A stretch of 64,000 nucleotides of DNA from an uncultured Chloroflexia bacterium (GTDB lineage Bacteria > Chloroflexota > Chloroflexia > QHBQ01 > JADMIH01), in the NCBI GenBank assembly GCA_963797095.1, contig CAWCNY010000006.1:1-64000 (forward strand). Direction: 5' to 3'. Position numbers and translations under genes: made by a program. Of the stretch, positions 1 through 64,000 are shown piece by piece (the first letter of the stretch is position 1; every line of letters starts with the position of its first letter). Under the pieces are notes generated by a model. The model made no database searches. It saw only the letters and a program-made list of their open reading frames with translations, and was not told the DNA's origin.

Positions 1-112
1 TGTCCTCTTCAACGTATAGCGAACGGGCTCGATCCTCCATCGGCGCGCGAAGCGAAATTGCCTTATAATAGACAAGCGTTTTAACTCCCAAAGAGGTCGG
101 AGGCAATATATT

Positions 113-3010
113 ATGCCTGGTAGACTTCGACAAAGGGCTGACTATCGCTCGCTCAAGCAGTCTCCCACTTCGCACTCCTCTCACCATAATGGACAGGTGG
201 AGCGTTCCGTTACGGAGCCTGCTGCGGAGCCTATCACTTCTACCCAACAGGAGCCTACTTCCGCCAGGGCGCTGCTGGGCGATTTACGCCTATCCGGGCG
301 AGGCAACTCCCCTGTTCAACAGGCCGCTCTGCTCGATATGCAGAGCACCTACGGCAACCGTGCCGCTCAGCGCTTCCTCAGGAGCGGTTCCATCGGGTTC
401 CCCTCGTTGGCGGGTCCAACTGTAGCAGGTCCGGCATCCTCTCCCCGATCCAATGTTCAGCGGCAATGGCCCGACGCCACTACAGGTGGCGCAACTTCCG
501 GTCGCGCCTCGGTGCCCTCAGGCGGGAATTGGAACGCGGACGACAAAGTGAAAATAGGCTCGATCAGGCGCATTCCCGTCTCCGGCCTTTCGCAAGGCAA
601 TCAAGTAGATGACAAAGAGGAGGGCAAGGAGTGGGCCGGCGATGGGAAAGTCAAGGTCAAGACGATCACAGGCGAATCGGCTGTGGGGCGCGCTATAGTG
701 CTTGTGCCCGATCCTCTCGGCGTGAAAGAGGGGGGAAGCGTGGATGTGTTTCTCTACCTGCACGGTTACGGCATTGGCTATCGCCAGCGTACCGAGGCCA
801 GGATGGAGGAGGTTCCAGGTACCAAGAAGGGAGAAAAGAAGAAATATAGAGAAGTTAAAGGTATGGAAAAGGGCACCGTGCGCGACATTGATGTTGATCG
901 CATGGAAGAGCAATTGGACGCGGTCAACAAGGCCAACGTCAAAGCAGGTGGCCACCCGATGGTAGCCGTTATGCCTCAGGGCAGATACTCGGCCCAGCTA
1001 GGGGCGCAGTTCGGCAAAGACTTCAACAGCGAAGCTTATCTCGATGATATATTTCCCAGGGTGTCTGCGTTGAAGGGGGTAACAAGAGGGCGTGTAGTGC
1101 TGGCCGGGCACAGTGGCGCGGGTGGCACAATCGCTCCAATACTGGCTAACGCGGTCAACAGCAAGGGCGAGCTAAAGAGCGAAGCCGAGATGAAGAAGGC
1201 AGGCATACCTACCAACCTTGCCGAGGTGGTCCTGTTCGATGCGATCAATACGGTCGAAACTGACAAAGGGCCGGGCCAGCTTGAGCGTGTAGAAAAATGG
1301 GTCGTGGCCCAGATCAGGAAAGACCTGCATGAAATGGCCGGTATGGACGATGCCTCTCAGGGGACCTATCTTCAAGACCGGATGATGAGATTCCGTGGCT
1401 ATTACACTAATAGCTATTCCACCAGGTACGAGAAACTGAAGAAAGACCTCCAGGCAGCCCTCACGAGAGAGCTTAAGCGAGCACGACGCGACAGCAAAAA
1501 TCCACTTGCCTTGAGCGCCGACCACGAAAAAGCTCTCTTTGACAATTACGTGGAGAGCATCCAGCCCGTCGCGACCGGTCACGAGCGTCTCATGGGCACA
1601 GGCAAAGTGCAGGAAGCCCTCGGCGCGCTCCCTAAAGTACAGCCTTATCGCGCACCATATCGCGCACCGTTACCTGTGCAACGTGACACCCCAGCCACGG
1701 CTGATCCTGACAAAGCACAGTGGGAGGCAGATTGGAATGACCCGGCGTTCGCCGCCACCCGCCGCTTCTTCAATGAGACGAGTAGACCATCAGGCACCCC
1801 AAAAGAGCGTTACAACATACTATGCCCGCTCTACAAAGCTCATGGCGTTCCACGTCCCTTGAGCTATCTCAAAGATGACATCGACACAAGCACTACCTTT
1901 TTCGGCAGCAACACGCAAGCCCATAAAGACATGCAGGCCATGCTGACTAAGGCTGAGACTACTATTAAAGCGCTAAAGGATGACAAGGGGAATCCCAAAT
2001 ACGCAGGATCTCCGTTCAAACAGAGACCCTGGGCGCTCAATGTTCGCACTACGAGCGAGGGAGGTTGGAGCAATCATGCTACAGGTAAAGCAATAGACCT
2101 CGACCCTGATACCAACCCGCATCTCATTAATCGCTCACACCGGGCCATAATTAACGAGCTTACGGGCTTCGATATTGAAAAGGAGAACCCCGCCGAGGGT
2201 CTCCACCTGGGAGTGTTCAGCCCCGACACATACGATGCGGTCAAAATGACAAGCGAGCTTTTCCAGGCCAACTACAACGAAGCCGGGATGAACAAACGCC
2301 TCGATGACATGAACGATGAGAAGGCCCAACTCACCACGCAGCGAGATGAGCTAACAAAGCAAAGGGAAGAACTCGACAAGAGCAAGAAGCAGGTTGTAGC
2401 GGACCGCGATGCTGTGCTGAAGAACAAGGCCTCCACTGCCGACCAACGTAAGGAGGCGAGAGAGCGCGCCAGGACCGCCCGTGCTGATATAGATAAGCGA
2501 CTTACCGAGCTAAAAGCGCAGATCAAGGAGAAGGACGCAGAGATCAAGCACCTGCAAGATCGCATCAAGGTGCTAGAGGCAGAATTGAAGAAGTTCAAGC
2601 GGGAGCAGAAGACATTTGATGCCGCCGTAGCATCAGCGATCACCGCCCAGGCTGAGGTAGCAGCCTCCACCGAGGAGGTAGGAAAACTGTCGGCTGAAAA
2701 AGAAGCTGCAAGCGATCAAGTGGAACAAGCAAAGACAGATAAGAAGGATAAGAAGGAACTCGCTAAGCTGAGAAAGGATCTCGCGAGCAAGACTGCTGCG
2801 CTTTCCAAAGCCACGAGCACGTTGAAGAAGAATGAGAGGGCCCTGAAAAAGAAGATCGACACCCGCGATAGCTACACTCTCCGCAAATACGCTCGTGAAG
2901 GCTTCCTCAATCTGCCCAAAGATGTCGTAGAAGCCATGCAAGGAGCCGGCTTCAAGTGGGGTGGAGAGTGGAGCACCCATAAAGATCTCATGCACTTCGA
3001 TATGCCCTGA
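113..3010 (+). CDS. Multidomain protein: eCIS/DUF4157-type leader motifs, alpha/beta-hydrolase-like domain, and M15-family (D-Ala-D-Ala/L-Ala-D-Glu) peptidase split by a long coiled coil
   Basis: 965-aa ORF with GGAGG upstream. Motifs: 'MQSTYGNRAAQRFL', 'VQRQ', 'PVQRD'; 'LYLHG' and 'LAGHSGAG' nucleophile elbow; M15 motifs 'SNHATGKAIDLD' and 'GFKWGGEW...DLMHFD' separated by a K/E/A-rich heptad region. Confidence 0.7.
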   Translation: MPGRLRQRADYRSLKQSPTSHSSHHNGQVERSVTEPAAEPITSTQQEPTSARALLGDLRLSGRGNSPVQQAALLDMQSTYGNRAAQRFLRSGSIGFPSLAGPTVAGPASSPRSNVQRQWPDATTGGATSGRASVPSGGNWNADDKVKIGSIRRIPVSGLSQGNQVDDKEEGKEWAGDGKVKVKTITGESAVGRAIVLVPDPLGVKEGGSVDVFLYLHGYGIGYRQRTEARMEEVPGTKKGEKKKYREVKGMEKGTVRDIDVDRMEEQLDAVNKANVKAGGHPMVAVMPQGRYSAQLGAQFGKDFNSEAYLDDIFPRVSALKGVTRGRVVLAGHSGAGGTIAPILANAVNSKGELKSEAEMKKAGIPTNLAEVVLFDAINTVETDKGPGQLERVEKWVVAQIRKDLHEMAGMDDASQGTYLQDRMMRFRGYYTNSYSTRYEKLKKDLQAALTRELKRARRDSKNPLALSADHEKALFDNYVESIQPVATGHERLMGTGKVQEALGALPKVQPYRAPYRAPLPVQRDTPATADPDKAQWEADWNDPAFAATRRFFNETSRPSGTPKERYNILCPLYKAHGVPRPLSYLKDDIDTSTTFFGSNTQAHKDMQAMLTKAETTIKALKDDKGNPKYAGSPFKQRPWALNVRTTSEGGWSNHATGKAIDLDPDTNPHLINRSHRAIINELTGFDIEKENPAEGLHLGVFSPDTYDAVKMTSELFQANYNEAGMNKRLDDMNDEKAQLTTQRDELTKQREELDKSKKQVVADRDAVLKNKASTADQRKEARERARTARADIDKRLTELKAQIKEKDAEIKHLQDRIKVLEAELKKFKREQKTFDAAVASAITAQAEVAASTEEVGKLSAEKEAASDQVEQAKTDKKDKKELAKLRKDLASKTAALSKATSTLKKNERALKKKIDTRDSYTLRKYAREGFLNLPKDVVEAMQGAGFKWGGEWSTHKDLMHFDMP

Positions 3011-3242
3011 TCGGATACTCCCCAGGACAGGATCATAGCGTTCGACCTAGCTTTCGGCTGCCCAAAAATCCAGGATTCGAAGCGATGTGAAGTGATATGA
3101 CACCTGATGTCCGCTGACGTATCGTGCCTCAGCCAATATACTCTTGAAAACGGTCACAACAGAGCGATCAAAAGGAGGAGGCACTTTACAGAAACGTATT
3201 GTTTGCGGCCGAGTATCGAATGAAAGAAGGAGAAGCAAGAGA

Positions 3243-4112
3243 ATGATCACACAGGGAACCAACCAACCACGGCCTGCCTTCCTGTTAGGAACCGGTATAC
3301 TCCTCGGCATGCTGATAATGCTTGCCTGGGGCCCGGGGGGCTTGAGCACCCTGGCCCAGGGGCAGGGCGCAACTATGCAAGTAACCGCACAGGCAGACTG
3401 CCAGACCTTCCCCCAGACCGGGCACAACGTTTGCGGCAGGTTTCTACAATACTGGAATGAGCACGGAGGGCTGGCCCAGCAAGGTTATCCGATAAGCGAG
3501 GCGTTCACCGAGACCAGCGCCCTCAACGGCAGGCCTTATACAGTGCAATACTTCGAGCGTGCCGTCTTCGAAATGCACCCCGAAAACCAACCCCCCTACG
3601 ACGTGCTTCTATCTCAACTTGGCACATATCTCGGTAATGAGAAATACACCAAGGGCTTCCCTGCCAACTCTGGAGAAGTGCCCTTCTATGAAGACCGCAC
3701 CGAGCCGGTATCCGCTTTGCTGTCCTTCTACAACGCCATCAACCGCAAAGAGTACGAACGCGCCTACAGCTACTTCCGGGGCGCTCCCAACCCCAATCCC
3801 TCTCTTGCAGCGCCCTTCGATCAGTGGGTGCAAGGCTACGCCGATACAACCTCGGTGACGGTCGCTGCAGGCACACCTGTCGAAGATGCAGGTGCGGGCA
3901 ATATCTACGCTACCTTCCCGGTGGTTCTCACGGCAGCCCACACCGACGGTAGCACCGAGTTCTTCTCCGGGTGCTATGTCATGCACCGCGTCAACGCGGG
4001 CATCTCGGAGAATCCGAACGACGAGTTGTGGAGCATAGACTCGGCACAGCTTGCGGTCGCTCCGGCTAATCCCGATGTTGACCAGTTGCTTTCGCAGACG
4101 TGCAGCCGGTAA
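3243..4112 (+). CDS. Secreted/surface protein with N-terminal Chloroflexi LGFP-like module
   Basis: Signal-like hydrophobic N-terminus, then 'CQTFPQTGHNVCGRFLQYWNEHGGLAQQGYPIS...VQYFERAVFEMHPEN'. Start placed at ATG 3243 after AAGGAG. Confidence 0.75.
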   Translation: MITQGTNQPRPAFLLGTGILLGMLIMLAWGPGGLSTLAQGQGATMQVTAQADCQTFPQTGHNVCGRFLQYWNEHGGLAQQGYPISEAFTETSALNGRPYTVQYFERAVFEMHPENQPPYDVLLSQLGTYLGNEKYTKGFPANSGEVPFYEDRTEPVSALLSFYNAINRKEYERAYSYFRGAPNPNPSLAAPFDQWVQGYADTTSVTVAAGTPVEDAGAGNIYATFPVVLTAAHTDGSTEFFSGCYVMHRVNAGISENPNDELWSIDSAQLAVAPANPDVDQLLSQTCSR

Positions 4113-4153
4113 TTCTCAACATAAATACACATAAAGATAAAGGAGACAAAACG

Positions 4154-4669
4154 ATGGGTACTAGTGATCTAAAAGCTCGAAGGGAGATCTCGCTTCGCAC
4201 ACCAACAGAGCTGCTGCCTGACGCCGTAAAAGACATCTCTGCCGCCCTTACAACCTTGCTTGCGGATATGTTCGCGCTCTATATAAAGACCAAGAACTTC
4301 CACTGGCATATGTCGGGGCCGCACTTCCGCGACTACCATCTGCTGCTGGATGAGCAGGCCGACCAGATCTTCGCAACCACCGATGCTATCGCCGAGCGGG
4401 CGAGAAAGATCGGCGGCACAACCCTGCGCTCGACCGGCCAGATCGCCCGTTTGCAGCGTATCCTCGACAACGACGCGGACTATGTCACGCCCCAGGATAT
4501 GCTGGCCGAACTTCAGGGCGATAACAAGGATATGACAGTGCGCCTGCGCGAAACACACGCTCTGTGCGAGGATTATGGCGACGTAGCCACCACCAGCATG
4601 ATCGAGGTCTGGATCGACGAAGCCGAAAGGCGCATCTGGTTCCTCTTCGAGGCCAACCGCCAGGGCTAG
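4154..4669 (+). CDS. dps: DNA starvation/stationary-phase protection protein (Dps, ferritin-like)
   Basis: 'LYIKTKNFHWHMSGPHFRDYHLLLDEQ...DAIAERAR' Dps signature; AAGGAG upstream of ATG 4154. Confidence 0.95.
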   Translation: MGTSDLKARREISLRTPTELLPDAVKDISAALTTLLADMFALYIKTKNFHWHMSGPHFRDYHLLLDEQADQIFATTDAIAERARKIGGTTLRSTGQIARLQRILDNDADYVTPQDMLAELQGDNKDMTVRLRETHALCEDYGDVATTSMIEVWIDEAERRIWFLFEANRQG

Positions 4670-4676
4670 CCCAGGA

Positions 4677-4706
4677 TTGACCGGCTCACGCTGTGTGGCG
4701 TAGAAT
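4677..4706 (+). promoter_or_regulatory. Sigma70-type promoter, probably leaderless transcript
   Basis: TTGACC(4677)-18 bp-TAGAAT(4701), 6 nt before ATG 4713; no SD. Confidence 0.6.
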
Positions 4707-4712
4707 CTAAAT

Positions 4713-5876
4713 ATGACCCAACCTACTTTTGGTTTGCCCTGGCCTGGTGCTTCGGCCCGGTTCCTCCTGCGCCCCGGAGTGACTTTCCTGAATCATGGCA
4801 GCTTCGGGGCCACTCCTCGTCCGGTGTTCGATACCTACCAGGCATGGCAGCGTGAGCTTGAGGCTGAGCCAGTCGATTTCCTGGCGAGACGCTGCGAAGG
4901 GCTTATCGCTGAGGCCCGCGCCAGGCTTGGAGCTTTCGTCGGTGCCGAAGCCGGTAGCCTGGTGTTCGTGCCCAATGCCACCTATGGTATGAACATAGTG
5001 GCGCGCTCCCTCGATCTGAGGCCGGGCGACGAAGTGCTCACAACTGATCACGAGTACGGGGCTGCGGAGCGCACCTGGCGATTCAACTGCGCCCTGCGAG
5101 AGGCACGGTACGTGCGACAGGCCATCTCCCTACCTCTTCCCACCGATGAGCAAATAGTGGAGGAGCTATGGAGCGGCGTCACCGGTCGCACCAAAGTGAT
5201 CTTTGTCAGCCATATTACCTCGCCGACAGCGGCGGTCTTCCCCGTGGCCGCGATATGCAGGCGAGCGCGCCAGGCGGGCATCATCACAGTCGTAGATGGT
5301 GCCCATGCCCCCGGCCAGATCGATCTGTCGCTTGAGGAGTTGGATGCCGACTTCTACACCGGCAATTGCCATAAGTGGCTCTGCGCGCCGAAGGGTTCGG
5401 CCTTCTTGTATGCACACCCCGACCGGCAGGCCCTCCTTCAGCCACTTATCGTTAGCTGGGGGTGGGAGAGCGAGCGCCCAGGCCCGTCCCGCTTCCTCGA
5501 CTACTTCACGTGGGTGGGCACAGGAGACCCTGCGGCCTACCTCAGCGTGGGCGCGGCCATCGACTTCCAGGCTGAATACCAATGGCCGCAAGTGCGCGAA
5601 GCCTGCCACCAGATGGCGCTGTGGGCGCGGAACAGACTAACGTCCCTGGTGGGTACGTCCCCTATCTGCGGCCCTGACCACTTCGTGCAGATGTTCTCCG
5701 TAGACCTGCCGCCTGGAAGCATCGACAGGCTGGGAACCCGGCTCTGGGACGATTACCGGATAGAAACGCCTCTGCTACATTGGAACGATCACGAATTCCT
5801 GCGGGTGTCAATTCAAGCGTACAACAGCATGGACGACCTGCTGCGACTCGAATCCGCGCTAAAGGCTTTGGTGTAA
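4713..5876 (+). CDS. Class V PLP-dependent aminotransferase (isopenicillin-N epimerase/EgtE-like C-S lyase)
   Basis: 'FLNHGSFGATP', 'VDGAHAPG', 'GNCHKWLCAPKG' (PLP lysine). Confidence 0.9.
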   Translation: MTQPTFGLPWPGASARFLLRPGVTFLNHGSFGATPRPVFDTYQAWQRELEAEPVDFLARRCEGLIAEARARLGAFVGAEAGSLVFVPNATYGMNIVARSLDLRPGDEVLTTDHEYGAAERTWRFNCALREARYVRQAISLPLPTDEQIVEELWSGVTGRTKVIFVSHITSPTAAVFPVAAICRRARQAGIITVVDGAHAPGQIDLSLEELDADFYTGNCHKWLCAPKGSAFLYAHPDRQALLQPLIVSWGWESERPGPSRFLDYFTWVGTGDPAAYLSVGAAIDFQAEYQWPQVREACHQMALWARNRLTSLVGTSPICGPDHFVQMFSVDLPPGSIDRLGTRLWDDYRIETPLLHWNDHEFLRVSIQAYNSMDDLLRLESALKALV

Positions 5877-5946
5877 TCTGCGCGCCAACCCGTTCCTCCA
5901 AACATCGCGAGATTAATGCCCAATTTTGCAAAGCAATTCGCTGAAC

Positions 5947-6050
5947 TGTAAGCGCTTACACTTGACAGCGGACTATTTTTGGTGCTATCATGCTCCGCAA
6001 GCGCTTACAAGCACCTAACCGTGTTTGGCGCCCCTCCGTAAGCGTTTACA
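5947..6050 (+). promoter_or_regulatory. Promoter with three LacI-family operators
   Basis: Perfect palindrome TGTAAGCGCTTACA (5947-5960), variants at 5996-6009 and 6037-6050; TTGACA 5962-5967 and TGnTATCAT 5983-5991. Confidence 0.85.
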
Positions 6051-6064
6051 AGATTGGAACGGTG

Positions 6065-7099
6065 ATGATCCAGCGAGAGAGCGAAGGCGTTACAATCTTT
6101 GATGTGGCACGTGAGGCAGGCGTATCATACGCCACGGTTTCCCGTGTCCTGAACAACAAAGACCATGTGAAGCCCGAAAAGCGGCAGGCCGTCCTCGATG
6201 CTGTGGCTCGCCTCGGTTATGTCGCCAATTCCCAGGCTCGCAGCCTGGCCGGTGGCGCATCGCGCGTTATCGGCCTCCTTGTGCAGGATGTTGGCACAAG
6301 CTACACAGGCGAGATCGTGCGCGGCATCGACGATGAATTGAGCGCCGCGGGCTACGACCTCATGCTCTATACAACTCACCGCCGCAAGGCCAAAGAATCG
6401 GCCTATGTCGAGGCAGTTGCTCGCGGTCTCGCCGACGGTCTTCTGCTCATTCTCCCACGCAATCCCGGTGCATACCTCGAGTCGCTGCGCCTCCAGAACT
6501 TTCCCTACGTTCTGATCGACCACCAGGGCATAGGCGACTACGCGCGCTCGGTTGGTGCTACCAACTGGCAGGGCGCATACGACGCCACCCGTTACCTCCT
6601 TGAACTGGGTCACAGGCGTATCGGCTTCATAACCGGGGCTATGGACCTCGGTTGCTCGGTTGATCGTCTTGGTGGCTACTCCGCCGCCCTGTCCGATTTC
6701 GGCGTTTCCCACGATCCTGCGCTCATTAGCACGGGCGATTTCTTCCGCCCTCAAGGCTTCTCAGGAGCAAACGCTCTACTCGACCTTCCGCAGCCGCCGA
6801 CCGCCATTTTCGCCTCCAACGACGAAATGGCTTTCGGTGCTATGGAAGCCGCACGCGTGCGTGGCCTCCGAATCCCCGATGATATCTCGGTGGTAGGGTT
6901 CGACGATATATACCAGGCCTCCCTCGTCCACCCTGCCCTCACCACCGTTCGCCAGCCTATGGAGCAAATGGGCCGCAATGCCACACGTATGCTCCTCGAC
7001 TTGATTGCAGATCCGGAGAAGCAGATGGGGCGCGTGACTCTACCCACTACTCTTGTAGTGCGCGAGTCATGCAGTGCACCGATCTTCAGTTCAACCTGA
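6065..7099 (+). CDS. LacI-family transcriptional regulator
   Basis: 'VTIFDVAREAGVSYATVSRVLN' HTH; sugar-binding domain with 'PALTTVRQP'. Confidence 0.95.
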   Translation: MIQRESEGVTIFDVAREAGVSYATVSRVLNNKDHVKPEKRQAVLDAVARLGYVANSQARSLAGGASRVIGLLVQDVGTSYTGEIVRGIDDELSAAGYDLMLYTTHRRKAKESAYVEAVARGLADGLLLILPRNPGAYLESLRLQNFPYVLIDHQGIGDYARSVGATNWQGAYDATRYLLELGHRRIGFITGAMDLGCSVDRLGGYSAALSDFGVSHDPALISTGDFFRPQGFSGANALLDLPQPPTAIFASNDEMAFGAMEAARVRGLRIPDDISVVGFDDIYQASLVHPALTTVRQPMEQMGRNATRMLLDLIADPEKQMGRVTLPTTLVVRESCSAPIFSST

Positions 7100-7211
7100 C
7101 CTCGTCTGCTCCAATTTAATCTCGCTGATCGTGCCGGCGGGCCCCCGGCTAGTCAGACGTCGCCCTCGTGACGGCGGTTTGGAATCAAAGTTGATTAGAT
7201 AAAGGAGGAAA

Positions 7212-8696
7212 ATGGTGAAGTCCAACAAATTTGTGATACTTCTCCTGGTAATGCTCGTGATGGGCTTACTAGCGGGCTGCGGTGCAGAGCCCACCGTAAC
7301 TCCCGTCCCCCAGCCAACGGCTACTACCGCGCCCGTAGTAGAGCCAACGGCTACTACCGCCATGGCTGAGCCAACCGCCACCGAAGCTATGGTCGAGCCA
7401 ACCGCCACCGAAGCTATGGTCGAGCCAACCGCTACCACCGAGGCGATGGCTATGCCTTCAGAAACGCCTACATTCGTGCCGGCGGCCATGAACCCCAACG
7501 CCAAGGTTACGATTCAATGGTGGCATATAACCACCGCCAAGAACGGCAGGGACTATTTCCAGACGGTAGCCAACAACTACATGAAGGACCACCCCGACGT
7601 CAACATCGAAATCACGGTGCTTGAAAATGAGGCCTTCAAGAGCAAGCTGGCGACCGCCATGCAATCGGGCCAGCCACCCGACATATTCCAGAGTTGGGGC
7701 GGTGGCGCGCTGGCCCAGTACGCCGACGCGGGCCTCGTCAAGGACATAACCTCCGACTTGCAGACGGATGGCTGGGGCGATTCGTTCCAGTCCGGCCCTC
7801 TCTCCCTCTACAAAGTTGGTGACAAGAACTTCGGTGTGCCCTGGGAAGCCGGTATGGTCGGCTTCTGGTACAACAAGGCGCTCTTCACGAAGGCGGGCAT
7901 CGATTCTCCGCCCGCCACATGGTCAGCCTTCCTGGACGACGTAAAGAAGCTCAAGGACGCCAATGTCACCCCTATCGCCCTGGGTGAAGGTGATAAGTGG
8001 CCCGGCGCTTTCTATTGGGAGTATCTGGCGATCCGCATTGGCGGCAAAGACGCCTTCGATAAGGCATACAGCCGCACCGGCTCGTTCGCCGATCCCGCCT
8101 TCATTCAGGCAGGACAGGACCTCAAAGGCCTCGTCGACCTCCAGCCCTTCCAGACCGGCTTTCTCGGTGCAGATTACCCATCGCACCAGGCGCTTATGGC
8201 GAATGGTCAGGCCGCGATGGAGCTAATGGGCCAGTGGGCACCGGGCGCTGACCGCGCGGTCTCCACCGATGTCGATACCTATAACAAGAACCTCGGCTTC
8301 TTCGGCTTCCCCGGCGTTGACGGCGGGCAGGGCGATCCCTCCGACGTGCTCGGCGGCGCTGACGGCTTTGCGTTCGGGGTGAACGCCCCACCGGAAGCGG
8401 TAGATTTCGCCCGCTACTTCACCAACCTGGAAAACCAGAAGGGTATGGCCGCAGCTAACGTCGCCGTCCTGCCTGTAGTGAAGGGTGCCGAGACCGAAGT
8501 CACAGATCCGATGTTGCAGCAGGTGCTGGAGACTGTCGGCAATGCCAAATACTACCAGCTATACTACGACCAGTATATGCCTCCGGCAGTCGGTGGTACG
8601 GTGAACGACGCGACGCAGGCCTTATTCGCAGGTCAAATGACCCCTGATCAAACAGCGCAGGCTATAGACGCTTCAGCTGCCTCAGAATTGAAGTAA
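7212..8696 (+). CDS. Sugar ABC transporter substrate-binding lipoprotein
   Basis: Lipobox LAGC; 27-bp tandem 'EPTATEAMV' linker repeats; 'PPDIFQSWGG', 'MELMGQW'. Confidence 0.93.
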   Translation: MVKSNKFVILLLVMLVMGLLAGCGAEPTVTPVPQPTATTAPVVEPTATTAMAEPTATEAMVEPTATEAMVEPTATTEAMAMPSETPTFVPAAMNPNAKVTIQWWHITTAKNGRDYFQTVANNYMKDHPDVNIEITVLENEAFKSKLATAMQSGQPPDIFQSWGGGALAQYADAGLVKDITSDLQTDGWGDSFQSGPLSLYKVGDKNFGVPWEAGMVGFWYNKALFTKAGIDSPPATWSAFLDDVKKLKDANVTPIALGEGDKWPGAFYWEYLAIRIGGKDAFDKAYSRTGSFADPAFIQAGQDLKGLVDLQPFQTGFLGADYPSHQALMANGQAAMELMGQWAPGADRAVSTDVDTYNKNLGFFGFPGVDGGQGDPSDVLGGADGFAFGVNAPPEAVDFARYFTNLENQKGMAAANVAVLPVVKGAETEVTDPMLQQVLETVGNAKYYQLYYDQYMPPAVGGTVNDATQALFAGQMTPDQTAQAIDASAASELK

Positions 8697-8788
8697 GGAC
8701 CGCTAACCGGTGGCGGGTAATCGGTAGTCGGTAGTCGGATCAGGAACAAGCGTCCTCCGAATACTGACTACCGGCTACCAGCACAAAC

Positions 8789-9739
8789 ATGCAATTGCTA
8801 TCACGAACAAGATCATCAGAAGAGGCCGAAGCCACCGGTGTGTTAGCGCCGGCGCGCCCACGCAACGTCGGCAAGATACTCACTATCGTGGCCTTCTTGC
8901 TTCCTTCGACTCTGCTCTACTTCATCCTGGTGATCTTGCCTATCTTCCAGGCGTCCTACTACAGCCTCTTCAAGTGGAATGGGTTGGTGCCGCTGGATAA
9001 CTTCATAGGGCTGGATAACTATGCTCAAGCCCTACAGGATGGCGTTTTCATACATGCCGTGAGCAACAACATCTTGATCGCGGTGCTATCGGCGGCCCTG
9101 CAACTTCCCGTGGCCCTGGCCCTGGCCCTTCTGATCCGGCGTAACATGAAAGGGCGCACGATCTTCCGGTTGATCTTCTTCCTTCCCTATGTGTTGTCCG
9201 AAGTGGTGACAGGCGTGCTCTGGAAGTTCATCTACCAACCGCAGACAGGGTTGCTGAATCATCTACTGGCGGCCATCATCCCCAACTTCACGCCTCTGGG
9301 CTGGCTTGGCGATATCAACACCGTCATGATCTGGGTTTTCGTGGTGATTACCTGGAAATACTTCGGCCTCTACCTTGTGCTCTTCACGGCTGGGCTGCAA
9401 AATATCCCCGGCGAGTTGGAGGAGGCAGCCATCATTGACGGTGCGAGCAATGGACAGGTGATTCGCCATGTGACGGTGCCGCTGCTGGGGCCTACTATCA
9501 GGTTGGCCCTCTTCCTATCGATCATCGGATCGCTGCAAATATTCGACCTGGTGTGGGTCATGACTAAAGGCGACCCCGTGAATGCCAGCGAGACGATGGC
9601 AACCTATATGTACAAGTTCGGATTCCAGCGCTTCGCTCTCGGCTACGGTAGCGCCGTGGCTGTGATCCTCTTCCTGCTATCTTTCGGCTTCTCGATCCTG
9701 TACCAGCGCTATGTAATGAGGCGCGACTATGCTTCCTAA
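8789..9739 (+). CDS. Carbohydrate ABC transporter permease
   Basis: Multiple TM helices; EAA motif 'ELEEAAIIDGAS'. Confidence 0.95.
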   Translation: MQLLSRTRSSEEAEATGVLAPARPRNVGKILTIVAFLLPSTLLYFILVILPIFQASYYSLFKWNGLVPLDNFIGLDNYAQALQDGVFIHAVSNNILIAVLSAALQLPVALALALLIRRNMKGRTIFRLIFFLPYVLSEVVTGVLWKFIYQPQTGLLNHLLAAIIPNFTPLGWLGDINTVMIWVFVVITWKYFGLYLVLFTAGLQNIPGELEEAAIIDGASNGQVIRHVTVPLLGPTIRLALFLSIIGSLQIFDLVWVMTKGDPVNASETMATYMYKFGFQRFALGYGSAVAVILFLLSFGFSILYQRYVMRRDYAS

Positions 9740-9757
9740 CATGGAATTGAGGCCATA

Positions 9758-10627
9758 ATGTCCACCACCCTCAAAGTCCAGGCCCCCGCTAACCGTCCCC
9801 CCCTTGGCGAAATATCACTTCAAGTACTCAGGTACGGGGTGAGCGTCCTCGTAGCCTTGATCGTGCTGGTGCCCATCCTGACCGCCGTAATAGGAGGGTT
9901 CAAGACCAACGCCAACCTGCTGTCCGACCCGTTTGGCCTGCCCACTACCGTGATCCCCGACAACTACACCGGTGTGCTTACCAGTTCGTCCTTCTGGGTG
10001 CAGCTACGAAACAGCACCTTTATCGTGATCTTCACTGCGCTAGGCGTGATCGTGCTGGCGAGCATGCCAGCTTTCGTTTTCTCACGCATGAAATTCCCAG
10101 GGCGCGACGTCATCTTCTCTTTCTTCACTCTGGGCCTCCTCTTCCCACTCACTGTGGCGATCCTGCCCTTGTACATCACGCTACGCCAGATCCACCTGAT
10201 CGACAACTTGTGGGGCATCATCCTGCCACAGATAGCGTTCGCCTTGCCCGTCAATATGGTGATCCTGCGAGGGTTCTTCGCTGCCGTTCCAACCGATCTA
10301 CAGGAAGCCGCCTCAATTGACGGCTGTAGCGCCTTCGGGTTCTTCTGGCGTATCTTGCTACCACTGGTGCGCCCTGCCCTGGCAGCAGTAGTGGTGCTGA
10401 CCATTGTGGCGAGTTGGAACAACTTCTTCCTGCCACTGCTGGTGCTCAACAAAGAGGATTTGTGGACGCTGCCCCTTGGTATAATGCAGTTTCAGGGTCA
10501 GTATGGTACAGACTGGGCGCGAGTGCTCGCATTCGTGTCGCTGGCTCTTGTGCCTACCCTCATCTTTTATCTGATAGCTGAACGTCATATCGTGTCCGGC
10601 CTGCTGGCGGGTGCGGTAAAGGGATAG
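9758..10627 (+). CDS. Carbohydrate ABC transporter permease
   Basis: EAA motif 'LQEAASIDGCS'; C-terminal 'GLLAGAVKG'. Confidence 0.95.
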   Translation: MSTTLKVQAPANRPPLGEISLQVLRYGVSVLVALIVLVPILTAVIGGFKTNANLLSDPFGLPTTVIPDNYTGVLTSSSFWVQLRNSTFIVIFTALGVIVLASMPAFVFSRMKFPGRDVIFSFFTLGLLFPLTVAILPLYITLRQIHLIDNLWGIILPQIAFALPVNMVILRGFFAAVPTDLQEAASIDGCSAFGFFWRILLPLVRPALAAVVVLTIVASWNNFFLPLLVLNKEDLWTLPLGIMQFQGQYGTDWARVLAFVSLALVPTLIFYLIAERHIVSGLLAGAVKG

Positions 10628-10643
10628 TCAGAGGAGTGTTTTT

Positions 10644-12728
10644 GTGCCTGTAGAGATCACCGAAACCGCCTTGCTCGTCGATGGGCAGGAAGTCCCTGTC
10701 TATTCGGGCACCGTACACTACTGGCGGTTAGAGCGCGAGCGCTGGCCCGCCATCCTGGACCAGGTGGTGGCGCTCGGCTTCAAGATGATAGAGACCTATA
10801 TCCCCTGGTCGGTCCACGAGATAAAACCCGGCGTGTTCGATTGGGGCCACCCCGAATCCGATATGTCTAGCGAGGGTTGCCACGACGACCGCAAAGACCT
10901 GGAAGGCTTCATGTCGCTTTGCGAAGAGCGCGGCATCTGGCTCATCGTGCGCCCCGGACCCTTGATCAACGCCGAATTGACCGATTTCGGGTTCCCTGAG
11001 TGGGTGCTGCTCGATCCTGATGCGCAGGCCCATACCGCCGTTGGCAGCCTGCACCTCGATGCCGCCTACAACCTGCACCCACCTCGGCCATTCCCCGTAC
11101 CCTCCTACGCGAGCGAGCTATTCTATGAGTACGTGGGGCGCTGGTACGACCAGGTTTGCCCGAAGATAATCCGGCACCTGGCCCCGAACGGCTGTGTGGT
11201 GGCCGTGCAGAGCGATAATGAAACGTGTTATCTCTTCCACGACCAGACCTATGCCACCGACTACAGCCCCGCCTCTCTTGCCCTCTATCGCTCCCGGCTC
11301 CGCGACAAGTACGGCGATATCCAGGCCCTCAACTCTGCCTACCGTACGAGCTACTCGGCTTTCGAGCAGGTGGAACCTCCCAGGGACTGCGAGATCGAGG
11401 AGCGTGCCGATCTGCCCAGGCACCTCGATTGGGCTGAGTACAAAGAGTACCAGATCATCTACGCCGTTTCGCGTTGTGCCAAAATGCTGCGCGACCGAGG
11501 GATAGACGGCGTACCCGTGTTCCACGATGTCGCCTACCAGCAGCGCACGCCCCTCGACCTGGCAAAGATGGAGGCCGATCCCTACATAGATTGGGTTGGT
11601 ATCAACTGCTACCGCAACAAAGAAGATTTCACAGGCGCGGTTCGTCTCGCCCGCTACCTTACGGGCAGCGTTCAATTGCCGTTTGTGCCTGAGCTTGGCT
11701 GCGGCATCTGGAGCCACCACCCCGCTACGCCTGAGCCTGTAGACCACGAGATCATCACTCTTGGGATGCTAATGCACGGCCTACGAGCCTTCAACCTCTA
11801 TATGCTAGTAGAGCGCGAGCGCTGGCAGGGCAGCCCCGTCACGAGGCACGGTGCCCTCCGACCCGACCGCGCTGATTTCTATGTAAGGCTGAATACCTTC
11901 TTGCAACGCCACCATTTCTGGCGTTTCAAACGCGATTGCCAGGTGCTGGTGCTCCGCAACTACGACCTGGGCCGCTATGCCGCCATCACGCAAACGCTAT
12001 CCTATGCCCACACCGATCTCCTGGGTTTGCCCCCTGAGCTTTTCACCGTAGAACCCGACCTGGGTCTGCGCTGGGATGCCCTGGCCGAATCGCAGGCAGA
12101 GATGGCTACACTCGCTAACTCGTTCCCAGGACACCACGCGCCCGGTACCTGGATGGGCACTCTCCTGACTTCTCTGTCTGCCCGGTCGCTCGACTACGAC
12201 ATAGCAGACACCCATGTAGATATAGATCGCCTAGGAAAATACAGCGCCCTCTTTCTGAACGCCACCGACTTCATGGATTTAGAAGATCAGCAAAAGATCC
12301 TGGAGGCGATTTCAGCCGGGTCCACCGTAGTCGTAGGCCCTGGTATTCCCTACACCGACCCCACCATGCAGCGTCCCGGCATCCTGGATCGCTACCTTAC
12401 CGCCCCTGGGCAAGCGCAGATCGGGCGGGGCCGCCTCATCTGGGCAGAACAAACCAACCTGCCTGAGGTGCTCTCACAGGTTGCCCCTCCACCCGAATAT
12501 AGCTGTAACGACCCTTCTATCGCCCTCACCGTGTGGCGCGACGGCTCTCAAACCCTCCTTTTTTCCGCCAACCCCACGCCCCACTCCCGTGCGGTTACCC
12601 TTACTTTCAACGGCTCTCGCACCCTGCGGTCGGTGTGGGGGTCCGAGCAGGTATTGTCGGGCGAAAATTCGATAGATTTCGCCTTGCAGCCCTACGCCGT
12701 CCAGATCTGGGAGGCCAACCTTGATTGA
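10644..12728 (+). CDS. GH35/GH42-like beta-galactosidase-type glycoside hydrolase
   Basis: 'SGTVHYWRL', 'IETYIPWSVHE', 'RPGPLINAE', 'VQSDNE' acid/base motif; GTG start after GAGGAG. Confidence 0.8.
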   Translation: MPVEITETALLVDGQEVPVYSGTVHYWRLERERWPAILDQVVALGFKMIETYIPWSVHEIKPGVFDWGHPESDMSSEGCHDDRKDLEGFMSLCEERGIWLIVRPGPLINAELTDFGFPEWVLLDPDAQAHTAVGSLHLDAAYNLHPPRPFPVPSYASELFYEYVGRWYDQVCPKIIRHLAPNGCVVAVQSDNETCYLFHDQTYATDYSPASLALYRSRLRDKYGDIQALNSAYRTSYSAFEQVEPPRDCEIEERADLPRHLDWAEYKEYQIIYAVSRCAKMLRDRGIDGVPVFHDVAYQQRTPLDLAKMEADPYIDWVGINCYRNKEDFTGAVRLARYLTGSVQLPFVPELGCGIWSHHPATPEPVDHEIITLGMLMHGLRAFNLYMLVERERWQGSPVTRHGALRPDRADFYVRLNTFLQRHHFWRFKRDCQVLVLRNYDLGRYAAITQTLSYAHTDLLGLPPELFTVEPDLGLRWDALAESQAEMATLANSFPGHHAPGTWMGTLLTSLSARSLDYDIADTHVDIDRLGKYSALFLNATDFMDLEDQQKILEAISAGSTVVVGPGIPYTDPTMQRPGILDRYLTAPGQAQIGRGRLIWAEQTNLPEVLSQVAPPPEYSCNDPSIALTVWRDGSQTLLFSANPTPHSRAVTLTFNGSRTLRSVWGSEQVLSGENSIDFALQPYAVQIWEANLD

Positions 12729-13545
12729 CCCTCACTGGAGCGTGATAGACCTCGATCCCCACACGTGGCGCACAATTGGCAGCTTGTTCGACCCCGGCCA
12801 ATACATACGAACATCACAAAACGATGAGCATGGACTTTTCGTGTTGCACTCCGGTGGCCGCCCTCTTCGTGTGGTAGATACGGCCACGGGCGTTCGCCGG
12901 GACCTGCCAATCGAGCAAGTAGATGACCCACGCGCGCTTGCTTCCCACCTCTTTGCCACGGGCGAATGGCAGCGGGTGCACATAATAGACAAGCGCCACC
13001 TGGCCCATGTGGCAAAAGAAGCTCAATCCAACCCCCGCCGCGACCTGACCCTGGATCAATATTATCACCTCGTCTATAATCTACTCTGGGATGGCTCCGG
13101 GGGCTATGTTAGCTTCCCCGAACACCCCGGCCACTGGCATGGATGGGTTTACCATGATTTGAACAGTTTCATAGCTGCCCTGCCCAATCCATCCACGGTA
13201 GCCCTTATCGTACTGGACGGAAGTCGCACCAGTATCGGGCTGGTACTCGACATATCAGATCGACTCATAAGGACAGTAACTACTCTCGAAACCTTTGATC
13301 CCTCCCCCACCGTAGTCGCACCCCCAACTTTCGACCTGACTGCTACCGACTTCAGGCGATTGTGGGCGCTGCTACAGGCACGCTACGAGCGTGGGTCCGG
13401 TTCCCGGCCTGTCGCCGCTCTATTATGTGCGCACTCTGTTTTCAGCAGGTGGTTGGACGAACCAACGCAGGCCGGTAAGCGGCAAATACTGGAAAAAGCG
13501 CGCGACCTGGGGGAAGCATTCTGGCGTATTGACCTGCGCGCATGA
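12721..13545 (+). CDS. Hypothetical protein within the sugar operon
   Basis: 274-aa ORF, TTG start after GGAGG, overlaps the upstream stop and ends 10 nt before xylA. Confidence 0.7.
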
Positions 13546-13555
13546 GGAGCATACT

Positions 13556-14719
13556 ATGAGCTATACACCAACTCCAGCCGATAGATTCACCTTCGGCCTT
13601 TGGACCGTGGGCAACATCGGGCGCGACCCGTTTGGCGACGCGGTCCGATCTCTCCTCTCTCCTGTCGATCTCGTTCATCTCCTCGCCGAAGTGGGCGCAT
13701 ACGGTGTCAACTTCCACGACAATGACCTCGTGCCCATCGATGCCACCCCCGCCGAGCGGGATCGCATAGTGCGCGACTTCAAAGCTACCCTCCAGCAAAC
13801 CGGCCTCGTAGTGCCGATGGCGACCACCAACCTCTTCTTCGACCCAGCCTTCAAAGACGGAGCCTTCACAGCCAACGATCCCGCTGTGCGTGCCTATGCC
13901 TTGCAAAAAACCTTGCGGGCGGTAGACCTCGGTGTAGAGCTAGGGGCCAGAGTTTATGTTTTCTGGGGCGGGCGCGAAGGCGTAGAGAGCGACGCCACCA
14001 AGAACCCGCTCGACTCGCTAAAACGCTACCGCGACGCACTCAATTTCGTGTGCGAATACGTGCTCGATCAGGGTTACGATCTCAAACTCGCTCTAGAACC
14101 CAAGCCTAATGAGCCGCGTGGCGATATCTACCTGGCGACCGTTGGGGCCGCGCTCGCCTTCATTAACACCCTGGACCACCCCGATATGGTTGGTGTCAAC
14201 CCTGAGGTGGCTCACGAGCAGATGTCCGGCCTCAACTTCCTGCATGCAGTCGCCCAAGCGTGGGACGCGGGCAAGCTCTTCCACATCGATCTCAATGACC
14301 AGGCATTCGGGCGCTACGACCAGGATTTCCGCTTTGGTTCTGTCAATCTGAAATCCGCCTTCTTCCTGGTGAAGTTCCTCGAAGATGTAGGCTATACCGG
14401 CAGCCGTCACTTCGACGCCCACGCCTACCGCACCGAGGATTACAACGGTGTAAAGGACTTCGCAAAAGGCTGTATGCGTACCTACCTGATACTCAAAGAA
14501 AAGGCGCAGCGCTTCAACAATGACCAGGAGATTTAAGCCCTGCTCTCGGAAGTAAATAGCGCGACCGTCCCGTTGCCTGAATACGGTGGAGGCTATACAT
14601 CCGACAAGGCCAGTGCCCTTCAAGCCGCCGATTTTGACCGCCGCACTCTGGGCGCGAGAGGGCTTCCCTACGAAAGATTAGATCAACTGGTGGTCGACCT
14701 GCTTCTCGGCGTTCGATAG
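13556..14719 (+). pseudogene. xylA: Xylose isomerase with in-frame nonsense codon (TAA 14534-14536)
   Basis: 'FTFGLWTVG', 'NFHDND', '[12 protein letters not shown]', 'HFDAH'. The frame continues past TAA to 'GLPYERLDQLVVDLLLGVR*', giving 387 codons in total. Confidence 0.9.
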
Positions 14720-14733
14720 TACCCGCAACATCG

Positions 14734-14773
14734 CAGCCAGGCCACATTACAGGCGTGGTCTGGCTGTCTTCTT
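14734..14773 (+). terminator. Intrinsic terminator after xylA
   Basis: Stem CAGCCAGGCCAC/GTGGTCTGGCTG followed by TCTTCTT. Confidence 0.6.
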
Positions 14774-14959
14774 AATCATTTCCTAATTTTCCTCTCCACC
14801 TCCTTTAATCTTGGGTTGCTATCTTATACTTTAGAGAGTTAAAGCTGTGCACACCTACGTGCATCGCACGTTTGTGCTTAATGCAGTGCTAAAATCACCA
14901 GGAAACAACCGAATTAACGTAGGAAAGGAGGCACAACGCTGTTACCCCATGAAGCAGCG

Positions 14960-17395
14960 TTGCAATTAAGCATGCCAGAAACCGCAGATATCTTGTCCAG
15001 CACCTCGCAAGACACGGTTAAAGTAGCTACCATGCCGAGCAAGAATGGCACAGGTAGGCGAGATAAGCGCCGAAAACGAAAGGTTCCAGGCTTCATTAAA
15101 TGGCTCGTCGCGATAGTAATCATTGGAGGCATCGCAGGAGGTGTCTACCTGTGGAAGACTCAGACAGACGCCGCAGCAGAGCAAACAATAACGGTCACTT
15201 TGCCTGTCCTTCAAGGCGACATCAACACCACCGTCCAGAGCAACGGCAATATACAGGCCAGCCGGGAAGAGGCGGTCAATTACGAAACGACGGGCGATGT
15301 GGTTGAAGTATTGGTGAAGCCCGGCGACCACGTCCAGGCGGGCCAATCCCTTGTGCGCCAGACAGATGCCGACCAGAAGGAAGCAGTCTCTCAGGCCCAG
15401 GTCTCCCTCAACACCGCCCAGGCCAAGCTGGACGACCTTAAGAAAGGCGCATCCGATGCCGAGATAGCCAGCGCCCAGGCAGATGTCCAGTCTGCCCAGG
15501 CCGCCCTCGACAAGGTGAAAGCCGGGGCTACCGCCAAAGATATCGCCGATGCCCAGGCCGATGTGCGCCAGGCCCAGACCAACCTCGACACAGTTAAGGC
15601 GGGAGCTACCGCCAAAGAGATACAGGATGCCGAGGCCGACCTTAAGACCGCCCAGACTAATTACGATACGGTCAAGGCCGGGGCTACCGCCAAAGAGATA
15701 CAGGATGCCGAGGCCGACCTTAAGACCGCCCAGGCCAATTATGATGCCCTCAGTGAGCCTCCTTCGACGAGCGCCGTACAGGCCGCTCAATCTCAACTTG
15801 ATTCCGCCAAAGCGAAACTTGCTGCCCTCCAGGCCGGTCCCTCCGCGACCGAACTGAGCTCTGCTCAACTGGCCGTTACCCAGGCAGAAAACGACCTCAA
15901 AGGCATACAGGACGATGCCGCTCTCAACAAGCAGGAAAAAGAGCTTGCCCTGGCTAAGGCCGACCGAGACCTCGAACAAGCCCAGCGCGACTACAGCCAG
16001 ATAGCCAATCAAGTGCTGAACGAGAATGGTGACCTCACCGTTGATGCCTCCGACCCCAAATATAATCAGTACTGGACCGCTTACGACGCCCTCAAAGACG
16101 CTGAAGCGGGCCAGACCCAGGCCCTCGCCGAGCTTGATAACGTGCGCCAGAAGGAAATAGACGATGTGGCCGCTGCCCAGGCCAAGATCGATGATGCCAA
16201 CAAGCAGTTGGCAGAGGTACAGGCCGGGGCTACCTCGGAGGAAGTCGCTGCTGCCCAGGCCGATGTAGCTTCCGCCCAGAAAGCTCTCGATGACCTCACC
16301 GCCGGGCCTACGAAAGACCAATTAGCGACCGCTGAAGCTGCCGTTGTGAAGGCCCGGACCACCCTCGACCAGTTGAAGGCCGGGCCCACCGCCGACGATC
16401 TTGCTACCGCTGAAGCTGCCGTTGTGAAGGCCCGGACCACCCTCGACCAGTTGAAGGCAGGCCCAACTCCTGACGATCTGGCCCAGGCGCAGACCGCTCT
16501 CGACAAAGCCAACAACAACCTTGCCGACCTCAAGAAAGGCGCTACTCCCGACTCGATAGCCGCCGCCCAGGCCACCCTCGCCCAGAAGCAGGCCAGCCTC
16601 CAGGCGTTACTTGAGCCTGCCTCCGCGAGCGATATCGCCGCCGCCGAGCAGACTGTCGCCAGTGCGCAGAAGGACCTGGATGACGCGCAAGCCGAACTTA
16701 CCAAGACCGTGCTGACAGCGCCTTTCAGCGGCGTGGTAGCCTCCGTATCTGCCGAGCCTAACGCCAAAATATCAGTTGGAACCGAGGCAGTCACCATCTA
16801 CGACGAAAGTGGTATGCACATCGAGCTGGCCGTAAACGAAAGCGATATCCAGAGCATAAAGGAAGGCCAGGAAGCCTCCATCTCCATAGATGCCCTCCCC
16901 AATCAGGTGCTCACCGGCACTGTTAGCTCAGTATCCCTGGTCTCGCAGAGCAGCCAGGACGTAGTTACCTATCAAGTTGATGTCCAGTTTAATCCCCAGG
17001 ACCTGCCGATCAAAACAGGTATGAGCGCCAGCGCTGACATCATCACAGAGAGCCATCCAAACGTGATAGAGGTTCCCACCAGGGCGATCAAGACCCAGGG
17101 CAATATCAAGACTATAGATGTCCTCTACAACAATGTCCCTGTTACAGTGCGCGTTATCACCGGTGTGACCGACGGCACGATGACCGAGATCGTCAGTTGC
17201 GTCGAGACCAACAGCCAGTGCTTGCGCCCAGGCGACCAACTCTCAGTAACCACCACCGTCTCCGGTTCTTCAAGCAACAGCACTTCCCAGCAATTCCCCG
17301 GTGGAGGCTTTGTACAGTTTGGTGGGGGCGGTGCCTTCCCTGGCCCCGGCACCACCTTCAATAGAGAGAACAGGGGCACCGGCACCAATCGCTAA
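14960..17395 (+). CDS. Efflux periplasmic adaptor (HlyD/MacA-like) with greatly expanded helical repeats
   Basis: N-terminal TM anchor; lipoyl halves 'VLVKPGDHVQAGQSL' and 'LTAPFSGVV'; 'VNESDI', 'KTGMSA'; many ~26-aa 'AG(A/P)T..(D/E)I..A' repeats. Start uncertain (14939 CTG, 14960 TTG or 14972 ATG). Confidence 0.88.
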   Translation: MQLSMPETADILSSTSQDTVKVATMPSKNGTGRRDKRRKRKVPGFIKWLVAIVIIGGIAGGVYLWKTQTDAAAEQTITVTLPVLQGDINTTVQSNGNIQASREEAVNYETTGDVVEVLVKPGDHVQAGQSLVRQTDADQKEAVSQAQVSLNTAQAKLDDLKKGASDAEIASAQADVQSAQAALDKVKAGATAKDIADAQADVRQAQTNLDTVKAGATAKEIQDAEADLKTAQTNYDTVKAGATAKEIQDAEADLKTAQANYDALSEPPSTSAVQAAQSQLDSAKAKLAALQAGPSATELSSAQLAVTQAENDLKGIQDDAALNKQEKELALAKADRDLEQAQRDYSQIANQVLNENGDLTVDASDPKYNQYWTAYDALKDAEAGQTQALAELDNVRQKEIDDVAAAQAKIDDANKQLAEVQAGATSEEVAAAQADVASAQKALDDLTAGPTKDQLATAEAAVVKARTTLDQLKAGPTADDLATAEAAVVKARTTLDQLKAGPTPDDLAQAQTALDKANNNLADLKKGATPDSIAAAQATLAQKQASLQALLEPASASDIAAAEQTVASAQKDLDDAQAELTKTVLTAPFSGVVASVSAEPNAKISVGTEAVTIYDESGMHIELAVNESDIQSIKEGQEASISIDALPNQVLTGTVSSVSLVSQSSQDVVTYQVDVQFNPQDLPIKTGMSASADIITESHPNVIEVPTRAIKTQGNIKTIDVLYNNVPVTVRVITGVTDGTMTEIVSCVETNSQCLRPGDQLSVTTTVSGSSSNSTSQQFPGGGFVQFGGGGAFPGPGTTFNRENRGTGTNR

Positions 17396-17500
17396 CCCTT
17401 TCAGGATGCCTGTTCGCAGCCTACGCGAGCGGGCATCCTGGACGCCCTGTGCCATCTAGAACCTTTTGGCCGCAGGCTGAACAAGCGGAGAAAGTAACAA

Positions 17501-18256
17501 ATGGGACCAATTATCTCAGTACGCGATCTGGCAAAAACCTACATAATGGGCGAGATCGAAGTCGAGGCCCTTCGCGGCGTCAGCTTCGACATAGCTCCCG
17601 GCGACTTCGTGGCGATCATGGGGCCGTCCGGGTCGGGCAAATCGACCCTGATGAACCTGCTCGGCTGCCTGGATACGCCCACCGCCGGCCAGTATATCCT
17701 CGATGGACTGGCCGTCGAGCAGCTCGAAAGCGACGAGCTTGCTGCCGTCCGCAACCGCAAAATCGGCTTCATATTCCAGCAATTCAACCTCCTTCCTCGT
17801 AGCACCGCCCTCGAAAACGTCGAATTGCCTCTTGTCTACAGAGGCAACATCAAGAAAAACGAGCGATACGATCTGGCAGTGTCGGCTCTCGAAATCGTCG
17901 GCCTGGAAGATAGAATGGAGCACCATCCCCGCGAGCTATCGGGCGGCCAGCAGCAGCGCGTGGCGATTGCCCGCGCCCTGGTCACCCAACCCGCCATCCT
18001 TCTCGCCGATGAGCCGACCGGCAACCTCAACTCCCGCTCCAGCGAGGAAGTCATTGGGGTCTTTGAGCAATTGAACCGCCAGGGCAAAACAATCATCCTG
18101 GTAACACACGAGCATGATGTGGCCACTCATGCCCACCGGGTAATCACAGTGCGCGATGGCCTGGTGGAGAGCGACACGCTCAATATCACCGATGAGAGTT
18201 GGAGTGCAACTCCATCCAAAGCTAAGGAGGCCGAGCATGTCCACGCTCAAGCTTGA
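17501..18256 (+). CDS. ABC transporter ATP-binding protein (MacB/LolD type)
   Basis: Walker [33 protein letters not shown]. Confidence 0.95.
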
Positions 18257-19556
18257 GAGCGCTTTGCCCGTGGCAAAGCCACAAGAGGAAGAGACAGAAG
18301 AAACTGATTCGTTCGATCTTGAGACCGGGGGAATAAGCCTCCTTGAGAGTATCAGTTTGGCCTGGTCAACCCTCATGGCTAACAAAGTGCGTACTATTTT
18401 GACAGCCCTGGGCGTGATCATCGGCGTGGCTTCCGTAGTGGCGCTGCTGGCTATTGGCAATGGTAGCCAGGCCGAAATTACCGATCAGATCACCGCGAAC
18501 GGGGCCAATCTCCTGACGGTACGTGCCCAGGGCGCGGCAGGTGGCGGCAATGCCACCCTTACCACCGAGGATGCCGAGGCTTTAGCCGACCCTCTGAACG
18601 TGCCGGATGCAGAGTCTGTCTCCCCTGAGACCCAGGGCATCGCCTCCGTGGTGGCAGGCTCAAATAGCGAAAACACCATCGTCATAGGTGTCACTTCCGT
18701 CTATCTTGCGATGCACAACAACAAGTTGCAGTACGGCAGTTTCATCTCCCCGGAACAGGAGAGTACCAACGTCGTGGTGCTCGGCTCCCAGGCCTCCATA
18801 GACCTGTTTGGTGAAGATACGGACCCCACAGGCCAGACGATACGCATCAAGGGTATCAACTTCCAGGTGATAGGCGTGTTGCAAAGCAAAGGGTCAAGCG
18901 TCTTCAATTTCGATGACTCAGGCGTGCTTATACCCCTTTCGGTCGCCCAGAAGAAAGTAATCGGTGGGCGGGTTCAGAGCGCGGGCAACAAGACTTCGGT
19001 ATCGAGCATCGTGGTCGAAGCTAAAGACCAGAAGAGTGTTGACGCAGCACAGGCCGAGGTGGAAGCTCTCCTGCGCACCCGCCATAACGTCCCCTTCGAC
19101 GGTAGCTCCGATGACTTCACAGTTAGCAATCAGGCAGACCTGATCAATACCCTTACAGAAACCAGCCGCACAATGACCATTTACCTCGGGTCCATAGCGG
19201 CTATCTCCCTCATCGTCGGCGGTATCGGCATCATGAATATCATGCTGGTGGCAGTGCGAGAAAGGACCCGCGAGATCGGTCTGCGCAAGGCTATCGGCGC
19301 ACGGCAGCGCGACATCCTCACCCAGTTCCTCATCGAGGCGCTGATGCTCAGCACCACGGGCGGCCTGATCGGGCTGGCGATAGGAGTGCTGATAGCAGTG
19401 GTCGCCAACGAAACAGGGCAGACGAGAGCGCTTGTCAGTCCCGAATCGGTGGTGCTCGCCGTGGGGTTCGCGATGGCAGTTGGCCTCTTTTTCGGCATCG
19501 AACCTGCCCGTAGAGCCGCCAAGCTCGACCCCATCGAAGCCCTGAGATACGAGTAA
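18237..19556 (+). CDS. ABC transporter permease (MacB/FtsX-like)
   Basis: '[14 protein letters not shown]', '[28 protein letters not shown]', 'DPIEALRYE'; AAGGAGG before ATG 18237. Confidence 0.95.
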
Positions 19557-19639
19557 GTTTCTATCGAAAACCCCTCATGCGCATAAAGACGCGCTACGGT
19601 CAGCACAACTTCAACCAGATCCTAAAGGAGAACCTGTCA

Positions 19640-20545
19640 GTGAAACTAAAGCAACGACTAGCCATTCCGGTTGGTGTAGCCCTTTTGGGCGTGTGCCTCC
19701 TCCTCGCGGCTTGCGGCGGCACCAATTCAGGGGCCAACAGCAACGACCAGAGCTCGGCCAGCAACCAGTTCTTTGCCGACCGCAGCGGCACGCCCGATCC
19801 CAATGCCACCCCCTTGCCAGGCGCCGAGACCTTCGGTGGCGGCGCGCCGGGCGTGTTCGGCACGATTCAAAAGATAGATGGCAACAAGGTAACCGTCACA
19901 AGCGCCTTTACCAACACCGCGAGCACCACAAACGCTGCGCAAACGGTGGTGCAGGTCAGCAATTCAACCACCATCTCCAAGCAGGCCGATGCCCAGGCTT
20001 CCGATATCAAGGTCGGAGATGAGATCACCGCCATAGGCACCAAAGACGGCGATACAGTCACCGCCCAAATAGTGCAGATCGGAGGCGGGTTCGGTGGATT
20101 TGGAGGGCCGGGCGGATTTGTAGGCGGACGAGGGAACTTCCCTAACGCCAGCGGCACGCCGGGCGCAGGAGGCCGCAGGGCGTTCCCAAGCGGCACCCCT
20201 CCGGCAGGTTTCCAGGGCAACGGCGGTAATGACGGTAACGGCGGTGGCAACTTCAGAGGCAACTTCCCTAACGCCAGTGGCACGCCGGGTGTGACCGCCG
20301 ACTTCATATCCGGCACAGTCAACTCCGTAAACGGTGATACCGTCACAGTCAAGAGCACAGACGGCACATCGGCGACGTTCACAATCACCTCCGATACCAG
20401 GCTCCAGAAGAGCGTAGATGTGAAGGTTAGCGACCTGAAGGAAGGCGATAACATCACTGCCATGGGCCAGCAAAACGGAGATGTGTTCGAAGCCACGTCT
20501 ATTCAGGTGGTTGAGCGCTTCACGCAGCAAACATCAACTCCCTAG
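19640..20545 (+). CDS. Lipoprotein with two OB-fold-like (DUF5666-type) repeats and Gly-rich linker
   Basis: Lipobox LAAC; duplicated 'G.I..IDG..VTV....D(I/L)K.GD.ITA.G'; GTG start after AAGGAG. Confidence 0.7.
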   Translation: MKLKQRLAIPVGVALLGVCLLLAACGGTNSGANSNDQSSASNQFFADRSGTPDPNATPLPGAETFGGGAPGVFGTIQKIDGNKVTVTSAFTNTASTTNAAQTVVQVSNSTTISKQADAQASDIKVGDEITAIGTKDGDTVTAQIVQIGGGFGGFGGPGGFVGGRGNFPNASGTPGAGGRRAFPSGTPPAGFQGNGGNDGNGGGNFRGNFPNASGTPGVTADFISGTVNSVNGDTVTVKSTDGTSATFTITSDTRLQKSVDVKVSDLKEGDNITAMGQQNGDVFEATSIQVVERFTQQTSTP

Positions 20546-20581
20546 CCTGGATACCCCACCGGCAAACATGAAACATACTAT

Positions 20582-20618
20582 GAGAGGAAAATGGCGGTGC
20601 AGCCGCCATTTTCCTCTC
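20582..20618. terminator. Hairpin between convergent genes (probable bidirectional terminator)
   Basis: Perfect 16-bp stem GAGAGGAAAATGGCGG/CCGCCATTTTCCTCTC. Confidence 0.7.
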
Positions 20619-20676
20619 CTCTGCAGTCACTCCCAGTGTTTTCAAATCAGCCACAGGCGCCCCTTTCTCATAGCTG

Positions 20677-22125
20677 CTAAACGTACTCCGGCAGCCAATC
20701 CCCATGCGCCGCTATCAGCTCATCCACCAGCGCCCAAATCTGCGCCAGGTCGAGTTCCGCCGCAGTGTGCGGGTCGAGCATGGCGGCATGGTAGATGTGC
20801 TCCCGCTTGCGCGTCAGCGCCGCCTCCACCGTCAGCGCCTGCACATTGATGTTCGTCTGCATCAGAGCCGCCAGTTGGGGCGGCAGCATCCCGATATGGG
20901 TTGGTTGCACCCCGTTCTTATCCACCAGGCAAGGCACTTCCACACAGCACCCAGCCGGTAGGTTATCGATCAGGCCCCGGTTGGGCACGTTGCCGTAGAT
21001 CACACGTGGCTCCCCTGTCTCCATCGAGTGGATGATCAGCGAGCCGTATTCGCCTGAGTGGCACAATTTGCTCCCCTCTTGTGTGGCATCCTTCCGCCGG
21101 CGTTGCTCGCGGGCCGCGCGCTCCCCCTCCAACACCTCCATCCGGCCATGCGCCATGCGCTGCAACCAGAGGTCCTCCTGTACCTCCCCATAGCGCCGGA
21201 TCGCTGCCAGGTCCCCCTCAGTAGATGGCTCGGAGCGGGCGAATTCCTCCGATAAGCTATCCCACCCGAGAAGCTGGTCCTCGCAGCGGCCAATATATTC
21301 ATCAAGCGGAATATTGAACTTCTCTATCAGGTCAGGGCGGTCGCGCTTGATGAACCAGGGCACATATTCGGAAAAGTGCTCGCTCAACTCCGTCACGAAG
21401 TAGCCCAGCCTGGTCAGCATCTCGTAGCGCACCCGGTTCCACTCGGGCACCCTCCCATCGGCCACCACCTGCCGGATCAGCGGGTAGAGGTCCTCCCCGT
21501 CGCGCTCAAAGCGCAGGTAGAAGGCCAGGTGGTTGATCCCTGCGCACACGTAATTGACCTCCTTTAACGGTACTCCAATATCGTGGCACAGTTGCGCGGC
21601 TGTGCCCTGCACGCTGTGGCACAGACCTATAGTATTGATGGAAGTGGCGCGGTTCATCGCCCACGTCAGGATCGCCATCGGATTAGTGTAATTCAAGAAG
21701 GTGACGCCTGGGCATACCTCCTCCATATCCCTCCCCATTTCGAGCATCACCGGTATGGTGCGCAAGCCGCGCATTATCCCGCCGATGCCGAGCGTATCGG
21801 CGATTGTCTGGCGCAGGCCGTACCTCTTCGGGATCTCGAAGTCGATCACGGTGCCCGGCTTGTACCCCCCTACCTGGATCATATTGATCGCGTAATCAGC
21901 GCCGTCCAATGCCCGCCGCCGATCTATCGTAGCCTCGATCTTAGCGTTGGCTCCCACCGACGAGGCGAGGGCACGCGCCACCCGTTCCGAAATGTGTAAC
22001 CGCTCCGGGTCTATATCGAACAACGAGATGGTAACTCCCGCAAGCTCAGGAAAGGTGAAGATATCACCCAGCAGATTCTTGGCAAAGACGGTGCTTCCGG
22101 CTCCAATAAAGGTGATCTTTGGCAT
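20677..22125 (-). CDS. melA: GH4 NAD-dependent alpha-galactosidase/alpha-glucosidase
   Basis: 'KITFIGAGSTVF', 'NYTNPMA', 'GLCHSVQ', 'AGINH', 'AMLDPHTAAEL'. Confidence 0.9.
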   Translation of the reverse strand: MPKITFIGAGSTVFAKNLLGDIFTFPELAGVTISLFDIDPERLHISERVARALASSVGANAKIEATIDRRRALDGADYAINMIQVGGYKPGTVIDFEIPKRYGLRQTIADTLGIGGIMRGLRTIPVMLEMGRDMEEVCPGVTFLNYTNPMAILTWAMNRATSINTIGLCHSVQGTAAQLCHDIGVPLKEVNYVCAGINHLAFYLRFERDGEDLYPLIRQVVADGRVPEWNRVRYEMLTRLGYFVTELSEHFSEYVPWFIKRDRPDLIEKFNIPLDEYIGRCEDQLLGWDSLSEEFARSEPSTEGDLAAIRRYGEVQEDLWLQRMAHGRMEVLEGERAAREQRRRKDATQEGSKLCHSGEYGSLIIHSMETGEPRVIYGNVPNRGLIDNLPAGCCVEVPCLVDKNGVQPTHIGMLPPQLAALMQTNINVQALTVEAALTRKREHIYHAAMLDPHTAAELDLAQIWALVDELIAAHGDWLPEYV

Positions 22126-22445
22126 TCCCTATTTCCTTCCACGCAGATAACAATTATCAAGTACAAGGGGATTGACCCTCGCCGTTGTGCGACGAAACGA
22201 GTATAGCACCGCGAACCATTCCCAGACAATAACATCCGGGGAGCCTTTCCAATCCCACCTTACATTTGCCCTCACATACTTAATGCCATTAAGCAGCCAA
22301 AACCGGACATGTTTGAGCCATACTTTCGGGTAGTCTCTTGTTCTAGGAGAAGGTCGGGGGTGCGCGCCATCTTTTAGGAAGGAAAGAAAAATGATACCCT
22401 CTAGGTGAAGACATCCCGGCTAAGGCCGAAATCCTGGAGGGTATC

Positions 22446-24012
22446 ATGCAGAGTAGCGAGTTTCAGGCCGTTTGCGACCTGTCACCTGCCCTCACTAGTA
22501 TTGTGAAGGAATTTGAGGGGCTCGTCAAACAACTTTGGATATATGCTCAACGCAACCCGGATGCTACTTTGAGCAGTCTCGAAGAAAGAGCACGTCAACT
22601 GCGCTCGGACTGTTTCGCCTCAGCCTTAGAAGCCGCAGCCCAACTGCATCGTGCCATGATAGAGGAAGAATGGCTGCTTGGGCACAAGCAGTGTGACTGC
22701 GGGCAGACACCCCAGTACAAGGGTAAGCAGCGGCGCACTGTGCAAACATGGGTAGGCACGGTCACATTGGAGAGAGGTTACTTCTACTGTAAAGGGTGTG
22801 GCACCGGACGCTACCCGCTGGATGAGGCTCTAGGCATACCCGCACGGGAACACTTCTCGGACGGAGTGCAACAAGGAGTGTGCCTGCTGGGTGTGCAGAT
22901 GCCTTTCGAGCAGGCTGCACATGCAGTGGAGGTACTCACTGGCATGTCGGTCTCTCCAAGAGAAGCCGAGCGCATGACTGAACAGAGGGGGCTTACATTA
23001 GAGGGGAGCTTGCAAGAGGAGAGCTTGCAAGAGGAGAGGAGAGCTTGCAAGAGGAGAGGAGAGCTTGCAAGAGGAGAGGAGAGCTTGCAAGAGGAGAGGA
23101 GAGCTTGCAAGAGGAGAGGAGAGCTTGCAAGAGGAGAGGAGAGCTTGCAAGAGGAGAGGAGAGCTTGCAAGAGGAGAGGAGAGCTTGCAAGCAGAAGATC
23201 AAACGCTAGGGGCAAGTCCCACCTCTCAGAAAGGTTCAAAGGTTGCAGATGGAGCATTGGGCTTGGGCACATGGGCGGCGACGCTGGACGCTGGCAAGGT
23301 GCGCTACGAAGATGGGTGGCATGACGCTAAAGCGGGAGTGGTGTTTTGGGCCGAGCCTGCATACAACGAAGCAGGAGAGATAGAGGGGGCAAGAGCCACC
23401 CATCAGAGCTATGTGGCGGAGGTCGGCTCGATGGAGCGGGCAGGAAAGCGGTTGAGTGCTGAAGCATGGAGGAGAGGGATAGGCCCTGAGGAGCAGGTTG
23501 TATGTCTGGGAGATGGGGCACCCACCAACTGGATACAGTTCGATGAGCACTTTGCCAACAGGGTAGAGGTACTCGACTGGTATCACGCCATGGAGCACCT
23601 GTGGCAAGCAGGTAATGGTATCTTCGGGCAGGGCACACCAGACGCCGCAAGATGGGTGAAGCGTTGGGAGAAGGAATTATGGGAGGGAAGGGTAGAAGCA
23701 GTCATTGTGGCTCTACACAGAGAGAGCAAACGTGAAGGGGAGGCGGGAGAAGCGGCACGAGAGCAGATTCATTACTTTGAGACGAACAAAGAGAGGATGC
23801 GCTACTCCGAGTACCGGGCATTGGGCTTCCCAGTTGGTTCAGGCACGGTGGAGAGTGCATGCAAGCGGCTGATTGGTGCCCGTCTCAAGGGAGCAGGCAT
23901 GTGTTGGAGCAAACCAGGAGCACAAGGGGTGCTGACACTGAGAGCCGAACTGCTCAGTGAGAGGTGGGAGCAATGCTGGCCCAAAACTCGCCCTCTCAGA
24001 AAAGTCGCCTAA
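22446..24012 (+). pseudogene. ISKra4/UPF0236-like DDE transposase, frameshifted within tandem repeat
   Basis: Split into ORFs 22446-23324 and 23065-24012; motifs 'LGDGA', 'LDWYHA', 'GSGTVESACK'. Confidence 0.88.
23009..23183 (+). repeat. 20-bp tandem repeat array (one 15-bp unit + 8 x CTTGCAAGAGGAGAGGAGAG)
   Basis: Directly visible; 175 bp, not a multiple of 3. Confidence 0.95.
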
Positions 24013-24044
24013 ACGATGGCGCGCACCCGAAGGTCGGTTCCCTA

Positions 24045-24169
24045 TTGACAGGGGCTTGCCACGGTGCTAATATGGGAGCGATCCCGCGAACGCCGTTGTA
24101 TCACTCAATTTGTGCGTGGTGATCGCGATTTAATAGCTTGAACAGGTGAGCGGCTTGTGAGCGCTCCCA
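24045..24169 (+). promoter_or_regulatory. Promoter and two CelR/CebR-like LacI operators
   Basis: TTGACA(24045)-17-TAATAT(24068) with extended TG; TGGGAGCGATCCCG (24073-24086) and TGTGAGCGCTCCCA (24156-24169). Confidence 0.75.
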
Positions 24170-24193
24170 CAACGCTGTGAGGATTAAGCGTTC

Positions 24194-25192
24194 ATGTCTC
24201 CCACACTGGTTGAAATTGCAAAACGCGCAGGTGTCTCCCGTTCGACCGTTTCTCGGGTGATGAACGACCATCCCAACGTGGATCAAGCGACCAGGGCGCG
24301 GGTCTTGTCGGTCGCCGAAAGCCTGAACTACCAGCCCAATATGGCGGCCCGCAGCCTGGCCGCCGGGCGCACTCGCATCCTCGGCCTGGCGATTCCTACC
24401 GGTGTAGCTACCCTTTTCACAGACCCCTACTTCCCCCTCCTCATACAGGGGATCACTTCTGCCTGCAACGCCCACAATCACTCGGTCATGCTCTGGCTTG
24501 GCGAGCCGGAATACGAGCGCTTGACGATCCGCCAGATCCTGCAAGGCGGCCTGATCGACGGCGTCATTCTAGCCTCCGCTCTGACAAGCGATCCGATTTT
24601 ACAGGCGTTGATAAAGCACCACCTTCCGTTCATCTTGATTGGCCGCCATCTGGGGAATGACTCTGTAAGCTACGTCGATGCGGATAACCTGGGCGGCTCG
24701 CGCCAGATGGTTTCGTATATGTTGCGCCTGGGCCGCAAGCGCGTCGCTACCATCACGGGCCCAAAGAATATGATCGCCGGTATTGACCGTTTGCAAGGCT
24801 ACCTGGACGCCTTGCGCGACAGGAAGATCGCCCTCGACCCGAACTTGATCGTGGAGGGCGACTTCACTCAAGAAGGCGGATACAGGGCAATGCAACAGCT
24901 CTTACCTTTCGACCCGGATGCCGTCTTCATCGCAAGCGATGCCATGGCGCTGGGTGCGCTACGCGCCTTGCACGAGGCGGGCAAGCGCATCCCCGAGGAT
25001 ATAGCTGTCGCGGGGTTCGACGATATCCCCTTCTCCGCACGAACCGACCCTCCCCTCACTACCATCCGGCAACCAATTCAGCGATTGGGCTCTGTTGCCG
25101 CCGAGACCTTGATTGACATGATAAGCCATCCCGGCACTCAACCTCAGCGTGTGGTTCTGCCAACCGAGCTGGTTATTCGCGAAACCACATAG
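24194..25192 (+). CDS. LacI-family transcriptional regulator (CelR-like)
   Basis: 'TLVEIAKRAGVSRSTVSRVMN'; 'PPLTTIRQP'. Confidence 0.95.
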   Translation: MSPTLVEIAKRAGVSRSTVSRVMNDHPNVDQATRARVLSVAESLNYQPNMAARSLAAGRTRILGLAIPTGVATLFTDPYFPLLIQGITSACNAHNHSVMLWLGEPEYERLTIRQILQGGLIDGVILASALTSDPILQALIKHHLPFILIGRHLGNDSVSYVDADNLGGSRQMVSYMLRLGRKRVATITGPKNMIAGIDRLQGYLDALRDRKIALDPNLIVEGDFTQEGGYRAMQQLLPFDPDAVFIASDAMALGALRALHEAGKRIPEDIAVAGFDDIPFSARTDPPLTTIRQPIQRLGSVAAETLIDMISHPGTQPQRVVLPTELVIRETT

Positions 25193-25386
25193 CTCGCTAC
25201 TCGTCACTCGTCACTCGTCACTAGCCATCTCGCCGCCCAATTTCCTATTGACTCCCGCCATCATTGTTGCTATCATCAGTCTCACTCTTGCTATTATTCG
25301 TTTCCTCATGCACCTGTATCGCCCCAAAGTTTGCTCTCAACCCAGGCCGGTTCAGCGTGCCACATGAGGTCAAAAAGGACAGAGCC

Positions 25387-25689
25387 ATGAAGAAGCCCAG
25401 ATGGTTTTCGATACTGTCGATGCTCGCTCTCATGCTTGGCGTATTTCCGATGGCACGTAGCGTATCGAGTGCGCAGGGTGGCTCGCGCACTTTTCCCGAA
25501 ACGGGGCACACAGTAAGTGGATTGTTCCTCGACTATTGGAACAATCACGGCGGCCTGTCCCAACAAGGCTATCCTATCTCCGAAGAGATGCAAGACTTTT
25601 CGGATACCGGCGGCAAGACCTATACAGTGCAGTACTTCGAGCGTGCCGTCCTCCAACCCGGCTGGACCCTTCTTACTTCTATCAGATGA
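25387..25689 (+). pseudogene. Truncated secreted LGFP-like module gene
   Basis: Signal peptide + 'RTFPETGH...GYPIS...VQYFERAV', then stops where paralogs continue with 'FE.HPEN'. Confidence 0.6.
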
Positions 25690-27857
25690 AATCAACTCTA
25701 CCCCGCTACGACCTCATAGACCCCGCCATCGAATCTCGCGTCGATGACCTCCTCGCCCGCATGACCCTGGCCGAGAAGATCGGCCAGTTAGTCCAGTTCG
25801 ACGCCAACCGTCGCGACCTCCCCGACCCCGCCGATAATATCAAAGCGGGCGGGATCGGCTCCATCTTCGGCATCGCCGACGTGGCCCGCGTCAACCGCTA
25901 CCAGCATCTCGCCGTCGAGCAGTCGCGCCTCGGCATCCCTCTGCTGGTGGGCAACGACGTGATCCACGGCTTTCGCACGATCTTCCCCATCCCCCTCGCC
26001 GAGTCGTGCACCTGGGACATGCCGCTCCTCCAACGCGCCGCGCGTGCCGCCGCCGACGAAGCCTCGGCCTTCGGCACCGACTGGATCTTTGCTCCTATGG
26101 TCGACATAGCGCGCGATCCCCGCTGGGGCCGTATAGCCGAGGGCGCGGGCGAAGATACATACCTGGGCATGCAGGTAGCCAGGGCGCGAGTGCTCGGTTT
26201 CCAATCTCCCGACCTCTCCAGTGGCAGGCGCATCGTGGCCTGCCCCAAGCACTACGTCGCCTACGGTGCGGCGGAAGCGGGCCGCGATTACAACACCGTC
26301 GATATCTCCGAGCGCGCTCTGCGCGATGTCTACCTCCCGCCCTTCAAGGCTGCTTTCGAGGCGGGCGCCGGCTCTGTCATGAGTGCCTTCAACGAGATCA
26401 GCGGCGTGCCCGCCACCTCTAACGCCTTCACCCTCACCACTATCTTGCGCGACGAGTGGCAGTGGGCGGGCATGGCGGTCAGCGACTACGAATCGGTTCG
26501 CGAGTTGATCCCGCACGGCGTGGCAGCCGACCTCAAAGATGCCGCCCGCCTCGCCATCCTGGCCGGTCTCGACATGGATATGGTGAGCAACGCTTACGCG
26601 CACCACCTTGCCGAACTGGTCCAGTCGGGCGATGTGCCCGCATCGGCGATTGATGAGGCCGCGCGGCGCGTCCTCCGCCTCAAGTTCCAGGTCGGCCTCT
26701 TCGAAAAGCCCTACACCGACGAAACCCTCATCTCCCGCGTGATCCTCACCGAGGACACCCGCGACCTCGCCTTGCAGGTGGCCCAGGAGTCGATGGTCCT
26801 CCTCAAGAACGAGGGGGGCTTGCTCCCCCTCTCCCCAGGCGCTCAGCGGATCGCCCTCATCGGCCCCCTCGCCGCCTCTCGCGCCGACCTTCTCGGTTGC
26901 TGGGCTTTCTGGGGTCTTCCCGATGACGCCGAAACCGTGCTCGAATCGATCTCCTCCTACCTGGGCGATCAGACCATCGAGCACGTTCCAGGCTGCCCCG
27001 TAGGCGACGAAGGCCCCACCGATATCCCCGCAGCCATGGCAGTCGCCAGCGAGGCCGATGTAGTGATCCTGGTCCTGGGCGAAAGCGCCTCTATGAGCGG
27101 TGAGGCCCATTCGCGCACCCATCTCGGCCTCCCCGGACGCCAGCAAGAACTTTTGGATGCCCTTGCCGCCACAGGCAAGCCAATCGTCGCCGTGGTGATG
27201 AGCGGCAGGCCCCTTGCGATCCCCCGCGTGGCAGACCAGGCAACAGCCCTCCTCGCAGCCTGGCACGGCGGCACCCTCGCCGCTCGTGCCATCGCGGGCA
27301 TCCTCTTCGGCGCGGCCAACCCCTCCGGTAAATTGACCGCAAGCTGGCCGCGCACCGAAGGCCAGATTCCTATCTACTATGCCCACAAAAACACCGGCAG
27401 ACCCGAATCTGGCGGCACCAAGCAGTTCGACGATCCGTTCAAGTCGGTCTACCTTGACTCGCCCAATTCCCCCCTCTTCCCCTTCGGGTTCGGCCTCAGC
27501 TACACCACTTTCTCCTACAGCAACCTCAAGGTAGAAACGCCCACCCTCCCCGGAGATGGCACCCTTGTCGCCAGCGTCACGGTGCGCAACACCGGCGACC
27601 GCACAGGCGACGAAATCGTACAGCTATACGTGCGCGACCTCGTGGGCAGCGTCACGCGCCAGGTCAAAGAGCTGAAAGGCTTCAAGCGCGTGACCCTCCA
27701 GCCGGGCGAGGAGCAAACCGTGCGCTTCGAAGTACCTGCCAATGACCTCGGCTTTACCGGCCTTGATATGCGCTACACAGTGGAACCGGGAACCTTCAAG
27801 CTCTGGATCGGGCCAAGCTCTGACGATGGGCTGGAAGGCGATTTCCAGGTGGAGTAA
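25686..27857 (+). CDS. bglX: GH3 beta-glucosidase (BglX-like, no signal peptide)
   Basis: 'MTLAEKIGQL', 'SRLGIP', 'DIARDPRWGR', 'KHY', 'VSDY' nucleophile, C-terminal Fn3-like 'VQLYVRD...KELKGF'. Confidence 0.9.
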   Translation: MKSTLPRYDLIDPAIESRVDDLLARMTLAEKIGQLVQFDANRRDLPDPADNIKAGGIGSIFGIADVARVNRYQHLAVEQSRLGIPLLVGNDVIHGFRTIFPIPLAESCTWDMPLLQRAARAAADEASAFGTDWIFAPMVDIARDPRWGRIAEGAGEDTYLGMQVARARVLGFQSPDLSSGRRIVACPKHYVAYGAAEAGRDYNTVDISERALRDVYLPPFKAAFEAGAGSVMSAFNEISGVPATSNAFTLTTILRDEWQWAGMAVSDYESVRELIPHGVAADLKDAARLAILAGLDMDMVSNAYAHHLAELVQSGDVPASAIDEAARRVLRLKFQVGLFEKPYTDETLISRVILTEDTRDLALQVAQESMVLLKNEGGLLPLSPGAQRIALIGPLAASRADLLGCWAFWGLPDDAETVLESISSYLGDQTIEHVPGCPVGDEGPTDIPAAMAVASEADVVILVLGESASMSGEAHSRTHLGLPGRQQELLDALAATGKPIVAVVMSGRPLAIPRVADQATALLAAWHGGTLAARAIAGILFGAANPSGKLTASWPRTEGQIPIYYAHKNTGRPESGGTKQFDDPFKSVYLDSPNSPLFPFGFGLSYTTFSYSNLKVETPTLPGDGTLVASVTVRNTGDRTGDEIVQLYVRDLVGSVTRQVKELKGFKRVTLQPGEEQTVRFEVPANDLGFTGLDMRYTVEPGTFKLWIGPSSDDGLEGDFQVE

Positions 27858-28161
27858 ACAGCCGTTCCTGGTATTATTCCTGGAATATTCCTTAATTCTT
27901 ATTGACACAAGTGGCACTCCACTGCTACAATGAGCCCTGTCTGCCCTCCCAACATCAAAGGCGGTCCCTGTCACTTTTTTGGCTCTCTGCACTACTCAGA
28001 TCCTATATATTCAACCGTCCAACTCATCTTACCGGACCTGCCGAGCGTGCCCGCGCTAGTTGCGCTGGTGCGCTATTAGTGTTTGTGCAGACTCAAGACT
28101 TTGCCCCGCACAACATACAATCGTGCAGGTTCATATCTGTTCGTAAGAAGGAGACAAGGGT

Positions 28162-30372
28162 ATGCGACGTCGATTAGCGTTCCTGTCCGTGGCCTCTCTG
28201 GGCGCTTTCCTCTTGATGGCGTTCTTGTATCTAAGCGCCAGCGCCGAGCTTCCGGTGGCCGTCAGCCCTGCGTGGGGCCAATCTCCGCAAGGCGGCCCCA
28301 CGGCTACCCCCACTCCTTGCGGGGCCTCAGGCACATGGAGTGTGCGCGCACCTCTTCCGGTCGATGCTTTTGGCGTGATGGTTGCTAGCGATGGCACCTA
28401 CGCCTACGCTATAGGCGGTTACAGCTATTCCACGAATGCAGCGCTCACTCAGGTCTGGCGCTATGATCCCGTAGCCGATACATGGACCTCCCGTGCCGCC
28501 CTCCCGGCCGCCACCTACAGCGGCGTGGCGGTCTACGGCAACAACGGCAATATCTACGTGTTCGGCGGCACCGACGCCACCGATGTCTATAACACCACTC
28601 GCATCTACAACATCTCCTCCAACTCCTGGAGCACCGGCGCTGTGATGCCCGGCAACCGCCAGCAGATGGCAGCCGGTTACTCATCATCCGGCAAAATATA
28701 TATTGCAGGCGGCTACGACAGCACAAGCGTCAGCCCGCAAGACCAGACCTGGGAATATGATATTGCGGGCAACTCCTGGGCAACCAGGGCCTCCATGCCC
28801 CAGGCTTTGGGCGGGGCAGGCTCCGGCGCTATCGGTACTCACATGTTCGTGGCAGGTGGCCGCGATCAGTCTACCGCCGCCCGTAGCACTCTCTACGACT
28901 ACGATATGGCCGCCAACACCTGGACCTCCCGCGCCAGCCTCCCGACAGGTGTTAACGTGCCTGGCGCGGCTGTCGCCAACGGCAGGCTTGCGATTTTCGG
29001 TGGCGGCAACCCGTTCCTCGATGGCCCGGTGCCTGGCTTCCCCGCGAGCGCCGCCCCCTTTACCACCGGCATCGCCCAACTCTACGATCCCGTCAGCGAC
29101 ACCTGGTCTACAGGCCCATCTCTGAACGTGGCGCGCTCCTTCATCGGTGGCGCGGCCATAGGTACCATCTACATAGTGGCCGTAGGAGGCTTCGACGGCA
29201 CAACCTCCGTCGCCACCAACGAAGTAAGCGGCCCCGGCCCTTGCATCACTGTCACTCCGGTTACCAACACCCCCACCTCTACTCCCACCACCATCCCCAC
29301 GTCCACCAACACCCCCACCTCCACCTCCACCCCCACCTCTACTCCCACTAACACCGTTCCAGCGGCCACCAACACTCCTACCCGCACCCCCACAGGCCCA
29401 CCTCCGCCCACAAGCACGCCCACTAATACCTCTCCCCCTGCTACCGGCACATCCACCAACACCCCCACGAACACCAACACCCCGCTCCCCACTCAGACCC
29501 CTGGCGGCCCCACCGCTACCCCTGAACCTTCCGACACTTCAACACCTACTTTTACCTCCACATCCGTCGCTACCGAAACCTCCACTCCTGTACCTACTGA
29601 GACAGGCATCGTGAACCCCACCGACACAGCCACGCCTGTTGCCTCCGGTACAGCCACCCAACTTCCAGGCACCGCCACCCAACCACCCGGTACCGCCACT
29701 CCCACCTCCTGCCCGCTCCAATTTGAAGATGTGCCACCCAACCATACCTTCTACGCGTTTATCAGGTGCATGGTCTGTCGAGGCATCATCAACGGCTACC
29801 CGTGCGGCGGGCCGGGCGAGCCTTGCAATGGCAACAACGACCCCTACTTCCGCCCAGGCAATAACGTCACCAGGGGCCAGATAGCCAAGATCGTGTCCAA
29901 TTCCGCGGGCTTCAACGAAGCTACCGGCCCGCAACAGTTTGAGGACGTGCCGCTCGGCTCGACCTTCTACGATTTCATCTGGCGACTCACCATCCGTGGC
30001 ATCGTTTCCGGCTACCCATGCGGAGGCCCGGGTGAGCCTTGCGGACCCACCAATCGCCCTTACTTCAGGCCCAACGGCACCGCCTCGCGAGGCCAACTGG
30101 GCAAGATCGTCTCCGAAGCCGCAGGCTTTAACGACACTCCTACCGGACAGACCTTCGAAGACGTGCCCATAGGTTCAACCTTCTACCTCTACATCGAACG
30201 TCTAGCAACCCGCGACATCATGGAAGGCTACCCATGCGGAGGTCCAGGTGAGCCTTGCGTATCCCCCACCAACAGGCCCTACTTCCGCCCCTCTGCAGAC
30301 GTGACCAGGGGCCAGACCTCCAAGATCGTGGCAAATACATTCTTCCCAGACTGCTATACACCTTCGCGGTAG
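28162..30372 (+). CDS. Secreted Kelch-repeat beta-propeller protein with Pro/Thr linker and three SLH-like repeats
   Basis: Signal peptide; 'Y..GG...YD....W' Kelch repeats; PT-rich linker; 3 x 'FEDVP...[11 protein letters not shown]...YFRP...(T/S)RGQ'. Confidence 0.85.
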
Positions 30373-30412
30373 AACCGCGGCGAAGCATGAAGAACAGAAA
30401 GGAGCTAGCACC

Positions 30413-31912
30413 ATGCAAGTAACCCCTCACACCCATCGCCGGTGGTTCTTGAGGTCCCTGGCGGTCGCCGCGCTTATGGCCCTGTCCGCCAATCTCGTTT
30501 CCGCAAGCGCCCCCCTCTCGCTCGTGCGCGTCAGCACCGACCCATACACCAATACAAGCAGCATGCACCAGACCGAGTTGGAGCCTGATACCTTTTCCTA
30601 CGGTTCCACCATCATCGGCACCTTCCAGGTTGGCCGCTTCAACGATGGCGGCGCTTCCAACATCGGTTGGGTCAGGTCCACTGATAACGGCGCTACCTGG
30701 ACGAACGGCTTCCTCCCTGGCATCACCATCTACGGCTCGCCTGCCGGTCCCTACCAGCGCGTCAGCGACCCCTCCGTCGTCTACGATGCCATGCACCACG
30801 TCTGGATGATCATGTCCCTTCCCCTCAACGGGGGCGGGGCCGGCCTCAACATGAGCGTCAACCGCTCCACCGATGGCGGGGCTACCTGGGATAACCCCGT
30901 CCAGATGGTCAACCAGAGCGGCCTCGATAAGAACTGGATCACCTGCGACAACACCCCCACCAGTCCCTATTACGGCCACTGCTACGGCGAATGGGACTAC
31001 AACGCGGGCGGCAACCTCATGCAAATGACCACCTCCACCGATGGCGGCCTCACCTGGTCTCCCCCCATCGCGCCGAGCGGCAACCCCAGCGGGTTGGGCG
31101 GCCAGCCTCTCGTTCTGAGCACGGGCCGTGTGGTCGTTCCCTATAGCGCCAATTTCGGCCCCATCCGCTCTTTCGTCTCCACCAATGGCGGCACGAGTTG
31201 GAGCAGCGTCGTAACCGTCGCCACAGTCACCGATCACGGCGTAGCGGGCAACATCCGCACCAGTGCCCTGCCATCCGCCGAGGTTGATGCCCGTGACCGC
31301 GTTTACGTTGTGTGGCAGGATTGCCGCTTCCGCACAGGCTGTTCATCAAACGATATCGTGATGAGCACTTCCACCGACGGCCTGACCTGGAGCGCGGTTA
31401 CCCGCATCCCCATCGATGCCACCACCAGCACTTTTGACCACTTCATACCAGGCATAGCCGCCGACCGCAACCGTGCCGACCCTATTACCCACCTCGCCCT
31501 CACCTATTACTATTACCCCACCGCCAACTGTACCACCACCACCTGCCAGCTTTCCGTTGGTTTTGTCTCCTCTATTGACGGCGGCGCTACCTGGACCTCC
31601 CCCGTACAACTCGCCGGGCCGATGACCCCCACCTGGCTCCCCCTCACCAACCAGGGCTACATGGTAGGCGACTACATTTCAACCTCTATAAGCTCAGACG
31701 GTAAGGCCCACACCGTCTTCTCGGTAGCCACGGCCCCCAGCGGCGGCATCTTCGACGAAGCCATGTACGCCCCCGTGCCCGGCCTCTCCCTCGGCCTCTC
31801 CACCGCCCGCCTCAAAGGAGCGCCCACCACCAACCCCGTAACAAACGACCCCCAACTATACTTCGGTCCCTCAACCCGCCTACTGCCCAACACCCTGCCC
31901 ACAGCGCACTAA
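30413..31912 (+). CDS. Secreted BNR/Asp-box (sialidase-fold) protein
   Basis: Twin-Arg-like signal 'HRRWFLRS'; repeated 'S(T/I)D(G/N)G.TW' Asp boxes. Confidence 0.8.
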   Translation: MQVTPHTHRRWFLRSLAVAALMALSANLVSASAPLSLVRVSTDPYTNTSSMHQTELEPDTFSYGSTIIGTFQVGRFNDGGASNIGWVRSTDNGATWTNGFLPGITIYGSPAGPYQRVSDPSVVYDAMHHVWMIMSLPLNGGGAGLNMSVNRSTDGGATWDNPVQMVNQSGLDKNWITCDNTPTSPYYGHCYGEWDYNAGGNLMQMTTSTDGGLTWSPPIAPSGNPSGLGGQPLVLSTGRVVVPYSANFGPIRSFVSTNGGTSWSSVVTVATVTDHGVAGNIRTSALPSAEVDARDRVYVVWQDCRFRTGCSSNDIVMSTSTDGLTWSAVTRIPIDATTSTFDHFIPGIAADRNRADPITHLALTYYYYPTANCTTTTCQLSVGFVSSIDGGATWTSPVQLAGPMTPTWLPLTNQGYMVGDYISTSISSDGKAHTVFSVATAPSGGIFDEAMYAPVPGLSLGLSTARLKGAPTTNPVTNDPQLYFGPSTRLLPNTLPTAH

Positions 31913-31974
31913 TCCAGCGAACGAAAGACGATAGACAAAGGACGATGGGAATGCACCCCATCGTCCTTTGTCTT

Positions 31975-32064
31975 CCAACTACCGGCTACCGACTACCGAC
32001 CAACCAGGAACCAGGAACCAGGAACCAGGAACCAGGAACTTGGAACCTCCGACTACCGACTACC
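31975..32064. repeat. Heptamer tandem repeats (CCGACTA-like and CCAGGAA x5)
   Basis: Directly visible 7-nt periodic tract. Confidence 0.85.
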
Positions 32065-32119
32065 GTCCTCCGTCCACAGACCAATTCCCTTCCCCTATAC
32101 AAACCCTTATAATGTCGGC

Positions 32120-33919
32120 ATGGGCCCGACTACTGCTGCTTCCCAACCTCGCGCCGCTGCCCCTAAGGACCGCCACCCCTTCCGCACCCTCCTCGGCATC
32201 TATCTCAGGCCCCAGTGGCGCTCTGCCCTCATGCTCTGCATCCTCCTCTTCGGCGGCATAACCCTCCAACTGATCAATCCCCAGGTGCTCGGCACCTTCA
32301 TCGACACCGCCACCGGCACAGGAGGCCCCGGCACCCTCGACCTCCTCATCCGTCTGGCCCTCCTCTACCTGGGCCTCGCCCTCGTCGGGCAGTTTGCCAC
32401 CGTAGCCGAAACTTACGTCGCCCAGAACATCGGCCTCACCGCCACCAACAGCCTCCGCGACGACCTTCTCCTCCACACCCTTCGCCTCGACCCCGACTTC
32501 CACAACTCGCGCACCCCCGGCGAAATGATCGAGCGCATCGACGGCGATGTCTCCCTCCTGGGCAACTTCTTTTCGCGCTTCGTGGTCAACCTCCTGGGCA
32601 ACGGTATCCTCCTCATCGGAGTGCTCGTCCTCCTGCTGGCCATCGACTGGCGTGTGGGCCTCGCCGTCGGCATCTGTAGCCTCTCCGGCGTCTTCCTCAT
32701 GAATTCGTTCCGAGCCTTCGCCGTGCCCCGCTTCAAAGACGCCCGGCAGGCCAGCGCCGACCTCTTCGGCTACCTCGAAGAGCGCCTCGCCGCCACCGAA
32801 GACATCCGCTCCAGCGGCGCGATCCACCACGCCATGCGCGGCCTCCACCTGCGTAACCGTGTCCTCCTTGAAAAGCAGCGCCTTGCCGCCATGATCGGCA
32901 GCGTCGCCTGGAACAGCGCCTTCGTCTTCCTCCTCTTCAGCCTCGCCGCCGCCCTCGGCATTGGCGGCTACCTCTTCATCCAGGGCCAGATCACCATCGG
33001 TACCCTCTATATCACCTTCAACTACACCTCCCTCCTCCGCAACCCTATGGAGCAGATCTCCCGCCAGATGCAAGACCTCCAGCAGGCCGCCGCCGGTATC
33101 TCCCGCATCTACGACCTTCTCAACACCCACAGCGTCCTCAAGGATGGCCCCGGCACCCCCATCCCCTCCGGCCCCCTCTCCCTCGACTTCGACCGCGTGG
33201 CCTTCGGCTACGAAAACAACGCCAACGACCTTGTCCTGCGCGATATCTCCTTCAATCTCCGCCCCGGCGAAGTGCTGGGCCTCCTCGGTCGCACGGGCAG
33301 CGGCAAAACCACCATCACCCGCCTCATTTTCCGCCTCTACGACCCCACGGCAGGCGCGATCAAGCTCGGCGGCGTCGACCTGCGCGATGCCCTCATCAAA
33401 GACCTGCGTCGCCACGTCGGTCTGGTCACCCAGGACATCCAGGTATTCCACGCCAGCGTGCGCGACAACCTCACCCTTTTCGACCGCTCCATCTCCGACC
33501 CCAAAGTAGAGCAGGTGCTTGCCGACCTCGGCCTCGACGAATGGCTCCGCACCCTCCCCTCCGGCCTCGATACGCGGCTTTCCCCCGGCACCTCCGGCCT
33601 CTCTGCGGGCGAGGCCCAGCTCCTCGCTTTCGCCCGCGTCTTCCTCCACGACCCCGGCCTCGTGATCCTCGATGAAGCCTCCTCCCGCCTCGACCCCGCT
33701 ACCGAGCAGCGCCTTGAGCAAGCCGTATCTCGCCTCCTCGAAGGCCGTACAGGCATAATCATCGCCCACCGCCTCGGCACAGTCCAGCGTGCCGACACCA
33801 TAATGGTCCTGGAAGATGGCCTTTGTCAGGAGTACGGCCCCCGCGCCGACCTCGAACGCGACCCCCAGTCCCGCTTCGCCCAGCTACTGAAAGCCGGCTT
33901 AGAAGAGATGCTGGTCTAG
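32120..33919 (+). CDS. ABC exporter, fused TMD-NBD subunit 1
   Basis: TM helices; GRTGSGKT, LSAGEAQ, ILDEASS, IAHRL; TATAAT 6 nt before the ATG. Confidence 0.93.
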   Translation: MGPTTAASQPRAAAPKDRHPFRTLLGIYLRPQWRSALMLCILLFGGITLQLINPQVLGTFIDTATGTGGPGTLDLLIRLALLYLGLALVGQFATVAETYVAQNIGLTATNSLRDDLLLHTLRLDPDFHNSRTPGEMIERIDGDVSLLGNFFSRFVVNLLGNGILLIGVLVLLLAIDWRVGLAVGICSLSGVFLMNSFRAFAVPRFKDARQASADLFGYLEERLAATEDIRSSGAIHHAMRGLHLRNRVLLEKQRLAAMIGSVAWNSAFVFLLFSLAAALGIGGYLFIQGQITIGTLYITFNYTSLLRNPMEQISRQMQDLQQAAAGISRIYDLLNTHSVLKDGPGTPIPSGPLSLDFDRVAFGYENNANDLVLRDISFNLRPGEVLGLLGRTGSGKTTITRLIFRLYDPTAGAIKLGGVDLRDALIKDLRRHVGLVTQDIQVFHASVRDNLTLFDRSISDPKVEQVLADLGLDEWLRTLPSGLDTRLSPGTSGLSAGEAQLLAFARVFLHDPGLVILDEASSRLDPATEQRLEQAVSRLLEGRTGIIIAHRLGTVQRADTIMVLEDGLCQEYGPRADLERDPQSRFAQLLKAGLEEMLV

Positions 33920-35189
33920 TAAACTACCCCATGCCTAAAGGCAGGGGCTTTGCCCTGGAACGTTTGTCTGGACTTCAAGAGGACTTGATTGCAGAGGTTC
34001 CGAGCGGTACGGCCAGCTTACATTGGCCCTGCAAGAAATAATCCTTGCAGCCGAAAGGTCGGCATTAGAAGCGTATCCGCAACCGACACAGAGGAAACGA
34101 GCTTGAGAAGGACGATTAGCTTTATCAATACAGCCGCAAGAAGGGCAAGTACGAGATGTGTTATGCGGATCGACCGCCACTACAACCGTACCGGCCAGGG
34201 CAGCCTTGTATTCGATAAAGCCTCTGAGCTGTTGGAAGGCCCAACTATGCAGAGTAGCACGCTGCCCGCGTCTAACAGTGACACGATCTCGGATACCGCC
34301 GAGTTCTTCGAGGGCGATACCCTGACCGAGTGCCTTCGCGGTCGCTACAATGCGTTTCGAGATTACATGGTTCGTGTGGCGGGCAAAGCGCGCTTCCTTC
34401 GCACGCCTCTTTCTGAGAAGCCGTTTGGCCGAGCGCGTGCCTTTGGATTGCAACTTTGCGCGGAGCCTTCTGTTCCTGTGACGGATGCTCTTGACGGTCG
34501 AACCGGAGTAGATGTTACCCGCGCTATCAACGGCGATGTTAACTACTTCCAGGTCAACCCCCAGGAAGCCCGAAGGCTCGCCTATGGGCGGTTCGGGGCA
34601 ATCGACTACGGTATTGAGGTAAAACTGACCGTCACGCAGGAGAAGGTCAGTCTCGCCCTGCTGAGACAAGAGCAGGCGACGAGCACGCTCATCCGCTTGG
34701 TACGAAAGGCGTATTCTACCGTCTACCGTATTCATAGTTACTTCCGAGTTTTCCTGATACCAGCGCAGAATACGGCTATCGTAAGCGATAGAGCCGTGTT
34801 TGCGGAACGCCCGCTTCACTCTCTTATCAAGTTTATAGGCATCCGCAACCTTAGCAATTACTCTGACAACAATCTGGGCAGAGAGGCCAAACTCATCCTT
34901 TATCCTGTAGTACAAAGCCTTGTGGATGGTGTACTGCCCGAAGGTGTGATTATGCCATGCCCACTCAGAAATATAGTTGGCCGCATCGTTAGCGCGTTCA
35001 AGCGTGCGGAGCAGGGCACGCGCCTGTTCCTCGGAGGGTTGGAGCTTGACAGTGACGGTCAACTTCATAATTTCTATTATGTCATGTTATTTCTATTATG
35101 TCATGTTCTTCAAGACTTGACAAGAAAGGAGAAAGGGGCGTTTCCTCCCCATGTCTAAAGACAGGGGTCTCCACGCCTCTATTAGTTCG
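33919..35189 (-). mobile_element. IS200/IS605-family tnpB-only element (~1271 bp)
   Basis: Subterminal hairpins CCCCATGCCTAAAGGCAGGGG (right end) and CCCCATGTCTAAAGACAGGGG (left end); right end reads GGGGTAGTTTAC on the minus strand; no TSD; no tnpA. Confidence 0.85.
33935..35068 (-). CDS. tnpB: RNA-guided endonuclease TnpB
   Basis: N-terminal 'VKLQPSEEQ'; RuvC motifs 'GVDL', 'IALEEL', 'NAD'; Zn ribbon CPSC...CVGC. Confidence 0.92.
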   Translation of the reverse strand: MKLTVTVKLQPSEEQARALLRTLERANDAANYISEWAWHNHTFGQYTIHKALYYRIKDEFGLSAQIVVRVIAKVADAYKLDKRVKRAFRKHGSIAYDSRILRWYQENSEVTMNTVDGRIRLSYQADERARRLLLSQQGETDLLLRDGQFYLNTVVDCPEPPIGEPSGFLGVDLEVVNIAVDSAGNIYSGSTVKSIRHRNRRLRAKLQSKGTRSAKRLLRKRRAKEARFARHTNHVISKRIVATAKALGQGIALEELGGIRDRVTVRRGQRATLHSWAFQQLRGFIEYKAALAGTVVVAVDPHNTSRTCPSCGCIDKANRPSQARFLCVGCGYASNADLSAARIISCRANVSWPYRSEPLQSSPLEVQTNVPGQSPCL

Positions 35190-37037
35190 ATGAATCCCGC
35201 CTCCAAAATCCGAAATCCAAAATCCGAGATCCAAAATCGAAAGGGTTGGTGGTACATCTGGCGCTTGGCCCGCTTCCGCTTCCCCGTCTACCTCCTGAGC
35301 GGCCTGCTCGCCAGCACCATGTTCTACGTCTTCCCTTTGATCCCCGGCCTATTCGTGCGCCAGATATTCGACGCGCTCTCCAATGGCGCGCCCGCCTACG
35401 ATAGCCTCTGGACCTACGTAGCCCTGATCGCTGCCATAGGCCCGCTCCAGATGCTGTTCACCATCGTGGGCGTCGGTGCAGAGACCACCATGCAACTCAC
35501 AACGGCGGCCCTCCTGCGCCGCAACCTCTTCGAGCGTATCTTGCAACGCCCCGGTGCCAAAGCCCTCCCTTCCTCTCCCGGCGAAGCGATCAGCCGCTTC
35601 CGCAACGATGTCAACGAGATCTACGGCTTCCTCACCTGGACCCTCGACCCCCTGGGCCAGGCTCTCGTCATCATCCTGGCCCTTGTCGTCCTGATCAGCA
35701 TCGACCCAATAATTACGGTGGCCGTCTTCCTCCCTCTGGTCGTAGTGCTTGTGGTTGTGAACTCGGCTACCAAGCGCATCCAGAAGTACCGCAAAGCTAA
35801 CCAGGAGGCCATCGGCGAGGTCACAAGCCTCCTGGGCGAGATATATGGCTCCGTTCTAGCCGTCAAAGTGGCTGGTGCCGAGGAGAACGTAGCGGCGCAC
35901 TTCCGTGGCGTCAACGAGGCCCGCCGCAAAGCCGCCCTCAACGACGTGCTTCTGACCGAACTCCTTAGCTCCATCTCCTTCAACGTCGCCAACCTCGGCA
36001 CCGGCCTGATGCTCCTGGTCGCCGCGCAGGCCATCCAGGGCGGCAGCTTCACCGTTGGCGACTTCGCCCTCTTCGTCTCGTATCTCGGCTGGCTGACTGT
36101 CGTAATCAGCATGTTCGGCAACTACCTCACAAAGTTTCGGCAGGTTCAGATTTCCCTGCAACGCGCCATCGAGCTATTGCAGGGCGCTCCACCTGAGATG
36201 CTTGTCCGCTACAACCCCGTCTACCTGCGAGGCTCCATTCCCCAACCAACCCCCATCCCCAAAACCGAGGCCCACACCCTCAATCGCCTCGAAGCTATTG
36301 GCCTCACCTACCACTATCCCGGCTCCTCACGAGGCGTCGAAGGAGTCAGCTTCAGCATCGAGCGCGGCTCCTTCACCGTCATCACTGGCCGCATCGGCGC
36401 GGGTAAAACCACCCTGCTGCGCGTGCTCCTGGGCCTCCTGCCCCGCGAATCAGGCACTGTCCTCTGGAACGGCGAGGAGGTGGACGACCCCGCCACCTTC
36501 TTAGTCCCGCCCCGCTGTGCCTACACCCCCCAGACCCCCCGCCTTTTCAGCACGACCCTGCGCGAGAACATCCTCCTCGGCCAGCACGATAACGAGCCTT
36601 CCATCTCAGCCGCCCTCCATGCCGCCGTGCTGGAACGCGACATAGGCGAGCTTGACGAGGGCCTCGATACGATAGTAGGCCCGCGAGGCGTCAAGCTGTC
36701 CGGAGGCCAGATGCAGCGCACAGCCGCCGCCCGCATGTTCGTCCGCCAATCCGAGCTATTAGTAGTGGACGACCTCTCAAGCGCCCTAGACGTAGAGACC
36801 GAGGCCGCCCTCTGGGAGCGCCTCGCCCGTCAGCCCAACGTAACCACCCTCGCCGTCTCCAACCGCCGCCCCGCCCTGCGTCGCGCAGGCCGGATAATAG
36901 TCGTCAAGCACGGCCATGTAGAGGGCCGAGGCACCCTGACCGACCTCCTGGAAACCTGCGAAGAAATGCGCCACCTCTGGCACGGCGAGCTAACCCCCGA
37001 AACCATCCCGGAAGCCCAAGAAGAGAACCCAATGTAG
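35190..37037 (+). CDS. ABC exporter, fused TMD-NBD subunit 2 (degenerate site)
   Basis: GRIGAGKT, LSGGQ, Walker B 'VVDD', 'VSNR'; native start ATG 35190. Confidence 0.92.
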   Translation: MNPASKIRNPKSEIQNRKGWWYIWRLARFRFPVYLLSGLLASTMFYVFPLIPGLFVRQIFDALSNGAPAYDSLWTYVALIAAIGPLQMLFTIVGVGAETTMQLTTAALLRRNLFERILQRPGAKALPSSPGEAISRFRNDVNEIYGFLTWTLDPLGQALVIILALVVLISIDPIITVAVFLPLVVVLVVVNSATKRIQKYRKANQEAIGEVTSLLGEIYGSVLAVKVAGAEENVAAHFRGVNEARRKAALNDVLLTELLSSISFNVANLGTGLMLLVAAQAIQGGSFTVGDFALFVSYLGWLTVVISMFGNYLTKFRQVQISLQRAIELLQGAPPEMLVRYNPVYLRGSIPQPTPIPKTEAHTLNRLEAIGLTYHYPGSSRGVEGVSFSIERGSFTVITGRIGAGKTTLLRVLLGLLPRESGTVLWNGEEVDDPATFLVPPRCAYTPQTPRLFSTTLRENILLGQHDNEPSISAALHAAVLERDIGELDEGLDTIVGPRGVKLSGGQMQRTAAARMFVRQSELLVVDDLSSALDVETEAALWERLARQPNVTTLAVSNRRPALRRAGRIIVVKHGHVEGRGTLTDLLETCEEMRHLWHGELTPETIPEAQEENPM

Positions 37038-37465
37038 AGGCACCCTTTATAGGCAATGTTGTCGCATAAACTCACGAACGTGGCCCAAGCGCAGGCATTG
37101 CTAACGGGTGCCCTGTTCGTACACCATCCCAACATAGTCCCGGAGGGACGGCAGAACATAGCCCAGGGCGTAAGCTCTGTGGATAATACGCCACCCAAAG
37201 CAAGTAGTCCTGAAGGAACGCAAGAGAGCAGCCCAGGGTTTACGCCCTGGGCTAAGCCCAAGATAATGCCCTAGCCCCGTAGGGGCGTTAGAACATTCAC
37301 TCCGGTCTTGTATATGATGTAATGACGCAACCCTCTTACGTCCCTTCGGGACTATGGCTTGGGTGGCATTCCATCGGGTACTTACAAGGGGTACATCTTA
37401 CTATTGGTATTTCTATGCTGGTATTTTCATGCGACAACATTGCCCACAAGGGGTGCCTCTACATT
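37031..37465. repeat. REP/MITE-like composite: 37-bp imperfect terminal IRs enclosing several short palindromes
   Basis: IRs 37031-37067 and 37429-37465 (3 mismatches); internal GTCCCGGAGGGAC, AGCCCAGGG..CCCTGGGCT, GCCCCGTAGGGGC, GTCCCTTCGGGAC. Confidence 0.7.
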
Positions 37466-37501
37466 ATTAATGCGGCTGCATCGAGGTATCCGAAGGAATC
37501 C

Positions 37502-37808
37502 CGCCTATGAACGTGATACGTGCAAGAATAGGACATAGAATGCGCTCGAAAATACCGGAACTGCGGGCAAGAAGGACCAAATTGGCTTCCATTGTGGGCC
37601 CAGTCGCCTTCAATTCCACCTCGCATGCCATCAAATCCGTTGATTTGCCAGAGGCAGTAGCCCAATTAGGGCCCGGCGAGAGCAGTAAGGCGTATTTGTC
37701 GGCTAAGCGGGGCGTGAAATGGGTAGCTTCTAACCTTCAAACACGGTTATGAGGGGTTATAATCCCCTCATCTATGTCCTATTCTTGCACGTATCACGTT
37801 CATAGGCG
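37502..37808. mobile_element. MITE-like element with perfect 38-bp terminal inverted repeats
   Basis: CGCCTATGAACGTGATACGTGCAAGAATAGGACATAGA (37502-37539) and its exact reverse complement (37771-37808); no recognisable gene inside. Confidence 0.65.
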
Positions 37809-38054
37809 ATATAGACTTACCAGCTCAAATTCCTGGTGCCGCACTCAAGGGCTGCCACATCAAGAGCGTAGCAGGGGAAGAGTCACGCATGCGTCACAGA
37901 GTCTCCAAATAAAGTACTACCAGTACCTGGTCACAAGGACGCAGCTTTGCGGTATTGCCGACCTAAGGAACTCAGCTTACGGAAATGCATGAAGCAGACG
38001 TGGCGATAATCTGCGTGTGGTATCATTGCCCTGGGGTCGACTATACTGTGCCCT

Positions 38055-38603
38055 ATGGTGGGCAATCCTAGTGACGGGCGTTTCTGTTTCAAGTGTGGCG
38101 GACCCTTGGCCAGACGACAGCTAGAGGGCAAACTTCGGCTGTCCTGCCCTCAATGTGGCTGGATTCATTATGAGCAATTGAAGGTAGGAGTAGGAGCGAT
38201 CATTGAGGGGGACGGCCCAAGTCTACTGCTGATCCGGAGAACACATGAACCTTTTGCTCTGCACTGGAATCTACCTGCTGGGTATGTTGATGCCGACGAG
38301 AGTCCAGAGCAAGCGTTGGTCAGAGAGGTCCAAGAGGAGACCGGTTTACGTGTGGAGATTAATGGTCTCTACAATGTCTACTACTTCACCAATGACCCAC
38401 GCGGAAACGGCATTCTCATCGTTTACAAATGCGAAGTAATCGGTGGACAGTTGGGAGAAACAGAGGAGGCGAAGAACCCAACCTACTTCGTGGTTACCGA
38501 GATACCCGAAGCATTTGCAAGTGGTGGGCATGATCAAGCCATACGCGAGTGGCAAAATCAACAAGACCACGAAGCTTCGGCTTGTTCGCTTAACGTACAC
38601 TGA
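38055..38603 (+). CDS. NUDIX hydrolase with N-terminal zinc ribbon
   Basis: CFKC...CPQC; Nudix box 'AGYVDADESPEQALVREVQEETG'. Confidence 0.92.
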   Translation: MVGNPSDGRFCFKCGGPLARRQLEGKLRLSCPQCGWIHYEQLKVGVGAIIEGDGPSLLLIRRTHEPFALHWNLPAGYVDADESPEQALVREVQEETGLRVEINGLYNVYYFTNDPRGNGILIVYKCEVIGGQLGETEEAKNPTYFVVTEIPEAFASGGHDQAIREWQNQQDHEASACSLNVH

Positions 38604-38623
38604 CAATCAGCGAAATGTGAATT

Positions 38624-39127
38624 TCAGCGACGGAAAACATCCTGATACACCTGCCAGCCGTCCGGACCAAGGCTATCGACGAGTCGGTAGTGCGTGCCAA
38701 CAAACTGGAAGAACCCATCCATCTCTGGCGGCAGACGATACAGCAGCGTCGGCTTCCATTGCCTGCGCGCGTTGACATCGATCGGCGGCGTGATCTTGTC
38801 GCTTGAGGACGCATCGATGATGAGAACGGGCGGATCAGCTTCAACCTCTCTCAAGAAATCGCTTATCATCGGGCTGCCGGTATATCCGTTTGTAAGCAGA
38901 GCGTACTGATATGCAAAACGAGACGTCGATCTCCCTTGAGCGGCGAAGTTCACGCCCGGCTCGGCGCCCCACATCAACACAGAGTCGGTCGACTTTGTAT
39001 GCGCCCACACATATTGGACTGCTTCAGCACGCGTTACTTCTGTTGTTGTGGGAGTACTGGTTCTTGTCAGCACCATGACCGAAGGGATTCCGATGATCAC
39101 GGGCAGAAAGGCACCGAGCACGAACAC
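38624..39127 (-). pseudogene. Probable C-terminal remnant of a membrane glycosyltransferase (GT-C-like)
   Basis: One TM helix then 'YV..HT...DSVLMWG.EP...F...R....F', resembling extracytoplasmic GT-C tails; no upstream multi-TM region. Confidence 0.45.
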
Positions 39128-39191
39128 CCGTACCCCGGCGTTCCACTTCTCACCAGGTTTTGCACTCAGTCTGTTCCCGGCAAATAGCGCT

Positions 39192-39218
39192 TGTCATCCT
39201 GAACGAAGTGAAGGATCT
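39192..39218. repeat. REP-like element (TGTCATCCTGAACGAAGTGAAGGATCT)
   Basis: Resembles the widespread 'GTCATCCTGAGCGAAGCGAAGGATCT' small palindromic repeat. Confidence 0.55.
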
Positions 39219-39856
39219 CGCTCCCCAAGATCACCTTCGCAAGCCCACCACGCCAGAGAGTGCCCACAACGAGCAAGATCCTCAAACTCACTCAACCAAC
39301 CCCAAAATCGCCCAAAAAACCACCCGCTTGGCCCTATCCAAATCCAAACAAATGTGCTAAGTCCAATACAAGAAGTACTTTCACCCTCCCTGCCGCGCAA
39401 CATGGAGGACATAGAGACAAGACTGGTGTCCCTATGCAGCTTTGCGTTTAGCCTTTAGCACCTTACCAGAGGAACATACCAAAGAATGGTCAGCCAAAAG
39501 CCGGTGGCTCTCTCAACACCACCCCCGCTCCGGTCTCCCAACAGCGGACCCTAAGGGGACCAGCACGGAGCGGTAATCCAGTGTGCATTCGTGTCACACC
39601 CTCTATCGGCAAGAGGAACCCTGCGCCACACGAACCCAGTTGCGCCCACAGGGACACCATCCCATAAGCTAACCCATCATAAAAAGGAAAGGGTGCATGA
39701 GGACCCAACCAGACCCCATGCACCCCCTTCCCCATACCTAAAACTTCAAACTCAAAACCTCTAAAAACCTTCGTGCCCTTCGTACTCCTTCGCCCCTTCG
39801 TGTACAAAATCCAAATACGCAGTAAGCAGTACGAAATATGCAGTAAGCACTATCCC

Positions 39857-41467
39857 CTACTCCTCCGCCTCCACTACCTCCCGAGGAAACCGCACCACCA
39901 CCACCGCCGCCACCGCCGCCATCACAAACATCCCGAAGAACACCCACCACAGGCTGTTAGCCAGCGCCCCTTGCAAAGCCGAGCGCGTAGCTGGCGCAAG
40001 CAATGTCCGCGTCGTCAAATCAAAGAGCGCGTTCACAGGCCCCAGCGTCGGGTCCGACCCCGCCTTCATCGCCTGCGCGGGCATATCACTGACCAGCGCC
40101 TTCATAGCGTCAGTCGCCAGTTGCGGCGCGAGAGTAGCCGTCAGCACCGCCCCCAGCGCCGCCGCAGCCGTCGCGTTTCCCATGTTGCGGAAGAACTGCA
40201 CCACCGCCGTCGAAATACCCCGCTCGGACCACGGCACCGAAGCCTGCACAGCGATGATCATCGTGGTCGTATTGAAGCCAAACCCAACCCCGCACACCAG
40301 GCTGGCCACCAGCACCACCACCGTCCTCAGAAGCCCATTGCCCGAAATACCAGGCGCTCCTACCGTCAGCAGCAACAAGCACCCCACAAGCAATATCGCC
40401 ATGCCTGATACCGCCACCGTCCTGTACCCGAATCGCTTGATCAACTTCCCGCTCTGCGAGCTAGCTGCGGGCCACCCGATAGACAGCGGCGCGACCAGCA
40501 GGCCCGCCTCGATAGGAGTTCCACCCCACGCTCCCTGCGCGATCAGCGGCACATACGACGCAAACCCGATTAGCACTCCGCCAGCCACCATACCCACGAT
40601 GCATGTCACCAGCAGTAGCGGCTTCGACAGCAGGCTCAGCGTCAGAATAGGCGATACTGCCCTCCTCTCAAACCACCCGAACACCACCAGCAACGCAATC
40701 GCTCCCGCCACAAGCAATATCACCTGTGTTGAAAGCCACCCATCGCGCCCACCTTCCTGCAATGCCACCAGCCCCAGCGCAACGCCCACCGTAAGCGTCA
40801 CCCCGCCCATGATATCCACCCGCCCGCGCGAGTGTATGTGCGGCTCGCGCAGATACAGGAAAAAGAGCAGCGACGACACGATGCCAACCGGTACATTGAT
40901 GAAGAACACCCACCGCCAATCGGCGAACTGCACCAGCGCCCCACCTATAAGCGGCCCAACCACGCTCGACACGCCCCACACCGCCCCGAACACACCCTGC
41001 ATACGGGCGCGCTCCTCAAGATCGAACATGTCGCCTATGATCGTCAGCGAGATCGGCAGCACCGCCCCCGCCCCTATTCCCTGTATCGCCCTGAACGCGA
41101 TCAGCGAGGGCATGTTCCAGGCAAGCCCGCACAGCGCCGATCCCAGTATGAAAAGTCCCGACCCCGCCATAAACACAGGCTTGCGCCCATACATGTCGGC
41201 CAGCTTGCCATACAAGGGCACAGTGGTGGTCGCCGTCAACAGATATGCCGACACCACCAGTGAGTACAATGGCAGCCCGCCCAGCACCCCCACTATAGTT
41301 GGCAGCGCCGTCGCCACCACCGTCCCGTCCAGCGCCGACAGCGCCGTAGCCAGTATCAGCGCCACGATGATCGCGGGCTTGTTCAGCGCCATCGTCCGCG
41401 ACGGCCCCGCAGACTTTGTAGCTGCCCCTATGCCCTCTAATTCCTCTTCAGCAATGCTCGTTTCCAT
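39857..41467 (-). CDS. MFS drug:H+ antiporter (DHA2, 14-TM)
   Basis: 'LDGTVVATALPTI', 'GKLADMYGRK', 'WRWVFFINVP'. Confidence 0.93.
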   Translation of the reverse strand: METSIAEEELEGIGAATKSAGPSRTMALNKPAIIVALILATALSALDGTVVATALPTIVGVLGGLPLYSLVVSAYLLTATTTVPLYGKLADMYGRKPVFMAGSGLFILGSALCGLAWNMPSLIAFRAIQGIGAGAVLPISLTIIGDMFDLEERARMQGVFGAVWGVSSVVGPLIGGALVQFADWRWVFFINVPVGIVSSLLFFLYLREPHIHSRGRVDIMGGVTLTVGVALGLVALQEGGRDGWLSTQVILLVAGAIALLVVFGWFERRAVSPILTLSLLSKPLLLVTCIVGMVAGGVLIGFASYVPLIAQGAWGGTPIEAGLLVAPLSIGWPAASSQSGKLIKRFGYRTVAVSGMAILLVGCLLLLTVGAPGISGNGLLRTVVVLVASLVCGVGFGFNTTTMIIAVQASVPWSERGISTAVVQFFRNMGNATAAAALGAVLTATLAPQLATDAMKALVSDMPAQAMKAGSDPTLGPVNALFDLTTRTLLAPATRSALQGALANSLWWVFFGMFVMAAVAAVVVVRFPREVVEAEE

Positions 41468-41561
41468 ATTGTCCCATTATCACAAATTATGCCTGTATGA
41501 AAAAGAGTATGGGCGGGTTCAAGACCCGCCCTCACCGCCTATTGACCTGTTTATCACTCGC

Positions 41562-42221
41562 TCACGCACCCGTCATCAACTGGCGCAATGGCTCTTCACT
41601 CTCCTTGCTCGCCAGCGCGATCACCTCGTCGTCCGGTTGCAGCACCGTATCACCCCTCGGCAAGATCAAGCTGCCGTCGCGCAACACCGCCGAGATAACC
41701 ACGTTGGAAGGGAAAGTCATTTCCGCAAGCGTCTTGCCCACCACGGGCGACTTGCTTTCCACCGTCGCCTCCACGATCGCCACCTGTGCGTGCTTCAAAG
41801 TCATCAGGTGCACCAATCCTCGGTCAGGTATCTCCTGCTCGATGATGCTCAATATCACGTTGGTAGACGACACCGTAACGTCAATTCCCAGCTTCTTGAA
41901 AATCTCCTCGTTCTTGGGGTTGTTCACGCGGGCGATAGTGCGCGGCACATTGAACAACCGCTTGGCCGTCTGGCATATCACCAGGTTATCTTCGTCATCG
42001 CCCGTTACCGCCACCACCACATCGGCGCGTGCCGTGCCTGCCGCTTCCAGTGTGCCAAGCTCCGCGCCATCCCCCTCCATCACCACCGACCCGAACCGCT
42101 CGGCATACACCATCACCTTCTTGGGGCTTTTCTCGATCAGAAGTATCTCATACCCTTCATTCACCAGCGTCTTGGCAAGGTAGTATCCGACCTTCCCCCC
42201 ACCAACCACTATTATGTACAT
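41562..42221 (-). CDS. trkA: TrkA/KtrA potassium-uptake regulatory subunit (RCK-N + RCK-C)
   Basis: 'IIVVGGGKVG', 'AVTGDDEDN', C-terminal 'PRGDTVLQPDDEV'. Confidence 0.9.
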   Translation of the reverse strand: MYIIVVGGGKVGYYLAKTLVNEGYEILLIEKSPKKVMVYAERFGSVVMEGDGAELGTLEAAGTARADVVVAVTGDDEDNLVICQTAKRLFNVPRTIARVNNPKNEEIFKKLGIDVTVSSTNVILSIIEQEIPDRGLVHLMTLKHAQVAIVEATVESKSPVVGKTLAEMTFPSNVVISAVLRDGSLILPRGDTVLQPDDEVIALASKESEEPLRQLMTGA

Positions 42222-42279
42222 ACACTCTCCTTACTTACCGCTCCCCACTCCCCACTCGCCACTTGTCCCTCGCCACTTG

Positions 42280-42711
42280 TCACTCGCTACTCGCACTGAC
42301 CATCGGCTTAGCATGCTCCAATATTATATCGCGTGCTTTGGTCGATACAAGCGTTGTAGGGCACACCGTTTCAAGGCCCAATTCATGATAGAGCGTTTCG
42401 CGACCAGGGTCATAGATGCGGGCCAGCACGTTCGGCACGCCGAATATCTCCTTGGCGATCTGTCCAGCCATAATATTCGTATTGTCGAAGTTGGTCACAG
42501 CAGCGAATGCGTCAGATCCATCAATCCCAGCCGCCTTCAGCACGTCCGCATCAATTCCGGTGCCAAGTGTGGTTTGTCCCCTGAAGGTTTCAGGCAGCCT
42601 GTTCAATGCGTCGGGGTCCGAGTCGATAATACTGACCGAGTGGCCCTCGGCCTCCATCAACTGCGCCAGCCGCGCCCCTACGCGCCCGCAGCCAAGTATC
42701 ACAATTTTCAT
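42280..42711 (-). CDS. TrkA-N (RCK-N only) protein
   Basis: 'IVILGCGRVG', 'ARIYDP', 'TVCPT'. Confidence 0.9.
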   Translation of the reverse strand: MKIVILGCGRVGARLAQLMEAEGHSVSIIDSDPDALNRLPETFRGQTTLGTGIDADVLKAAGIDGSDAFAAVTNFDNTNIMAGQIAKEIFGVPNVLARIYDPGRETLYHELGLETVCPTTLVSTKARDIILEHAKPMVSASSE

Positions 42712-42835
42712 TTGGTTCTCCTACCAGAGCAGTCGACAGCCCAAATAACCGGCAACCGACTACCAACAACTAACAACCAGGAACCTGAAACTATCGTCCC
42801 TCGTCCTTCGTCTATCGTCCATTGTCAACCGGCAA

Positions 42836-43382
42836 CTAGCACTCAGGCATCGGCGCACGGCAGATGTACACCCTGCAAGGTGCATGCTTCATCACATAGG
42901 GGATTGTCTTGCCCAGGTCCAACTCGCCCAGCTTCTTCTGGTATGGGGTGGACATCACAATCAGCTCACTCGCGCTCTCTCGCGCCATATCCACTATGGC
43001 TGCGCCCGCGCTCCTGGCCTGCAAGATCGTGGGCATCCACTTCCAATCCCAACTCTTGGGCCACCTTCTCGGCGTGGTCCAGGGCCTGTTCGCCCTTCTC
43101 TACCTGGTCAGGGAGGTCGGCATCAAGGGGCAGCGAGTGCGGCACTTGCACCACATACACCACGTCCACGGCCACGTGCCGTCCCTTGCCTTTTTTGCCC
43201 AGCGCGTACGTATACGCCAGCCTCATCGCCTCGTCGTCGATGTCGGCTCCCTTGACCGTTACCATTATTCGTTTGGGCTTGTTGTCTCTCTCCCTTTCTT
43301 TATCGTCTCCGTTGCCGTTATGACGGTCACGGTTAAATATGCTAGCCAATGTTTTACTCTTTCCTTCTCTTTCCTTGCTCAT
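42836..43382 (-). pseudogene. Universal stress protein (USP), frameshifted
   Basis: N-part 'RIMVTVKG...VYVVQVP' and C-part 'ILQARSAGAAIVD...LGKTIPYVMKHAPCRV' are in different frames; one extra base at ~43031-43033. Confidence 0.85.
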
Positions 43383-44374
43383 CGACGTGTGTGGCCTTCC
43401 ACTCACCACACACACGTCTTAACTTATCTACAAGAATATACGTATAAAGGTTGCTTCTATCAACTCAGCCCCACGCGCGCCGTGCCCGCAATCCCACCCT
43501 TGTGGGCGGCGCAAGCCGTGCCGAAGTATAAACCTCAGGCTCGGTATGGCTCTTTCTATCGTCTGATCCGAGATTGCGACTTGTGGGCGGGTTGGAAGTG
43601 CCGAATGCTGCCCTCGATAAGTACCGGGGTACTGCCTCTCGCCGGGAGATGGTTAAGCACTGCTCGCGTCTCCCTGCCGGGAGTTTGTAGCATAAACTTG
43701 CCTGTTGGGAACAGCCATCCCCTTCCGGCGGATTTGTATCAAAGCTCATATTCAGGGGGCGAACAGCCTCTAGTTGGCCCGCAATCGATGCTATCCGGTC
43801 AGGATCAGCCCATCTTGCTTGCCGGACCTCGCCCCGTCGTCCGGCCTTCGGTCACGCCCGGTCTTGCCCTGAGCGTGCCACTCCTACCCTTCTACTTATC
43901 CTTATCCTTCCAGTTCTGCGTCATATCGCAAGTACTAATTATATCACATTTGCGCTCGAAATGCATGCTTTTGAACCAACAAAAACCAGCAAATCGTGCG
44001 CGAATCAAACTGGGCCCCCACGTAAGGGCGCTCAGTATCAATGCCCCTGCGGCCTGTACGTTTTCTACCTTATCGCCGGTGTTGCCTTTTGATTGGGTAG
44101 TGCTGCGTCGGCATTAACATCATGCACCAGAACTCCGAAATACTCAATAGTCCTATTGTCCTGCTATCACCCGATTTGCCCTATGATTTCTCTCCTATCA
44201 CATTTGAAGTTCCGAATAGTATTATCGATTGCACTCAAATACTCCTGGCGGTTTGTAGTTGGTTGGTGTTACTTGCCCACATTTTTACATCCTATATACC
44301 GGCTTATACTGACTTTGTCACATTCACATGCTAGTATTGATAATGGCAGATTCTATCCATGCAGGAGCAATGAG

Positions 44375-46363
44375 ATGAAGAAGACGAAAATACCACGGAA
44401 TCTTGCGCCAATCCTTCTGGCTCTCTTACTCTGGCTATTCTCGGCTCCATCATACAACGGGGTCACGCATGCAGTTTATGCCAACCAGCCGCAGAGCCTA
44501 TACTTCCCCGAAACAAGCCACTATATCGCTGGTAAGTTCCTCGCCTACTGGCAAACCGATGGCGGCCTCATGCGCTTCGGCTACCCGATCTCCACGGAGT
44601 TCCAGGAGCAGAATGCCATTGATGGACACATCTATACTGTCCAATACTTCGAGCGCGCCGAATTGGAATTGCACACTGAGAAGCAGTCACCCTACGATGT
44701 ATTGCCATCGCTGTTGGGCACATTCCAGTACGAGGAAAGATTTCCCAATGGTGCGCCAAATCAAATCCCCAATATCGGCGCGGATTCTGTGCTCTTCCCA
44801 GAGAGCGGCAAGCACCTTGGAGGTATGTTTCTCGCCTGCTGGCGGAGTGGGGGTGGCTTACCCGCCTATGGATACCCCATCTCTGATGAATTCGCGGATG
44901 CTTATTCGTCAGGGGGCAAGACCTACACAGTCCAATACTTCGAGCGCGCTGTACTCGAGTTGCATCCCGAAAACATCGGCACGCCCTACGAAGTGCTGTT
45001 AGGCCAACTAGGCAACTCTCGCTACCGGGCGATGTATATCCTAAAGGCGCCACCGGATATTGCCGTGCCTGTGCCGCCCACTATGTCGTCCCAAGCCGTC
45101 GCTTACCTGCGTGATGCGCTGGACTATATACAGTACAACTCAATCCTACGAGACAAGATGGATTGGGTTTCACTACGCAACTTAGCCCTGAATGTGGCTC
45201 GCAATGCTCAAACTACTTCAGACACCTATCCTGCCATCGATTCCGTGTTGGCCAGTTTGCACGACGCCCATTGTGTTCTCATTCGACCAGGAGAACTACC
45301 TACCGCTGAGCCTGCATCAAAGAGGGTCGGCATCATGGTGTGGTATCAGGATCGCATCGTAACCCGCGTAGAAGCCGGTAGCCTGGGCGAGCGTGCAGGT
45401 GTGCGTGTGGGCGATGTAGTAGCAGAGATCAACGGGTCTGCCGTTGAAGGGATAAGTGCTTCCGAGTTTTTCGCGCAGTTGTATGGCGGCTCGTATGTCG
45501 AACTGACATTGGCGCGTGCCCAGGAGGGCGATCTCAAGATCAGCATCGCTCATGAATACGTTTATGAATGGTCCATACCAAGCGGGCGCAGACTGGAAGG
45601 TGATATCGGCTATATCTCTGTGCCGTCGACAAGTCCATTTGAGGCTTATGATCCAGATGGCTATACCAATTTTGGCAGTGTTGGGCAGCAGATCATCAGA
45701 GATATCGACACTGCAAACCCTAACCCCATCCGTGGCTGGATTGTCGACCTGCAATTGGATGGAGGGGGCAGCATTTCTCAGATGGTGCTGGCAGCAGGTC
45801 CCATTCTTGGCGATGCCTATCTCGGCGGATACGTTGATAACGAAGGGCATATCACTGGATGGGTGCTTCGTAACGGTCGATACTACTGGGTAAAAGATAA
45901 CGCTGAAGAGCAATTGATAACCTGGATAGACAACCCATATACGTTGCAACGGCCCCTGCCACCCGTTGCCGTACTAACAAGCCGATTTACCGCGAGTGCA
46001 GGCGAAGCTACTTTGATCTCATTCCGAGGTCGTGCTTATGTTCGTACCTTTGGGCAACTCACCTATGGCGTGCCCAATGCTCCTGACGTAAAGGTTATGA
46101 GTGACGAGGCAATGATCAAACTGACCGTGGCAGTCGAAATGGATCGGACGGGGCATCTTTACGGCTACAACGAGAAGATACGTCCTGATCAGTTCGTGTC
46201 CCCCAATTATGATTACAGAGTGCTTGGTTCCGATGATGACCCGGCCGTAAAGTCGGCTGTTGATTGGCTGCACGGCCAGTTAGATGAGCCTCAAGCACGG
46301 AACAATAGCATTTCGACACAGTACGAGTATGTTCCTCTAATGAAGTTGGAGTATGTTCGTTGA
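44375..46363 (+). CDS. Secreted S41-family peptidase with two LGFP-like modules and a PDZ domain
   Basis: Signal peptide; 2 x 'FPE.....YW/CW...GG...GYPIS...QYFERA'; PDZ 'GSLGERAGVRVGDVV'; S41 'TASAGE', 'FGQLTYG', 'IRPD'. Confidence 0.85.
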   Translation: MKKTKIPRNLAPILLALLLWLFSAPSYNGVTHAVYANQPQSLYFPETSHYIAGKFLAYWQTDGGLMRFGYPISTEFQEQNAIDGHIYTVQYFERAELELHTEKQSPYDVLPSLLGTFQYEERFPNGAPNQIPNIGADSVLFPESGKHLGGMFLACWRSGGGLPAYGYPISDEFADAYSSGGKTYTVQYFERAVLELHPENIGTPYEVLLGQLGNSRYRAMYILKAPPDIAVPVPPTMSSQAVAYLRDALDYIQYNSILRDKMDWVSLRNLALNVARNAQTTSDTYPAIDSVLASLHDAHCVLIRPGELPTAEPASKRVGIMVWYQDRIVTRVEAGSLGERAGVRVGDVVAEINGSAVEGISASEFFAQLYGGSYVELTLARAQEGDLKISIAHEYVYEWSIPSGRRLEGDIGYISVPSTSPFEAYDPDGYTNFGSVGQQIIRDIDTANPNPIRGWIVDLQLDGGGSISQMVLAAGPILGDAYLGGYVDNEGHITGWVLRNGRYYWVKDNAEEQLITWIDNPYTLQRPLPPVAVLTSRFTASAGEATLISFRGRAYVRTFGQLTYGVPNAPDVKVMSDEAMIKLTVAVEMDRTGHLYGYNEKIRPDQFVSPNYDYRVLGSDDDPAVKSAVDWLHGQLDEPQARNNSISTQYEYVPLMKLEYVR

Positions 46364-46398
46364 TCTACCTGATTCGAGTCAACAGTGAGGTACCGCCT

Positions 46399-46668
46399 AT
46401 GAACGCTGAACTGAAAGATATCGCTTCTTGTCTCTTCCTGGCGGCCATATTCATAATACTGGCCCTCCTCTATGGGTGGTTCGCTTCCGCTGGCCCCAGC
46501 TACGCAATGCGAAGGCTGATGCAGCAGTGGCCGGGACGCAATCCCCGCACAGATCCCAAGAGCGATGACTATCTGCATAGCCTCGTCGAAAAAGGGGTAA
46601 AGCAAAGCAAGAACGTCGGTGAAGATTGGGAGAAACTAGAGGGACCCGATAAAGATGCTCCCTCCTGA
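46399..46668 (+). CDS. Small single-TM hypothetical protein
   Basis: GAGGT before ATG; one hydrophobic helix. Confidence 0.5.
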   Translation: MNAELKDIASCLFLAAIFIILALLYGWFASAGPSYAMRRLMQQWPGRNPRTDPKSDDYLHSLVEKGVKQSKNVGEDWEKLEGPDKDAPS

Positions 46669-46742
46669 CCCCAATCGTCTCTCCATCTCTTGCTATCGGA
46701 CCTCTAAGAGGTTACAATTAACTGTAATCTACCTAGAGGAAA

Positions 46743-49646
46743 ATGATGCCCCGCAAGAAAGAAACTAAGAAGAGCGAACTGGAAGAGATAGTAAGCCATT
46801 CTACAAGCGGCAACGGTTTCGATGCCGAAGGGATGCTCGATGCCATAGAATCGGGCGATTTTGATGAGCCTATCATCGAAATAGATATAGTCCAAGCCCA
46901 GGAAGGGTCCGCCTCTCCCGAAATCGGTGAGCCTATCACCGCCGAGCCTGATGAAAAACCTGCTCGCCGCCGTCGCACAGGAGGCCGCAAACGCCCCATA
47001 AATGACAACAGCGTGCGTTTGCCGCTTCTCCCTCTGCGCGACATGGTGATTTTCCCACACATGGTCACGTCGCTATTTGTGGGGCGAGAAAGATCGCTTA
47101 AAGCTATCGAAGCAGCCATGACGGGCGAGCGTGCTCTGGTTGCTGTTGCCCAGCACAACCCAGAAGACGAAGAGGTTGGGCCGGAAGACCTCTACGATAT
47201 GGGCGTGGAGATAGTGGTTGGCCGCTCCCTCAAGATGCCCGATGGTACCGTCTCCCTGCTGGTACAGGGCCAGCGCCGCGTGCGCATCCTTCGCTATGTG
47301 CGCAACGAACCATTCGCGGTTGTCGAAGGCGAAACTATCGAAGACTCGCTCGATAAGACGGCGGCCACCGAAGCCCTTATGCGTGCTGTGCTCGCCCTCT
47401 TCGAGAAGATCGTCAAGTTCTCGCCCAACCTCTCCGAAGAGTCCTTTGTTGCCGCTATGAACGTGGATGAGCCTGGTTGGTTGGCCGATCTGATCGCCTC
47501 CACGGTCGAGCTAAACCACGAGAGCCGCCAGCAAATCCTCCAAAGCGTTGACCCCGTAGAGCGCCTACAGACCCTCAGCCTCATGCTCGCAAAAGAGCTT
47601 GACGTGCTCGATCTCAAGAACCAGATACAGGACCGCGTTCAGAGTGAGGTGGACAAAAGCCAGCGCGAGTTCTATCTGCGCGAGCAAATGAAGGCTATTG
47701 CCCAGGAGCTACAGGACTACGACCCGGCCACCCGTGAGGCCAACGACCTGCGCACCAGGATTGAAACCGCCGGTATGCCCGAAGAGGTTCAGAAGAAAGC
47801 CCTCGATGAACTGGAGCGCCTCCAGGCTATGCCCATGGGCATGCCCGAAGTGGGGGTTATCCGCACCTACCTTGATTGGCTGATCACCCTACCCTGGCAC
47901 ATTGAGACCCGCGATCATCTTGACATAAAAATGGCAGGGCAAGTGCTCGATGCCAACCACTACGGGCTTGGCAAAGTCAAGGAGCGCATATTGGAGTATA
48001 TGGCCGTGCGCAAGTTGGCCGAGGGGAAGATGCGCTCTCCGATCCTCTGCTTCGTTGGCCCTCCCGGCGTGGGTAAGACCTCGCTTGGACGCTCGATTGC
48101 CACTGCGCTTGGGCGCAAGTTTGTACGCGTGTCGCTGGGCGGTATCCACGACGAGGCTGAGATCAGGGGTCACCGCCGCACGTATATCGGCGCGTTGCCA
48201 GGCCGGATCATCCAGACTATGAAGACCGCCGGGACCATAAATCCGGTCTTCATGATGGACGAGATCGATAAAGTGGGAGCCGACTTTCGGGGTGATCCCT
48301 CGGCGGCTCTCCTCGAAGTGCTCGACCCCGAGCAGAACAATGCCTTCTCCGACCACTACCTTGATGTGCCTTACAACCTGTCGAAGGTCTTGTTCATCAT
48401 GACCGCCAATATCCTCGACCCGATCCCGCCGGCCCTTCTAGACCGTATGGAGGTGATAGAGCTTCCCGGCTATATTGAAGACGAGAAGTATCACATCGCC
48501 AAGCAATTCCTGGTGCCCCGCCAGATCGAAGAGCACGGCCTCACTCCTGCTCACATCAAGTTCTCAGATGGGGCGATCCGTCGCCTCATCCGCGAGTACA
48601 CTCGCGAAGCAGGCGTACGCAACCTGGAGCGAGAGATCGGCACCATCTGCCGTAAGGTCGCCAAGCAAGTGGCTGAGAATATGCCCCCCGAACCTATGGA
48701 CAGCGATCAAGCAAACGGTATGATATCGCCTTTCCCTGGCTCCGGACTCGCGGCTATTCCTTCACAAATTCATGACCCCACCTCCCAGGAATTGAACACT
48801 GAGCCGCTCGATGCAAGTGCCCTGGAAACTGAGGTTTCCGGCGTATCGTCGGATATGGCTCCGACCCCTCTTCCTGTCGAAGATGGCGGCGCTAGCAAGC
48901 AGCGTCGCATACGAGCGCGCGTGATCCACGACACCGACATCGAAGCCTACCTCGGCGCACCTCGCTTCGACTACGGATTGGCCGAGGAGAAGGATGAGGT
49001 AGGTGTAGCAACAGGAGTCTCATGGACTCCCGTTGGCGGTGACACCATCAGCATAGAAGTTAGCCTGATGGAGGGCAAGGGCGGTCTACTTCTGACAGGA
49101 CAGCTGGGAGAAGTTATGAAAGAGTTGGCTCAGGCCGCCCTCAGCTATGCGCGCTCTCGCGCCCGCCAACTTGGTATCGACCCTGCCCGCTTCGAGAGGA
49201 CAGACATCCACGTACATGTACCCGCCGGTGCGATCCCTAAGGATGGCCCTTCGGCAGGTGTTACCATGGCTACAGCCCTGGTGTCGGCTCTAACCGGCAG
49301 GGAAGTACGCCGTGACGTAGCGATGACCGGCGAGATCACCCTGCGCGGCAAAGTTCTCCCTATCGGCGGCCTCAAAGAGAAAGTGCTGGCGGCCCACCGT
49401 GCGGGTATTGCCACCTTCGTTCTCCCACGCAAGAACGAGAAGGACCTGGATGAGATACCGGGCAAGGTGCGTCGCGGCCTTCAAATGATACCTGTTGATG
49501 AGCTTGACGCCGTACTGGCGATAGCCCTCCGGCCGGCCCCCGGCCAATCGGATGTCAAGCAAGAGTCGCCCGTCAAGCCGCCACTCCCTGTCAAGGCGCG
49601 CACCCAGCGTCGTGGCGAAATGCCGGGCACGGTACGCGCAACCTGA
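46743..49646 (+). CDS. lon: ATP-dependent protease La (Lon)
   Basis: LON-N '[10 protein letters not shown]', Walker A GPPGVGKT, 'PKDGPSAG', 'PIGGLKEK'. Confidence 0.97.
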
Positions 49647-49662
49647 TACGTGATGTCCTAAC

Positions 49663-49699
49663 AGAAAGAAGGACGCTTCTTGTGAGCGTCCTTCTTTCT
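49663..49699. terminator. Bidirectional intrinsic terminator
   Basis: 15-bp stem AGAAAGAAGGACGCT/AGCGTCCTTCTTTCT between convergent genes. Confidence 0.8.
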
Positions 49700-49772
49700 A
49701 TTGCGGCTATTGCATTGTCGGAGAGGTAGGCGTTTTTGTCACGCCTTCCCTACAAGTGGCTGTGACAAGCCA

Positions 49773-52100
49773 TTAGCGTGTAGGTGCACACGAAGAGAAG
49801 AAGGAGTTACTTACTATTTTGCTTGTCTGACCTCGTGTGACTGTACCTGATGGGCGGAAGTAGGGGCGGTTTAGAGGTGCGACACAAGGCTCGCCTGGGC
49901 CTCCGCAAACGTAGCCTCCGATAATGCTCCGACCGGCAAGACGCTCGGTGTAATCATAGAAGGTTGAGCCAGGCGGAACGTCCTGGAATGTTTGTCCGCT
50001 CACAGGATCGGTGAAGCCTGCAGCAATTGAAACGATTTTGGTGAGTTGTCCTCGCGTAGCCTGGCCGTTAGAGCGGAAGTAGGGGCGATTGTCGGGGCCG
50101 ATACATGGCTCGCCTGGGCCTCCGCACGGGTAACCCAACATCACATTGTGAGACACCAGTCTGCCGATGAACTCGTAGAATGTCGAGCCCGGGACCACAT
50201 CCTCAAAGGTCTGGGCGAGAACCGGTTCCGTGAAGCCCGCAGAGTTGGACACTATCTTGGCAATTTGGCCCCTGGTGACGGTGGCCTGTGGGCGGAAGTA
50301 GGGGTCGCTGTTACCATTGCAAGGCTCGCCATCTCCACCGCATGGGTAGCCGTTGATTATGCCCTCGCATGCCAGGCAGCGCGCGTACGGATAGAACGTG
50401 TTGTCGGGTGCGACGTCGGCGAATTGGATAGCGCAGGACGTGGGAGTCGCAGTATCTGTTGAGCTGGGAAGCGACGTATCTGTTGGTATTGGTGATGGCA
50501 CGTTCGTATCGGTGGCTATGGGGGTTACGGAAAGCCCTGGGGTTTGCGTCGGCGGAGTGGTAGGTGTGTCTATTGGTGTGCTTGTACGAGTGGAAGTGTT
50601 GGCGGGAGCATTGGTAGGTGTGTTCGTTGGCGTGCGCGTAGCCGTGCTGGTACGAGTAGCCGTGCCGGTGCGGGTAGCTGTATCGGAAGGTGGTACGGGG
50701 GTCGCAGTAGGACCGCCAGGCGTTTGGGTGGGTGCAGTAGTGGCTGTATTGACAGGAGTGTCCGTGGTAGTAGGGCTGTCGGTTGGAACGTTAGTGTGAG
50801 TGGCAGTTGCGATAGTTGTTGGTGTGTTAGTATCTGTGGCAATTGGGCTGCCTGTTGGTACGCCAGTGTGAGTAGCAGTAGCGGTCGATGTGCGTGTGCG
50901 GGTGGACGTGGGGGTTCTGGTGCGGGTGGCAGTGGGAGGCAGCGCAGTTGGTGTGCGCGTTGCGCTGGGCGTCGCGGTAGGCGGTGTGCCCGTGGGAGTG
51001 TTGGTTGGTGTGCCACTATTGAAATTTGTAGCTTCGGCTAAGATCCTATTCTTGACCGATACTCCATAAGGGTCGCTTGGTACGAAGTTGGTTCTTGGTC
51101 CAGTTAGCAAGCATGGACACCCCTCACTGTCGAAAATCCAGGCAGTCCAACTTATATGACGTGTTCCATTGTTCATCAGCGTCATGAGTTTGTCGGTATC
51201 TTCCTGATCCATCTGGCCGCCTGTGCCAAACTCGGTTACTAATACCGGATAGCCGGCATCGGCAACGGGCAAGAAATAATCCCAATCGTTTGTGGTGTAG
51301 TAATGGTCATATGGGTGTGAAGAGTAGACAACATTTTCCCCTCCATCTGCTTGAATTGGATCAAGATAACCTACCCCGTACTCATCTACAACAACAGGAC
51401 TTATATCCCGTCCATAGCCGTCGCCTGATGCTAAGATAAGGTGTTTATTGGGAGATGGATTGTCTACTGCACGCATTGCAAGAATCATACGGTCGTAGGA
51501 AGGACGAAGGGTATTCCATGTCACGTGGTAATATTGGCCGTTCCAATTATCGCTATGGGGCTCTGCCTGAAGCATGAACATGACGTTTGATTTGTCTCTA
51601 TACCGCTGTACCAGATCTACCAAAGCTTGCTGCGCATTTGGATCCACATCCGGGTTAGGTGGCTGGTCTCCATTTATAGTCGGGTAGTAATAGCAGAATA
51701 TGATATACATTCCGTTCTGCTCGGCAAGTTGCTGGTACTCGTCGAGCACTCCAAGATAAGTAGCATCACCCGCAACTACTGGAGCCGAGGCAAAGCCATG
51801 AGTTATGAGGTTCGCATGCCAGGTGGAAGCAAGTTCGGGCATAGCTAATCTCTCATAGCTCATATCTGGATATACCCATTCATTTCGTAGTACATTTACG
51901 CCTCTTAGCTCTACTCGCTCATTGTTGTCAACACGTACTATCTGGCCGTTCATTGTTTTGAGCCAGGGTAAGTTAGTTGTCGTAGGTACATTAGAGCTAA
52001 TTTGCAGTGCAGGTCTGGCGAGACCTTGTAGGGGGGTTGCGGCGACAACGAGAATGGAAATAGCAGCCAGGGCTGCAAGAGTGCGTATGATCCTATTCAT
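49773..52100 (-). CDS. Secreted GH5 (cellulase-family) glycoside hydrolase with Pro/Thr linker and three SLH-like repeats
   Basis: 'LRGVN', 'QAEPH' acid/base, 'YSSHPY', 'PVLVTEFG' nucleophile, 'WTAW'; SLH repeats with CGG(P/D)GEPC. Confidence 0.82.
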   Translation of the reverse strand: MNRIIRTLAALAAISILVVAATPLQGLARPALQISSNVPTTTNLPWLKTMNGQIVRVDNNERVELRGVNVLRNEWVYPDMSYERLAMPELASTWHANLITHGFASAPVVAGDATYLGVLDEYQQLAEQNGMYIIFCYYYPTINGDQPPNPDVDPNAQQALVDLVQRYRDKSNVMFMLQAEPHSDNWNGQYYHVTWNTLRPSYDRMILAMRAVDNPSPNKHLILASGDGYGRDISPVVVDEYGVGYLDPIQADGGENVVYSSHPYDHYYTTNDWDYFLPVADAGYPVLVTEFGTGGQMDQEDTDKLMTLMNNGTRHISWTAWIFDSEGCPCLLTGPRTNFVPSDPYGVSVKNRILAEATNFNSGTPTNTPTGTPPTATPSATRTPTALPPTATRTRTPTSTRTRTSTATATHTGVPTGSPIATDTNTPTTIATATHTNVPTDSPTTTDTPVNTATTAPTQTPGGPTATPVPPSDTATRTGTATRTSTATRTPTNTPTNAPANTSTRTSTPIDTPTTPPTQTPGLSVTPIATDTNVPSPIPTDTSLPSSTDTATPTSCAIQFADVAPDNTFYPYARCLACEGIINGYPCGGDGEPCNGNSDPYFRPQATVTRGQIAKIVSNSAGFTEPVLAQTFEDVVPGSTFYEFIGRLVSHNVMLGYPCGGPGEPCIGPDNRPYFRSNGQATRGQLTKIVSIAAGFTDPVSGQTFQDVPPGSTFYDYTERLAGRSIIGGYVCGGPGEPCVAPLNRPYFRPSGTVTRGQTSKIVSNSFFSSCAPTR

Positions 52101-53197
52101 ATTTCTTTCCTTTTGCAAGGGCGACTTGCTGGTATCATGCTCTCCTGGGAAACCGCATCACAAAATGCAAAATACACGTCGCTCCTGGTAACTCACCTTA
52201 CGCAGCCAGGCGAACAGGTTGAAGTTGGCGGAAGGTATCAAAGGCAACCTGCATGGCACGCAAGTAGATAGTGCTCTTTAGAGCAAAGTGGTTGAGATGA
52301 TTGGACAGCTTCAACAATTCGAGCTTGACGTACCCACACAAAGAGGCAAACAAATGGTTGGTCTGGGTGCACACTGTGTGAGTTGGCGAGCGTTCCAAAG
52401 AAGCATTCTGCTTCAGCGACTTGTGATACTCTTCCACGTTCCACCGTCTCTGGTAGATTGTGGTGATTTGGTCGAAGGTGCATGTCACATCCGAGCACAC
52501 CAGATACTGGGTGATTTGACCACCATCTTCGTTTGCGAAGAGTTGCTTGACCAATATCAAGGGGAAGTCTATCCCTTCAAGATAGACCGTCCGCACCTCA
52601 CCCGTCTCCAGCGGCACACTGTCCACACGCATGTACCGACCCTGTCGTTTGTCTCCCTCGGTAAAGGCCACCTTGCGGTTGGTCTTGAGAGGCATGATGA
52701 AATCCCCCTCCAATTCGACTTTGACGAAGCGCATATTGTCCGCCGAGGCATACCACACGTCATTGAGCACGAAGTTGAGTACGAAGCGGAACAACACTTG
52801 GTTGTGCTTGGCTTGCCGCAACAACGCCTGATAGTGCTCGTTCTTACTGACCGGATCACGCCGCTTGGTTTTGCCGTCTTTAGGGTCCACATACTGCTCG
52901 GTCTTTCTTACCAACCGAAAACCCACGGGCAGCGACACCTCCAACTCAGGCACATGGTACAAGGCCGAGAGGAAGTTTATCCCCTTGACCGTTGTGCCTT
53001 TGGAGTGGTCATAGTGCCAGGCGATGATGTCGTTCTCATCTGTGTACGGCTTCTCCGAGATGGAGTCGTCCACGATGATGCACCCATCTTCTTGCTCAAC
53101 GGCTCGCACGGGTGCGCGCCATCTTTTAGGAAGGAAAGAAAAATGATACCCTCTAGGTGAAGACATCCCGGCTAAGGCCGAAATCCTGGAGGGTATC

Positions 53198-54709
53198 ATG
53201 CAGAGTAGCGAGTTTCAGGCCGTTTGCGACCTGTCACCTGCCCTCACTAGTATTGTGAAGGAATTTGAGGGGCTCGTCAAACAACTTTGGATATATGCTC
53301 AACGCAACCCGGATGCTACTTTGAGCAGTCTCGAAGAAAGAGCACGTCAACTGCGCTCGGACTGTTTCGCCTCAGCCTTAGAAGCCGCAGCCCAACTGCA
53401 TCGTGCCATGATAGAGGAAGAATGGCTGCTTGGGCACAAGCAGTGTGACTGCGGGCAGACACCCCAGTACAAGGGTAAGCAGCGGCGCACTGTGCAAACA
53501 TGGGTAGGCACGGTCACATTGGAGAGAGGTTACTTCTACTGTAAAGGGTGTGGCACCGGACGCTACCCGCTGGATGAGGCTCTAGGCATACCCGCACGGG
53601 AACACTTCTCGGACGGAGTGCAACAAGGAGTGTGCCTGCTGGGTGTGCAGATGCCTTTCGAGCAGGCTGCACATGCAGTGGAGGTACTCACTGGCATGTC
53701 GGTCTCTCCAAGAGAAGCCGAGCGCATGACTGAACAGAGGGGGCTTACATTAGAGGGGAGCTTGCAAGAGGAGAGGAGAGCTTGCAAGAGGAGAGGAGAG
53801 CTTGCAAGAGGAGAGGAGAGCTTGCAAGAGGAGAGGAGAGCTTGCAAGAGGAGAGGAGAGCTTGCAAGAGGAGAGGAGAGCTTGCAAGCAGAAGATCAAA
53901 CGCTAGGGGCAAGTCCCACCTCTCAGAAAGGTTCAAAGGTTGCAGATGGAGCATTGGGCTTGGGCACATGGGCGGCGACGCTGGACGCTGGCAAGGTGCG
54001 CTACGAAGATGGGTGGCATGACGCTAAAGCGGGAGTGGTGTTTTGGGCCGAGCCTGCATACAACGAAGCAGGAGAGATAGAGGGGGCAAGAGCCACCCAT
54101 CAGAGCTATGTGGCGGAGGTCGGCTCGATGGAGCGGGCAGGAAAGCGGTTGAGTGCTGAAGCATGGAGGAGAGGGATAGGCCCTGAGGAGCAGGTTGTAT
54201 GTCTGGGAGATGGGGCACCCACCAACTGGATACAGTTCGATGAGCACTTTGCCAACAGGGTAGAGGTACTCGACTGGTATCACGCCATGGAGCACCTGTG
54301 GCAAGCAGGTAATGGTATCTTCGGGCAGGGCACACCAGACGCCGCAAGATGGGTGAAGCGTTGGGAGAAGGAATTATGGGAGGGAAGGGTAGAAGCAGTC
54401 ATTGTGGCTCTACACAGAGAGAGCAAACGTGAAGGGGAGGCGGGAGAAGCGGCACGAGAGCAGATTCATTACTTTGAGACGAACAAAGAGAGGATGCGCT
54501 ACTCCGAGTACCGGGCATTGGGCTTCCCAGTTGGTTCAGGCACGGTGGAGAGTGCATGCAAGCGGCTGATTGGTGCCCGTCTCAAGGGAGCAGGCATGTG
54601 TTGGAGCAAACCAGGAGCACAAGGGGTGCTGACACTGAGAGCCGAACTGCTCAGTGAGAGGTGGGAGCAATGCTGGCCCAAAACTCGCCCTCTCAGAAAA
54701 GTCGCCTAA
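53198..54709 (+). CDS. ISKra4/UPF0236-like DDE transposase, in frame (503 aa)
   Basis: Continuous ORF; CxxC Zn motifs; 'LDAGK', 'LGDGA', 'GSGTVESACK'. Confidence 0.9.
   Translation: MQSSEFQAVCDLSPALTSIVKEFEGLVKQLWIYAQRNPDATLSSLEERARQLRSDCFASALEAAAQLHRAMIEEEWLLGHKQCDCGQTPQYKGKQRRTVQTWVGTVTLERGYFYCKGCGTGRYPLDEALGIPAREHFSDGVQQGVCLLGVQMPFEQAAHAVEVLTGMSVSPREAERMTEQRGLTLEGSLQEERRACKRRGELARGEESLQEERRACKRRGELARGEESLQAEDQTLGASPTSQKGSKVADGALGLGTWAATLDAGKVRYEDGWHDAKAGVVFWAEPAYNEAGEIEGARATHQSYVAEVGSMERAGKRLSAEAWRRGIGPEEQVVCLGDGAPTNWIQFDEHFANRVEVLDWYHAMEHLWQAGNGIFGQGTPDAARWVKRWEKELWEGRVEAVIVALHRESKREGEAGEAAREQIHYFETNKERMRYSEYRALGFPVGSGTVESACKRLIGARLKGAGMCWSKPGAQGVLTLRAELLSERWEQCWPKTRPLRKVA
53761..53880 (+). 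repeat. 20-bp tandem repeat array (6 x CTTGCAAGAGGAGAGGAGAG)
   Basis: Directly visible; 120 bp, frame-preserving. Confidence 0.95.
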
Positions 54710-55129
54710 ACGATGGCGCGCACCCGGCTCGCACATGAGGCTTGACAAAATGCCACAGGTCAGCAGAGGTGAACTCTCCCTTGGAGAGGAAGCGTTGAAT
54801 GGGGTCATGGCTCACGCTTCCACTCAGCAATGCGCTCAAGCCCGTGCCGGTGGTCAGACCGAAAGAGCTTATCAGGTAGTCAGTGTACAGATCAAGCAGT
54901 TCTTTGTTCGTCATCCCTTTAGTCTACCATTCAACACTTCGGCTGCGTAAGGTGAGCTGGTAAATAATGGTTTCTAGAGGGGCGTGGTAATATGGACACT
55001 CTCCTAATTATGTTCCTACATCTTGGAAATCTGAATGGGAACTCTGTACCGGTAGCGCTGTGTGGATGGTCCCGGCGGGACATAGGCCAAATGGGTGATG
55101 TGGTGGGTTGGGGTGAGGCGGGTTTGCTC

Positions 55130-55184
55130 TCTCAGCGAATTCTCAGCGTTTTCTAAACTTTCTCTTAAGTCCGGGTGCTATACT
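55130..55184 (+). promoter_or_regulatory. OmpR/MprA-type direct-repeat operator array + extended -10
   Basis: TCTCAG, TCTCAG, TCTAAA, TCTTAA at 11-bp period (55130, 55141, 55152, 55163); TGcTATACT at 55176-55184. Confidence 0.75.
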
Positions 55185-55252
55185 GCACAATAGCTGTTTC
55201 TCTACCTTGTTTTCTCTACCCTGTGGCGAGGCTTTATTGTGGAGGCTTTATT

Positions 55253-55996
55253 GTGAGCGACACATTATCCTCTATAGATGAAAAGGATGCAAAGCGTTCG
55301 CCGAACCCCGCGACGCGCGTGCTTGTCATAGACGACGAGCCGGGCATACTCGATTTTCTCTCGTTGGGCTTGGGCTACGAGGGTTTCGAGGTGCGGCGCG
55401 CCGGGGATGGAGTAACCGGACTGCAAATGGCCCTGAGCGAAAGGCCAAACATCATTGTGTTGGATCTGATGCTGCCCGGCCTCGATGGTTTCGAGCTTTG
55501 TAAGCGGCTGCGGCAGGTGTCGAGCGTACCCATAATAATGCTGACCGCTCGCGATGAGGTGGACGATCGCATACGTGGGCTGGACCTGGGAGCAGACGAC
55601 TACCTGACCAAGCCGTTCCAATTCAAAGAGTTAGCAGCGCGGATGCGGGCCATACTGAGGCGGCAATCCAATAGCAGGGATACCAACCGGCATATCACTC
55701 ACGGCGAGCCGTTGCAGGTGGGCGATATCACTCTCAATCCCGCCTCGCGCGAGGTACACAGAGGGGACAGGTTGGTGCCTCTCACCGTGCGCGAATATGA
55801 TTTGCTGGAAATGCTGATGGAGCACCCTAACCAGGTGCTCACACGCGAGGCGATCCTGGGCAGAGTATGGGGCTACGACTTCGCAGGTGACGACAACATC
55901 ATCGAGGTGTATGTTCGCTATTTGCGGAACAAGCTTGGCGACCCGAACCCCATCAGCACTGTACGTGGCGTGGGCTATGTTATGAAGCAGCGATAG
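55253..55996 (+). CDS. OmpR/MprA-family response regulator
   Basis: 'VLVIDDE', 'LDLMLPG', 'GADDYLTKPF', winged helix 'TVRGVGY'; GTG start after GGAGG. Confidence 0.95.
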   Translation: MSDTLSSIDEKDAKRSPNPATRVLVIDDEPGILDFLSLGLGYEGFEVRRAGDGVTGLQMALSERPNIIVLDLMLPGLDGFELCKRLRQVSSVPIIMLTARDEVDDRIRGLDLGADDYLTKPFQFKELAARMRAILRRQSNSRDTNRHITHGEPLQVGDITLNPASREVHRGDRLVPLTVREYDLLEMLMEHPNQVLTREAILGRVWGYDFAGDDNIIEVYVRYLRNKLGDPNPISTVRGVGYVMKQR

Positions 55997-56005
55997 GAGA
56001 TTGAT

Positions 56006-57682
56006 GTGATACGACGTTGGCTTGCCAGGTTCTCCACTCTTCGCTGGCGCTTGACCCTCTTCTACTGCGGCTTGTTGGCCCTGTTGCTGGCTGCCGTCGG
56101 TATCTCCGTGTATGTGCGATTCGGAGATGCCCTCAAAAGCAACGTCAGCAGTCGCCTGCACGACCTGGCGATGGTGCTGACTCCCCCTCTGAACATAACC
56201 TCCAAACTGCAAGGGTCCAATCTATTAGACATCGCCAAAGCCAACTCCGCCTTGCTTGAGTACATCCAGGGCCAGCTAGTGCAAACTGAGTCGTCTGCAG
56301 CAGTGTACATAGGTGTTATGGATAGCAGCGGCAACCTGCTGCTCGATAATCAGCCGTTGAAGGACCCTTCCGGCATAATAACCATGAACCCACAGTTTCA
56401 ACCGCTGCTCGATCTGAACTCGGCCAAGGCAGGAACTGTACAAGAATACGAGACCACACTCGACGAGACTATAGACGATAGGTTGGGCGTGCAAAAGGTA
56501 GCAAGCCAGGTGCATGGCATTGCCTATGTGATCCCCCTGCTGCCGGTCTCGTCCGACGATTTGAGTCTTGCGCGCTCGGCGGACAAAGACGTTACGCCGA
56601 GTATGTATCTCGCGCTGGCCGCGCCCCTGGATGGCGTGGATGGTGCTCTGCAACAGATCGCCTTCATACTGGCTACGGGTCTGCTGGCTGCCCTGGCGCT
56701 GGCGTTGCTGCTGGGTTTGCCTATCGCACGGCTTGGCCTCAGACCGCTGCGCCGCATGGCCTCTACCGCCACTCAGATTGGTGCGGGCGACCTGAGCAGG
56801 CGGGTTGGCATCCCATCTCGAAGCGTTGCGAGCGTGGAAGCGGGTGACGAGGTGCAGCAACTGGGGCAGGCGTTCAATGCCATGCTTGACCGCATAGAGG
56901 CTTCCTTCCAGGCGCAGAAGAGTAGCGAAGCACGCACGCGGCAGTTTGCCGCTGACGCCTCACATGAGATGCGCTCGCCTCTGACTGTGCTTGGCGGCTA
57001 TATTGACGTGCTTTTGATGGGGGCCAAAGACGACCCGGCCCAGGCCGAACGCATACTCGGAGCGATGCAGCGCGAGAACGACAGGCTCGGCAGGCTGGTG
57101 GCTGACCTGCTCTTGCTCACGCGCATGGATGCTAACGGCACCGCCCGCCACATGATGGACCCTTTACCTCTGAAAGACCTGGTGATGCGCGCCGTGGACA
57201 ATATGCGCATGGTGGCCGGGTCTCGCATGGTGCAAGCCGCCATCGCTGAGGATGTAGAGGATGCCGTGGTTCTCGGCGATGGCGACCGACTCTACAGGAT
57301 GCTGACCAATCTACTGGACAATGCGATCCGATATACCGAACCTCAGGGCCATATCGTTGTCAGCCTTCGCCACTCGGACCGCGGAGATGGCTGGGTGAGT
57401 CTGCGCGTAGCCGACGATGGTTGCGGGATCGAGGCAGACAAGCTACCTCGTATATTCGACCGCTTCTATCGCGCCGATAAATCGCGTGCCCGCCAAACCG
57501 GCAACTCAGGCCTTGGCCTCTCTATCTGCAAGAGCATAGTAAATTCTCATAGCGGGTCCATTTGTGTAGAAAGCGACCGAGGTTGTGGCACTGTCTTTAC
57601 GGTGGATCTGCCTCTATTGAACGATTCTCAGCGAACTCTCAGCACAGTCTCAGGCGATTCCAAATCTGTGTTGCTACACTGA
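56006..57682 (+). CDS. Membrane sensor histidine kinase (HAMP-HisKA-HATPase)
   Basis: 2 TM helices, HAMP, 'ADASHEMRSP', 'NLLDNA', 'GNSGLGL'. Confidence 0.95.
   Translation: MIRRWLARFSTLRWRLTLFYCGLLALLLAAVGISVYVRFGDALKSNVSSRLHDLAMVLTPPLNITSKLQGSNLLDIAKANSALLEYIQGQLVQTESSAAVYIGVMDSSGNLLLDNQPLKDPSGIITMNPQFQPLLDLNSAKAGTVQEYETTLDETIDDRLGVQKVASQVHGIAYVIPLLPVSSDDLSLARSADKDVTPSMYLALAAPLDGVDGALQQIAFILATGLLAALALALLLGLPIARLGLRPLRRMASTATQIGAGDLSRRVGIPSRSVASVEAGDEVQQLGQAFNAMLDRIEASFQAQKSSEARTRQFAADASHEMRSPLTVLGGYIDVLLMGAKDDPAQAERILGAMQRENDRLGRLVADLLLLTRMDANGTARHMMDPLPLKDLVMRAVDNMRMVAGSRMVQAAIAEDVEDAVVLGDGDRLYRMLTNLLDNAIRYTEPQGHIVVSLRHSDRGDGWVSLRVADDGCGIEADKLPRIFDRFYRADKSRARQTGNSGLGLSICKSIVNSHSGSICVESDRGCGTVFTVDLPLLNDSQRTLSTVSGDSKSVLLH
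57626..57680 (+). promoter_or_regulatory. Second MprA-type operator array + extended -10, inside the kinase 3' end
   Basis: TCTCAG x3 + TCCAAA at 57626, 57637, 57648, 57659; TGcTACACT at 57672-57680. Confidence 0.75.
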
Positions 57683-57770
57683 TCTCAACGACGCTGCGAG
57701 CCAGCAAGCTATCGGGCCGCGAACAGAGAACTTGCCGGAAGGCAAGAATAAGGAAAGTGAGGTCAGAAAT

Positions 57771-58574
57771 ATGGATATTGCACGCATGAAAGTTGTTGGG
57801 GCGGTTTTGGGAATGATGGCATTTGGTGGGGTGCTTGGCGCGCTCTTCACCGGGTATGGGGGTTTCGCCAATGCCTCAATTTCGGGTTACGCGAACACTC
57901 AGGCCGCCGTTACAATGGGATCGGGTTCAGATGATGGCGCCACACAAGCAAACTCAAATAAAAGCAACAGTGACAGTGACAGTGACACCTCGCTCCCTTC
58001 CAAAGAGGATATACGGCACTACGCGGAATTGTTTGCTCAGAACTTCGCATCGCAATTGGGAGTTGACAGCGACACGCTGAATAACGCGCTTCGGGGCGCG
58101 TTTCAGGCCACGATCGACCAGGCCGTAGCGGATGGCAAACTGGATGCCGATGGTGCGAACGCTGTTAAGTCCAAAGTGGGGAGCACGACCTTCAGCGACC
58201 TGGTCTCGATTCCCCTTGGGATGGCGGGGGCGGGCGAGGTGGACATGAGCGAAGCATTGGGCAATAGCCAGGCGTTCATCGATGCCACCGGCACGGCTTT
58301 CGATGCGGGCGGACAATTGCTGGGGATAACCGGGCACGAGTTTGAACAGGACCTTCAGAACGGTACCCTCCTATCTGCCGCGCAGTCGCACAATGTCACC
58401 GTGGAAACATTGAAGAACACTGTTGTGAGCACGCTACGGACGGAACTGGACAAGGCCGTGGCATCCGGGCAACTGACTCAGGACCAGGCCGACCTGGCGT
58501 ACAATGCCTTCAGCGGTAAATTCGAGATGGCCCTGACTGGTGTCCTACCCACCAATAGACCTGCTGACAAGTAA
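57771..58574 (+). CDS. Exported helical hypothetical protein (probable two-component target)
   Basis: N-terminal TM/signal; duplicated '(I/L)D.AVA.G.L....A' motif. Confidence 0.7.
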   Translation: MDIARMKVVGAVLGMMAFGGVLGALFTGYGGFANASISGYANTQAAVTMGSGSDDGATQANSNKSNSDSDSDTSLPSKEDIRHYAELFAQNFASQLGVDSDTLNNALRGAFQATIDQAVADGKLDADGANAVKSKVGSTTFSDLVSIPLGMAGAGEVDMSEALGNSQAFIDATGTAFDAGGQLLGITGHEFEQDLQNGTLLSAAQSHNVTVETLKNTVVSTLRTELDKAVASGQLTQDQADLAYNAFSGKFEMALTGVLPTNRPADK

Positions 58575-58611
58575 TTTACCTTCAATGTGGACATCTTGGC
58601 AGGCTTTAGAG

Positions 58612-58648
58612 CAAAGAGAATGGGCAGCGAAACCGCCCATTCTCTTTG
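58612..58648. terminator. Bidirectional intrinsic terminator
   Basis: 14-bp stem CAAAGAGAATGGGC/GCCCATTCTCTTTG followed by TTTT. Confidence 0.8.
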
Positions 58649-58683
58649 TTTTGAAAACTCTATATGCCTCTACTCCAGTTAAG

Positions 58684-60409
58684 TTAAAATTCATGTGATG
58701 CAAGAGGTAGTTTCGGTTCTGCCTTATACAGATACTCCTGCATCACTTGCAGGAAGCGCTTGATATCGAGCGGTTTGGTGAGATAATCCTGCGCCCCGGC
58801 GGCCAACAGCCGTTTAATCTGCACAGCCGTTGCATCCGCGCTGATCACCAGCACCGGTACCAGGCAAGTATGCCGGTTCTTCCTTAGCTGTGCCAGCACA
58901 TCTTCTCCGCTCATATCAGGCAAGTTCAAATCGAGCAGGATCAGGTCGGGGTGGTGCTCACAAGCCAGGTCCAATCCCAACCTTCCTTGCATAGCCGCAA
59001 GCAGCTTCACATCAGGCTGGTGTCGCAACACACCCTCAACCAGCTTGAAATTGGATATATTGTCCTCTATATAGAGCACTGTACGCGTTCTGCCGGGCGA
59101 TATATCTTCTTGCGCCACCTGAAGGTCTGGTTGCATAGAATTCGATCACTTTCGGATTCTCCGCTTCGTTTGCAACAACAGGCAAATCCACCCAGAACCT
59201 GCTTCCCACCCCCACTGTGCTGTTTACACCTATTGTGCCGTTCATAGCCTCGATCAATCTCCTGGACAGAGCAAGCCCCAACCCCGTTCCCTCAACCCCG
59301 GTCTGCTCAGCCCCAAGCCTCTCGAATGGTGTGAATAGCTTCCCCAGATTCTCACTGGCGATCCCCGGACCCGTATCGCTGACTATCATACGCAATCGCC
59401 CTTGCCCAGGCATTAAACATGTGAGCGATACGCAGCCACCACTGCGGTTGTACTTGATCGCATTTGCCAGCAGGTTCAACATTACCTGCTTCAAGCGCTG
59501 GCGATCAGCCACTATATAGATATCCCGGTCCCATGATTTATCGATTGCCATCTCGATATTTCGCTGCTTTGCCATGGGCTGTACCAGGTCAAGACATTCC
59601 ATTACCGCATCTCTGGACGACATTGGCTCCGGCGAGAGCGCAAACCTGCCTGTTTCGATACGGCTGATGTCCAGTATCTCGTTGATCAGGTCGAGTAGAT
59701 GGCGCCCTCCACGGATTATGTGTCCCAGGCTCTCGCCGTCTGCCGGGCTTGGGTCGCTCATCTCAAGGAGCTGTGCGAAACCCAGGATAGCGTTCAGGGG
59801 CGTGCGCAACTCGTGGCTCATTCGAGATAGGAATATGTTCTTGGCCCTGCTCGCCTTCTCTGCGCCCGCTTTGGCCGTTCGCAACGCTTCCTCGACCTTC
59901 TTGCTCTCGGTAATGTCATACCCGATCGAGATCAGATCCTCATTAGGCAGCGCGAAATTTGCCCACATCTGATACCTGTCGGTGCCATCTTTGGCCCTGG
60001 CGCGAAACTCCCTGAACTTCCCGTCTCTCGAAGCTATCGCCTGCCGGACCTGGCTCCGTATCTCATCATCCGGATATACCAATAACAGCGGATCGCTATT
60101 TTTGAGCACTTCGTCTTTTGTGTAACCCAACTGCTTCTCGCATTCGGTGTTCCAGAGAACACACAGCCCATTTCTGTCAAAAGAAGCGATCATCACAGGA
60201 GCATACTCAAATATAGCTCGGAACTTCTCCTCGCTCTGTGTCAAGGCCTCGTCGATTCGCTTATATTCCGCCAGCTTCTGCTGCAACCGCTCGTTGAGGT
60301 TGTTTAGCTCGATGGTTCGCTCCGCCACGCGCTGTTCCAGCACCTCATAGGCCGCTTCGCGTTTGGCTTTATTACGCTTGCTCTGAGCTTGTTCCATTGT
60401 ATCTCTCAC
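58684..60409 (-). pseudogene. PAS hybrid histidine kinase with receiver domain, frameshifted in the linker
   Basis: PAS + 'MSHELRTPLN' + HATPase in 60409-59036; receiver 'VLYIEDN...LLDLNLP...KP' in 59136-58684; removing one base near 59140 fuses them. Confidence 0.75.
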
Positions 60410-60625
60410 CAGGCCGGGTACCTCCTGGGCATAGCGATGCCTTCCTGTGCTAGCAGATCGCTATAATTTTACCAGCGATGGCTCGGCACTTTCAATAGGA
60501 TTTTGGTCCCGTCCAGGTGCCGCAAGTAGCAGTACTTATGATCGCCCGTAATATGTTATCTTATCTGTCGATAAAGTACATCGGGTACTGGAGCGATCTT
60601 GGATACCTGTATGAAGGAGAATAGC

Positions 60626-61627
60626 ATGCTTCGTAAACTGGCGACTTATGGCTTTGTGATCCTCGTTACCCTGGTTTTCGCCGAGATATTTCATCCGCTC
60701 GCCACCATCCAGTCGCTGGCGCAAGGTGACTGCCGCACCTTCCAGGAGACCGGCAAAACCGTCTGTGGCAAGTTTCTCACCTACTGGGATACGCACGGCG
60801 GCCTCGCCCAACAGGGCTATCCCATCTCCAATCCGTTTCAGGAGAAGTCCGACCTGGATGGTAGGACCTACACGGTCCAGTACTTTGAGCGAGCCGTCTT
60901 TGAAGACCACCCGGAGAACTCCGCCCCCTATGATGTACTTCTCTCTCAACTAGGTACATTCCAATTCCAGCGCAAATACCCTGAAGGCGACCCGTCGCCC
61001 CCAATCTCAACTGCCCAATATGATATTCCCGCTCCAGCAGTCTATATCAAAGGCGCTTATGTGATTGTGCTGGGTGCAGTTCGCTACAACGGCAGTGTGC
61101 CGTTGATCAATCCCGAAATCGATGTGACTATTGTGGACAAAGCGGGCAACGATATCGATACAGTGCCATGTTGCGCTCGCATAACCCTTGTGCCGCCCGG
61201 CTCTCTGATCCCCTATCGTCATGAGCTTAGCGATCCCGATGGCCTCATAGACCATGTGCGCGTGGAGGTAAAATCGGGGGCCGAGCAGGCAACCCAGGCC
61301 GATATAGATTTCTACACCTCAGACTGGACGGTGAGCGAGTCGCATCTTGTTCTCCCAGCCGATGACCAGGACTTCCCCATGTTGGTTGGAACCCTCACAC
61401 ACAATGGGACAAAGCAAACGGAGAGCGTAAATGTAGCCGCCCTCCTCTACGACGGGTCGGGCAACATTCTTGATGTCTCAAATCAGGTCTACACCCCTCA
61501 GAACCGCGCCGAGGGTGCTACCTACCCTTTCCAACTCGACTTCGAGTTCTCAGCCTTCGCCTCCATAGGCGTCAAGCCCGATCACTACGACCTGATCATC
61601 CAGAACGACGTCACTCCGAGCGAATAA
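60626..61627 (+). CDS. Secreted protein with LGFP-like module and FxLYD-like Ig domains
   Basis: Signal peptide; 'CRTFQETGKTVCGKFL...YFERAVFEDHPEN'; 'G...N.G' and 'ALLYDGSGNILD'. Confidence 0.75.
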   Translation: MLRKLATYGFVILVTLVFAEIFHPLATIQSLAQGDCRTFQETGKTVCGKFLTYWDTHGGLAQQGYPISNPFQEKSDLDGRTYTVQYFERAVFEDHPENSAPYDVLLSQLGTFQFQRKYPEGDPSPPISTAQYDIPAPAVYIKGAYVIVLGAVRYNGSVPLINPEIDVTIVDKAGNDIDTVPCCARITLVPPGSLIPYRHELSDPDGLIDHVRVEVKSGAEQATQADIDFYTSDWTVSESHLVLPADDQDFPMLVGTLTHNGTKQTESVNVAALLYDGSGNILDVSNQVYTPQNRAEGATYPFQLDFEFSAFASIGVKPDHYDLIIQNDVTPSE

Positions 61628-61645
61628 TGACCCGGGCTCTATGCA

Positions 61646-63313
61646 TCAATGCTTGAAATGACGCTTGCGTGTAAATACCATCGCCAGCCCGGCCGTGTCT
61701 GCTGCCTCGATGACGGCGTCGTCGTTGACCGACCCCCCCGGCTGGATCACAGCGGTGACGCCCGCTTCGGCTGCCTCCTCGATCCCATCGGGGAAGGGGA
61801 AGAAAGCGTCCGATGCCATTACAGCCCCCGCAGCACGCCTGCTTGCCTTGATTGCCGCGATCTTCACGGAGTTTACGCGGCTGGTTTGTCCGCCCCCTAT
61901 CCCTACGGTCGTCAAATCCTTCGCGAACACGATAGCGTTGGAACGCACATGCGTTACCGCTCTCCACGCGAACACCATATCTGCGATCTCGTCCAGCGTA
62001 GGGTGGCGCAACGTCACAGGCTCCATGTGCAATTCATCGTCGATTGCATCCCTGGTCTGTACAAGGAACCCGCCGCTGATCTGCCTGAATGTTAGCCTGC
62101 TGCTGAAATCGTCGTCCCGCCTGCGCACGTTCGAGTCGGGCACCGCCAGTAGCCGCAGATTGCGCTTGCGCGCCAGTAAATCCACCGCTTCCTCTGAGAA
62201 AGAGGGTGCGATTAGCACATCGAACCTTGTTTTCGCGATGACCTCGGCCACGGCCCCATCTACCGGCCTGTTGATCCCCACGATTCCCCCAAACGCCGAT
62301 ACCGGATCTGCGGCTAACGCCCGGCTGAATATATCTCCCAGATCGCTCCCTTCGGCTCCAGCAGCGATCCCGCATGGCCCTGCGTGCTTGATGATAGCGA
62401 CTGCGGGCGTGGTATAGTCGCGCACGATGGCAAGCGCCGCATCTGCGTCCATCAGGTTGTTGTACGAAAGCTCCGGCCCGTGTAGCTGCTTCAACGACCC
62501 CACGAGTGTGGCTCCTTTAACCTGCAAATTATCTCTGTACAACGCCCCAACCTGGTGCGGGTTCTCGCCGTATCTGAGTGCTTGCGCCTTCTCTAATTGC
62601 AATGCTATTCTCTCCGGCAGCGCCCCGCCCACCGGGCTGTTCTCGCCTGCTCCGTTCTTCCGTTCAGCCACCGCCCATTGCCCGCCATTCGCTGTGTCTG
62701 CTTCGCCCTTCGACTTTCTCCCTTCCTCCAGGTACCCAGCGATCAGATCGTCGTACTCAGAAACATGCCGGAACGCCTTTGCCGCCAGTCTTTTGCGAGT
62801 CTCCTCGCTCACCCCTCCCTTATCTCTCCACTCTTGCATTACCGGCTCATAATCTGCCGGGTCTGACAGCACGACCACCCCCGCGAAATTTTTGGCGGCG
62901 GCTCGTAGCATCGTTGGCCCGCCTACATCGATCTGCTCGACCGCCTCCTCCAGTGTCACCCCCTCGCGCTCGATAGTGCGGGCGAATGGGTAAAGATTGC
63001 CTACCACTATGTCTATAGTCTTCAGCCCATGCTCGCGCAATTGCGCCTGGTGCTCCTCAAGATCGCGCCGGGCCAGTATCCCCGAATGCACCCCAGGGTG
63101 CAGAGTTTTGACCCTTCCGCCCAGTATCTCAGGGAATCCCGTCAGGTCGCTCACCGAGTGTGCCTTAATCCCTGCGGCTTCCAGCTTGGCCTTGGTCCCG
63201 CCCGTGGCATAAATATGCACGCCCAACCCGTCGAGAGCTTTTCCTAGCTCCTCAAGATTGGCTGCGTCCGACACACTGATGATCGCGTTAATTGGCTCTT
63301 TTTCTTCCGGCAT
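61646..63313 (-). CDS. purH: Bifunctional AICAR transformylase/IMP cyclohydrolase
   Basis: 'GGRVKTLHP', 'IDVGGPTMLRAAAKN', 'LRYGENPHQ', 'SDAFFPF', 'RHFKH'. Confidence 0.97.
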   Translation of the reverse strand: MPEEKEPINAIISVSDAANLEELGKALDGLGVHIYATGGTKAKLEAAGIKAHSVSDLTGFPEILGGRVKTLHPGVHSGILARRDLEEHQAQLREHGLKTIDIVVGNLYPFARTIEREGVTLEEAVEQIDVGGPTMLRAAAKNFAGVVVLSDPADYEPVMQEWRDKGGVSEETRKRLAAKAFRHVSEYDDLIAGYLEEGRKSKGEADTANGGQWAVAERKNGAGENSPVGGALPERIALQLEKAQALRYGENPHQVGALYRDNLQVKGATLVGSLKQLHGPELSYNNLMDADAALAIVRDYTTPAVAIIKHAGPCGIAAGAEGSDLGDIFSRALAADPVSAFGGIVGINRPVDGAVAEVIAKTRFDVLIAPSFSEEAVDLLARKRNLRLLAVPDSNVRRRDDDFSSRLTFRQISGGFLVQTRDAIDDELHMEPVTLRHPTLDEIADMVFAWRAVTHVRSNAIVFAKDLTTVGIGGGQTSRVNSVKIAAIKASRRAAGAVMASDAFFPFPDGIEEAAEAGVTAVIQPGGSVNDDAVIEAADTAGLAMVFTRKRHFKH

Positions 63314-63821
63314 TCCCTATCCTCCATTTAGAAAATTGCGCCCGCCATGACAGCAGCCCAGCTTGGCCTCCGACACACTTTTGCATTGCATTTTACCCCA
63401 CCCAGCCCCACATTGCGACCCCACGAGAAGCAACTGCCCCATCAACGTTTAGGGGTGAGGTATGCCTCGTCCACTCATTCATTCGTTCCGGCACTCTTGT
63501 GCCCACCCTCTTTCCAAAGCCTGAATTTTCTAGACTTAAGTCTACCCCAAACGTGTCTCATTTTGTCTCACCATTGTCATTTAGAATACAAAGGGAAATC
63601 CAACCCGATCAACAAGCAATAATGAATGTTTTGCAAACCACTACCCATTATGGTACGTTTATTCTGTGCAAGCAGTACGACCGGTATATTGCGGTAGCAC
63701 CCACACTATGCTATGCTCTTAAGTGATCGCGCCCATAAAAATCGAAACTGATAAGAACATCAACGGGCCTCCGCGCTCTCTGCACTATTCCCATAATCTA
63801 AACACATCAAAGTAAAGTACA

Positions 63822-64000
63822 ATGTCCACGGTCACCACAGACGAAATTGCCACATTGGCAGAGCCTGATAACACGGAAGCTCTGGAAGGTGTCAAGCCTG
63901 AGCGCATGTCCACCCCCATGAAGGTGGTGATCGCTTCCAGCTTTGTGCTCCGTTTTGCGGGAGCGATGACCTCCATCCTCCTATCGTCCCTTCTCAGGCA
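63822..64000 (+). CDS. Partial membrane protein (possibly MFS), runs off the window
   Basis: Open frame from ATG 63822: MSTVTTDE...VVIASSFVLRFAGAMTSILLSSLL. Confidence 0.5.
   Translation, partial: MSTVTTDEIATLAEPDNTEALEGVKPERMSTPMKVVIASSFVLRFAGAMTSILLSSLLR

Follow-up and report, generated by a model that had tools for sequence, protein, structure and literature searches.

We suggest, with a probability of roughly 0.7, that a hypermutable minisatellite, specific to one lineage of insertion sequence (IS) and located in a permissive linker of its transposase, toggles the reading frame of each IS copy at random. The IS is 1616 bp long, belongs to the ISKra4 family and is present in nine full copies in a 6.0-Mb genome. 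Two of these lie in the window, that is, the whole analysed stretch of 64,000 nucleotides; the transposase is intact in one of them and broken within the array in the other.

The element and its two copies in the window

Copy 2 (53110–54725, forward strand, 1616 bp) is in the ON state. Its transposase ORF is full-length (503 aa; 53198–54709, forward strand) and its array of six 20-bp units (120 bp; 53761–53880, forward strand) translates as the 20-aa peptide SLQEERRACKRRGELARGEE twice. Copy 1 (22358–24028, forward strand, 1671 bp) is in the OFF state. Here the array comprises one 15-bp and eight 20-bp units (175 bp; 23009–23183, forward strand) with a closing partial unit, CTTGCAA, at 23184–23190. 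A 292-aa ORF (22446–23324, forward strand) encodes the N-terminal helices, the Cys cluster and the long helix, all complete, followed by the array and a 41-aa out-of-frame tail. The frame with the predicted catalytic (DDE) part is open separately, from within the array to the stop codon (23065–24012, forward strand). The preliminary description had given the two copies as identical outside the array, with these lengths, array sizes and frame states, and recomputation reproduced all of its coordinates and counts for both.

The transposase of copy 2 scores 271.5 bits against the ISKra4-family profile NF033572 (cut-off 205), with residues 43–489 covering profile positions 26–422 of 422. The only Pfam match is UPF0236, at the N-terminus. 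The IS termini form a perfect 14-bp inverted repeat (IR), and the ends are intact in all nine full copies. In copy 1 the left IR, GGGTGCGCGCCATC, occupies 22358–22371 on the forward strand and its perfect 14-bp complement 24015–24028; in copy 2 the IRs are at 53110–53123 and 54712–54725. A 9-bp target site duplication (TSD) flanks eight of the nine full copies, and the ninth (C1:516244) has rearranged flanks. In the window the TSDs are GAAGGTCGG for copy 1 (22349–22357 and 24029–24037) and GGCTCGCAC for copy 2 (53101–53109 and 54726–54734). Copy 2 splits another transposase gene (Pfam DDE_Tnp_1 / DDE_5; 52198–54914, reverse strand) into the pieces 54914–54726 and 53109–52198. ISKra4-group elements are described as the p-MULT 4 transposases of the Mutator superfamily (Guerillot et al. 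2014, PMC3942029). The profile score, IRs, TSD and promoter-side insertion all fit, and the element belongs to the ISKra4 family.

A sigma-70-like promoter is placed beside the right end of copy 1 (24045–24073, forward strand; TTGACA at 24045–24050, 17-bp spacer, TAATAT at 24068–24073), with the −35 box beginning 16 bp past the right IR. TTGACA is found at the same distance in copy 2 (54742–54747, forward strand), where a simple pattern search found no −10 box near the right end. Genome-wide, the −35-like hexamer TTG[AC][CA]N, with a chance of 1/256 per site, begins exactly 16 bp past the right IR in 7/9 full copies. The same spacing occurs in two distinct truncated copies and at one metagenome junction. 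For several ISKra4 members, insertion is reported at 13–17 bp upstream of sigma-A promoters, with a constant orientation (PMC3942029); the present IS is alike, inserting in one orientation at 16 bp from sigma-70-type −35 boxes.

The array-bearing element has moved, as all nine copies carry the array and eight have their own TSD. Of 41 genomes searched, only G000 has it. It is also present in soil runs X1–X4, all from one study. In one X1 contig the right end of the IS abuts sequence that is an unoccupied site here (C6:651616). This insertion polymorphism indicates that the IS is active in nature.

Array alleles and reading frame

With Tandem Repeats Finder (TRF) scores of 354 and 267 at 99–100% matches, the two window arrays are far beyond chance. 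Across the copies the array is composite: it is built of 15-bp units, 20-bp units (15 bp + GAGAG), a single 25-bp unit and an optional 19-bp duplication, ranges from 65 to 184 bp and has at least four units in every copy. Tabulation of units against frame, which had been proposed beforehand, gave eight alleles among the nine full copies. The frame is intact in two copies, both 6 × 20 bp, which is one in-frame allele of eight. The remaining seven are broken by the array alone, five being split into one alternative frame and two into the other. In the observed alleles the frame is kept when the array adds a length divisible by 3, so when (2 × n20 + n19 + n25) mod 3 = 0, the 15-bp units being neutral. 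The earlier rule that only every third copy number gives the full-length enzyme is thus wrong, because the array mixes two unit sizes and a 19-bp duplication.

Could these differences come from assembly or read errors, the real arrays being equal at all loci? Perfect 20-bp arrays are difficult to assemble, and over ~3.5 kb the first part of contig C3 repeats the sequence that runs from C1:518920, which means that unresolved repeats exist in the assembly. However, all nine copies lie inside contigs of 0.59–1.37 Mb with unique flanks, eight with their own TSD, and the differences between them amount to complete units (15, 19, 20 or 25 bp), ordered differently from copy to copy, and not to scattered indels. 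Moreover, the independent soil runs contain the 15/20 junction (in X1, X2 and X3, the last with 5 bp omitted) and, in X1, the 19-bp duplication. We therefore consider an artefact very improbable.

Outside the array the nine copies differ by seven SNP columns and one in-frame 15-bp duplication over ~1465 bp, and the array is by far the most variable section of the element. The unit-level minimum spanning tree of its alleles has 19 steps, with alleles up to eight unit steps apart. As a rough relative rate, ~19 unit steps and at least seven events in the array stand against eight changes across 1465 bp elsewhere; this marks a hot spot, not necessarily one at phase-variation speed. Array events and substitutions elsewhere being of the same order, the numbers are as compatible with an evolutionary hot spot as with a fast switch. 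The repeat-number polymorphism is seen among otherwise identical sequences, between paralogous copies and not between cells at one locus. In the only public runs found, the four soil runs, the short Logan contigs break at the array, none spans it, and the flanks of copy 1 have almost no coverage. All four allele combinations are present at columns 579 and 587 of the right part, which points to exchange between copies. The two in-frame copies have a common array allele, yet differ at three positions in the right part. Being merely the youngest pair therefore does not explain them, and conversion may have spread the in-frame state.

These data bear on the possibility that the array is a mutational liability producing pseudogenes one way, with negligible reversion, so that the IS would survive only as long as in-frame copies outrun decay. 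The seven copies broken by the array, the single in-frame allele and the three truncated copies in the genome are in line with this, as is a paralogous IS that carries 17 hexamer units and is also dead, by a nonsense codon. However, the spread of up to eight unit steps implies several steps per lineage over three frames, which makes passage through the in-frame state likely. Copies 1 and 2 are sisters differing by 55 bp and nothing else, and conversion between copies offers a second way back to an in-frame array. One-way decay is thus improbable.

The least likely reading is programmed recoding, in which the split copies would yield the full enzyme through transcriptional slippage or ribosomal frameshifting at the array. 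IS1 and IS3 elements use a −1 frameshift. ISMich2 is reported to use one as well (PMC3942029). However, in either window copy the array and its surroundings contain neither an XXXYYYZ heptamer nor a homopolymer above 5, two copies are in frame without any shift, and the OFF copies are divided between both alternative frames, so that no single shift would serve all of them.

A further alternative, the reading of the preliminary description, is an evolved phase-variable switch, where selection on the element or host keeps the minisatellite, fast reversible ON/OFF switching limits the transposition load and leaves copies revivable, and the truncated N-terminal proteins of OFF copies are inhibitory. 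We regard it as unlikely, though of more weight than the readings above. The out-of-frame units are stop-free, as had been noted for the 20-bp unit in all three forward frames and as we find for its reverse frames too. Every OFF allele is one unit step from some in-frame allele, the ends are intact throughout, the IS is active in nature, and the OFF products retain the entire N-terminal part. Besides, the sister group ISMich2 is reported to have a conserved −1 frameshift, so that frame-based control exists in this superfamily (PMC3942029). However, 24% of composition-preserving shuffles of the 20-mer are also stop-free in the forward frames, and the stop-free unit is therefore no evidence of selection. 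The in-frame share (2/9 copies, 1/8 alleles) is consistent with neutrality, one third being expected from an undirected walk over three frames (by our own arithmetic, P of at most two in-frame copies of nine at p = 1/3 is ~0.38). It does not point to selection in either direction. We also note that the genome contains 47 near-perfect arrays of period 10–60, among them seven rows from this IS; two more of its copies have arrays that fall below the filter. The IS array may therefore reflect a general repeat-proneness.

The linker and its relatives

The AlphaFold2 model of the transposase has a mean pLDDT of 80.1. In it, the last part of helix 171–222 and the disordered segment 225–252 consist of array sequence, ahead of the first strand at 257. 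The best Foldseek match is the ISCth4 transposase of the IS256 family (6xg8_A, E 1e-9); the top five are all ISCth4 chains (E 1e-9 to 1e-4), at TM-scores of only 0.20–0.40. D263, D338 and E451 are invariant in the alignment, the DWYH motif is present, and these three are candidate catalytic residues. Within the ORF, four invariant cysteines (C83, C85, C115, C118) form a cluster on the N-terminal side of the array, and the catalytic domain lies on the other side. Its placement between the N-terminal part and the DDE domain, proposed earlier, agrees with both alignment and model, and this position is a permissive linker.

The insert is absent from all 28 aligned homologues (45–82% identity) and from an intact 473-aa relative in genome G037. 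The array is likewise missing from 80 metagenomic loci of relatives, and its unit pattern has no match in metagenome_contigs. The array is limited to one IS lineage and is not a conserved ISKra4-family feature, which speaks against an evolved switch.

Different arrays, all in frame, occupy the same linker in four of the 80 metagenomic relatives (L036, L044, L047 and L048), the one in L036 encoding AGM/AGL with a 9-bp period repeated 11.8 times. Hexamer arrays of 5.7, 5.7 and 17.2 units are found in three paralogous ISs (C2:1185441, C4:654534 and C6:1025539). The arrays of relatives and paralogues are perfect or near-perfect and directly follow ...LEESLQAE.... They have periods of 6, 9, 12 and 21 bp, all multiples of 3, so that changes in their length never shift the frame. 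This is a further argument against selection for switching, and the out-of-frame unit of the present IS looks like a derived accident, a GAGAG slip in a 15-bp unit that was itself in frame. The preliminary description had read the array as slipped-strand phase variation of transposase activity. That the array is hypervariable and sets the frame by its length stood; for its role as a switch, the in-frame share matches an undirected walk and the arrays of the relatives are frame-neutral.

Proposed mechanism and known systems

We suggest that the composite minisatellite grew in the linker between the N-terminal Cys-cluster/helical part and the predicted RNase-H-like DDE domain. Its probable starting point is a 15-bp duplication, in frame, around the ancestral ...EESLQAEDQ... 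codons. Slippage by 5 bp (GAGAG) would then have produced the 20-bp unit, which spread, and the 19-bp duplication and the 25-bp unit would be later additions. Unit number and type would be altered, presumably reversibly, by replication slippage or unequal exchange, together with gene conversion between copies. Since none of the 20-, 19- and 25-bp units has a length divisible by three, each change would move the catalytic domain in or out of frame. The seven OFF copies encode the entire N-terminal part but lack an in-frame catalytic domain and, having perfect ends, could in principle still be mobilised.

The six-unit enzyme is presumably active. The genome also encodes paralogous ISKra4 transposases (63–64% identity), of which two are intact. 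These paralogues share the terminal GGGTGC, and mobilisation in trans by them is possible, so that the array-bearing enzyme need not itself be active. The truncated proteins may be inhibitory. A bolder version of the toggle, heritable and reversible copy by copy, with most copies silent but revivable by slippage or conversion, end-binding N-terminal proteins from the silent copies damping the few active ones and repeat-prone linkers serving for tuning throughout this clade of promoter-targeting ISKra4 elements, is doubtful. The evidence does not show that the array is selected as a regulator.

IS activity is restrained by weak promoters, programmed frameshifting, cis preference and inhibitor proteins. 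A frame set in DNA by an unstable repeat would add a purely mutational route to a mostly silent, revivable element. The natural allele series (0, 3, 6 or 9 × 20 bp, and mixed) would suit tests of linker length and of its effect on a promoter-targeting Mutator-type transposase. The arrays make many IS copies resemble pseudogenes in annotation and are usable as fast strain markers. Even if the array is only damage, it is a clear case of a repeat-prone linker disabling most IS copies in one genome.

Our literature searches found no precedent for repeat-slippage frame switching in a transposase, the setting in which the array places it. The element is like the ISKra4 group in its transposase above the NCBIfam cut-off, its IRs and its TSD, and unlike it in the linker minisatellite of 65–184 bp, with units that are not multiples of 3 and are unseen in 28 homologues. 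The in-frame arrays of related ISKra4 transposases occupy the same protein region and vary in length (5.7 versus 17.2 hexamers), but are frame-neutral.

Slipped-strand phase variation at contingency loci of Neisseria and Haemophilus involves, for example, surface or methyltransferase genes that contain repeats of four or five bases. Phase variation of this kind has been described in general terms (PMC3711429). In both systems a stop-free repeat lies in an ORF, its unit is not a multiple of 3, its number sets the frame, and alleles differ between otherwise identical sequences. However, the units here are of 15–25 bp against 1–8 bp, and conservation of the repeat does not extend past a single IS lineage. 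Further, each cell holds mixed ON and OFF copies, since the repeat sits in the transposase gene of a mobile element with many copies.

In IS1 and IS3 transposase synthesis is controlled by programmed −1 ribosomal frameshifting. ISMich2 is reported to divide its transposase between two ORFs, with a conserved −1 frameshift linking them (PMC3942029). As in these elements, the DNA-binding part resides in the product of the upstream frame, joining to the downstream frame is required for the full enzyme, and most expression would yield the short product. Unlike in them, there is no slippery site and the frame relation varies between copies (a single ORF in two, alternative frames in five and two); the join is made or broken in DNA, heritably and for each copy.

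The insertion sequence and its transposase

Each of the two 20-bp arrays in the window lies inside one copy of the same insertion sequence (IS). Tandem Repeats Finder (TRF), run on the window, gives a perfect array of 8.9 copies at 23015-23191 (score 354) and a second perfect one of 6.8 copies at 53752-53888 (score 267). IS copy 1 spans 22358-24028 (1671 bp) and copy 2 spans 53110-54725 (1616 bp), and both have the perfect 14-bp inverted repeat GGGTGCGCGCCATC. Their 9-bp target-site duplications (TSDs) are separate, GAAGGTCGG for copy 1 and GGCTCGCAC for copy 2, which rules out a composite transposon made of the two copies. Copy 2 encodes a 503-aa transposase (53198-54709). In copy 1 the N-terminal ORF (22446-23324, 292 aa) enters the array and then terminates, and the remaining part of the gene (23065-24012) is open in a different frame. 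On re-measurement, the coordinates, the unit counts (15 + 8x20 versus 6x20) and the 55-bp difference of the preliminary description were all correct. Copy 2 also splits another transposase gene (Pfam DDE_Tnp_1 / DDE_5) on the minus strand into 52198-53109 and 54726-54914, and a coding region upstream of the IS carries in-frame 78-bp tandem repeats at 15473-15745 and 16328-16479 of the window.

The 503-aa protein matches the NCBIfam model NF033572 ('ISKra4 family transposase') with 271.5 bits (cut-off 205). The related ISLre2 and ISH6 models match it more weakly, and the only Pfam match is UPF0236 at the N-terminus. An AlphaFold2 model from a 29-row alignment reaches 80.1 in mean pLDDT. Among solved structures, the top matches to it are five chains of the ISCth4 transposase of the IS256 family, with E-values of 1e-9 to 1e-4 and low TM-scores. 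As matches of a predicted fold, they agree with the placement of ISKra4 within the Mutator superfamily in the open-access text of PMC3942029.

In the alignment, the array lies between two invariant sets of residues, the cysteines C83, C85, C115 and C118 on its N-terminal side and D263, D338, DWYH (359-362) and E451 on its C-terminal side. In the predicted structure, it makes up the tail of a 52-residue helix (171-222) plus a disordered segment (225-252) with pLDDT below 50; beyond it, at 257, comes the first strand of the catalytic domain. This modelled placement fits a tolerance of insertions. Since the array follows the N-terminal part, the products of frame-broken (OFF) copies hold that part entire. 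It is an idea, by analogy with IS1 InsA, IS911 OrfA and the two-ORF ISMich2 only, that such truncated proteins might act as transposition inhibitors.

Array alleles and the reading frame

BLAST of the source assembly (6.02 Mb in eight contigs, with the window at C6:1-64000) finds nine full and three truncated copies of the IS. All nine full copies have at least four array units and eight of them are flanked by a 9-bp TSD of their own, thus the array is older than these insertions. The sole full copy without a TSD is C1:516244-517893. The similarity between the sequence on its left (...ACGAGGGG) and that on the right (CACGAGGGG...) of a truncated copy at a distance of 1 kb points to an inversion between IS copies. 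The truncated copies (C1:518920, C2:908160 and C3:1) start near IS position 975-980, within 5 bp of one another, at ...GCAAGAGCCACCCATC..., and have no TSD; their shared start may mark a hot spot of breakage or be a pseudo-end. The truncated copy C3:1-640 repeats C1:518920-519560 and no less than 2.9 kb of the adjoining sequence, so contigs C1 and C3 probably overlap; the identical stretch, C3:1-3520 against C1:518920-522440 (640 bp of IS and 2880 bp of flank), reads as a contig overlap or an unresolved duplication.

The array is composite. Its base unit is the 15-bp CTTGCAAGAGGAGAG, the 20-bp unit adds a second GAGAG, a single 25-bp unit occurs, and an optional 19-bp duplication repeats the preceding CTTACATTAGAGGAGGGGG. 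Between fixed anchors the region measures 185, 200, 146, 96, 215, 210, 206, 151 and 151 bp in the nine full copies. With a, b and c for units of 15, 20 and 25 bp and D for the 19-bp duplication, the alleles are Dbaabaaab, Dcbbbaaab, abbbbb, aaab, Dbbaabbbba, Dbbbbbbbb, abbbbbbbb (copy 1) and bbbbbb, the last shared by copy 2 and C6:890786, which makes eight alleles among nine copies.

The frame is retained only if the added array length is a multiple of three. Tabulated over all copies in the genome, as the preliminary description had proposed, units and frame show that only the two bbbbbb copies are in frame and seven of nine are split. Five split copies run into one alternative frame for 41 codons beyond the array (N-terminal ORFs of 272-295 aa), and the other two meet a stop six codons beyond it (217 and 255 aa). 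It is well supported that gain and loss of units, together with 5-bp slips within units, change whether the catalytic domain is in frame, and equally that this is the main cause of the split state of the seven copies. Programmed recoding, which would restore the enzyme from the split copies, is unlikely: neither a slippery heptamer nor a long homopolymer occurs in or close to the array of either window copy, and the OFF copies lie in two different frames.

Outside the array (627 + 838 aligned bases, nine copies) we find seven SNP columns, three of them private to C2:997474, and one in-frame 15-bp duplication, in C2:175922. Copies 1 and 2 are identical there and are the only ones with TG at right-part columns 587-588; the lead-in unit contains GGGGAG in these two copies and C6:890786 only. 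The minimum spanning tree of the array alleles takes 19 steps at the unit level, or at least seven events if multi-unit changes count once, so the 100-200 bp of the array have gathered as many changes as the other 1465 bp, or more. The array is a clear mutational hot spot; this relative figure, uncalibrated in generations, does not by itself reach classical phase-variation rates. At right-part columns 579 and 587 all four allele combinations are present, which indicates exchange between copies, and such exchange could be a second route by which an array, in frame or not, passes from copy to copy. OFF alleles are predicted to be reversible, since any of them is one unit step away from an in-frame allele and since there are these signs of conversion between copies.

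The IS is present at 99-100% identity in contigs of four public soil sequencing runs of one study (X1-X4). The 19-bp duplication recurs in X1 contigs and a 15/20 junction in X3 contigs, thus neither is peculiar to this assembly. No contig of X1-X4 spans the array: they end at 23029 and restart at 23162-23204, and with the flanks of copy 1 nearly uncovered the array length per locus is unreadable there. Relative to the IS body, the 50-nt 20/20 record has a depth of about 3x in X1 and about 4.6x in X2; this difference is noise-prone and carries no claim. That the array differences arose in assembly is unlikely, as the copies differ by entire units arranged in distinct orders, their loci are flanked by unique sequence, and the same variants turn up in independent runs.

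The preliminary description took slippage of the array as a phase-variable switch of the transposase. The part in which array length sets the frame is well supported; an evolved switch may exist, but the data do not indicate one. The array is restricted to a single lineage, and the in-frame share, two of nine copies or one of eight alleles, is that of a random walk over three frames. The lack of stops in the unit, tried as a sign of selection, was rejected, since it is found in 24% of shuffles and is thus unremarkable. The genome is also generally rich in minisatellites, with 47 near-perfect tandem arrays (period 10-60, four or more copies), seven of which are arrays of this IS. In none of eight arrays checked is the frame-shifting situation of the transposase repeated. 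Several stand immediately 5' of genes (luciferase-like monooxygenase, IS110 transposase, inositol-phosphate synthase). Where Pfam identifies the gene, the array either precedes the recognised domains or falls in a protein whose repeat period is in frame; at three of the eight a Pfam match is absent. A 14-bp period is common among the arrays of the genome, and certain units are found again at several loci; examples of arrays are C1:349005-349155, C6:106319-106459, C5:520781-520895 and C7:15489-15585.

Relatives and the origin of the array

A word-index search matched 504 proteins at E <= 0.001. From the best 120, which were listed, we aligned 28 (45-82% identity, 438-493 aa), namely the best 17 full-length matches, three at 67% alignment identity and eight more distant ones. 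As to whether homologues lack the array, a check also proposed at the outset, none of the 28 aligned from the best 120 of 504 has the 40-residue insert; they read ...RGLALEESLQAEDQ... at the insert point, with a single SLQ. Nor is there an array in the intact 473-aa relative from another genome, G037. The 35-nt unit pattern has no match in the metagenomic contig collection scanned, the genomic contig collection scanned yields six distant relatives and no close one, and a distant-mode search of the plasmid collection gives no match. A search of 41 genomes finds the same IS in the source genome only. In four genomes of the same genus (G001, G002, G013 and G016) IS ends stand only at contig edges, where linkers are unreadable, and the unpublished G016 contributes solely a weak match to the IS end. 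From these comparisons the array appears confined to one IS lineage and not to be a feature of the family.

Of 80 metagenomic relatives examined with TRF, four carry linker arrays, all among the closest: L036 (9 bp x 11.8 and 6 bp x 3.5, translated into AGM/AGL and PV repeats), L044 (periods of 21, 9 and 6 bp), L047 (12 bp x 3.5) and L048 (6 bp x 3.7). Two more, L088 and L098, show weak 13-bp arrays of fewer than three copies near the linker end. Three paralogous ISKra4-type ISs of the source genome (63-64% protein identity) have perfect hexamer arrays at the same linker position, (TCAGGC) x 5.7 in C2:1185441-1186823 and C4:654534-655916 and (CAGGTT) x 17.2 in C6:1025539-1027017, the last with a nonsense codon shortly before the array. 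The linker of these transposases is itself prone to repeats. In the proposed history, an in-frame 15-bp repeat (SLQEE) would arise in the permissive linker, and a 5-bp GAGAG slip would then make the 20-bp unit, which multiplies. This is the simplest history, since the period is a multiple of three in every clear array of a relative.

Mobility, target choice and known systems

In X4 the right IS end adjoins the sequence flanking the truncated copy at C2:907525, and in X1 it adjoins a sequence that in the source genome is the empty site C6:651616. By sequence, the X1 junction set against this empty site is an insertion polymorphism. The array-bearing element might also be mobilised in trans by the transposases of the paralogous ISs, whose ends share only the terminal GGGTGC with it.

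The empty site lies just upstream of a TTGACA-17 bp-TATAAT promoter (region C6:651560-651660). TTGACA or a close variant stands exactly 16 bp past the right inverted repeat in seven of the nine full copies, usually with a -10-like hexamer 17-18 bp beyond it, and two distinct truncated copies and the X1 junction have the same -35 spacing. In the window the spacing is seen at 24029-24073 and 54726-54747. This target choice matches the promoter-proximal insertion of several ISKra4 members described in the open-access text of PMC3942029, and is thus a known property of the family.

In the open-access literature text we find no tandem repeat that switches a transposase frame, while the supplementary ISKra4 tables of PMC3942029 could hold one. 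The accessible portions of PMC3711429 and PMC12817950 give no case of a tandem repeat setting such a frame, and among the matches listed for the ISKra4 literature none is about repeats. The anatomy of the frame-shifting array is clean and testable. Slipped-strand frame switching is known as such; new here would be its occurrence in a multicopy mobile element and with units of minisatellite size.
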